From Promethearchaeota archaeon (GTDB lineage Archaea; Asgardarchaeota; Lokiarchaeia; Sigyniarchaeales; SOKP01), in NCBI GenBank assembly GCA_016839585.1, contig JAEOTZ010000075.1, forward strand, positions 1 through 40,379: a stretch of 40,379 nt of DNA. The letters are read 5' to 3'. A program made the translations under genes and the position numbers. How positions within the stretch are numbered: position 1 is the stretch's first letter; each line of letters starts with the position of its first letter. Positions 1-40,379 of this stretch are shown here, piece by piece. Below the pieces are notes generated by a model that saw only the letters and a program-made list of their open reading frames with translations, did not search any database and was not told the DNA's origin.

Positions 1-1045
1 AAATAAGCTCATTTTCTATATTTATTAGCTCATTTTTCTTACTAAATAGTTTATGGGATGCATTTTTACACCATACCCAGTCAAGATTAATTTTTTTATA
101 AGGTCCAGGCTTATAATGTTTTTTTTCACCAATTGGAAATGCATAAGGCTTATAACTACTCAAGCAAGGAAGTGTTGTACCTGTAAACCAATGAATTGAT
201 TTCTTTCCTTTTCTTAAATGGGATACTTGAGATCCTGTTGATTCAAAACCTCCATGCATACAAATTCCAGCCTGATGATCTCTTAAGAATTCCATCATCA
301 TCTTAGAATTAATCTTTCCCTTACGATTATTAAGTAAATATGCTGACCTTCCTCCTCTTGAATATTGTATCATTGATGGAGGTGAACCACAGAAAGTTAT
401 AGCAAAGTCAAAATCATCATCATCTTTACAATATCCCTTTTCAGTAGCATGCTGAATAATGCCTCTTCTCCTGATATCACCCTTTCCTCTAATTGAAAGC
501 TCATTTGAGATAGATCTTACGCTTTTTACCTTTTCAGCAACCCACCATTCATCAGCGGTTTCCAAAACGTAAGCTTCGTCTGGGTCTGCAATTAAAAACG
601 AATTATGATACATCCAACCTGGATCATCATATGCACATCCTCCACCTTGTCCATATTTTTCTAATAAATTAGTAATTATATCCAAAGCTTGTTTCGCTCT
701 TTTTCCCCTTTCAAGACCTAGCCTCAGTAAATCCATCCCTAACAATCCAGAGTGTCTCAATCGTTCATATGTATAGACAGCTTCATTCCCAATAACAACC
801 CCATACTCATTAGCACCCATTTCTGCACCCCACATCCACCATGGTTGACTTAATAAGATTGCTGCAGTTTCAGATACTTGAGGAATTGTGATATAGGTGA
901 CTTTTAATTCATCTTCTTTTGAATGCTTAGTTCTAGGGGAATAAGTTATCAATTGAACTTCATTTGAAGGACGATCTGAATTTTTGCCAAAAATTACATT
1001 TCCATCCTTAGTTGAATTTCCCAGCGTAACGAGAGTGTCACACAT
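1..1045 (-). CDS. C69-family dipeptidase / secernin-like Ntn-hydrolase, paralog 2 (3' end runs off the window)
   Basis: Not in the ORF track. ATG at 1045 translates MCDTLVTLGNSTKDGNVIFGKNSDRPSNE...WMWGAEMGANEYGVVIGNEAV...GLLGMDLLRLGLERG, and the frame is still open at position 1. N-terminal Cys nucleophile; clearly paralogous to 1046-2251. Confidence 0.9.
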   Translation of the reverse strand, partial: MCDTLVTLGNSTKDGNVIFGKNSDRPSNEVQLITYSPRTKHSKEDELKVTYITIPQVSETAAILLSQPWWMWGAEMGANEYGVVIGNEAVYTYERLRHSGLLGMDLLRLGLERGKRAKQALDIITNLLEKYGQGGGCAYDDPGWMYHNSFLIADPDEAYVLETADEWWVAEKVKSVRSISNELSIRGKGDIRRRGIIQHATEKGYCKDDDDFDFAITFCGSPPSMIQYSRGGRSAYLLNNRKGKINSKMMMEFLRDHQAGICMHGGFESTGSQVSHLRKGKKSIHWFTGTTLPCLSSYKPYAFPIGEKKHYKPGPYKKINLDWVWCKNASHKLFSKKNELINIENELI

Positions 1046-2251
1046 TTATTTAATTAATTCCTCTGCTTTTTTCCATCCAAAATCATTAACATCTTTAATT
1101 GATTTATTAAATTCACTTTCTGAGATACTCTCTTCTTTACTAATTAAGTCATCTACGCGTCTCAATAATTCGGTCTCAACACTTCTTAACTTTTTATAGT
1201 AATTGTTCCTTTCAGGAATATCTCTTTTTGGGCGCTTCTTGTAAATATTAATAAATTCAAAATGTCTTGTCCAAAACCAATCTTGATCTTTAGATGAATA
1301 AGGTCTGGAATCCATGACGTTTTGTTCTTCTGCTGGAAAAACATAGGGCTTATAAATACTTAAACATGGAATGGTACTACCAGTAAACCAGTGTATAGAT
1401 TTCTTATTATTTTTTCTCAAAAGAGAAACTTGAGATCCTACTGATTGATCTTTTCGAGTATGTCTACATATCCCAACTTCATGTTCTCTTAAAAATTCCA
1501 TCATCATAGGTACTGTAATTTTTTCTTTATTCGATGATAATTGATGTAATGAACAACCATCTCTATCAGTTATTGGAAACACTTCTGGAAGTGGGATAAG
1601 AGAAAAAGTCATTTTAAAGTCAAAATCATTATCATCCTTACAATATCCTTTCTCAACTGCATGTTGGATAATACCTTCTCTTCTCATATCTCCTTTCCCT
1701 TTTATTGATATATGATTTGAGATTGAGCGAAAATCTTTAACAATTTCTGCAATCCACCAATCACCAGCGGTTTCTAATACATAAGCTTCAGTTTGATCCG
1801 CTAAAATATATGAATTATGGTAATTATATTCTTTTAAACTATGAAAGCCACCTTGACTATATTTTTCTAACAAACTTGTCATAATATTTAATGCTTCTTT
1901 TGCAGTCCTACCTCTTTCAAGCCCCAATCTTAGAAGATCCATGCCAAGAAGACCTTTTTCTTTAAGAGGTTCTCTCGTTTGCACCGATTCATTGCCAATA
2001 ACTACTTCATACTCGTTCACACCCATTTCTGCCCCCCACATCCAATATGGTTGACTTAAAATAATCGCAGCTGTTTCATTTATTTGTGGAATTGAAATAT
2101 GAGTACATTTTACTTCCTCTCCAGACGAGTAAGTTTTTCGTGGAGCATATGTTATTAATTGGGCTTCAGAATCAAGTCTGTCACTATTTTTCCCAAAAAT
2201 TACATTCCCATTTTTAGACCAAGTACTTAGACTAACGTAAGTGTCACACAT
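1046..2251 (-). CDS. C69-family dipeptidase / secernin-like Ntn-hydrolase, paralog 1
   Basis: MCDT start (Cys2 nucleophile) and the motifs FGKNSDR, WMWGAEMGVNE, GLLGMDLLRLGLERG typical of secernin/PepD-like C69 peptidases. Confidence 0.9.
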   Translation of the reverse strand: MCDTYVSLSTWSKNGNVIFGKNSDRLDSEAQLITYAPRKTYSSGEEVKCTHISIPQINETAAIILSQPYWMWGAEMGVNEYEVVIGNESVQTREPLKEKGLLGMDLLRLGLERGRTAKEALNIMTSLLEKYSQGGFHSLKEYNYHNSYILADQTEAYVLETAGDWWIAEIVKDFRSISNHISIKGKGDMRREGIIQHAVEKGYCKDDNDFDFKMTFSLIPLPEVFPITDRDGCSLHQLSSNKEKITVPMMMEFLREHEVGICRHTRKDQSVGSQVSLLRKNNKKSIHWFTGSTIPCLSIYKPYVFPAEEQNVMDSRPYSSKDQDWFWTRHFEFINIYKKRPKRDIPERNNYYKKLRSVETELLRRVDDLISKEESISESEFNKSIKDVNDFGWKKAEELIK

Positions 2252-2316
2252 ATTCTCTAATTATTTTTTTATGAATAAGTTAAAATTAAGTTATATTTAT
2301 AATACACTTTTAATAA

Positions 2317-2691
2317 CTAAATTACTACTATTGCATCAATTTCAATTAGTGCTGTTGGTAGTGGACAAACTGCTTCTATAGTGCTTCTCGTGGGGAATTT
2401 TTCTGATACTCCATTCTGTTCAAAAAAATCTTTATAGGCTTCATTCATTTCCTTAAAATCATCCATACTTTTTAGATATACTCCAATTTTAACTATGTTT
2501 CTAACATTTGCCTTTGCAACTTCTAGAACTTTTTTGATTTTTTCAAGAGCACTTAAAGTCTGTTCTTTTATATTCTTGGCCTTATGATCAGGTACTTGTC
2601 CCGATATGAAGATTAGATTACCTGCTTTTAGACCAAGACTATAAGGACCTGCTTTCGGAGCTCCTGTGTCAATTATTTCAATTTTTACCAT
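2317..2691 (-). CDS. ridA: RidA/YjgF/UK114 family enamine/imine deaminase
   Basis: APKAGPYS, FISGQVP, F..MNEAY..FF, PTRS (catalytic Arg), LIEIDAI motifs; 124 aa. Confidence 0.9.
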   Translation of the reverse strand: MVKIEIIDTGAPKAGPYSLGLKAGNLIFISGQVPDHKAKNIKEQTLSALEKIKKVLEVAKANVRNIVKIGVYLKSMDDFKEMNEAYKDFFEQNGVSEKFPTRSTIEAVCPLPTALIEIDAIVVI

Positions 2692-2741
2692 CTTATTTGC
2701 ATCCTTATGGTGTTTATATTTAAATTTAGTAATTATTATAA

Positions 2742-2967
2742 TTAAGAGTCAAAATTATAATTAACTTTTAATAAGAAAATTAAGATAAAATAATTTTAAG
2801 TCAACTTTTATTAGATTATAGTGTAATTATGCTCCATCAAAATTTTTTGTCGTAATTATCTCAAACAAATGTAATTTTAATTAAGTTTTAATAAAAATAT
2901 TATTTTAAAGACATAAACCTATTTATTATTAAATGAACTAATTTTAAAGTTAATTTTTGACTCTTAA
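2742..2967. mobile_element. MITE-like segment bounded by terminal inverted repeats
   Basis: TTAAGAGTCAAAA (2742-2754) and its exact reverse complement TTTTGACTCTTAA (2955-2967). A further 9-bp match (ATTAACTTT 2760-2768 / AAAGTTAAT 2946-2954) follows a 5-nt indel. Interior appears non-coding. Confidence 0.35.
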
Positions 2968-2995
2968 CTGCGTTCTAAAAAAGTATTGAGTTGCT

Positions 2996-4789
2996 TTGAT
3001 CGAAAAAAAAGATAAAGTTTGGATATTTACTTTTGAATATGCGGGAATTGTAAAAATGGGGGGACTTGGAGAAGTTCCAGCAAATCAAGCTAACCATTTA
3101 AAAAATAATTATGACCTAACTATTTTTATTCCTTCTCATGGCCAAATTGATAGTTTAAAAATGAATAATACATGGGAAAAACTACCGCTTAAATGTATTG
3201 GAAAAATAAATCCCCAAGTTTTTGGAATAGATGAACCTGAAGGGAATTATAATATTTCTTTTTATAGAATAACAATAAATAAGGTTAATTTTTATTTATT
3301 AACGGGTAAAAATTCATTTACAAAGAGATTTTTAGATGATAAGGATATTTATAATCCTGATACGATAAGTGGAAAAATTTGTCTTTTTAGCCTTGGAATC
3401 CGCTGTTTAATTGACTTTTTGATTGAAAACAGAAAAGATAATTTACCAGATGTTATTCACTTACATGATTATCATATGGTATTTCCATTTATCGGAGTTA
3501 AGCAAAGATTAGTTATAAATGGATTAGATGTACCGTCAATAATTACTATACATTTATTAACATGGCCAAGGTATCCTATTGATTTTTATAGAGCTTGTGG
3601 TATCAGTAAGATCCCAATTAAGATACTTTTAAGAGAAGGGTTTAAATCATTCACAATAGATGAAATATTTTCTCTTTGTTCAGATTCAAGTTTGCAACAA
3701 CACCCCTCGGTTGAAAAAATTGGTGCTGTGATTTGTGATCTTGTTACTACAGTTAGTCAATCCTATTTAAAGTCAGATATTATACCTTATTGTGGTAAGG
3801 ACTTAATAGATTTTAAGTCTGATTTTATTTGGGATGGATGTGATTGGGAATATTTTGAGATATATCGAAACGTACTTCAATCTTTCGGAAAAGAAATTAA
3901 AGAATTATTGAATATTCCGCTACAAAATGAAATATCCCATATTCATTTAAAGGATTATTTATTAAAGTATAAAATTGGGCATTTAAGTCAGAGTCCATTA
4001 ATAAATTCAACTAAAGTACTCGAAGCAATTAATCAAATTTCCAATGGAAATCCTTTTATAAGGAATGGCACAATTAAACCATTTTCTGAATCAGGACCTT
4101 TAGTAATCACAACAGGCAGAATTTCTCCTCAGAAAGGGTTTGAAACTATATTTGAAGCAATTCCAGAAGTCCTTAAAGTTATTCCAAATATTAAGCTTTT
4201 ATTCCTTATTTTACCCACTGATTATAGCTTAAATGAAATAATGCAATATGCTAAATTTGTAAAAAAATATCCAAACAATATTAGAATAATATTTGGTGTA
4301 GCTTCAGAAATATATTATTTAGCACATATCGCTTCAGATGTATATTGTGCTTTATCTCGATGGGAACCATTTGGTATTAACGCCTTAGAAGCGATGGCAT
4401 CAAAAATCCCAATAATTGCTACTCAAGTAGGAGGATTTCAAGAAACAATTATAGATATGAGAAAATACCCCGAAATCGGCACGGGCATTTTAATTGAAAA
4501 AGAAAAACCTTCTCAATTTACAAATGCTTTAATTTCTCTCCTTAAATTAGCAGAAATTTCAGAGAAAATTAAAAACACAGGATCAATTTATGAAACAGAA
4601 ACCTTTAAAATTGTAAATCAGATTCCTGATGAAGTAATTAAATCTCGAGTCTTACTAGATGCTAATTATTATAATAAGATTAGAGAGAATTGCTATAAAA
4701 GAGTAAAAAATAATTTTAGATGGGAAATTGTATCTAAGAAATTAGTGGAGCTTTATGAAAGAATAAAAAACCCACATACAGTACATTAA
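2996..4789 (+). CDS. glgA: Glycogen/starch synthase (GT5-like, GT-B fold)
   Basis: N-terminal KMGGL (KxGGL) motif, VIHLHDYH, GRISPQKG, SRWEPFGINALEAMA, VGGFQETI; TTG start. Confidence 0.85.
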   Translation: MIEKKDKVWIFTFEYAGIVKMGGLGEVPANQANHLKNNYDLTIFIPSHGQIDSLKMNNTWEKLPLKCIGKINPQVFGIDEPEGNYNISFYRITINKVNFYLLTGKNSFTKRFLDDKDIYNPDTISGKICLFSLGIRCLIDFLIENRKDNLPDVIHLHDYHMVFPFIGVKQRLVINGLDVPSIITIHLLTWPRYPIDFYRACGISKIPIKILLREGFKSFTIDEIFSLCSDSSLQQHPSVEKIGAVICDLVTTVSQSYLKSDIIPYCGKDLIDFKSDFIWDGCDWEYFEIYRNVLQSFGKEIKELLNIPLQNEISHIHLKDYLLKYKIGHLSQSPLINSTKVLEAINQISNGNPFIRNGTIKPFSESGPLVITTGRISPQKGFETIFEAIPEVLKVIPNIKLLFLILPTDYSLNEIMQYAKFVKKYPNNIRIIFGVASEIYYLAHIASDVYCALSRWEPFGINALEAMASKIPIIATQVGGFQETIIDMRKYPEIGTGILIEKEKPSQFTNALISLLKLAEISEKIKNTGSIYETETFKIVNQIPDEVIKSRVLLDANYYNKIRENCYKRVKNNFRWEIVSKKLVELYERIKNPHTVH

Positions 4790-4806
4790 ATAAAAGGCGT
4801 ATTTAA

Positions 4807-6021
4807 GTGATAATATCAAGAAGATCAACAATTCTTATTTTAATCTCTGTTTTTATTATTAATACTGCAGCTATCATAGTTTATACTTACGCACCTAAAT
4901 ATCTATTGGATTTGGGCACAGAAAAGCCGTTAATGCAACTTATAATCACAATTTTTCCTCTAACTGCTTTTATTTTTCCTCCATTATATGGATATCTCTC
5001 AGATAAAAGTCAGAATAGATTTGTATTTATAGTATTCGGTACGATTGGTATTAATTTTAGTTATTTCTTTTTATTCTTAACTCAAGATTTAATATTAATA
5101 GTAATTGTACTATTTTTTTTTGGTTTTTTTATGGCATCATCAAATTTGTTTATGACACTGTTTGCTGAGTTAGTAGAAGATAATAAAACACTCATTTCTT
5201 ATTTTAACGCTACAATAGTGGCGGGTTGGTTCGTTGGAGCGCAATCTGGTGGTATTTTTATTGATATTTATGAAATAGATAAGATAATGTTATTTACATT
5301 TTTAATTTCTTTACCCACTATAGTTTTCGTTGTTTTTATAAGGGAAAATAGGTCTTTGATATTAGAAAGGTATAGAAATAAGGTGGAAAGTATTCCTAAT
5401 GACTTAATTTTAAATAATACTGAAGAATTAAATCCAATTTCTCAATCAGTCTATTATGGTTTATTTTTTAGAAATTTTAGCATAAAACCACTAATGCCTC
5501 TGCTTGCTATAATCATGAGTTTTCATTTAAGTAGTGATACTGAAGTTGGATTTTTGATCGGAGTTAATTTTTTATTGCAAATTTTTCAGATGTTGTTAAT
5601 AGGAAAGTTAATTTCTAATAAAAATATTAAATCGTTCATGATTATTGGTTATTTGTTGAGCGCAATTACTGTTTTCGGATACATTATATCAACCAACTTT
5701 TGGAGTTATTTATTTTTCCAATTTTTAGTTTCTTTCAGTTATTCCATGCATTGGGCAGCGACTATCACATATATAGCTCAAAATACAAATCCTAAAAATA
5801 AAGGTAGATATATTGGATATGCGAATGCTAGCGTTTTTTCAGGAAGCTTCGCAGGAGGAATTTTATTCAGTTTATTATTGTTGTCATTTAATTCAGATTA
5901 TTATATTGCTATGTATTTTATGATAATATTTCCACTAATTTCTACTTTTATAATTTTTGTAAAATTTAAACCAAGCAAAATAATAACTAAGAATTCCAAA
6001 AAGGATATAATCTCTGACTGA
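4807..6021 (+). CDS. MFS transporter
   Basis: About 12 hydrophobic segments and a motif-A-like GYLSDKSQNR; KGRYIG in the C-terminal half. Its 3' end overlaps the convergent helicase by 35 bp. Confidence 0.85.
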   Translation: MIISRRSTILILISVFIINTAAIIVYTYAPKYLLDLGTEKPLMQLIITIFPLTAFIFPPLYGYLSDKSQNRFVFIVFGTIGINFSYFFLFLTQDLILIVIVLFFFGFFMASSNLFMTLFAELVEDNKTLISYFNATIVAGWFVGAQSGGIFIDIYEIDKIMLFTFLISLPTIVFVVFIRENRSLILERYRNKVESIPNDLILNNTEELNPISQSVYYGLFFRNFSIKPLMPLLAIIMSFHLSSDTEVGFLIGVNFLLQIFQMLLIGKLISNKNIKSFMIIGYLLSAITVFGYIISTNFWSYLFFQFLVSFSYSMHWAATITYIAQNTNPKNKGRYIGYANASVFSGSFAGGILFSLLLLSFNSDYYIAMYFMIIFPLISTFIIFVKFKPSKIITKNSKKDIISD

Positions 6022-7957
6022 TTGCATTTTTTTTATCTGGAACCAATTCTAATTCTTTTTTTACCCATTCAGAGATCCATTGATATTTATTTATAAATCT
6101 GCTATCCATAAAAATTAAGCTTCCTTTATCAGTTAGTCTTCTTATTGGACGTCCTGAAGCTTGATTAGCCCTTTGAATCGCAGGATAGAGATAAGCAAAA
6201 TTCCATCCTTGTTTATTAAAAACTTTATTATAATACTCAATTTTCGCTTCTACCCGTGGAGTTGGCAAGTGATAAGGGAATCCTGCGATTACAACAGAAT
6301 TCATAAAATCCCCAGGATAATCTTCTCCTTCAGAATTCCTCCCACCACAAACACCTAGTAATACAGCACCATTATTAGGTGGCTGGGACATAGATTTAAA
6401 ATCTTCAACCATACTAGCATTTTCTGATGCAGATAAACCTGATTCTTCAAAAAATAACTTTTTATTGTTCTTTTTTACTATTAATTCTAAACCATTTGAA
6501 ACTAAGCCTTTTAAAATTTTATAAGAAGCACAAAAAATACCTGAATTTGCTGGAGTGCAATATAGAACCTCATCTATTTTTTCATTCATCTTCTTAAACA
6601 TAGCTGGATTTCTATTGTCATTTTTAGTATTAACCCCTTCAATGATAAATGCTTTAATATTTTCTTTTTTGAAAGGGGAATCAGCTATGATTCCTTTATA
6701 ACTTTTTCCGCTCTCATTTAGCCCGATTAAATAATTATATACATAAGGATTAGCTGTCCCAGATAAGTTTAAACAAGTGTATACATTTTTTAGGATTGGA
6801 ATAGTGATCTCTCTAGGGTCTAACGCCACAATTTCAAGCGATATTGATCTTTTACCTTTTTTCTCCTTTAAATTATAACAATAAAAATAGCTATCTAAGA
6901 GATAGGTTTTTAACCATTTTAGCCAAAATTCTGCTAAAGATCCAACAAAATCTCTTGAAATGTCACCGTTTGCTATTTTCTCTTCATGAATCGAAAAACT
7001 GAAATCATAAAGATCTTTTATAAAATTTTTAAATTCAATTAGATCTCTAAATCCTAATTTTTTATAAATTACTTCTAAGAAAATATCTGGTTTTACTTCT
7101 TGTTCTTCCCCCTTGAAGTATTCTTTTTTATTTTTTAATAGGTTCATTAAAATTTTAATAAAACTCTGCATAAGAATGGGGGATCTGTACATTTCTAAAT
7201 CTTTTAAACATAATCTTAAGGAATAAGGTGAAATTTTTTCTGAATTTACATCTGTAGCTGTGTCAATTAAATTATGGCATTCATCAATGACTAAAATAAA
7301 TTTATGAAGTTCTTGATCAATAAATTTTAAGAAAGATTCTTGAATATAAGGACTAAAAATCCATTGATAATTGCATATTATGATTTTCATCTCTTTAAGC
7401 AGGAATTTACTAAGAAAATAAGGGCAAAGCTTCTCATCTTTGCAGAATTTTATGAGGTCTTCTGCATCAACAGGCTTATTGAACAAATCTGGAGCTAATA
7501 ATACAGGGGTTTCTACTCTATCTTTTTTTTTCAGTAAATTTAAAAAATGAATGCAATTATTATTTTTTCTTAAATCATTACATACTGACATTGATTCCCT
7601 TGGATTTAATTTTAAAGATAACAAGGTTTTATTTAAGCACATCTCGTTTCTTCCTCTAATTGAGAGACCATTTAATTTTATTTTTGTATTATTTTTTTTT
7701 AAAAATTGAAAGATCTTGTTTAGTTCTTTTATAATTCTTGTATTTTGAGAGTGTGTTCTACAAGTATAAATAATCTTTAAGTCTTTCTCATAAGCTAAAG
7801 GAAGAAGTCCACTTAAAGCAATTATTGTCTTTCCAGTACCATTGGGAGAAACTAACAAAATATTTTTCTTTGATTTCGAGCTTAATTCAATCTGCTTGAT
7901 AATATTTTCTTGTTCTTCTCTAAATTGTCTGTAAGGAAAAAAAGTTTGATAATCTAT
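5987..7957 (-). CDS. xpd: XPD/Rad3/DinG-family Fe-S DNA helicase (start extended to ATA at 7957)
   Basis: Walker A SPNGTGKT, IDECHNL (DEAH-like), Fe-S cysteines ending in LCPY, SEGEDY, QASGRPIR. The frame extends 33 codons upstream of the track start and includes the Q motif FFPYRQFREEQ. Confidence 0.9.
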   Translation of the reverse strand: MDYQTFFPYRQFREEQENIIKQIELSSKSKKNILLVSPNGTGKTIIALSGLLPLAYEKDLKIIYTCRTHSQNTRIIKELNKIFQFLKKNNTKIKLNGLSIRGRNEMCLNKTLLSLKLNPRESMSVCNDLRKNNNCIHFLNLLKKKDRVETPVLLAPDLFNKPVDAEDLIKFCKDEKLCPYFLSKFLLKEMKIIICNYQWIFSPYIQESFLKFIDQELHKFILVIDECHNLIDTATDVNSEKISPYSLRLCLKDLEMYRSPILMQSFIKILMNLLKNKKEYFKGEEQEVKPDIFLEVIYKKLGFRDLIEFKNFIKDLYDFSFSIHEEKIANGDISRDFVGSLAEFWLKWLKTYLLDSYFYCYNLKEKKGKRSISLEIVALDPREITIPILKNVYTCLNLSGTANPYVYNYLIGLNESGKSYKGIIADSPFKKENIKAFIIEGVNTKNDNRNPAMFKKMNEKIDEVLYCTPANSGIFCASYKILKGLVSNGLELIVKKNNKKLFFEESGLSASENASMVEDFKSMSQPPNNGAVLLGVCGGRNSEGEDYPGDFMNSVVIAGFPYHLPTPRVEAKIEYYNKVFNKQGWNFAYLYPAIQRANQASGRPIRRLTDKGSLIFMDSRFINKYQWISEWVKKELELVPDKKNAISQRLYPFWNS

Positions 7958-8063
7958 GTTTATACACCAAAAGTGGGATAAAAATTAACTTAAAAAAATA
8001 TTTTTTTAAAAGTTTATATTAGTATAGGGTATAAAAATTTATTTATTAAAGTATAAGTTTAGC

Positions 8064-9500
8064 TCAATCACGTAATTTCGGTTTTCTAGCAGCAAGGACA
8101 GCATCAAGACGTTTTACAGGCGTATTATTTGGGGCATTTTTTAAAAGATCGGGGTTATTTTGAGCTTCTTCAAAAACTTTTTCCATTACTTCAATAAAGT
8201 AATCGAGTGAGGTTTTTGACTCGGTTTCTGTAGGTTCTATCATTATCGCCCCATTGATTATGAGCGGAAAATAAATAGTGGGAGCATATAATCCATAGTC
8301 TAGAATACGTTTAGCAATATCCTCCGTAGTAATATCATTTGGCAAATTCTTATCTGATAGAACAAATTCATGTTGACAAATTCTATCATATGGTAGATTA
8401 TATTTCTTTTTTAGTAAAATTCTCAAGTAATTTGCGTTTAGAACTGCCATTTGACCAACTCGCTTTAAACCTTCAGCACCTAATGCTAAGATATAAGCAT
8501 AAGCTCGAATTATGACCCCAAAATTCCCCCAAAACGCTTTAATTCTACCAATTGAATTATCATTATTTTCTCTATAATTAACTACCTTTTCAGGAGAAAT
8601 TATGTATGGTTTTGGAAGATAAGGGATAAGTTTTTCTATTACACCAATTGGACCAGAACCCGGTCCACCCCCTCCATGAGGAGTAGAAAATGTTTTGTGT
8701 AAGTTTAAATGAACTATATCAAACCCCATATCTCCAGGACGGCAGATTCCCAGCATAGGATTTAAATTAGCACCATCATAATAGCATAATCCTCCATTTT
8801 CATGTACAATTCGAGTAATATCTTTAATTTGTCGGTCAAAAACACCCAGAGTGTTTGGGTTTGTTAACATTATACCTGCTACATCACCCTCTTGCATAGC
8901 AAATTTTAAATGATCAAGTGGTACTTCACCATCTGTATTTGATTGTAATTCAACTATTGAGAAACCTGCCATTTTGGCAGATGCTGGATTTGTACCATGT
9001 GCAGAATCAGGAATTATTATTTTATCTTTTTTCATGTTTTTATCTTCAAAATATTTCTTAATAATTAACAATCCTGTTAATTCACCATGAGCACCAGCAG
9101 CGGGTTGAAATGTAAATCCGTCCATACCGGTAATTTCTTCTAATGCTTTTGAAAATTTAAACATTAATTCAAGACAACCTTGATTTTCATCTTGAAGAGG
9201 GTGAATTTGTGAAAATTTAGGAATACGAGCTACTATTTCATTAATTTTAGGATTATATTTCATTGTACATGAGCCTAAAGGATAAAATCCGTCATCCACT
9301 CCATAATTCTTTTTACTCAAATCTATATAATGGCGAACGATTTCTACTTCATGTATATCTGGAAGCGGTAAATCAATCCTTTGAAATGATTTTGGAATTA
9401 TATCTTGTAGTTCTACTTCTTCAATATCCATTTTTGGAGTAAAATTTTTTTGAGCATTACCGCTACTTTTATCAAATATTAAAGTAACATTAGATGTCAT
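8064..9500 (-). CDS. gcvPB: Glycine dehydrogenase (decarboxylating) subunit 2
   Basis: YPLGSCTMKYNP, QPAAGAHGE, SAHGTNPASA, HLNLHKTFSTPHGGGGPG (PLP lysine), IEPTETES. Confidence 0.97.
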   Translation of the reverse strand: MTSNVTLIFDKSSGNAQKNFTPKMDIEEVELQDIIPKSFQRIDLPLPDIHEVEIVRHYIDLSKKNYGVDDGFYPLGSCTMKYNPKINEIVARIPKFSQIHPLQDENQGCLELMFKFSKALEEITGMDGFTFQPAAGAHGELTGLLIIKKYFEDKNMKKDKIIIPDSAHGTNPASAKMAGFSIVELQSNTDGEVPLDHLKFAMQEGDVAGIMLTNPNTLGVFDRQIKDITRIVHENGGLCYYDGANLNPMLGICRPGDMGFDIVHLNLHKTFSTPHGGGGPGSGPIGVIEKLIPYLPKPYIISPEKVVNYRENNDNSIGRIKAFWGNFGVIIRAYAYILALGAEGLKRVGQMAVLNANYLRILLKKKYNLPYDRICQHEFVLSDKNLPNDITTEDIAKRILDYGLYAPTIYFPLIINGAIMIEPTETESKTSLDYFIEVMEKVFEEAQNNPDLLKNAPNNTPVKRLDAVLAARKPKLRD

Positions 9501-9502
9501 TA

Positions 9503-10843
9503 TTAATTTCCCTCCATTTGTTGTTCTGAAGTGGATTGAGCAATTTGAATAAATTTATCGATTGATGATCTTTTATTCATTTCGGTAACACACACCAGTG
9601 CAACATCTTTCATATTAGGGTAGTATTTTGAAACACGTAGAGGAGGTAAGATATTGTTTTCCTTACATTTTTCAATAAAATCATCAATATTTGGACATCT
9701 CACCAGGAATTCATTATAGGTTGGTTTTTTGTTTAATATTTTATAACCCGGGATTAAACTCAATTTTTTTTTAACATAATGAGCCTTTTGAAAATTTTGT
9801 AAAGCGATTTCCTTTAACCCTGTTTTTCCTATAGATAGAAGATATACTAATGCTGATAAAGAACATAATGCCTGATTAGTACAAATGTTTGAAATTGCCT
9901 TTTCTCTTCGAATGTGCTGTTCACGGGCTTGCAGTGTCAATATAAATCCTATTCCGTCTCCGTTAATTTCTTTTGTCTTTCCAACCAATCGACCTGGCAT
10001 TTTCCTTAAATATTTCTGCTTGGCAGTAAAGATCCCTAAACCTGGTCCACCAAATGAAGGATTTATTCCAAAAGATTGCCCTTCTGCCACAAATATATCT
10101 ATATCTGTTAACCCAGGAGGAATCAAAATCCCTAAACAAGTAGGATCTGTCATAACTTGAATTAATAAACATTCTGGTATTTTATCTTTAACAATTTTAG
10201 CTATTTTTGTAGTATCTTCAATATTACCAAAAAAATTTGGGCTTTGAAATAAAACTGCTGCAGTATTTTCATTTAGCTCATTTCCAAGCATATCTTCGGA
10301 TATTACTTTAAAGTTTATATTTTGACCCCAACAATATGTCTTAACAACTTCTATGTATTCAGGATGAATGCCTTCTAGTAAAATTATTGAATTTTTCCGT
10401 AAAATATTAGTTGCCATAATAGCAGCTTCAGCAAGGGCTGTCGATCCATCATACATACTTGCGTTTGCAATATCCATCTGAGTGAGTTGAGAAATAATTG
10501 TTTGATATTCATAAATAGCTTGTAAGTATCCTTGACTAGCTTCTGCTTGATATGGTGTATATGAAGTATAGAATTCTGAGCGACTTATTATAAAGTCTAC
10601 TAATGAAGGAATATAGTGATAATAACAACCTGCTCCTAGGAAAGAACTTAAATGTAATTTATTTTTATTCGCTAGCTTTTCCAATTCATGAAAAAGATCT
10701 GGTTCGGATAAACCTGAAGGTAAGTTTAATTTATCTAGATGCAATTCTTGAGGAATATCTTTAAATAAATCATCTAAATCATTGATACCGATTACATTTA
10801 ACATTTCATGAACAATTTTTTCATCATGAGGTACAAAATCCAT
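9503..10843 (-). CDS. gcvPA: Glycine dehydrogenase (decarboxylating) subunit 1
   Basis: SFLGAG, EFYTSYTPYQAEASQG, ANASMYDG, LQAREQHIRREKA.SNICTNQAL. ATG at 10843 preferred because AGGTG (10854-10850) is positioned as its ribosome-binding site. Confidence 0.97.
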   Translation of the reverse strand: MDFVPHDEKIVHEMLNVIGINDLDDLFKDIPQELHLDKLNLPSGLSEPDLFHELEKLANKNKLHLSSFLGAGCYYHYIPSLVDFIISRSEFYTSYTPYQAEASQGYLQAIYEYQTIISQLTQMDIANASMYDGSTALAEAAIMATNILRKNSIILLEGIHPEYIEVVKTYCWGQNINFKVISEDMLGNELNENTAAVLFQSPNFFGNIEDTTKIAKIVKDKIPECLLIQVMTDPTCLGILIPPGLTDIDIFVAEGQSFGINPSFGGPGLGIFTAKQKYLRKMPGRLVGKTKEINGDGIGFILTLQAREQHIRREKAISNICTNQALCSLSALVYLLSIGKTGLKEIALQNFQKAHYVKKKLSLIPGYKILNKKPTYNEFLVRCPNIDDFIEKCKENNILPPLRVSKYYPNMKDVALVCVTEMNKRSSIDKFIQIAQSTSEQQMEGN

Positions 10844-10915
10844 ACTAAACACCTTATTTTATTCAATAAATTGATGCAAATAGATATTTTAATTTAAAAA
10901 ATAAGTAAAAAAACA

Positions 10916-11311
10916 TTAATGATCCTCTTTTTCGACCAATTCTTTGTATTGTTCGACATTTAGAAGATCTTTAAATTCATCATCATGATTAATTTTAATT
11001 TTTATCATCCAACCTTCTCCATAAGGGGAAGCATTTACAAGTTCAGGAGCATCAGCAAGATTTTCATTAATTTCAATAACTTCTCCAGATAAGGGCATTA
11101 TAAAATCTCCCACAGCTTTGACTGACTCTATCTCTCCAGCATTACTTCCCTTTTCAAAAACCATTCCGATATCTGGGAGTTCTACAAAAACAATATCGCC
11201 TAACTGGTATTGAGCATAATCAGTGATCCCAACTATAGCTTCTTCATTGTCAATTTTTACCCATTCATGAGTAGAAGTATATTTTAAATTGTCAGGAAAT
11301 TTATAATCCAT
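10916..11311 (-). CDS. gcvH: Glycine cleavage system H protein
   Basis: HEWV, GITDYAQYQLGDIVFVELP, IESVKA (lipoyl-Lys), PELVNASPYGEGW. ATG at 11311 preferred; GTG at 11320 is the alternative. Confidence 0.97.
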   Translation of the reverse strand: MDYKFPDNLKYTSTHEWVKIDNEEAIVGITDYAQYQLGDIVFVELPDIGMVFEKGSNAGEIESVKAVGDFIMPLSGEVIEINENLADAPELVNASPYGEGWMIKIKINHDDEFKDLLNVEQYKELVEKEDH

Positions 11312-11346
11312 AATTTTCACTAATTTTTTAGAATATTAATCATTTT

Positions 11347-12444
11347 TTACACATTTCGGTAAAATGGTGTAGATACTATTTTTCCTTTAAGTAATTTATT
11401 ACGTACTTCAATTTCTATTTCAGTTCCCACTTCACTTAATTCTTTTTTAACTAATCCAAGGCCAATAGTTTTTTTAAGTGTTGGTGAGTATCCTCCTGAT
11501 GTGACGTAACCAATCTGGTTATTATCCTTAAATATTCTGTAATTTTCTCTAATAATCCCTTTATCTAACAAATTAAGCCCAACAATATTACGATCTATTC
11601 CTTGAGATTTTTGTTTCATTAAAACTTCTTTACCAATATAATCTATTCCCTCCTTCGGTTTCGCTAACCAACTAAGTCCTGCCTCGATAGCTGTTATTGA
11701 ATCACTAATTTCATGACCATATAAAGAATAACAAGCCTCTAATCTTAATGAATCTCTTGCTCCTAAACCAGCTGGAGAAGCTCCTGTTTCTAGTAAATTA
11801 TGCCAAACCTCCTCTGCAAAACGGTTTTCAAAAGATATTTCAACACCTTTCTCCCCAGTATATCCTGTCCTTGCTAGAAATATGGATTTGTTATTTAATT
11901 CACAATTAGCAAAATAAAATCGTTTAACATTCGAGAGATCCACGTTTAGCAACGGCTGGAGTATTTCATCTGCTTTTAAACCTTGAAATGCTAATCGAGC
12001 TCGCTTATCAGAAAGATTAGTAATTTTTACATCATGATTTCCAATATGACTAGTTAACCATTCAAGGTCTTTTTGGATGTTTCCTGCATTTACTATCATT
12101 CTAAATCTTTCAGGGGATTCTTCATAATAAACAAGATCGTCTACCACTGTTCCATTCTCATAACACATAATAGAGTATTGCCCTTTAGAAGGTTCAAGTA
12201 AATTTAAATCATTAATCATAATATATTGAAGAAAAGGTATTACATCTTTTCCCTCAAGAAGAAATTCACCCATATGAGAAATGTCAAACACTCCAGCTGT
12301 CGTGCGAACTGCCTCATGCTCTTTTATTATACTCTCATATTGAACTGGCATTTTAAATCCAGCAAAATTAACCATTCGAGCACCAAGTTTTATATGAGTC
12401 TCGTAAAGCGGTGTTTTTTTAAAGTTGAGATTTTCCTCGCTCAT
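11347..12444 (-). CDS. gcvT: Glycine cleavage system aminomethyltransferase T
   Basis: KTPLY, FDISHMGE, RTGYTGEKGVE, GLGARDSLRLEA, LYGHE, GYVTSG. Confidence 0.97.
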   Translation of the reverse strand: MSEENLNFKKTPLYETHIKLGARMVNFAGFKMPVQYESIIKEHEAVRTTAGVFDISHMGEFLLEGKDVIPFLQYIMINDLNLLEPSKGQYSIMCYENGTVVDDLVYYEESPERFRMIVNAGNIQKDLEWLTSHIGNHDVKITNLSDKRARLAFQGLKADEILQPLLNVDLSNVKRFYFANCELNNKSIFLARTGYTGEKGVEISFENRFAEEVWHNLLETGASPAGLGARDSLRLEACYSLYGHEISDSITAIEAGLSWLAKPKEGIDYIGKEVLMKQKSQGIDRNIVGLNLLDKGIIRENYRIFKDNNQIGYVTSGGYSPTLKKTIGLGLVKKELSEVGTEIEIEVRNKLLKGKIVSTPFYRNV

Positions 12445-12658
12445 AACCTCTACATCATTTTACTATTATTAATGTGTTAGATTCATATGTGGAATAAAAT
12501 TATATGCCTAATTTAAATTTTTAGGGTATAAACTTTGAATTAGTTTCTATATTCTAATTAATAACTCAGTTTAAAAAAAGGTTAGCAACAAAAATTTTAC
12601 GAAATAAATTTTAATAGAACCAAAAAAGTTTAATTATCCAACTAATTTTTATTTAAAA

Positions 12659-13552
12659 ATGAGTGATATTAATTCCGAAGATTATTTTTTATCATTTAAA
12701 GAAATATTTAATGAAGCCTTATTACGGGACTTGTCTATATTTTGTCTCCTCTTCATTCTAGTTGTTGCCCAATTGTGGGATAATATTTTACTATTATTAT
12801 TTCCTATAGTTACCTTCACATTCTCATTATTCTTTCGAACTATTAATACAAATAAATGGCGTATCGAGTTTAGAAATGAAATAGTTGTTTATAATCCTCT
12901 CGGATTAGAAAAAAGACATGCTAATCGTTTAGCTTTCTCTACATTCATTCAGTTAATCCTTTTGTATTGGTTAGGTGCTGAATCACTATATAACCCTCAT
13001 GTAGTTGATGATTATTTTATTTATTTCAATATTTTCTTTATCTTTATTTATTCTTTTGGATTTTTTTGGATTTTTACTGATTTATGGAAGTTTTCAAAGA
13101 TAGAAATTGATATAAAACTTAATAATCTTCATAATAAAGATACAATCCAATCAACTAATCTAAATAATATATTATCTTATCTCAAAATCAGAATTGTCAA
13201 GTTTATTTCCTTAATTAATATTTTAAATTTATTAATTTTAAATATAATAAACTTATTATCCATAACACTCATACAAAATAACCTTATTCCAGATATAGAC
13301 TACTACTTGCCGGGAACAGGTTCAGAGGGTTCTGAACCAATTACTATTTCTTTTATCACATACATAATTCTTATTGTTTCACCAACATTAAGTGCTATAC
13401 TTTTGGTTTTTACTTATAGGAATATTAATTATATCAATAAAGACAAATTAAACGAAATTCTAAAACCATTACCAAAAAATATTCAAATTAAAATTATTGA
13501 AAACCTAAAAGCGTTAAGTAATAAAATAAAAGACCAATTAAAAATTGAATAA
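12659..13552 (+). CDS. Hypothetical integral membrane protein (~6 TM)
   Basis: 297 aa ORF with multiple hydrophobic helices; no family recognised. Confidence 0.7.
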   Translation: MSDINSEDYFLSFKEIFNEALLRDLSIFCLLFILVVAQLWDNILLLLFPIVTFTFSLFFRTINTNKWRIEFRNEIVVYNPLGLEKRHANRLAFSTFIQLILLYWLGAESLYNPHVVDDYFIYFNIFFIFIYSFGFFWIFTDLWKFSKIEIDIKLNNLHNKDTIQSTNLNNILSYLKIRIVKFISLINILNLLILNIINLLSITLIQNNLIPDIDYYLPGTGSEGSEPITISFITYIILIVSPTLSAILLVFTYRNINYINKDKLNEILKPLPKNIQIKIIENLKALSNKIKDQLKIE

Positions 13553-13607
13553 AAATTTATTAAACTTGAATTTATATTATATTAAAAATCTTTTAAAAAC
13601 TAGTAAA

Positions 13608-14156
13608 ATGCTTCAAAAAAACACTAAAACTCAACATCTTTTATATAAAATTGTTATAGTGGGGGATGGGGGTGTCGGTAAATCTACTATGGTTCAGCGG
13701 TTATTAACAGGACTTTATCTTGAACAAAAAATCACCATAGGAACAGACTTAGCAACTTGTGATTTTGAAATAGATGAAAATACTACTGTTATGCTTCAGA
13801 TATGGGATTTTGCAGGAGAAAAACGCTTTAGATTTTTTCTACCAAATTATGCTCGAGGTGCTAGTGGCTGTTTACTGTGTTATGATATAACAAGACATAC
13901 TAGCTTTGATAATTTAATTGAATGGTACAACATTGTAAAAGATAATGCTGTTGATCCTGTTTTTATTTTAGTTGGAGGAAAACATGATTTAGCTGATCAA
14001 AGAAGATCTGTTGAATTTGTTGAAGCAATAGAATTTAAAAACAAGTATAATATTGCTCATATATTTGAAACTTCATCAAAATCAGGATTAAATAATAATA
14101 TTATTTTTGAAACATTGACTAAAGCAATTATCGAAAAAAGAAAAGGAATAATATGA
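13608..14156 (+). CDS. Rab-like small GTPase (eukaryotic signature protein)
   Basis: YKIVIVGDGGVGKS (G1), TIG (G2), LQIWDFAGE (G3), RF....NYARGA, YDIT, GGKHD (G4), ETSSK (G5). ATG at 13608 preferred over TTG at 13545. Confidence 0.92.
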   Translation: MLQKNTKTQHLLYKIVIVGDGGVGKSTMVQRLLTGLYLEQKITIGTDLATCDFEIDENTTVMLQIWDFAGEKRFRFFLPNYARGASGCLLCYDITRHTSFDNLIEWYNIVKDNAVDPVFILVGGKHDLADQRRSVEFVEAIEFKNKYNIAHIFETSSKSGLNNNIIFETLTKAIIEKRKGII

Positions 14157-14246
14157 TTTTAAGCTTTTTTAGTTACTTCTAGCTTTTTTTTGAATAAATG
14201 ATTTAAAATTAAAGAAAAAAAGGAATTTAAAACGATTTTTTAAAGT

Positions 14247-15188
14247 TTATGCCATTATATCTTTTAATTCATCTACATTTAATTTTAAATATTTTGCGGT
14301 AATTAGTTCTCTGCCTATAAGATTCAAGAAGTTTTTCTTTCGCTTTTTATCTAAGAACTTTTTCATCTCGCTAAGATCTGGTTTTGGATTTGTCACTTCA
14401 ATTAATTTCTTTTTTATTGCATAATCTACAACTTTTTGCCCTACATTCGTTCTTATAATTAATAATGCTTCGCCTGAACCTTTTGGAGCGCCCCAAGGTG
14501 AATAAGAAATATCCGAAAATTCGCCAGAAAAATCAGTACAATATTTACAACCACTCATTCCACCAGAAGAACATGCATATGCTATTCTTAATGAAGTACG
14601 CTCTGCACCAGTGTTAAAATCACTAACAAGTATCTTTGCTAAACCTTGTATATGACATGGATTTGCTATTATACCAATATCTCTTTTTTTGTCTAAATAT
14701 GCTTTACCAATACCAGTAATTAATGGACCTGCATTATCCATAGTAGCTTTGGGTATATATTTTTTAGCATCTTTAGCATTATCAACTACAACTGGAAACG
14801 CTACAGGCGGTTTTTTACTTTTTGGCTCGCTTAAAACCATATGTTTAATAACACCTGATTCAAAAGCAGCTAAAGCTAGATTGTATAAAATCTCATCTTT
14901 ATTACCAGATTTTACTTGAATAATATCTTTATAAACTCCAACAGCTATATCAACGCGAGTTTGACCAAATAATTCCTGTTCAATTTTTGAAATTGGTAGG
15001 AAAGTTCTAGGACAAGCGTTATAACAGAGACCTATTGTTTCAGAGCATTCATCAACAACATAAGCCTCTCCAGTTTCTTGATTGAAATCCATATGAGGGC
15101 AGAAAGCATTACAACTTCCACAATGAATACAGAGGCCTGAATAGATTACTTCATTTTCAAGATCTTGACTAGATTTTTCTACTTTCAT
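14247..15188 (-). CDS. FrhB/FdhB-like (F420 hydrogenase/dehydrogenase beta subunit family) protein with N-terminal ferredoxin domain
   Basis: GLCIHCGSCNAFCP...GLCYNACPR, IANPCHIQG, GCKYCTDFSGEFSDIS, LLIIRTNVG. Confidence 0.8.
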   Translation of the reverse strand: MKVEKSSQDLENEVIYSGLCIHCGSCNAFCPHMDFNQETGEAYVVDECSETIGLCYNACPRTFLPISKIEQELFGQTRVDIAVGVYKDIIQVKSGNKDEILYNLALAAFESGVIKHMVLSEPKSKKPPVAFPVVVDNAKDAKKYIPKATMDNAGPLITGIGKAYLDKKRDIGIIANPCHIQGLAKILVSDFNTGAERTSLRIAYACSSGGMSGCKYCTDFSGEFSDISYSPWGAPKGSGEALLIIRTNVGQKVVDYAIKKKLIEVTNPKPDLSEMKKFLDKKRKKNFLNLIGRELITAKYLKLNVDELKDIMA

Positions 15189-15280
15189 CTGTTTAGAACA
15201 CTTTTTATGAGTAAATAGGAATATTTAACTTTTTATTTGTTTAGTTAAATTAAACATGTCTTTTAAAGTTGGTTTACTTT

Positions 15281-15298
15281 AGTGTGAAATTTCACACT
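15281..15298. promoter_or_regulatory. Perfect 18-bp palindrome, candidate transcription-factor site
   Basis: AGTGTGAAATTTCACACT, between the divergent FrhB-like and TPR genes. Confidence 0.55.
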
Positions 15299-15455
15299 GG
15301 GAGAATTCTGTTTAAAAATATCTAAATTCTAATTTTGAAATAATTTTTTATATAAAACTAACATATAGATCCAATAGTAAAAATCCTCAAAATTAAACAA
15401 AAACGTAGTTTTAATTTAACAGAATTTTATTTCAAAATCTAAAGGGAAATTAAAT

Positions 15456-16931
15456 TTGAAAGAAAAGTTCATTGATAAAGTTAAGCGTGGTTTGAAAAAA
15501 ATAGAGGAAATTAGTGATAATACTGAAAAAGCACAAAATATTAAAGATGAGATCATTAACACATTTAAATCTAAAATCGAAGATTATAAAGATCCTATTA
15601 ATTTACTTAAGGATTTAAATGAAGAATTAAGAGATATAGATTATTCAGATATAAAGCATTTGACTCAAAAATCAAAACAGGAAAAATTATATGTATCCAA
15701 ACTAAAACATTCAATAAGATTTAAAGAAATCGATAAACCTTATGATGTTAATATAGCTAAATTTTCAAAATTTCAACCCAAAAAGAGAATTAAACTTCCA
15801 AAATTAGATGAAAAGAATCGTTCAAAATTATTGAAATTAAAAAAAAATATTGATATTATTAGATGTCCAATATGTCAATATTCCGTAAGTTCAATAAATG
15901 CTCGTTTTTGTAAGAATTGTGGACAAAAATTGCTAATTTATCGAGGAATAGAAGATTATGATAAGGCTATAAATATTTTAAAGCATTCTCTAAAAAATGA
16001 ATTAGAAGATTATTATACCTTGATGGATCTTGGCTCTTTATACTATAATAAGGCAAATTATAGAAAGGCGATAAAAGCTTATGAAAAATTTCTTAAAATA
16101 AATCCAAATGAAGAGATAATATTCACATATCTCGGGATAGCATATTACAAAATAAGTAAATATAAAAAAGCTATTAAAGCATTTAAAAATGCTTCACAGA
16201 TTAATCCAAATAATTCAACAATAAAAGCCTTTCTTGGTTTAGCTTATGGTTTGAATGAAAAATATGATAAAGCTATAAAAACTTGTAGGGAAGCAATAGA
16301 AATAAATTCTAGAGATAAATTTGCCTGGAATAATATCGGATTTATTTACAATTTAAAGGGTGAATATGATCTAGCAATAGAAACCTCTAATCGAGCCATT
16401 GATTGTGATCTTGGCTTTAGCGATTCTTGGAATAATCTTGGCTTTGCTTATTTAAGTATGGGTAATTATAGTGAATCTTTTAATTCTTTATACAAGTCAA
16501 TAAAATATAATCCTTATTATAGTATTGCTTGGAAGAACTTAGGTATCCTATATTATGGATTAGGTCATTATAAATTCGCTCTCGAAGCATATTGGTATTC
16601 AATAGAGTTAGAACCAAAAGATTGTGATACATGGTATAATCTAGCTAGATTATATTACCGTCAAGAAGATTATAATAAAGCTATCGAAGCAAATATAATT
16701 TGCTTAAAAATTAACTCAAACTTCAGTAAAGCTATAAAATTATTCGAGAAAATATTAGAAAGTGAAAAATCAACTCAATCAAATCATTACGCATGGTATT
16801 TTCTTGCAAAAATACATGATAACCACAAAAAATATCATAAGTCATTAGAAGCATGCCAAAATTCATTAAAAATCGAAAATAATTTTAAAAAAGCCTTAAA
16901 GCTTAGAAAAAAACTTCAAAAACACTTTTAG
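15456..16931 (+). CDS. Zinc-ribbon + TPR repeat protein
   Basis: CPICQ...FCKNCG zinc ribbon followed by about 9 TPR units (AWNNIG, SWNNLG, AWKNLG, TWYNLA). Confidence 0.85.
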   Translation: MKEKFIDKVKRGLKKIEEISDNTEKAQNIKDEIINTFKSKIEDYKDPINLLKDLNEELRDIDYSDIKHLTQKSKQEKLYVSKLKHSIRFKEIDKPYDVNIAKFSKFQPKKRIKLPKLDEKNRSKLLKLKKNIDIIRCPICQYSVSSINARFCKNCGQKLLIYRGIEDYDKAINILKHSLKNELEDYYTLMDLGSLYYNKANYRKAIKAYEKFLKINPNEEIIFTYLGIAYYKISKYKKAIKAFKNASQINPNNSTIKAFLGLAYGLNEKYDKAIKTCREAIEINSRDKFAWNNIGFIYNLKGEYDLAIETSNRAIDCDLGFSDSWNNLGFAYLSMGNYSESFNSLYKSIKYNPYYSIAWKNLGILYYGLGHYKFALEAYWYSIELEPKDCDTWYNLARLYYRQEDYNKAIEANIICLKINSNFSKAIKLFEKILESEKSTQSNHYAWYFLAKIHDNHKKYHKSLEACQNSLKIENNFKKALKLRKKLQKHF

Positions 16932-16981
16932 GGTCTTTTCTACTAGCTTCATCACATAATAATTTGTGATAAAAAGAATGA

Positions 16982-17013
16982 AAATTCCTAGAAGGTTAAC
17001 CTTCTAGGAATTT
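16982..17013. repeat. Perfect 32-bp palindrome
   Basis: AAATTCCTAGAAGGTT|AACCTTCTAGGAATTT with no spacer; lies between the TPR gene and the converging microprotein cassette A. Confidence 0.9.
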
Positions 17014-17026
17014 ATTCTACTACAGA

Positions 17027-17043
17027 CAATATGGAAACGGAAA
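17027..17043. repeat. Dispersed 17-nt motif, copy 1
   Basis: CAATATGGAAACGGAAA; other copies at 19286, 26279 and 32464. Confidence 0.85.
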
Positions 17044-17085
17044 TAAGAAAATAAGTATGAAAAAATAAAAGATTAAAAATATCTT

Positions 17086-17172
17086 TTAATGAATTATATA
17101 TCTTGAATTATAAATATCAACCAAATTCCTTACCTTTATTAATTCCCGTCTCTCCATCCTTTTTCTATTCAT
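17086..17172 (-). CDS. 28-aa basic microprotein (MNRKR family, copy A)
   Basis: Hand translation MNRKRMERRELIKVRNLVDIYNSRYIIH*; homologous to 32545-32616; GAGAG plus an A-run upstream. Confidence 0.6.
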   Translation of the reverse strand: MNRKRMERRELIKVRNLVDIYNSRYIIH

Positions 17173-17199
17173 TTTTTTTTCTCTCAAATTTTTTAGTTT

Positions 17200-17257
17200 T
17201 TATAAAATGCCCTCGCTCTTTATATGAACCTTATTGGCAGTCTTGCTCTGACATTTC
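17200..17257 (-). pseudogene. 3' remnant of a zinc-ribbon microprotein paralog
   Basis: 17201-17257 matches 19331-19387 at 46/57 nt. Encodes KCQSKTANKVHIKSEGIL* versus KCQKRTTDKVYIKSEGIL*. Similarity stops abruptly at 17257. Confidence 0.8.
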
Positions 17258-17870
17258 AAGTCAAGAGTATGACCCACCATTTTTTGACCATGAACCTGCA
17301 TGGAGTGAATTTTACGTTAAAAAACCTAAATTTGATAGTGCTTATTTAGCTACTTGGTGTGCTGCCTTTGATACTTTTTTTGGTTTTTCTCTAGAACTTC
17401 ATGACCCTATGCTGAATCATAATGTCGGATTTCAATCGGAGACTCATCAAGATGCTGGTTGGCTAGAACAATATACTATGCCAGACGAGTTTGACACTTC
17501 TGCCCCAGAGAGAAGAAAAAGTTTTTGGGACTTTTTTTCTGGTGTCGGACCTGATGCATGGAAAAAAGATTACTTAGAAGCAATATATCACCATCTCAAT
17601 GTAGCTGTTTATTATTGTGCTGCTGCCATGAATTCTCTTAAAGATCATTATACTTTTTGTAATAAGAATGAAGACGCCGAGAAGACGTTAGCCCAATCAA
17701 TTGAACTTCTTGCAGCTGAATATAGTTTATCTTTTGTATTATCTTTCGTGGGAAATTGGGCTGTAATTATTATCTTAACACGATCTGCTACATCTTTAGC
17801 AAAAGGACAATCTTTAGAGAATTTCCAAGAAGTACTTTGTGTTATGAGTAGACCATTTAGAGTTGGATAA
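17258..17870 (+). pseudogene. 5'-truncated fragment of a membrane-anchored protein, probably Zn-dependent phospholipase C/P1-nuclease-like (C-terminal half)
   Basis: SAYLATWCAAFDTFFG...DAGWLEQYT...HLNVAVYYCAAAMNSL plus a C-terminal hydrophobic helix; homologous to 34323-34718. The track's N-terminus (17103-17257) is antisense read-through of other genes. Family assignment is from recalled pattern only. Confidence 0.6.
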
Positions 17871-17926
17871 TTAATTTATTTATTTTTTTTAATTTTCATA
17901 TTTTTATTAATTATTGATAGTAGTTC

Positions 17927-19102
17927 TCAAAATGACTTAAACTTTCTTAAAATATTTCTTGAATTCCTATAGCATGGATTAGATCTAATATTAAGATAAT
18001 GAAGTGACTTTAAATTTAAAATAGAACTAGGCAATGTTTCTAATTGATTATTATTTAAACTAAAAAGTTCTAGAGATTTTAGATCACCAATAGAGTTAGG
18101 AAGAGAAGATAATTGATTCTTATCTAAGAAGAGAGATTTCAGATTAATTAATCTAGCTATCGATTCAGGAATAGAAGAAAGATGATTATTACTCAAGAAT
18201 ATTGTCTCCAATGAGCTCAAATTTCCAATAGAGTCAGGAAGCCTCTCAATTTTATTATAGCTTAAATCTAATTTCTTTAATGAGATTAAATTAGATAAAT
18301 TATTTGGTAACACTGTTAATTGATTATTACTTAGGGAAAGCCTCTCTAAAGAAGTTAGTTCTCCAATGGAATTGGGAATAATTATTATTTGATTCCAACT
18401 GGCATCCAAATCTTTAAGATTTTTAAGATTACCTATCGATTTCGGCAAAGTTTTTAATTTATTTCCAAGAATTATTAATTTTTCAAGAAAGTTAATACTT
18501 CCTAAAGATTCTGGGAGTATCTCTATATTATTATGTTGTAAATATAATTCTTTAAGTGAACTAAGTTCATTAATATTTTCAGGAAGTCTTGTTATATTAG
18601 GATTATTTATTGATAAGATTTGTAAATTTTTCATATGACAAATAAAATCAGGAATTTCAGTTATGCTGTTACCCGATAAGTGGAGGGATTGAAGTGAATG
18701 CAGATTTTTTAATTTCTCGGGAAACTCTTTGAATCCTGTATCTATTAACACTAATTTTTTAAGTGATTTAAGGTTAATTATTGAATCAGGTAGTGTTTCT
18801 AATCCATTTGATCTATTACTTTTGATATATAATACTTTAAGGTAAGTTAGGTTGCCGATTGACTCTGGAAGGTGTCTAAGATTTTTAATAGCAATCAATA
18901 CAACATGGCTTTTATCAACTTGAAAAAGAGGAGAATGGAACTCAAGCAACCAATCATCCATACAAAAATCTATACTCAATATGGAGAATCGTCTGCTCTC
19001 TGCTGTCTTTAATTTTTGTTCTATATCTTCTAAAGTTTTAGCTTCTGTACTCGGTATTTGAACTCCTCTAAATTCTATTAATTGTACTTCTCGATTATCC
19101 AT
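17927..19102 (-). CDS. Leucine-rich repeat protein (copy 1)
   Basis: About 13 repeats of 23 aa (LPxSIGNLxxLxxLxLxxN), N-cap EFRGVQIP...DFCMDDW, C-cap NP. Confidence 0.92.
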   Translation of the reverse strand: MDNREVQLIEFRGVQIPSTEAKTLEDIEQKLKTAESRRFSILSIDFCMDDWLLEFHSPLFQVDKSHVVLIAIKNLRHLPESIGNLTYLKVLYIKSNRSNGLETLPDSIINLKSLKKLVLIDTGFKEFPEKLKNLHSLQSLHLSGNSITEIPDFICHMKNLQILSINNPNITRLPENINELSSLKELYLQHNNIEILPESLGSINFLEKLIILGNKLKTLPKSIGNLKNLKDLDASWNQIIIIPNSIGELTSLERLSLSNNQLTVLPNNLSNLISLKKLDLSYNKIERLPDSIGNLSSLETIFLSNNHLSSIPESIARLINLKSLFLDKNQLSSLPNSIGDLKSLELFSLNNNQLETLPSSILNLKSLHYLNIRSNPCYRNSRNILRKFKSF

Positions 19103-19240
19103 CTTCTTATGTATTAATTATATTTCCGATTTTTAAATTTATCGAGCGAAGATGCTAACTGATTTATTAAATTTACACATATAATTTTTTTAATTAATTA
19201 TTAATGATTAAGTATTAAGTTTATGGAATGAAATAGATTA

Positions 19241-19302
19241 ATTCACAGAGAAAGGATTCCCCCTCAGAACCCCTTCTTAGTGAATCAATATGGAAATGGA
19301 AA
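19241..19302 (-). repeat. Conserved hairpin + 17-nt motif, copy B
   Basis: ATTCACAGAGAAAGGATTCCCCCTCAGAACCCCTTCTTAGTGAAT (19241-19285) followed by CAATATGGAAATGGAAA (19286-19302); homologous to 32420-32480. Confidence 0.85.
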
Positions 19303-19329
19303 ATTAGTGTGGATAATAAAAAGAATCTT

Positions 19330-19467
19330 CTATAAAATCCCTTCGCTTTTTATATAAACTTTATCGGTAGTCCTTTTTTGACATTTCTTACAAATTGCAA
19401 CCGTCCTTGAAAAATCTAATTTAATGCTCTTGCCGCACTTCATACACTTTAGCTTCGGTTTGCTCAT
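19330..19467 (-). CDS. 45-aa zinc-ribbon microprotein (2x CxxC)
   Basis: Hand translation MSKPKLKCMKCGKSIKLDFSRTVAICKKCQKRTTDKVYIKSEGIL*. The paralogous remnant at 17200 keeps the same frame and stop position. Confidence 0.8.
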   Translation of the reverse strand: MSKPKLKCMKCGKSIKLDFSRTVAICKKCQKRTTDKVYIKSEGIL

Positions 19468-19502
19468 TTTTCTCTTAACTCTATATATATGAAAAAAATA
19501 TT

Positions 19503-19718
19503 TTAATAGGGAACGTTTCTAAACCCTAAAATGTTCCCATAAGCTTTGTTCTTAATATTATTCACGTTAACTAGCGCCTCATGTTGTTTAGCATGTTTCT
19601 TAAGTGATTTTTTCTTTTTAACTTGCTTTATCTCTGCTTTTTTCTCAATTTTTTCCTCTTTCGCGGGAATAATTATTAGTTCATACTCCATTTCCCGCTT
19701 TTCTAATACTTGGACCAT
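19503..19718 (-). CDS. 71-aa charged small protein (M(V/A)QV...FRN type, copy B)
   Basis: ATG preceded by AAAGGTT and an A-run; similar layout to 32708-32950. Confidence 0.7.
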   Translation of the reverse strand: MVQVLEKREMEYELIIIPAKEEKIEKKAEIKQVKKKKSLKKHAKQHEALVNVNNIKNKAYGNILGFRNVPY

Positions 19719-19800
19719 TTTTTTTTAACCTTTTTTTCTTTTTTTTGTTTTTTTTTCTTATTTTTTATTTTTTTCCTTAATTTTTAGTATGTTTGACTTC

Positions 19801-19860
19801 TATTTATAGATTCTCGCTTCGCACTTCACGTAAAGTTTATACTTCAGTATGAAGCGCAAT
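19801..19860. promoter_or_regulatory. Divergent promoter region with CTTCA/TGAAG boxes
   Basis: Minus-strand TATAAATA at about 19808-19801; CGCTTC (19815) and GAAGCG (19851) form an inverted pair; ACTTCA at 19823 and 19841; CTTCA-gta-TGAAG palindrome at 19842-19854. Confidence 0.5.
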
Positions 19861-19916
19861 GTTTAAATATGAAATGAATTTATTAATATATAATAAATAC
19901 ATGTTTGTGTTTGGTT

Positions 19917-22910
19917 ATGAGCAGCTCAAAGTCGATTATTTATCCCCCTGAAGAATTTTTAAATCCTCCTCTTGGAAAAGATCGAAATTTTGAATTAATT
20001 ATTCTTTGGATGTTAAATGAAAATAAAATGTGTCGTTGGGCAGATTTTAGGAAGTTTATTTCAGAAGGGACTCTATCAAAATATCTAAATAGACTTAAAG
20101 ATCAAGGTTTTTTAAAATATTCTTATAACAAATATGAAATTACTCCAGTAGGAAAAGACAGATTTTCTGAATTACTAACTTATCATGAAGAACCTGATTT
20201 TCAGATAAAATATCCCCCTGACATAATAAAAAACAAAAGGAATTACAAGCATATTGTACTTTGGATGTTAACTAACAATGAGTTATTAACATGGTCTGAC
20301 TTTCGTGAAGAACCACTAAAAATTAATTCCACTGCTTTATCTAAAAGTCTAAGTTCATTAAAAGATAAGGATTTTATAGAAAAAGCAGATGGTGGTTATA
20401 AGGTAACCCCATTAGGAAAATCAGAATATTTTAGAATCTTAAGATTATATGACTTAGATCGCCAATCAATTTTAGAAGAAGAAAGTAAAAGAATTGAAGA
20501 GATTACTGAAAAAACGAGCAAATTTTTTAATAATTATAAAATTGAGGATGATGAATTAAAATATCGGTTTCTTAATCATATTCTAAAGCTTAATTACTCA
20601 AAAGTCGAAAGTATGTTAAAAGATGAAGAGGATTTTAACAAAATTCTATTATTTCTCTCGATAAATCATCCAAATCAATATCCTGATTACTTATCCCCTG
20701 ATGAGTTTTCTTTAAAATATAATATTGAAATTACGACACTAAACTATTATATCCAAGAAATTGTAGACAATCAATTATTTCAAATTAAATTTTTTACTTT
20801 GAAGGATGAGCAGGGAGGATTATATTACTTTCAGAAAAATGAGGCAATTGAGAAAATCTTGAATGCAATTGTGGAGAAATACATTATCAAATTCACTTAT
20901 CTTAATAAGTTCAAGGAAAGTGCTTTGCAAACTGATCATATAATAGATATAGAATTGTTGTTAGAGAATATATTGAATGATGTATGTGGTAATTTATTTA
21001 ATAATAATTTAAAGCCAGCATTAAAAACGTTCTTACCAGAATATATTAAATATTTAGCCTATAAAATTGAAACGGAGAAAAAATTAACAGATAATGAAGC
21101 TAAGTTGGAAGGTTTTGTATGGCAGAATATTTTTGAAGAATTTCAAACATTTGAGCCTGTTAGTAGACAAGTGGGAAAAGGCGAAGAGGTGCAAACTTAT
21201 TATAAAATGGACTGCAAGATATTTGATGCATTAGATATCTTCTATATCACTAAATTGAATTTAATTAATACAAGTGAGTTTAAAGAGAGTTTTGATCTTA
21301 ATAAATTAGATATTTTCGATAAAATTGAAAATTCGTTATATAAAAGGAAGATCTCAGAAGCTAAAAATCTATTAGAGAGTAGTAATGTTGACTTTAATTC
21401 AATTGAGGGTCTTATTTTAAAGGATTTAGTTTATACAGTAGATAATAATTTCGATGATTCGATTAAAACAACAACAGAGATTATTAAAAAATTTTCTAAT
21501 AACTATATTGGATATTTATTGCAATCAATTACTTACTTTCTAACTGATGATTATGAAGATGCATTTGATGTTATTGAAAAAGGCTTAGAAAAAACCCCAA
21601 GTTTTCTACTAAAGGTTCAAAAAGCTCAGATATTAATTAAAATGCAAGTTGCTGAGAAAGCTATAAAAATTATCGAGGAATTAATTTCTGATTACCCCAA
21701 TAGCATTCCATTATTAAGGACAAAACTTTTGGTTTATCTAACTGATTGTAAGATTCTTGAAAGAGCTTCTGAGGATCCTTTGGAAATTATTGATTCTGCT
21801 ATAAAACTGAAGCCAAAAGATAAAGAACTCATAATTTTAAAAAGTATATACTATTGTATCATTCATAACTACAAAGAAGCAAAAAGAGTTCTAACAGACG
21901 AAATTATTTTTAATTATATTAAAAAGAATCCCAGAATTGACACTGCTGGTTTATTCATTTTAGCATTTTCTTATCTTGCTCGTGGGAAGTTTGAAAAAGC
22001 TTTAGGGATTGTAAAAAATATTTTAGATCAATATCCAAATCATCCAATCTCATATTTCACCAAAGCTCTAGCACTGGGTTATAATTTAATTTATAAATTT
22101 AAGCTTCATGAACCAAATGTTGATACTTTCATTGGGCTAATTGAAAGAGCAATTTCTCTTGAATCAGTAAATTATAATAAAACTAAATTTCTTCAATTAC
22201 AAGCATGTATTTTACAAGGATTCGAACAATTTGATGATGCAATTGAAACTATTGATCGTGCTATTGATTTAATTCCAAATCAATCTGCTCAATATATGAT
22301 GAAAGTGGTCTTTCTAATGGGTGCTAAAAGACAAAATGAGGCATTAGAAGCAATTGATGAATATTTAGATAAGGCTCCATTATTAAGGAAGAGGCTCCTA
22401 CGGACAAAAACATATATTTATCACGGTCAAAAAAAATACCAAGAGGCTTATGAGATTATCGATGAATTAACTAAACTTTACCCAGATAACATTTCTTTTG
22501 TCAATAATAAAGCTGTTGTTCTGGCTTATCTAAATAGAAAAGAAGAAGCGATAGAAACTGCTGAATATCTTTTAAGTCTTAATCCAAAATTAGGAAATTC
22601 CTATGATTCATATGGTGAAATTCTAATGACTTTTAAAGAATATGAGGATGCAATAAAGAAATTTGAAAAAGCTGTAGAACTTGAACCAACAGGATGGTTT
22701 GCATATTGGTCATATATAAAAATGGGAAAATGTTATCAAGAGCTCGGAAAGTATGAGTCCGCACTGGAAAATTATGAAAAAGGTAAAAAAATAGCAGAAA
22801 AAATGTTTCCTACAGATACAAAATTTTTTGAATTTGATGTCGATAAATACATTTCAGAAATCAGATCATTAATAGAAAAATCAAAAGAAAAGTACAAAAG
22901 TGAATTATAA
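19917..22910 (+). CDS. Large tandem winged-HTH + TPR protein (putative transcriptional regulator)
   Basis: Two internal repeats (YPP...RN(F/Y)..I(I/V)LWML..N....W.DFR.....LSK.L..LKD..F......Y.(I/V)TP.GK) resembling wHTH domains; C-terminal TPR array. ATG at 19917 (track start is TTG at 19905). Confidence 0.8.
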   Translation: MSSSKSIIYPPEEFLNPPLGKDRNFELIILWMLNENKMCRWADFRKFISEGTLSKYLNRLKDQGFLKYSYNKYEITPVGKDRFSELLTYHEEPDFQIKYPPDIIKNKRNYKHIVLWMLTNNELLTWSDFREEPLKINSTALSKSLSSLKDKDFIEKADGGYKVTPLGKSEYFRILRLYDLDRQSILEEESKRIEEITEKTSKFFNNYKIEDDELKYRFLNHILKLNYSKVESMLKDEEDFNKILLFLSINHPNQYPDYLSPDEFSLKYNIEITTLNYYIQEIVDNQLFQIKFFTLKDEQGGLYYFQKNEAIEKILNAIVEKYIIKFTYLNKFKESALQTDHIIDIELLLENILNDVCGNLFNNNLKPALKTFLPEYIKYLAYKIETEKKLTDNEAKLEGFVWQNIFEEFQTFEPVSRQVGKGEEVQTYYKMDCKIFDALDIFYITKLNLINTSEFKESFDLNKLDIFDKIENSLYKRKISEAKNLLESSNVDFNSIEGLILKDLVYTVDNNFDDSIKTTTEIIKKFSNNYIGYLLQSITYFLTDDYEDAFDVIEKGLEKTPSFLLKVQKAQILIKMQVAEKAIKIIEELISDYPNSIPLLRTKLLVYLTDCKILERASEDPLEIIDSAIKLKPKDKELIILKSIYYCIIHNYKEAKRVLTDEIIFNYIKKNPRIDTAGLFILAFSYLARGKFEKALGIVKNILDQYPNHPISYFTKALALGYNLIYKFKLHEPNVDTFIGLIERAISLESVNYNKTKFLQLQACILQGFEQFDDAIETIDRAIDLIPNQSAQYMMKVVFLMGAKRQNEALEAIDEYLDKAPLLRKRLLRTKTYIYHGQKKYQEAYEIIDELTKLYPDNISFVNNKAVVLAYLNRKEEAIETAEYLLSLNPKLGNSYDSYGEILMTFKEYEDAIKKFEKAVELEPTGWFAYWSYIKMGKCYQELGKYESALENYEKGKKIAEKMFPTDTKFFEFDVDKYISEIRSLIEKSKEKYKSEL

Positions 22911-22922
22911 AATGTGGTCTTG

Positions 22923-23585
22923 ATGGATTACAAATTTATAAAAACACTTGAATTTAATTTTAATTTTGGAACACTAATAGCAGTTGATTTCAGCTCTTGT
23001 TGTGAAGAATCTAACTTGTTTAATATTAATGAAGAGATAATTAATGAAATTAAGGATAGTGTTAAAAATCAAGGAATTCCTGATTTAATATGGTTTAAAG
23101 GAATAGGGGACTCTATAAAATATTCGAAGTCTAAACAAATTATCGAAATGATTAAGGAGTCTTATCCATATCAAAAAATTGGTGTTTATTTAAATTGTGC
23201 GATCTTTCAAGATGAAATTATCAGAGAAAATTTCTACGAATGTGATTTAGTAGCAATTAATCTGAATAGTATTGATCCTTTGAATTTTTCAAAAATTAAT
23301 AAATGTCCTGAATCTACAAAATCTAAAGAGGTCTTAGAGGGAATTAAAGAATTTAGTCATAAATTCAAAGGAAAATTAGGGATCTACACTATGTTTTTGA
23401 GCGGTATTAATGATAATATAAAAAATATAGAAGATTTAAGGGAATTCTTATTAGAAGTTATGCCAGATTATTATTCTATTAGTAATTATACTCTAGATGG
23501 TTTTAAACCCGTTTCAGATGAATTTAAAAAATTGCTTGAAGAAATACTTAAGGATATTCCATTTAAAGTTATTTATATGTTCTAA
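22923..23585 (+). CDS. Degenerate radical-SAM-fold protein lacking the CxxxCxxC motif
   Basis: PDLIWFKGIGDS, DLVAINLNSID..NFSKIN, ILEG-like VLEGIKEF, TMFLSGINDN resemble archaeal radical-SAM (COG0731-like) barrels, but there is no cluster-binding triad. Directly follows the wHTH-TPR gene. Confidence 0.6.
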   Translation: MDYKFIKTLEFNFNFGTLIAVDFSSCCEESNLFNINEEIINEIKDSVKNQGIPDLIWFKGIGDSIKYSKSKQIIEMIKESYPYQKIGVYLNCAIFQDEIIRENFYECDLVAINLNSIDPLNFSKINKCPESTKSKEVLEGIKEFSHKFKGKLGIYTMFLSGINDNIKNIEDLREFLLEVMPDYYSISNYTLDGFKPVSDEFKKLLEEILKDIPFKVIYMF

Positions 23586-23631
23586 ATAATGAATTAAATA
23601 AATAAATACTGTTAAAAAATTAAAAAAAAAA

Positions 23632-24951
23632 TTATTCTATTGTCTCTACTATCTCTGAAAGTTCAGAAATTTCTATTAATTCCTCATCTTCTTTTATTTC
23701 TTCAATTTCTTTCCCATATTCAAGATATCGTATTTTTGTAAGAAGCCATATCAACAATGGAAAAATTAATCCTAGTGAAGCGCAAATATAGAATAAATAT
23801 ACAACTCCAAGAAGTTCCGCTAATGGTCCTGCGATAAGTGCTCCAATTGGAGCAATCGCCATTGATATCATATGATCTATTGACATAATCCTTCCAATTT
23901 TATCTTTGGAGACTTTTGTTTGTAAAATTTCTAAATAAAGTGCTACTGTTATGGGAAGAACTATAGCACCAGGAATATATCCGACAATCATAAATAAAAA
24001 ATTACCCTTTGGCGCAAAGATAAAGGCGAATTGCCCAGCAAAAAACAAAGATGCCCCAATTATATTTATTTTAATTTTATGTTTCCATTCTTTCTTAATT
24101 GACATAATTAAAGCACCAATCATGTTTGCAACTTGAAATGAAAAGATTAAAATCGCAAGATCAAATGCAGTTCCATTGTGTATAAATTTTACAAAGTAGG
24201 GCAATAAAACATTGAAAGGTCTATTTACAAAATTCCAAATCATTGCAAATGCTATCATCGCAAATAATCCAGGAATAGCTTTAATTACCGATATTCCCTC
24301 CTTGAAATCTTTTGTAAATGAATTTTTTGTCCCCTCTTCTCTAATACTTCTTATTGATGGAATTTTTATTAACAAAAGTGGTATTAAGGCAATTATGAAT
24401 GTAGATATATCAAGTAGCATTATTTTTTCTATTGAAAAAAATTCATATAGAACTGCAGCAACCATTGGACCTATACTAAAAACTAAACTTGAAAATAAGA
24501 AATTTACGCCATTGATCCTGCTTAATTTTTCTTTTGGAACCATGGCAGGAATAAGAGCAGATACAGCAGGTAATTGAAATGCAAAAAGTGCGGCGCGGAA
24601 TGTATTTATGCCTAAAACAAACCAAACGTTTGGGATATCTAAAAGAAAGAAACAAAACAAAATAAACGTTACAACAGCCTGGAGAGAATCTGAAATTGCT
24701 ATTATGGCTTTTCGACTCCATCGATCTGAAATTACTCCAGAAATGGGAGTAATTATTATTTGTGGTATAAACATCAAAAATACCGATATTGAAAGAATTA
24801 CCACACTTCCTGTTTCTACTGTAAGCCACCATGTTATGACAAAGCCAACTATCATCGAGCCTAATAATGAAAATTGCTGACCAAATAAAAAATATAAATA
24901 ATGCCTAAACGTTTTTTTATTGGCTATGTCATCCATCTGTTTTTCCTCCAA
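23632..24951 (-). CDS. MFS transporter, MefA/DHA3-like efflux family
   Basis: GQQFSLLGS, GVISDRWSRK, AFQLPAVSALIP.MVPKEKLSRING, GRIMS; 12 TM pattern. Confidence 0.9.
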   Translation of the reverse strand: MEEKQMDDIANKKTFRHYLYFLFGQQFSLLGSMIVGFVITWWLTVETGSVVILSISVFLMFIPQIIITPISGVISDRWSRKAIIAISDSLQAVVTFILFCFFLLDIPNVWFVLGINTFRAALFAFQLPAVSALIPAMVPKEKLSRINGVNFLFSSLVFSIGPMVAAVLYEFFSIEKIMLLDISTFIIALIPLLLIKIPSIRSIREEGTKNSFTKDFKEGISVIKAIPGLFAMIAFAMIWNFVNRPFNVLLPYFVKFIHNGTAFDLAILIFSFQVANMIGALIMSIKKEWKHKIKINIIGASLFFAGQFAFIFAPKGNFLFMIVGYIPGAIVLPITVALYLEILQTKVSKDKIGRIMSIDHMISMAIAPIGALIAGPLAELLGVVYLFYICASLGLIFPLLIWLLTKIRYLEYGKEIEEIKEDEELIEISELSEIVETIE

Positions 24952-25158
24952 TTTACTTTATTTAGTGATACTCTTAATACCATAAATAGTTCATTAGACA
25001 GAAGTTCAGATGAAGTTTAAACCAAATTTGAACTTACACACTAAATTGAAAAAAGAATAATATCAAGAGAAACAAAATTTATACAAATAAAAAAATGAGA
25101 TTTAGATAATCTATAAATATTTAATTAGCACAAAGTAAAATTGAGGTCGACAAAATAA

Positions 25159-25566
25159 TTGACAGTGATTGAATTACCTAAAGAAATTAATGGTGCGATT
25201 CTTGCCTCAATAGAGGGTGGACCAATAGCAACCGCTCTACCTAGTGATAAAGATAAAGAGAAAATTTCAGCAATGATGGCTGCACTATGGTCTGTAGCTA
25301 AGATATCATATTCTAAAATAAATAAAGGAGACTTCGACTATGTTTATATTAAAGGAACACAAGGCAACTTATTAGTATTTTCGATAAATATAAATACCGT
25401 TTTCGTTGTTACTACACCTCTTGATATTAATCTAGGATTTATATACTTAGAATGTAGAAGAGTGTGTAAAAAGATAATCTCACTTTTAGGTAAAAGGTAT
25501 TTGAAAAGACCAATTAAGTTAAAAATCAAGGATAGGGAGATAATCTCTTTAACCGAAGGATTTTGA
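25159..25566 (+). CDS. Roadblock/LC7 domain protein
   Basis: GAILASIEGGPIATALP...KISAMMAAL...KGDFDYVYIKGTQG...NLGFI; GAGGT upstream of the TTG start. Confidence 0.88.
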   Translation: MTVIELPKEINGAILASIEGGPIATALPSDKDKEKISAMMAALWSVAKISYSKINKGDFDYVYIKGTQGNLLVFSININTVFVVTTPLDINLGFIYLECRRVCKKIISLLGKRYLKRPIKLKIKDREIISLTEGF

Positions 25567-25944
25567 CTTTTTTAATATTGCATATTATTATAGTTCAAAA
25601 ATTTACCATTTTCCTTTATATAATATAATAACAAAGAATATAGTCAAACAAGGATAATAATAAATACTTGTTTTTTACATACATTTTTTCTTACGAAAGG
25701 AGGTTATTTCAAATTAATATAATTAGAAAAAGAAGATGGTTGGAGATAAATGCAAAAATGCAAAATATGAGTCCAAAAGAATATTACAAAGAAATGTTTA
25801 AAAAGCTCCTCCATGAAATTAATGATAATATAGAAGCATCTGAAAAAATAAGCAAAATTTGAATTTGATAGCTTTATGTATGATACTGACTTAATCTTCT
25901 CTTTTAGTTTCTTATCTGATCAGTAATATTTTAAATTAGTTGAT

Positions 25945-26238
25945 TTATTTAAGGTCCTCAATTAATTCAAGAAATTCTGCATATGGAATAGCTGTCCAAC
26001 TCTCTGCAAAGGTGGCTCCTGCATTACGGGAAAGTAATGAAACCTTTGCTGCTTCTTGTTCATTTTTTACTTCGAAAATATCAAGAAAATCATAAGGTCC
26101 TAATATGGCATAATGTGCAATCCATTTAATATTCGGAACTTTCTCTCTAACTAATCTTAACCACTTTTCACCCTGTTCTTTCCTGTTTTCCACTAGATCA
26201 GGGTTTTGAAGTTTAGTTGCTAGTATATATATTGGCAT
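25945..26238 (-). CDS. GYD domain protein
   Basis: MPIYIL..., YAILGPYDFLDIFE, AAKVSL; 97 aa. Confidence 0.85.
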   Translation of the reverse strand: MPIYILATKLQNPDLVENRKEQGEKWLRLVREKVPNIKWIAHYAILGPYDFLDIFEVKNEQEAAKVSLLSRNAGATFAESWTAIPYAEFLELIEDLK

Positions 26239-26278
26239 AGTATATATATGGGGTAGCTTACACTTTAAACCTTACTTT

Positions 26279-26295
26279 CAATATGGAAATGGAAA
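26279..26295. repeat. Dispersed 17-nt motif, solo copy
   Basis: CAATATGGAAATGGAAA, identical to 19286-19302, but without an adjacent hairpin. Confidence 0.85.
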
Positions 26296-26409
26296 AATAA
26301 ATCGTGAATTGATAATTATTTTATTTTTTAAATGAACAATAATAATTGAGTAAAAATTTTTTGAGATTATTCATATAAATTCAAGAATTATGGAGAAAGA
26401 ATTATTAAA

Positions 26410-26862
26410 ATGAAAGATGATAATATATTTTATGGTGTTTGTGGTGTCTACTGTGGTCAGTGCCATACTAGGGAAAAAGTTCATCTATTAGCTATGGAAT
26501 TAAAAAAACTAATTATTGATGACTATGATTGGGTTGCAAATGTAGTTGATGATATCGATTATACTAATTTTTTGAAAGGATTAGAATGGTTTAGTAAGCA
26601 ATATTGCCCAACCTGCGTCAAAATTTCTGATCCTTGGTGTGAAGTAAGAAAATGTGAAAAAATAATTAATAAAGAATTAAAAAGCTGTCTTTTATGTGAA
26701 GAATTCCTAAATTGTTCAAGAACAGAATATCAACGAGATAGATATCCTTTTGTTATAGATCATTATCATCGTGTAAAACAGATTGGTTTTGAAAAGCATT
26801 TAGAAGAAGAAGAAAAACGAGCTAAAGAAGGAGTTAGATTAATAGATATTAGAAAATACTAG
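26410..26862 (+). CDS. DUF3795-like Cys-rich protein
   Basis: CGVYCGQC, CPTC, CEVRKC, SCLLCEEF.NC pattern. Confidence 0.8.
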   Translation: MKDDNIFYGVCGVYCGQCHTREKVHLLAMELKKLIIDDYDWVANVVDDIDYTNFLKGLEWFSKQYCPTCVKISDPWCEVRKCEKIINKELKSCLLCEEFLNCSRTEYQRDRYPFVIDHYHRVKQIGFEKHLEEEEKRAKEGVRLIDIRKY

Positions 26863-26863
26863 T

Positions 26864-27652
26864 TTATTCTTCGAATAAGTTTATATTGAACTCAAATAGT
26901 TTATCTTGAATTTTATTCTTTATTTCTTTAGATATATTATTTAAGATATCCTCTGGCACATATTCCAAATATTCATATAACTCGTTTTGAATTATAGGAC
27001 CTACATTTTTCATAAATTCCTCAACAATTTCTTGCTTCTTTAAATAAATTTCTTTATACTTCTTAAGATGAGTTGTATTAAATATTTTGAGCCAATTTTT
27101 TCCCTTATTTTTCAATAACGTGATAGTCCTTTTAGAATTTGTAGTATTAAAATTACTAAATTCGTATTCATATTTAATTAGTATCCCCTCGAAATAGTTG
27201 ATTATTTGAGTTTTCTCTTTTGAATTTAAATCCGTATTGGAATTAAGAAAGACTATAATCATGTATTTTTCATATGCAAAATATATCTGTCCTTTAATAT
27301 TGGAACCATGAATTTCAAGGTGAGATAAGTTTTTTATGTTTGTTTGCTCTGCAAATGTTCTAAATGAACTAAAATACATGGAAATTAAATCAATTTCCAA
27401 AAGTTTTTTATCATCTTCGATGAGATAAGATTTAATTGGACCATAATTAGTTCTGTCTTTAGAGTCATAGTCAATAACCATTATCGTATTTCCATATTGA
27501 TCTGAGACAATAATACCAATAACTGGTGGTATATTATTGAAATTGTATGTGCGATATGCAATTTCAGTTAATCTATTTTCAATAAGGTTATTATATTTTT
27601 GATATTCGCTTTTAGATGTCAAATAAGAATTATTTTGAATAGCATTTTTCAT
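26864..27652 (-). CDS. Hypothetical protein, possible longin/roadblock-like domain
   Basis: IGIIVSDQYGNTI...DLISMYFSSFRTFA...LEIHG...MIIVFLN pattern of profilin-fold domains (inference). Confidence 0.6.
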   Translation of the reverse strand: MKNAIQNNSYLTSKSEYQKYNNLIENRLTEIAYRTYNFNNIPPVIGIIVSDQYGNTIMVIDYDSKDRTNYGPIKSYLIEDDKKLLEIDLISMYFSSFRTFAEQTNIKNLSHLEIHGSNIKGQIYFAYEKYMIIVFLNSNTDLNSKEKTQIINYFEGILIKYEYEFSNFNTTNSKRTITLLKNKGKNWLKIFNTTHLKKYKEIYLKKQEIVEEFMKNVGPIIQNELYEYLEYVPEDILNNISKEIKNKIQDKLFEFNINLFEE

Positions 27653-27940
27653 TGGTAATTCCTTAAAGACTTTACTATAAATTTAGCTTTTTCCTAGGCA
27701 TTAAGCATAAACCAAAAAACCAAATATTTCTATAAAGATAATAGAGTGTGTCAGTTTTTAGTAATTAATTTTTCCATCCGACAAAAACCCATATGGCAAT
27801 AGATCTTAAAAATTATTTATATATACAATAATGGACATTCATGAAAACAATTATAAACATAATCAAAAAATTTATTAAATTACTGAAGTTCTTTTTTTTA
27901 GTTTTTTATTAAATTAAAATAAAAAAAATATAGTAGTCAT

Positions 27941-28543
27941 ATGAAAATTAATATTAACTTAAAATGGCCGATTAGCTGTTATACCGGTATATTAGTTATA
28001 GGTCTCTATTGTGTGTTTACATTCACATCCCTAGCTTTATTTCCACCTCCTTTTAGTGCTTTTGATAACTGGTTAAGCGATCTTGGAAATTCGAGCTATA
28101 ATCCGAATGGAGCAGTTCTTTATAATCTTGGTTGTATCTTAACTGGAATAATGTTATTCCCTTTCTTTATTGGATTGTCTAAATGGTATAAAGATGAAAT
28201 TTGGCATAAAGTACTTGTAATAATTATTCAAGTTGTAGGATCTTTCTCTGGGTTTGCATTAATAATGATTGGTGTCTATTCTGAAGACTTTCCATCACCA
28301 CATATATTTTGGTCAGAGGTATTTTTTGACGTTAATCTTATTGTTCTGGTCCTAGCATCATTAGCATTATTTTTTCATCCAGATTTCATTAAATGGATTG
28401 CTTTATATGGAATCCTAGTTGCTATAATAAATTTATTATTTGTATTCTTCGTAGGTACTCCAATTTTAGAGTGGTTTACTGTATTTACTGCGCTTGGCTA
28501 TGTGGGATTAATTGTATACAATATGTACATAAAATTTCGTTAA
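27941..28543 (+). CDS. DUF998-like membrane protein
   Basis: NWLSDLG, (F/Y)N.G, IGVYSED..H, C-terminal LEW; about 5 TM. Confidence 0.75.
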   Translation: MKININLKWPISCYTGILVIGLYCVFTFTSLALFPPPFSAFDNWLSDLGNSSYNPNGAVLYNLGCILTGIMLFPFFIGLSKWYKDEIWHKVLVIIIQVVGSFSGFALIMIGVYSEDFPSPHIFWSEVFFDVNLIVLVLASLALFFHPDFIKWIALYGILVAIINLLFVFFVGTPILEWFTVFTALGYVGLIVYNMYIKFR

Positions 28544-28856
28544 CAAGGTAAATTAAAATTTTGAATAAAAAATAATAGAACTTTCGAATCCTCCAATTTT
28601 TTTTTCTTTAAATTAATAGAAAATTATGACTGCGAACATTCATATTTACAATCTAATACATTATATAAATCCATATATTCTTTGAAAATTCTTAAATTAT
28701 TAAGTGTACATATTAATCTAATCCATTACATTTTAGATATTGCTCAGATAAATAGATAATGAACTGGAAAAAGCCCAGTGATACAATAAATTAAAGAAAA
28801 ATTAAATTAATTCTGAAACATTCTAAAGTAATTAAATAAATAAAAAGGTGATTTAA

Positions 28857-29681
28857 ATCCCAATTTTCAATTATGATGATATTGAAATTAATTATGTAAA
28901 GAAAGGTAAAGGAGAGCCGCTTGTATTACTTCAAGGCTGGGCAACAACTCTTGATGGATGGGCTTTTCAAATCCCATTTTTTAGACGAAATATGATGGTT
29001 GTAGCATTGGATAATAGGGGAATCGGGGGTAGTTCCAGACCAAATTACCCCTACACGATGGATATGTTTTTGGATGAAACCAAAGCATTGCTTGACTCCC
29101 TAAGTATACAACAGAAGATCCATCTGTGCGGCATCAGCATGGGGGGGATGATTGCTCAGAATTTTGCCTTAAAATACCCCGATATGGTTAAAACCTTAAC
29201 ATTACTTGCTACTACTCCATATTTAAGAGAACAGTTTGCTCAACCAATAAGGGAGGAATATAGGGCAATTATGCAGGATTTGGATTTAGAAGAAGGATTT
29301 AAAAGAAAACTTGATTTAATGTTTTCTAAATCGTTTATTCGAAGGGTAAATGAGGAGGAAGTGCTTCGTAATGCGCTTTTCGATACATTGATGATAAAAA
29401 GTGCGAGCAATGCGACCTGGCAAGACCTAGAAAATCGGGGGGCTGCGTTAATGAAACATGATACGCGCGGCAACTTGCAGAAAATTACCCAACCTACGCT
29501 AATAATACATGGTACGGAGGATAAATTTATTCCTGTAGAAAATGCTTATCTTCTGGATGAAAAAATTCCTAACTCTAAATTAATCACCCTTGAAGGTTTC
29601 GGACACGGAAGCATATTAATTGAGGATGCCGAAAGGGTAAACAATCTAATTTGGAATTTCATACAAGAGAATTTGGATTGA
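28857..29681 (+). CDS. Alpha/beta-fold hydrolase (start extended to ATC at 28857)
   Basis: DNRGIGGS, GISMGG nucleophile elbow, IHGTED, GH. The in-frame upstream extension IPIFNYDDIEINYVKKGKGEPLVLLQGWATTLDGWAFQIPFF supplies the expected N-terminal strands. Confidence 0.9.
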   Translation: MPIFNYDDIEINYVKKGKGEPLVLLQGWATTLDGWAFQIPFFRRNMMVVALDNRGIGGSSRPNYPYTMDMFLDETKALLDSLSIQQKIHLCGISMGGMIAQNFALKYPDMVKTLTLLATTPYLREQFAQPIREEYRAIMQDLDLEEGFKRKLDLMFSKSFIRRVNEEEVLRNALFDTLMIKSASNATWQDLENRGAALMKHDTRGNLQKITQPTLIIHGTEDKFIPVENAYLLDEKIPNSKLITLEGFGHGSILIEDAERVNNLIWNFIQENLD

Positions 29682-29831
29682 CAAATTAGTAATATTTTCA
29701 CTTTCCATCTCATTCACTAACAGATGAAAAATTTTTTTTCTTTTCATTTCTTCTCTTTTTCTTTAAATATACTGAATTGAAAATAATAATGATATAAATG
29801 ACATAAATTGCATATTTATATTTGAAATAAT

Positions 29832-29975
29832 ATGACCGAAAGTAGAAATTTTGATTATGAAATTCCATGGAAATGGCATAATGAACAGTTAAAAGAGAGT
29901 ATTAGAAAAAATAAGCACCTCGAACGAATACGGAACAATTTTAAAAAGAAGAGAATTTATAAATCTAAAAGGTGA
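29832..29975 (+). CDS. Possible 47-aa basic small protein or gene remnant
   Basis: MTESRNFDYEIPWKWHNEQLKESIRKNKHLERIRNNFKKKRIYKSKR*; TATA-like TTTATA shortly upstream; no homolog in the window. Confidence 0.3.
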   Translation: MTESRNFDYEIPWKWHNEQLKESIRKNKHLERIRNNFKKKRIYKSKR

Positions 29976-30030
29976 GAAAAACTACAAAAGAATTGAAGTC
30001 TCCTTGAAAGTTTATTTTCCAGGAGTGTCT

Positions 30031-32208
30031 TCAATCATTAATTAATTTCGTTTTAATCTCATTAAGTAATTCAATAGCTTCTTTATAATCTTGATTATAA
30101 AATAAGCATTTCTCACATGCTTTAAAAGCTTTTTCATATTGTTTTAAATCTAGATATACTCTTGTTAATAAATACCAAGTTAGAGGCTGTTTTGGATTGT
30201 ATGAAATTGCTCTTTTAAAGGTCTCAATTGCTATTTCAAGATTTCCTTTTCGATGATATGCTATCCCTATTTGATTTAAGGCATCTCCATAGATCGGATT
30301 GACTTCTAATGCTTTATTACCCATTTCAATTGCTTTATCATGGGCTCCTACTTCGTTATATAAAAAGGCAAGTAATGCCCATCCTTCTTTATATGTCGGT
30401 TTAACCTCTACTGTCTTATTAGCAGCTTCAAAAGCTTTATCTAAATCGTGCTTTCTGAAATAACAGATGCCAAGATAATACCAAATATCTTCGTGGTTAA
30501 TAGGCACATTAAATGCTTGCCTGAAGACCTCACCTAATGTAATAGCAACTGATGGTTTATGAATAATTTTTAGAGTTTGTTTAAATGTCTCAATGGCATT
30601 ATCATAATCTTCAGATTCAAAATAAAATACTCCAAGATTCATTAAATACAGTTTAGAATCTTCTTCAATTTCAAGAGCTTTCTTTATTGTATTGATTGCT
30701 TTCTCATAATCTTTCATTGATTTATAGATAACAGCCAGATTATTCCAAGCTAGTGCATTTTGAGGGTTTCTATGCAATATTTTTTGACATTTTTCTATCG
30801 CTTTTTCATATCTTCCTTTTCTCTGGTCATGTCTAGCAGAAAGCAAATCCATATCTGGTTGGGATATCCCTCCCATTATTCTTGAAAAGCCACCCAATAA
30901 AAGAACCATAGTCATTACTACAATAATCAGAGCTACAAAACCAGAATATTTTGCTAATATTAGGATGAAAAATCCTGCACTTAAAAACATTATAGGGATA
31001 TTTGATACAGCTAGAATTAAACGAAAAGTTAAAGGAGAGAATGTCTCATTTGAATTTAATTTATTATAATTTCTAATGGTGATAAAAGTAAGGGTCATAA
31101 ATAATATTATTAATATAGTGTTAATAGGGGTTAATATAAAGTAAATTTCATTTATAATCCCAAGAAACAGATTAATTACCACAACTGAGAGATAAGGTAA
31201 GAAAAAAGAAAGAGTCGGTATAAAAAAAGGAAAAAATGGATTTTTTAAGCGTTCAACTATATCTTTTCTGGCTTTTTCTGATTTAATTACCAGATTTATT
31301 CCTAAAGAGATTAAAAGAGAAAATATAAACACTGAAATTAATGAAAAGAAGCTTTTTAATCTGGAATCTGCCCAAAATCTGTCATTAAAAGAGAAAAAAA
31401 ATAATGAAATATCCTGAAAAAAGATACTAATCATTACAATTAGATATCCTATAACCATTAGCTTTAGTTTAGGATACATTTTTGGTTTTATTGGATAATG
31501 TTTTTTAACAATATTATTGAAATAAATTGATTCTTTAATGCCCATAATAATAAAAGCTAGAGTAAAAACTGCAAATAATGGAATAAGAATTAAAATCCAA
31601 ATATTTAAGAAATCAAATAGAATTGAATTATAAAAAACACTTCCAATAATGAGAGTGAGGTTAAGCCCTATAAATATATCATGCAAATGAACTGGGAACC
31701 TATTCCCTCTACCTCGCTTATCTTCAATAGCGACTTTAACATCAATTATAGTATCGGGACTATGGACTTTCGTAATGTTATTAATTGAACTTTTTTTTAT
31801 CGAATTAAGAAAAGAATCTGTTATCCTAAGCCAATTAATTTCCGAATTTTCAACCTCTATTTTCACACTTTTTAACAAAGAGAGTGATTTTAGCTTACAA
31901 TTATTAATTGTTATGTTTTCAGATTTTTTTAATGATAGAACATTGATTTCACAATTTTCGAATGAAATATTGGAACATTTATTTAAATTAAAAGATCTAA
32001 GTAAACAATTTTCCAGCTTTATAAACAAATTACAATTCAATATTGAAATCTCGTGATCTTTAGGAAAGTAGTCAGATTTATCAAAAATATAGGGATCACC
32101 TTTGATTCCTGAACCTTTTACATTAAACTGTTTTATAAGCTGTTCGAGTTCGGCTTCATTATATTTGATTGATTTAATTTCACTCAGTTTTTTTATATTC
32201 AAACTCAT
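30031..32208 (-). CDS. Beta-solenoid + multi-TM + TPR protein
   Basis: GSGIKGDPYI followed by beta-helix-like repeats (SNISFENC, ENITINNC), about 8 TM helices, then about 7 TPRs. Confidence 0.8.
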   Translation of the reverse strand: MSLNIKKLSEIKSIKYNEAELEQLIKQFNVKGSGIKGDPYIFDKSDYFPKDHEISILNCNLFIKLENCLLRSFNLNKCSNISFENCEINVLSLKKSENITINNCKLKSLSLLKSVKIEVENSEINWLRITDSFLNSIKKSSINNITKVHSPDTIIDVKVAIEDKRGRGNRFPVHLHDIFIGLNLTLIIGSVFYNSILFDFLNIWILILIPLFAVFTLAFIIMGIKESIYFNNIVKKHYPIKPKMYPKLKLMVIGYLIVMISIFFQDISLFFFSFNDRFWADSRLKSFFSLISVFIFSLLISLGINLVIKSEKARKDIVERLKNPFFPFFIPTLSFFLPYLSVVVINLFLGIINEIYFILTPINTILIILFMTLTFITIRNYNKLNSNETFSPLTFRLILAVSNIPIMFLSAGFFILILAKYSGFVALIIVVMTMVLLLGGFSRIMGGISQPDMDLLSARHDQRKGRYEKAIEKCQKILHRNPQNALAWNNLAVIYKSMKDYEKAINTIKKALEIEEDSKLYLMNLGVFYFESEDYDNAIETFKQTLKIIHKPSVAITLGEVFRQAFNVPINHEDIWYYLGICYFRKHDLDKAFEAANKTVEVKPTYKEGWALLAFLYNEVGAHDKAIEMGNKALEVNPIYGDALNQIGIAYHRKGNLEIAIETFKRAISYNPKQPLTWYLLTRVYLDLKQYEKAFKACEKCLFYNQDYKEAIELLNEIKTKLIND

Positions 32209-32419
32209 TTTGTTTCGCCTTCTTTCGGATCATTGTAATAATTTTTCCTATAATAATCTGATTATAATTTAATAAAAATTTACCAAAGTCTATTTGTATC
32301 TGAATTTTTTATGTTTATAATACAAATATATCAGTATTCCAAATAATTTTTTCTATACTTATTTATCAAAATTTTGAGCCAATATAAAAAATATAAAAAA
32401 TATGGAGCCAACAAAAATA

Positions 32420-32480
32420 ATCCACATAAAAGGAGTCCCCTCAGAACCCCTTTTTATGTGAATCATTATGGAAATGGAAA
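32420..32480 (-). repeat. Conserved hairpin + 17-nt motif, copy C
   Basis: ATCCACATAAAAGGAGTCCCCTCAGAACCCCTTTTTATGTGAAT (32420-32463) followed by CATTATGGAAATGGAAA (32464-32480). Confidence 0.85.
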
Positions 32481-32544
32481 AATTAGTTGATATAAAAATA
32501 AGCTTAATTTTAAAAAATTAAAAAATAAAAAAATTTATTTAATT

Positions 32545-32616
32545 CTAAATCGGAATATTATACCCGGCAACATTCCTTATCTTTATTATTCTTTTCTCAA
32601 TTCTTTTTCTATTCAT
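32545..32616 (-). CDS. 23-aa basic microprotein (MNRKR family, copy C)
   Basis: MNRKRIEKRIIKIRNVAGYNIPI*; AGAGGT ribosome-binding site 7 nt upstream; paralog at 17086-17172. Confidence 0.65.
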   Translation of the reverse strand: MNRKRIEKRIIKIRNVAGYNIPI

Positions 32617-32707
32617 TTTTTTTACCTCTTTTTTATTTTTTTTTTGAGTTTTTTTCCTTTTTTTTTGATTATTTTGTAAGCTTGATTTAAAATTTAAAAA
32701 AAAAAAT

Positions 32708-32950
32708 TTAGAAAACCCCGTAATTCCTAAAAGTGAACTGACTATTCACTAATTTTATGGGTCGCAATTCTTCAACGTATCTGGCATTCAATTCTGCCTT
32801 CTTAATTAACTTTAACAATTCTTTCTTAACCGATTTTTGCTCAACTTTTCTTTCTTCTCGAATTACCTCTTCTTCTCTGAGGTCTTCTAATTTAATTTCA
32901 TATTCTACGCACTCGGGCGCAGACACACAATCCAGGTTTACTTGAGCCAT
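32708..32950 (-). CDS. 80-aa charged small protein (M(V/A)QV...FRN type, copy C)
   Basis: ATG at 32950 with GTGA upstream as RBS; MAQV...EYEI...FRNYGVF. Confidence 0.7.
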   Translation of the reverse strand: MAQVNLDCVSAPECVEYEIKLEDLREEEVIREERKVEQKSVKKELLKLIKKAELNARYVEELRPIKLVNSQFTFRNYGVF

Positions 32951-33220
32951 TTTTTTTATCACTTCAATTCTTATTTGTTCTAATTAATTTAAAGAAATAA
33001 TTTTATATATAGTTTTTAACATCGAACTTTTGTTGTAGTTCGTACTATTGATGAAGTTTGAATAAAAGTATAAGTTTTTAAGTATTAAAAATCTAAGAGC
33101 TTAAACATAAATCTGAAAGCTCATTAATGATTATTAGAAATTAATCCTCACAGGCACCCAATAAATTTAAAAATAAGGAAATTTATTAATATATCATACA
33201 AAAAGAAGATATATTTGAAG

Positions 33221-34246
33221 ATGAAAAATCAAGAAGAGGACTTAGAAGAATTTAGAGGAGCTCAAATACCTAAGACAGAAGCTACAGCTTTAAAAGAAAT
33301 AGAACAAAAATTAGAAACCGCAGGGAATGGACGATTCTCCATGGTGAATTTAGATTTCTGCATGGATGATTGGTATGATTATACTCCTTTTTTCAAAGTA
33401 AAAAACAATCGAGTTGTAGCTATTGCCATTGGTGATATTCATTATTGTAAAGATTGTAGAATTAACATAGACTGTGAGGATTGCGGGCTTAGACACCTCC
33501 CGGATTCAATCGGCAACCTAACTTACCTTAAAGGATTATATATCAGAGGAAATAGATCAAATGGGTTAGAAATCTTACCAGACTCAATAACTAATTTCAA
33601 GTCACTCGAAGAATTAGTAATAATGGACACTGAAATGAAAGAATTACCAGAAACATTGAAGAATTTTCAATCTCTTCGGTTAATTCACTTAATTAGTAAT
33701 AAAGTAACAAATATCCCTGATTTTATCTGTCATATGAAAGATTTACAAATATTAATGATACGGAATTCATTTATTACAAAGCTCCCCGAAAGTATCGATG
33801 AGCTTAGTTCCCTTAAAGAATTATATTTACAAAATAATTACCTTGAGTTTCTCCCTGAGTCTTTCGGAAATCTTAGTTCCCTTGAAAAATTAAACCTTCG
33901 TGGTAATAAATTAAGAGTTCTACCCAATTCAATAGGAAAGCTTAAAAATCTTAAAGTTTTGGAGGCTAATTTGAACCAATTAGAAACTCTTCCGAATTCT
34001 ATTGGAGATCTCAGTTCTTTAGAATACCTTTCCTTGTATAATAATCAATTACAATTTTTACCAGAACAATTGACTAAACTTAGATCCTTAAAAAAATTAC
34101 ATTTAACAAGTAATAAAATTGAAAGACTTCCGGATTCTATTGGAAATTTGATCTCTTTAGAGGAACTTATCTTAACCTATAATAATCTTTCTTCTCTTCC
34201 CAAATCGATAAGTAAATTACCTAATCTTAGATATCTTAGAAAATAA
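33221..34246 (+). CDS. Leucine-rich repeat protein (copy 2)
   Basis: Close paralog of 17927-19102 (EFRGAQIP...DFCMDDW; LRHLPDSIGNLTYLK). Has an extra CKDC...CEDC insert and ends mid-repeat. ATG at 33221. Confidence 0.92.
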   Translation: MKNQEEDLEEFRGAQIPKTEATALKEIEQKLETAGNGRFSMVNLDFCMDDWYDYTPFFKVKNNRVVAIAIGDIHYCKDCRINIDCEDCGLRHLPDSIGNLTYLKGLYIRGNRSNGLEILPDSITNFKSLEELVIMDTEMKELPETLKNFQSLRLIHLISNKVTNIPDFICHMKDLQILMIRNSFITKLPESIDELSSLKELYLQNNYLEFLPESFGNLSSLEKLNLRGNKLRVLPNSIGKLKNLKVLEANLNQLETLPNSIGDLSSLEYLSLYNNQLQFLPEQLTKLRSLKKLHLTSNKIERLPDSIGNLISLEELILTYNNLSSLPKSISKLPNLRYLRK

Positions 34247-34322
34247 TCAAATATTTTAATATTTAGCCATATTATTTTTCAAAAGAAAGAAAATAAAGAA
34301 AAAAAGGATTTTATTTAATATT

Positions 34323-34871
34323 TTATGACGGAACTACGATGTTTGGAACCCCTAGTTTAGATGCTAAAGTTGATATAGCAGTGTTAGTAAATACGTAAAG
34401 AAGAGCAAAATTTCCCATAAATGCGAAGAGAAAGCAAAATGCATATTCCGCTGTAAATTTGGCTGCACTTCGATTCCAATCTTCCTCTACAGATGAACTG
34501 CAACCTGTATAATGAACCAACAAGGAATTAATAGCAGCAGCACAATAATATACGCCTACATTTAAATGAAACTGAAGTGTCTCTAACCACGTTCTATCAT
34601 CACCAAAATACCTCGCAATATGGTACCACCTTAACTCTGGCTTAGAGTACTGAAAATCAAGAGCAAATTGATTAAAAGTATGAGTTTCCATCCAAGGGGC
34701 GTCCTTCCACCATCCTGTATATTGGAATTTTTGAATTTCTAAGACAATCCCACAATCCCCACAGACATACCCTTCAACAGGTTCTTGGATATTTTCAGAA
34801 CTGCATATATCACAAGAAACCGAGGAGCAATGGGGAGAAATGGAACTTGATTGGTGGTTATTAATTATCAT
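34323..34871 (-). CDS. Chimeric ORF: TFIIB/TFB-type zinc ribbon fused in frame to the C-terminal fragment homologous to 17258-17870
   Basis: Residues 1-51 CDICSSENI...GYVCGDCGIVL; from about 34718 DAPWMETHT...HLNVGVYYCAAAINSLLVHYTGC...AEYAFCFLFAFMGN. GTGAT RBS upstream. Confidence 0.7.
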   Translation of the reverse strand: MIINNHQSSSISPHCSSVSCDICSSENIQEPVEGYVCGDCGIVLEIQKFQYTGWWKDAPWMETHTFNQFALDFQYSKPELRWYHIARYFGDDRTWLETLQFHLNVGVYYCAAAINSLLVHYTGCSSSVEEDWNRSAAKFTAEYAFCFLFAFMGNFALLYVFTNTAISTLASKLGVPNIVVPS

Positions 34872-35345
34872 TTGTTGATCACTATTTTTATTACTAAGAA
34901 ATAATTGGGAAGGAGTTTGCTTTTTAAATATTTCCCTTGAAATTGAAATTTCTGAGAAGAAATCTTCTTCTCATATTTCACAAGATCACTTTTTACAGAG
35001 TTGTATAAAAAACCAGTTGAGAAATCATTTTAACAGACACTAAATTTTAAATAAATTCTTGGAAAATTGAGTAACGATTAATTACGATAAATCGAGTTTT
35101 ATTCTTAAAATTAAAATCATTATGATTTTACCAACCTTTAGAATTGGGCAAAATAGTGAGAAGTAAAATTTTTCAAAAATTTTTTTTATTTATATAGATC
35201 ACATTATATTTCTGAAAAGAATGAGAGGAAAAAGTTTGTAATTATTCATTTACAATATTTTCAACCTTTTGATCATCAAGACTCTCATATTTTTTTGATA
35301 TTTTTATCACCTTGAATTTTTATTTTCCAAATTTAATCTTGTTGG

Positions 35346-35588
35346 TCACGATACAATTAATCTTATAAAATTTAAATCTATGATTATGTTATTCTTACCT
35401 AGTTTATAAAGACTATAAAATATTAAGGAAGCAACACCCACTATCCCCAATCCAACACCAACATCAAAATTTCGTTGTTTCTTTAATTTTATTTGATAGT
35501 TTATATAGCTAATTACATTAGCAACTCCTAATGTTGGATTTAAAGGGTCGAATTTAATATATTCAACACCACTCAATAAAGTTATCAT
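35346..35588 (-). CDS. Small membrane-anchored hypothetical protein, possibly a C-terminal gene fragment
   Basis: LLSGVEYIKFDP.NP followed by a TM helix; AAGGA upstream of the ATG. Confidence 0.4.
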   Translation of the reverse strand: MITLLSGVEYIKFDPLNPTLGVANVISYINYQIKLKKQRNFDVGVGLGIVGVASLIFYSLYKLGKNNIIIDLNFIRLIVS

Positions 35589-35688
35589 TTTTTTTATCCT
35601 TATTTATATATTCATATATTAATCAACATTTTATTCAACTCCCACCATAAGATAAAGAAATTTATTTTTAATATCTATCTCTTTCACT

Positions 35689-37077
35689 TTATACCAGTTT
35701 TTGAAGATTAACCACTTTTTTCTTTAATTTCTTAATTCTCGATTCGCTCTCATTTCCTTTAAAAATTGATGCATCGCTTAAAAGAGCAATTGTTTGTTGA
35801 AAATACTGTATTGCGTTAATATAATCTTTTCTCTTTTCTGCTTTTTCCCCGGCTTTTAGGCAAAAATCAATTTCAATTTTCTTAATTTTCTTGTCCAGTT
35901 CTAAAACCATAAATGAGATTCGTCCAATGTCTAACTTAAAGTCAAAACCAGTTGCTAAATAAAGAGCTTTTTCGTATTCTTTTTGCGCCTCTTTGTAGGC
36001 TAACGCTTTTTCGGCAGTTTCTCCCTTTTTCATATAATGTTCCATTAATTTTTTAGCTTCTTCAATATTCATATTTCGAGCTTTTTCTTTTAACTCATTC
36101 ACGGCATCATCATTAGCAATTATGGGGGATATTAATTCATTATCAGCTATTCTCATTGCGCGACTTTCTTGGAATTTTCTAACCTCATCTTCTACTGCCT
36201 CAATATTAGAAGGGATGATTACATGTTTCTCTAAAAGTTGATAAATTTCATAAAGAATGAAGTGCGGAGATAAATTGACTATTTTCTGTACTTTGTTGAG
36301 TAGAGTATGAATGAAAAAGAATTTTTTTGACGCTAAGAACTCATTTGCAAAATCAATTATTGCTTTTTGGATGAGATTTTTATTAATCGCGTCCAAATCG
36401 TTTGGTAATAAGGCTTGAGTGAGAACCATCGGAAATACAAGTTTAATATTAAATGCTTCTATAATGAAATTGATAGTATCGTCAAAATCAAGTATACCGG
36501 TCTTTAATAGTCGTTCGATTTTTTTGGAATAGATTCGCTCATATTCGTTTAAAAATTCTGCGATACGATGTTTTAGACTTTCTGAAGCTTTTTGATCCAA
36601 TACTAAGCAAATTCTAAGGAAATTACCATTTTTTACTAATATATTAAATGTTTCATATTGTAATTCATAAAATTTATGTTCTTTTATGATGCCCACTTTA
36701 TTATCGAACACTTTTCCTGATGTTGAAAACATGATATTTGCTTGTATGAAGCCAATTAAAAGTTCAACATTAATTCCTCCTCTTGAAACGGGATAATTCA
36801 CTACAAGAAGCCCGGAATCTTTAGTTAATAATATTATGTGTTTAATATTCAAAACATCCAAAAATTTATGCCAAATTATGGTCTGTTGCATCTGGATTCG
36901 TTTCTCTTCTGAATCTATCATGGATACTTTTATATTTTGATTGACATCAAACCCCATTTGGGCAAAATAATTTGTAACGCATTCTTTACAACGATCTGGA
37001 TAAAAAGAACAAGTATCTTTTTCTTTCCCACAATTAAATCCTAGACGATTAATTTGAAAATATACCATAATAGCCAA
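35689..37077 (-). CDS. Longin-like domain protein with N-terminal Cys cluster and C-terminal TPR/MIT-like helices
   Basis: CGKEKDTC...RCKEC; HIILLTKDSGLLV...LLIGFIQANIMF...ICLVLD; AQKEYEKAL, NAIQYFQQ. Confidence 0.65.
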   Translation of the reverse strand: MAIMVYFQINRLGFNCGKEKDTCSFYPDRCKECVTNYFAQMGFDVNQNIKVSMIDSEEKRIQMQQTIIWHKFLDVLNIKHIILLTKDSGLLVVNYPVSRGGINVELLIGFIQANIMFSTSGKVFDNKVGIIKEHKFYELQYETFNILVKNGNFLRICLVLDQKASESLKHRIAEFLNEYERIYSKKIERLLKTGILDFDDTINFIIEAFNIKLVFPMVLTQALLPNDLDAINKNLIQKAIIDFANEFLASKKFFFIHTLLNKVQKIVNLSPHFILYEIYQLLEKHVIIPSNIEAVEDEVRKFQESRAMRIADNELISPIIANDDAVNELKEKARNMNIEEAKKLMEHYMKKGETAEKALAYKEAQKEYEKALYLATGFDFKLDIGRISFMVLELDKKIKKIEIDFCLKAGEKAEKRKDYINAIQYFQQTIALLSDASIFKGNESESRIKKLKKKVVNLQKLV

Positions 37078-37798
37078 AAATTTTGTTTTATTTTAAAGAT
37101 AGTCTCAGTATTATTAAGATTTTGTAGTTTTCTGGAATCTGTTCTATGATAACAAAATTATTTTTACAATTTATATGCATAAATGTTTTAAACGACATCT
37201 TATCTCAGTTTTTCTTGTAGATCAATTTCACTAGGGCTTCAAAGAAATGGATTTTTTGATCTTAAATCTGCATGGAAGATTCCTAATTTTATCGTAGAAT
37301 TAATAGATGGGAGTAATGGTTGCTGAAAAAAAAATTTCAAATCTCAAGAGCTATTGGAAAAAAGAATAGATTTAAAACAGTAGAAAGGATTATTATTGTG
37401 AGACAAAGATAAATATAACTCAAATAAATCTAATAGATTCTCTTTTTTAGCCATGTTAGAAAATAAAAAAGATGATAAATTAAGAATTAATAATTTGTTA
37501 GCTTGTTTTTTTTTTATATAGTTTTAAAATAAAAGAGCTTAAATGCTTAAGTATCCGTTTTAACCATAAAAATAGGGTAAAAAACCATGACTCCTGCTAA
37601 ACACCCTGGATTTTTGTCTTTTGGTAGTGTAAGTCTTTACACTTTAATTTCGCCCCCTCTTCCTGTATAAATTTTTACCTTAAGCTATGTTAGATTAATA
37701 AATTACGTATTGCATTAAGTTTAAATAGAATATTAACTTACATTTTTGTAGAAATCATTTTACGAAATTAAATCTGATAAAAGTTTGGGAGATTATTT

Positions 37799-38479
37799 AT
37801 GAAAAAAAGTATAGTCAATTTAGATAAAGAGTTTTGGGAACAACTTGATAAAAAAAACACCAGAGAATTTTATAAGAGTTTTATAGGAGCAGTTAAACTA
37901 CATATTCAGCATGGCCAAGCAGTCAATACCGCAAAAAAAGCAAAAATCTTATTTAAGAATGATAATGCTGGAATTGAATATGAGTCAAAAGCTAATATGT
38001 ATTTTCAGAGACGAAATATGCATTTACAGTTTATAAAACAGTGGTTAGCTAACCATTACGAAGAATTAAATGAAGTGCAAAGAAAAAATTTTGAGGAGTT
38101 TTTCAAAACAGATAGATATAAAGAAATTTTAGCATTTTCAAAAAAATTAATGGTCCAAGAAATTCTCTATTCCACAATTTCACATGAAGATACAAAAGAG
38201 GCATTTGAGAAGTTAAATAATTTATATAAAGATTTGGAAGGATTGAAATCATTAGAAGATCTCTACAATTATGTGCAAACTCAAGTTGATATTATAATTA
38301 AGAAAAGAGTCGGAAATCCTGAATCAATTATAAATTGGCTTTGTCTTCTTATTATCCTTATATTTTTTGGTCTAGCATTATTACTGCTTATATTTCTTTG
38401 TATTATATTTCATATTGGATGTGATCAGATTCCTGAAAATGCCCTAAATATTCTTAAACTTTGTGGTGTAGAGTTCTAA
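37799..38479 (+). CDS. Hypothetical helical protein with C-terminal TM segment
   Basis: 226 aa ORF, GGGAGA RBS, strongly hydrophobic Cys-containing C-terminus. Confidence 0.7.
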   Translation: MKKSIVNLDKEFWEQLDKKNTREFYKSFIGAVKLHIQHGQAVNTAKKAKILFKNDNAGIEYESKANMYFQRRNMHLQFIKQWLANHYEELNEVQRKNFEEFFKTDRYKEILAFSKKLMVQEILYSTISHEDTKEAFEKLNNLYKDLEGLKSLEDLYNYVQTQVDIIIKKRVGNPESIINWLCLLIILIFFGLALLLLIFLCIIFHIGCDQIPENALNILKLCGVEF

Positions 38480-38948
38480 GCGTTATAAATATTTATCTCT
38501 TCTTTTTTTTATTTTAAAACAAATTTAATTTTAAATTTCTATTTATGCAACACACCAAGTAGAACCCTTATTCTAAACTTCTAAAAGTTTTTTTTTTCTT
38601 TATACGCCCATTTAGGGGAACAATGTTAGTTCTTTTGGTTTTACTTTCTTTATCATTCATGATTAATATAGTGATGTTAATAGCACATTCGGTATTTGAA
38701 TGAATAAATTCGATGTATATTTCTCTTTTTTTCCTTATTTATTTTTTTATATATTATTGATGTAAAAAATTAAATAGGACCAAGAATTTTAAGTTAGATA
38801 AGATTCCCCTATCCCCTCATTAAGTATCCTCAGAATTAATTAAATAGTTCTCCTTTTTTTGATCAGACTATGTATTGAATAAAAAAGTATTAAAATAATA
38901 AATAATAGAATATTTCTAATTGAAATAATTAAAATCGAGTTGAACTTA

Positions 38949-40013
38949 ATGTCTGATGATGCTTACATAAAATTGAGAGAGTTTTTGGATCAATTTCCTT
39001 TAGGTTACCCAAAAACCTCATAGGAGGTTGAATTAAGGATTTTAAAAAGACTTTTTTCAGAGGAGGAAGCCAAAATTGCAGTATATCTGACTCCAATCCC
39101 AGAGGAAGCTGTCAAAATCGCTAGTAAAATTGGGATGGAGGAAAAAAAACTAGAAAAAATCCTAGAATCGATGTCTAAAAAAGGTTTGATTTTTCGAACT
39201 CGACGAGATAATAAAACGACCTTTAATTCTGTGCCATTTATGATTGGATTATATGAATATTCTGTAAAGAAAATAGATAAAGAACTTGCTAAATATTATA
39301 AAGAATATTATGATACCGCATATCAAAAAGAAATGGGTTTAAGCAATGTTCCTGGATTTAAAGTAGTTCCAATTGAAGAAACTATCGAGGCAGATACAAT
39401 CCTATATCCATATCATAAGTTAAAGGAAAGCATTAAAAATGCTAGGGTAATCGCGGTATACGATTGTATTTGCCGTAAAGAAGCCAGATTAAATGGAGAA
39501 GGATGTGATTATCCAATTGAGACGTGTTTTAGCTTCGGAGTAGCCGCAGAATATTATATTGAAAATGGTTTTGGACGGAAAATATCTGCTGATGAAGCGA
39601 TAAGAATCATTGAGGAAGCAGACAAAGCTGGTTTGGTACACGCAGGAGCTAATTCTAAACATCTATCAAACATATGTAATTGTTGTCCCTGTTGCTGTGC
39701 ATCAATGAAGGGGATTACAAAAAAGGGACTTGATAAACATAAATTTATGAATGCGATGTTTGAATCTATTATTGATGAAGAAATTTGTATTGGATGTGGA
39801 ACTTGTATTGATCGATGTCCGGTTGGAGCTATAACTTTAGGAGATATCGCTGTGGTATCAAGAGATAAATGCCTAGGATGTGGATTATGTGCTAGTGTAT
39901 GTTCTGAGGATGCTATAACTCTACATTTAAGAGAAGATCGTGAGGTACCTTTTAATAGAGTAATTGAAATGTTAATGGCGATATTAGAAGGTAAAAGGAA
40001 AAGTTGCGAATGA
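38949..40013 (+). CDS. 4Fe-4S dicluster-domain protein with N-terminal HTH-like region, interrupted by an in-frame TAG at 39021-39023
   Basis: MSDDAYIKLREFLDQFPLGYPKTS*EVELRILKRLFSEEEAKIA... continues in frame into the track ORF at 39135. CICR, ICNCCPCCC, CIGCGTCIDRCP, CLGCGLCASVC. Confidence 0.85.
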
Positions 40014-40379
40014 AAAATATCCAAGATATGGGATTTTCATATTTTGAGAGATATCTATTTAGAGTTGCACTTTTTAAAAAACTCTTAAGGAAAAAAAAAG
40101 TGACTCCTACCTGAAGAATGGAACATGCCCTAGGTATTGACTTATTCATGTAATTCTGGAAAATAAATTTCCAAAAAGTGATATGGAGTGTATATTAACA
40201 CCATATCCTGATTTACTTAAATTTAATTTTTATTATTTACCTAAATTCTGATATAAAGAGAAGGGAAGAGAAAAGAAATCTGAACAGACATAAAAATACC
40301 AGGGAGAGATTAAACTCAATAGAGTTTAATAGAGGGCGAAATCCAATGCTAGCTCAAATTAATTTAGAATAAATTTCTC

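Follow-up and report, generated by a model that had tools for sequence, protein, structure and literature searches.

What do very small genes that recur together, closed by a shared motif and a hairpin, do in the genome of a lokiarchaeon? The window analyzed here is the whole 40,379-nt stretch of contig JAEOTZ010000075.1 (positions 1 to 40,379, forward strand) of Promethearchaeota archaeon GCA_016839585.1, labeled G000 among the compared genomes. Three minus-strand loci in it (A, B, and C) had been described in a first-pass annotation as a thrice-repeated, mix-and-match microprotein cassette, and rereading of the sequence bore out all of their parts (Table 1). The strict motif was seen in five copies in the genome, four of them on this contig, versus 0.013 expected under a 5th-order Markov model. 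Only at A, B, and C was it combined with a hairpin of high stability (-24 to -27 kcal/mol per 70 nt), while 0.2% of random 70-mers folded to -20 kcal/mol. The motif frequency and the rarity of the hairpin indicate that these parts did not come together by chance.

TABLE 1 Positions of the micro-operon parts and neighboring features in the window
Feature	Position	Strand	Remarks
MVQ microprotein B1	19503..19718	-	71 aa, charged, no signal-like stretch
C4 zinc finger of B	19330..19467	-	45 aa, CxxC-x14-CxxC
B motif	19302-19286	-	
Antisense seed of B	19279..19303	-	
B 3' hairpin	19237..19289	-	Fold z -3.2
Operator array of B	19810..19860	-	GAAGT/ACTTC-like half-sites upstream of operon B; predicted
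TATA box of B	19801..19809	-	
Divergent regulator	19917..22910	+	997 aa from ATG; 1001 from upstream TTG at 19905
Inserted segment between B and A	17257..19236		~2 kb
LRR gene inside insert	19102-17927	-	
Zinc-dependent-phospholipase-C-like gene fragment inside insert	about 17409-17870	+	5'-truncated
Zinc-finger 3' remnant (A)	17200..17256	-	Second zinc-finger allele
A peptide (PEP family)	17086..17172	-	28 aa, basic, Ile-rich strand
A motif	17043-17027	-	
Antisense seed of A	17027..17047	-	
A 3' hairpin	16982..17013	-	14-bp palindrome, then U-rich tail; fold z -5.0
Relic fourth motif copy	26279..26295	-	Hairpin deleted; fold z 0.0
Operator half-sites and TATA box (33012-33004) of C	33004..33060	-	Predicted
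MVQ-family microprotein C1	32708..32950	-	80 aa; HMM E 1.6e-16
PEP-family peptide C2	32545..32616	-	23 aa
C motif	32480-32464	-	
Antisense seed of C	32457..32482	-	
C 3' hairpin	32416..32467	-	Fold z -3.7

The shared parts stand, but the count does not: the window holds two paralogous operons, one of them split. In the closest relatives, A and B form a single operon (MVQ, zinc finger, A-type peptide, motif) that aligns to positions 19975 to 19328 and then jumps to 17256 to 17026. The segment inserted in between is not present in these relatives and has a paralogous copy at 33215 to 34871 on this contig. On this alignment, A is evidently the distal half of B, cut off by the ~2-kb LRR insertion, and its 28-aa peptide is evidently the original third gene of operon B. 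The seed and hairpin of B may have arrived with the inserted segment. The zinc-finger remnant of A is 88% identical to the allele of relative G032, the C2 peptide has a near-identical counterpart in relative L179, and a decayed hairpin is retained in relatives behind the relic motif. The previously proposed order of protein, zinc finger, and peptide applies to the nearest relatives but not family-wide, where the commonest multigene order is MVQ, peptide, zinc finger, zinc finger. The mixing and matching of parts was confirmed, since the parts differ in order between operons and one hairpin type can take the place of another at the motif; in other genomes, for example, the hairpin type of A also stands at the end of B or C operons.

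Operons of this kind were found in 71 of 134 genomes of one Lokiarchaeia family, with reading frames and broad order kept and with a conserved operator, TATA box, and Shine-Dalgarno sequence, and in 0 of 26 genomes of other families. The proposal of a co-regulated microprotein operon family thus held. To judge from this distribution, that Lokiarchaeia family carries the operon as a fixed module of the chromosome, in which a regulator faces an operator array and TATA box, followed by MVQ, then by peptide(s) and C4 zinc finger(s) where present, and finally by the motif and hairpin. The micro-gene products have median lengths of 26, 45, and 78 aa in the family (23 to 80 aa in the window). Their ORFs are under purifying selection (dN/dS, about 0.09 to 0.5, i.e., not neutral; B1 pooled, 0.21; C1 pooled, 0.52; zinc finger, 0.12; A peptide versus its ortholog in L177, 0.12), which indicates that they are coding. 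As the first-pass annotation had surmised, the micro-gene families gave no match to a described family above the cutoff. A search of 1.8 billion proteins yielded 86 small stand-alone clusters for B1, the predicted model of which (pLDDT, 58) is helical in its C-terminal half with low confidence.

Across a 199-nt gap from operon B lies the divergent regulator gene, which had gone unmentioned in the earlier description. It encodes two tandem winged-helix domains (about aa 1 to 200) and a long TPR solenoid (Pfam HTH_45/TPR matches). Regulators of this family, with paralogs of about 620 to 1000 aa, were present in 56 of 68 genomes of the archaeal family (1 to 10 copies each) versus 0 of 232 other genomes of the phylum, and a divergent micro-gene was located ≤1.1 kb away at 52 of 74 regulator loci. 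The operator array is conserved over about 35 promoters, and at 20 loci the TATA element lies 60 to 91 nt upstream of the MVQ start. The operator allele covaries with the winged-helix allele of the regulator (partial Mantel r, 0.62). The MVQ allele does not track the winged-helix allele (r, -0.10), and MVQ divergence follows the genome background, not the TPR region specifically (partial r, 0.15; p, 0.17). This layout and the allele covariation suggest that the promoter is under the control of the regulator through its binding to the operator array; because the winged-helix domain adjoins the operator, cotransfer alone could produce the covariation. The regulator and micro-operon are sometimes apart, as in L177, in L179, and at C, where the usual divergent 830-aa regulator is not adjacent and its likely ortholog is on contig C42. 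Operon C is apparently separated from its regulator in this genome.

What is new here is that the motif is, by sequence, antisense to the start of a gene on another contig: in reverse complement, it reads as the Shine-Dalgarno/start region of a DppA-like PF00496 gene (C25:32006), and the fifth genomic motif copy is this putative target start, read on the opposite strand. The nearest solved relatives of the target product are DppA/HbpA-type proteins, and its ligand could be peptide, nickel, or heme-like. By layout and sequence, the gene is the first of a Dpp/Opp-type ABC operon that also includes two ORFs resembling permeases and two resembling ATPases. The first-pass annotation had not recognized the motif as antisense to a transporter gene start.

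The seed of B is a 25-nt complement (with one bulge) of the target Shine-Dalgarno sequence, start codon, and first codons, for which the target ranks best of 2848 ORF starts (-33.9 kcal/mol; shuffled seeds, best of 2848 starts, -22.2 ± 1.6). The same gene ranks best of 2848 for the C seed (-29.7 kcal/mol) and fourth of 2848 for the A seed (-26.6 to -27.1 kcal/mol), in which one A-to-G change retains a G-U pair. Cofolding of the B RNA with the target gave a net gain of about -23 kcal/mol, and the base of the B hairpin partly sequesters the Shine-Dalgarno-pairing half of the seed. Any 16-nt antisense match to a gene start on another contig occurred in only 13 of 2366 post-stop regions of the genome. 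In a motif-independent test, pairing at -22 kcal/mol or better was found for 20 of the 49 3' regions of cassettes and for 0 of the 89 3' regions taken as controls. The locus resembles a 3'-untranslated-region (3'-UTR) antisense small RNA (sRNA) in having a conserved element ahead of the terminal hairpin, a seed complementary to an unlinked translation initiation region, and pairing kept by compensatory or wobble changes, with two exceptions (G111 and G019), among related genomes.

We consider it reasonably probable that these loci form a regulatory operon that is particular to this lineage and has two outputs, i.e., microproteins and a trans-acting 3' antisense RNA on an importer mRNA. The best reading is of a regulator-driven mRNA whose 3' end would repress peptide-uptake translation in trans, which suggests an undescribed RNA switch for nutrient import. 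The tandem-winged-helix/TPR protein on the operator array would govern the promoter, and the mRNA would code for one to four small, charged, cytoplasmic proteins, which would most likely act as partners of, or exert feedback on, the regulator or other transcription proteins. The 3' UTR, whole or processed and shielded by its terminal hairpin, would work in trans: an exposed U/C-rich toehold would pair with codons 1 to 5 of the DppA-like mRNA, and pairing would open the base of the hairpin and thereby spread across the AUG and Shine-Dalgarno region. The duplex would then block translation of the first gene of the importer operon. Complementarity and covariation of seed and target are seen directly in the sequences, from which we infer transcription, in vivo pairing, and repression. 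Consistent with this reading, amino acids and peptides sustain MK-D1 (Prometheoarchaeum), a lokiarchaeon in culture (PMC7015854).

The dual-output reading would be extended, rather than excluded, by a full RRNPP-like loop, in which PEP or MVQ products would be exported (e.g., via a MefA-like MFS protein), reimported by Dpp/Opp, and bound by the TPR region, with the antisense tail as negative feedback on the importer. The importer class with family-5 binding proteins takes up RRNPP peptides in Firmicutes, and the antisense target encodes such a protein; a MefA-like MFS gene also lies behind many C-type cassettes. As in Rgg/SHP, PrgX/PrgQ, and PlcR/PapR (PMC10075063), an HTH/TPR gene is adjacent and divergent to small ORFs (at B and the 52 of 74 loci, not at C here), paralogs are multiple with diversified specificity and swapped DNA-binding alleles, and the products are within the propeptide range of 10 to 100 aa. 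Unlike those systems, the module has tandem winged helices, zinc fingers, an antisense tail, and a receptor of 620 to 1000 aa (997 aa here) rather than 250 to 500 aa (PMC10075063). Its products are charged (positive net charge) and nonsecreted looking: no Sec signal or SHP-like export region was found by a hydropathy proxy (the longest apolar run had a median length of 4 residues, and the best Kyte-Doolittle mean over 8 residues was about 1.4). Furthermore, MVQ divergence tracks the genome background rather than the TPR region, and the peptide is optional and at times replaced. RRNPP membership was rejected on receptor length and the lack of an export-like region by this proxy. The loop as a whole is unlikely. 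The same low probability attaches to an independently evolved archaeal peptide-sensing circuit, in which the tandem-winged-helix/TPR protein would sense its own or an imported peptide and switch on the micro-operon, and the 3' antisense RNA would close the Dpp/Opp importer, completing a feedback loop with swappable DNA-binding/operator alleles.

A further reading, also improbable, is that the motif is inactive as RNA, being a copied binding-protein gene start or a shared double-stranded DNA site, with the hairpin merely a terminator or 3' stabilizer, as the U-rich tail behind it and the AT-rich, low-complexity sequence would allow. Against this, seed and target covary: across 24 genomes, cognate targets scored -2.4 versus 0.1 ± 0.5 for noncognate targets (permutation p, about 5e-5; p, 0.001 after the three most obvious cases were dropped), p-values that overstate independence because the compared genomes are related. 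Multibase changes are matched in unlinked targets. In G013 and G015, the target has another leader and begins MERKT, and the element has become a 16-nt perfect complement of it; other matched variants occur in G139, G099, G146, and G110. At core A positions, 15 of 17 changes are A to G, which keeps G-U pairing (T to C occurred once), and this bias is strand specific and against the AT trend; the wobble count over the whole alignment is not clean (G-U, 21; U-G, 8; C-A, 23). The motif is conserved family-wide at a fixed distance ahead of a hairpin with compensated pairs, both partners having changed in 4 of 7 (0 of 500 shuffles). An unlinked, stand-alone RNA gene (C20:4993) also presents the same seed in an open loop and has a predicted closing stem, its own TATA box, a U tail, and a second block matching target codons 7 to 10; in the cross-genome pairing comparison, this RNA had little cognate advantage outside G000. 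On the side of inactivity, G111 (99% complete) and G019 (92%) keep MEME-type seeds while only MERKT-type targets were found in them (cognate ranks, 42 to 44 of 45), and a seed is lacking in many cassettes, among them all four of genus g18, so the antisense RNA is not an obligatory part. Binding-protein genes of the G111/G019 kind often sit at contig ends. Repeated copying from the target gene would likewise yield covariation.

We regard as very unlikely that the motif and hairpin are a recombination site (attC-like or a nonautonomous mobile unit) shuffling micro-genes and downstream cargo. Homology does often switch at the motif (identical upstream DNA is followed by unrelated hairpins in G097, and the same hairpin also occurs behind unrelated upstream DNA), and tandem motif copies and variable downstream genes exist. 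Such breakpoints would equally arise by ordinary recombination or gene conversion at a short, conserved stretch that anchors an otherwise variable region, the target explains the motif sequence, and the genome has just three motif-hairpin copies, all at these operons. The mobile unit raised in the first-pass annotation found no support, because the module holds a fixed place opposite the regulator, with fixed synteny in relatives and no dispersed copies found at unrelated sites. Least probable of all, the zinc fingers would be RpoP (Rpo12) paralogs replacing or competing with the polymerase subunit in a transcription-machinery-modifying operon: no family is matched by more members than RpoP (all 18; best E, 6e-7), which also gives the top two PDB sequence matches, and the fingers have a four-cysteine site and RpoP-like first knuckle, but the match is limited to that knuckle (17.9 bits versus a cutoff of 89), the CPxCG second knuckle and basic C-terminal strand of RpoP were not found, comparison with the host's own canonical RpoP (contig C23) gave a misaligned profile at 23% probability, and the predicted model, with a helix after the second knuckle, is treble-clef-like.

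If true, the dual-output reading would provide a named RNA-target pair with natural compensatory variants, an archaeal 3'-UTR-derived regulator, and, in a group with a peptide-consuming cultured member, a hub of control over peptide uptake comparable to GcvB. It would also add three microprotein families that lack annotation, as well as a transcription factor that exchanges its alleles together with those of its predicted operator. In the literature that we searched, neither base-pairing mRNA regulators nor this regulator family was described for Asgard archaea.

Among known systems, Brz with Brb exemplifies the haloarchaeal C(P)xCG zinc-finger microproteins (cf. PMC12949519). That pair likewise combines a small zinc finger with a small basic protein as cotranscribed regulators; the present proteins differ in lineage and architecture and have no sequence membership above the cutoff. 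Methanosarcina mazei sRNA162, likewise archaeal, acts in trans by covering a ribosome-binding site with a single-stranded region (PMC3510493), as predicted here; it is an independent sRNA gene acting on a transcription factor cistron, with neither microprotein operon nor TPR regulator. OppZ, CpxQ, and FarS are bacterial 3'-UTR-derived sRNAs (PMC9438474) that share the conserved seed just ahead of the mRNA terminal hairpin and the output of protein plus RNA; unlike OppZ, which acts on its own opp operon, the element here has an unlinked predicted target. The oppA and dppA mRNAs are targets of GcvB. GcvB (enterobacteria) and AbcR1/2 (alphaproteobacteria) repress amino acid/peptide ABC transporter mRNAs (PMC9438474, PMC4152367). 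The antisense element had no Rfam match and no sequence homology to either, and shares with them antisense pairing near the start of an ABC substrate-binding-protein gene and, as predicted here, control of nutrient uptake. Unlike these RNAs, the element is archaeal, its seed lies within the 3' UTR of a microprotein operon in several copies, and its predicted pairing with one gene family is long and near perfect (20 to 35 nt).

All of the ORFs, motif copies, and hairpins that the first-pass annotation had placed at three minus-strand loci (A, B, and C) were found at those positions. The strict 17-nt motif that precedes the 3' hairpin was expected 0.013 times in the 3.45-Mb host genome (G000), which we judged to be a marine-sediment Lokiarchaeia (Promethearchaeota) MAG, and was observed five times, with four of the five copies on the window contig; motif plus strong hairpin occurred in this genome at A, B, and C only. 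The cassette described as thrice repeated nevertheless amounts to two operons. In the nearest relatives (G097, L177, and L178), operon B runs from a small charged protein (MVQ) through a C4 zinc finger (~45 aa) and an A-type peptide to the motif and hairpin, and its DNA aligns to window positions 19975 to 19328 and then 17256 to 17026; A is therefore the tail of B. Besides a second motif copy (seed) and its hairpin, the ~2 kb separating them contain two genes, one encoding an LRR protein and the other a truncated phospholipase-C-like protein, and part of another zinc-finger allele (88% like that of G032). The LRR/phospholipase pair has an inverted second copy upstream of C, where a relative carries an 830-aa regulator; the ortholog of this C-type regulator in G000 is likely the gene on contig C42, judging from 70% sequence identity and similar neighbors. 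Intact phospholipase-C-like homologs in relatives are 400 aa long, look secreted, and adjoin LRR genes (L204 to L206), a pairing that recalls archaeal enzyme/immunity pairs.

Features of the host genome (window positions unless a contig is named)
Feature	Location	Remarks
Peptidase-like gene, tandemly duplicated	1-2251	Contig end; ~1206-nt spacing; ~73% identical
Locus A	~17257-16982 (-)	
LRR + 5'-truncated zinc-dependent phospholipase-C-like pair	17103-19102	Duplicated, inverted
Locus B	~19718-19241 (-)	
Operator/winged-helix allelic block	19810-19860 + 19917-20516	~700 bp; swapped jointly among close relatives; boundary at domain end
Regulator	19917-22910 (+)	Divergent from operon B
Radical-SAM-like protein	22923-23585	Without CxxxCxxC; nearly always directly 3' of B-type regulator
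Locus C	~32950-32420 (-)	
Second LRR/phospholipase pair	33215-34871	Phospholipase fragment fused in frame to TFB-like zinc-ribbon start
Stem-closed RNA paralog	C20:4796	~200 nt upstream of stand-alone RNA; different loop
Stand-alone structured RNA gene (L388)	C20:4993-5063	12-bp closing stem, open loop, own TATA, U tail
DppA-like putative target gene	C25:32006	First gene of Dpp/Opp-type ABC operon
C-type regulator	C42:33900-34420	Displaced; upstream GAAGT repeats and divergent 58-aa ORF, AbrB-like by eye
Ferredoxin-thioredoxin reductase beta-like gene (L211)	C61:105392	Start MEMET; possible second target

The MVQ family was detected in 71 of the 134 genomes of the host's family but in none of 26 genomes representing other families in the class, and the zinc finger in 23 of 36 same-genus genomes. 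Cassette content differs among loci (MVQ alone; MVQ followed by a short basic peptide [PEP]; MVQ-PEP-Zn-Zn; MVQ-Zn-PEP; or PEP first). Pooled dN/dS, a check proposed in the first-pass annotation, was 0.09 to 0.52 (neighboring control gene, 0.22), indicating purifying selection in all three microprotein families. The annotation had found no described system to match, and none of the three families matched a described family above the cutoff. All three are charged and carry no signal-like stretch, and every MVQ homolog is a small stand-alone protein. The ESM Atlas returned nothing for MVQ but unnamed matches below 0.9, and its predicted structure (pLDDT, 58) was too poor for a fold search; the zinc-finger fold search gave nothing with an E value of <0.001. 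Profile comparison of PEP with MVQ indicated no homology, though both have an Ile-rich strand, and PADLOC assigned no module part to a defense system. Elsewhere (L007/L061, L008/L062, and L011; genomes G013 and G015), the same operator precedes a gene for a 325-aa winged-helix protein in the position otherwise occupied by MVQ; a zinc finger and two seed-plus-hairpin copies come after it.

The regulator (a winged-helix pair followed by a long TPR array) was present in 56 of 68 genomes inside the host's family and in none of 232 outside it, and at 52 of 74 regulator loci a divergent micro-gene lies ≤1.1 kb away. GAAGT/ACTTC half-sites are arrayed in the intergenic region, which also has a TATA box and an SD-like element. 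Among close relatives, regulator residues 1 to 200 form discrete alleles (47 to 62% identity between types; 91 to 93% within), while the TPR part is 76 to 90% and the flanking genes are 85 to 97% identical. Across genome backgrounds, the operator goes with the winged-helix allele (partial Mantel r, 0.62), and the MVQ protein does not; we infer that the regulator binds the half-site operator, with the caveat that the winged-helix region and the operator are adjacent. A scan of G000 with the operator pattern, aimed at a wider regulon, lacked the specificity to yield targets. Opposite one regulator subgroup, genes for Ras/Rab-like small GTPases are interspersed among the MVQ genes (L072, L074, L113 to L115, L126, L152, and L153).

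A family-wide search with the motif returned many matches outside cassettes. About half of the 40 examined lay opposite the first codons of one gene, encoding a conserved family-5 solute-binding protein (560 to 620 aa; N terminus, MEMEKK), which in G000 is the DppA-like gene. Among 2,848 ORF starts, this gene was the best match for the B and C tails (-33.9 and -29.7 kcal/mol; the best match of shuffled seeds averages -22 kcal/mol), with pairing that spans the SD, the start codon, and the first five codons; for seed A it ranked fourth. Comparable 16-nt antisense matches occurred in only 0.55% of post-stop regions. At loci not chosen by motif, pairing at -22 kcal/mol or better was found in 20 of 49 cassette 3' regions versus 0 of 89 control regions, each scored against at most two targets. 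Seed A pairs slightly better with the reductase-like gene on C61 than with the DppA-like gene. At L010 (G007:C1), L015 (G028:C16), and L060 (G029:C5), family-5 binding-protein genes lie beside a zinc-finger gene or between two cassettes.

Seed and target co-vary. Across 24 genomes, seeds paired better with the target of their own genome than with those of other genomes (P = 5e-5; P = 0.001 without G013, G015, and G139). In G013 and G015, the target has lost two codons and its leader differs; the element there carries changes that give an exact 16-nt match. Core A changes were A to G in 15 of 17 cases, retaining G-U pairs, and T to C occurred once, although these changes are not all independent; the hairpin varies in sequence with compensated base pairs. 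Exceptions are G111 and G019, whose seeds are kept and whose matching target was not found, and the many cassettes without a seed, notably in genus g18. In several genomes, other small genes (62 and 92 aa; L218, L240, L246/L392, and L214) are followed by the same seed, here joined to a different hairpin, an arrangement that suggests a third context for the element.

The seed also occurs in a stand-alone RNA unlinked to cassettes, where it occupies the open loop, in antisense orientation to the start of the DppA-like gene, and is joined by a block complementary to target codons 7 to 10. The gene for this RNA, which often comes right after a tRNA, precedes a radical SAM gene of PA0069-like type and has homologs at L220, L222, L226, L227, L233, L236, L244, L245, and L389. 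Rfam searches of the window and of this RNA gave nothing near the cutoff.

From these sequence relationships we propose that the regulator, presumably sensing a signal, sets transcription of the micro-operon, which would continue through the seed. The mRNA would yield small cytoplasmic proteins of putative role, and its hairpin-stabilized 3' end would bind the binding-protein mRNA through an exposed U/C-rich toehold. The hairpin base would then open and pairing cover the AUG and SD (cofolding predicts a net gain of about -20 to -24 kcal/mol), reducing synthesis of the importer's first component. We consider this antisense mechanism moderately probable.

The first-pass annotation had also suggested a mobile unit. 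The cassettes look mix-and-match because homology breakpoints cluster at the motif; in our reading, this clustering reflects recombination at a conserved anchor, not mobility. The zinc finger as an RpoP paralog was largely rejected, the likeness being limited to the first knuckle. CRISPR repeat, ORB, SECIS, and C/D box readings were dropped for lack of an array and of Rfam support.

The module is real and conserved, and we found no publication on it in the literature searched. RRNPP systems have a similar gene layout, but the module is not classed with them because it departs from two of five published criteria (PMC10075063). The proposed antisense tail shares its target logic with GcvB and AbcR (PMC9438474, PMC4152367), its seed position with bacterial 3'-UTR-derived sRNAs (PMC9438474), and the masking of an archaeal ribosome-binding site with Methanosarcina mazei sRNA162 (PMC3510493), and is homologous to none of them; the novelty lies in combining known kinds of parts.
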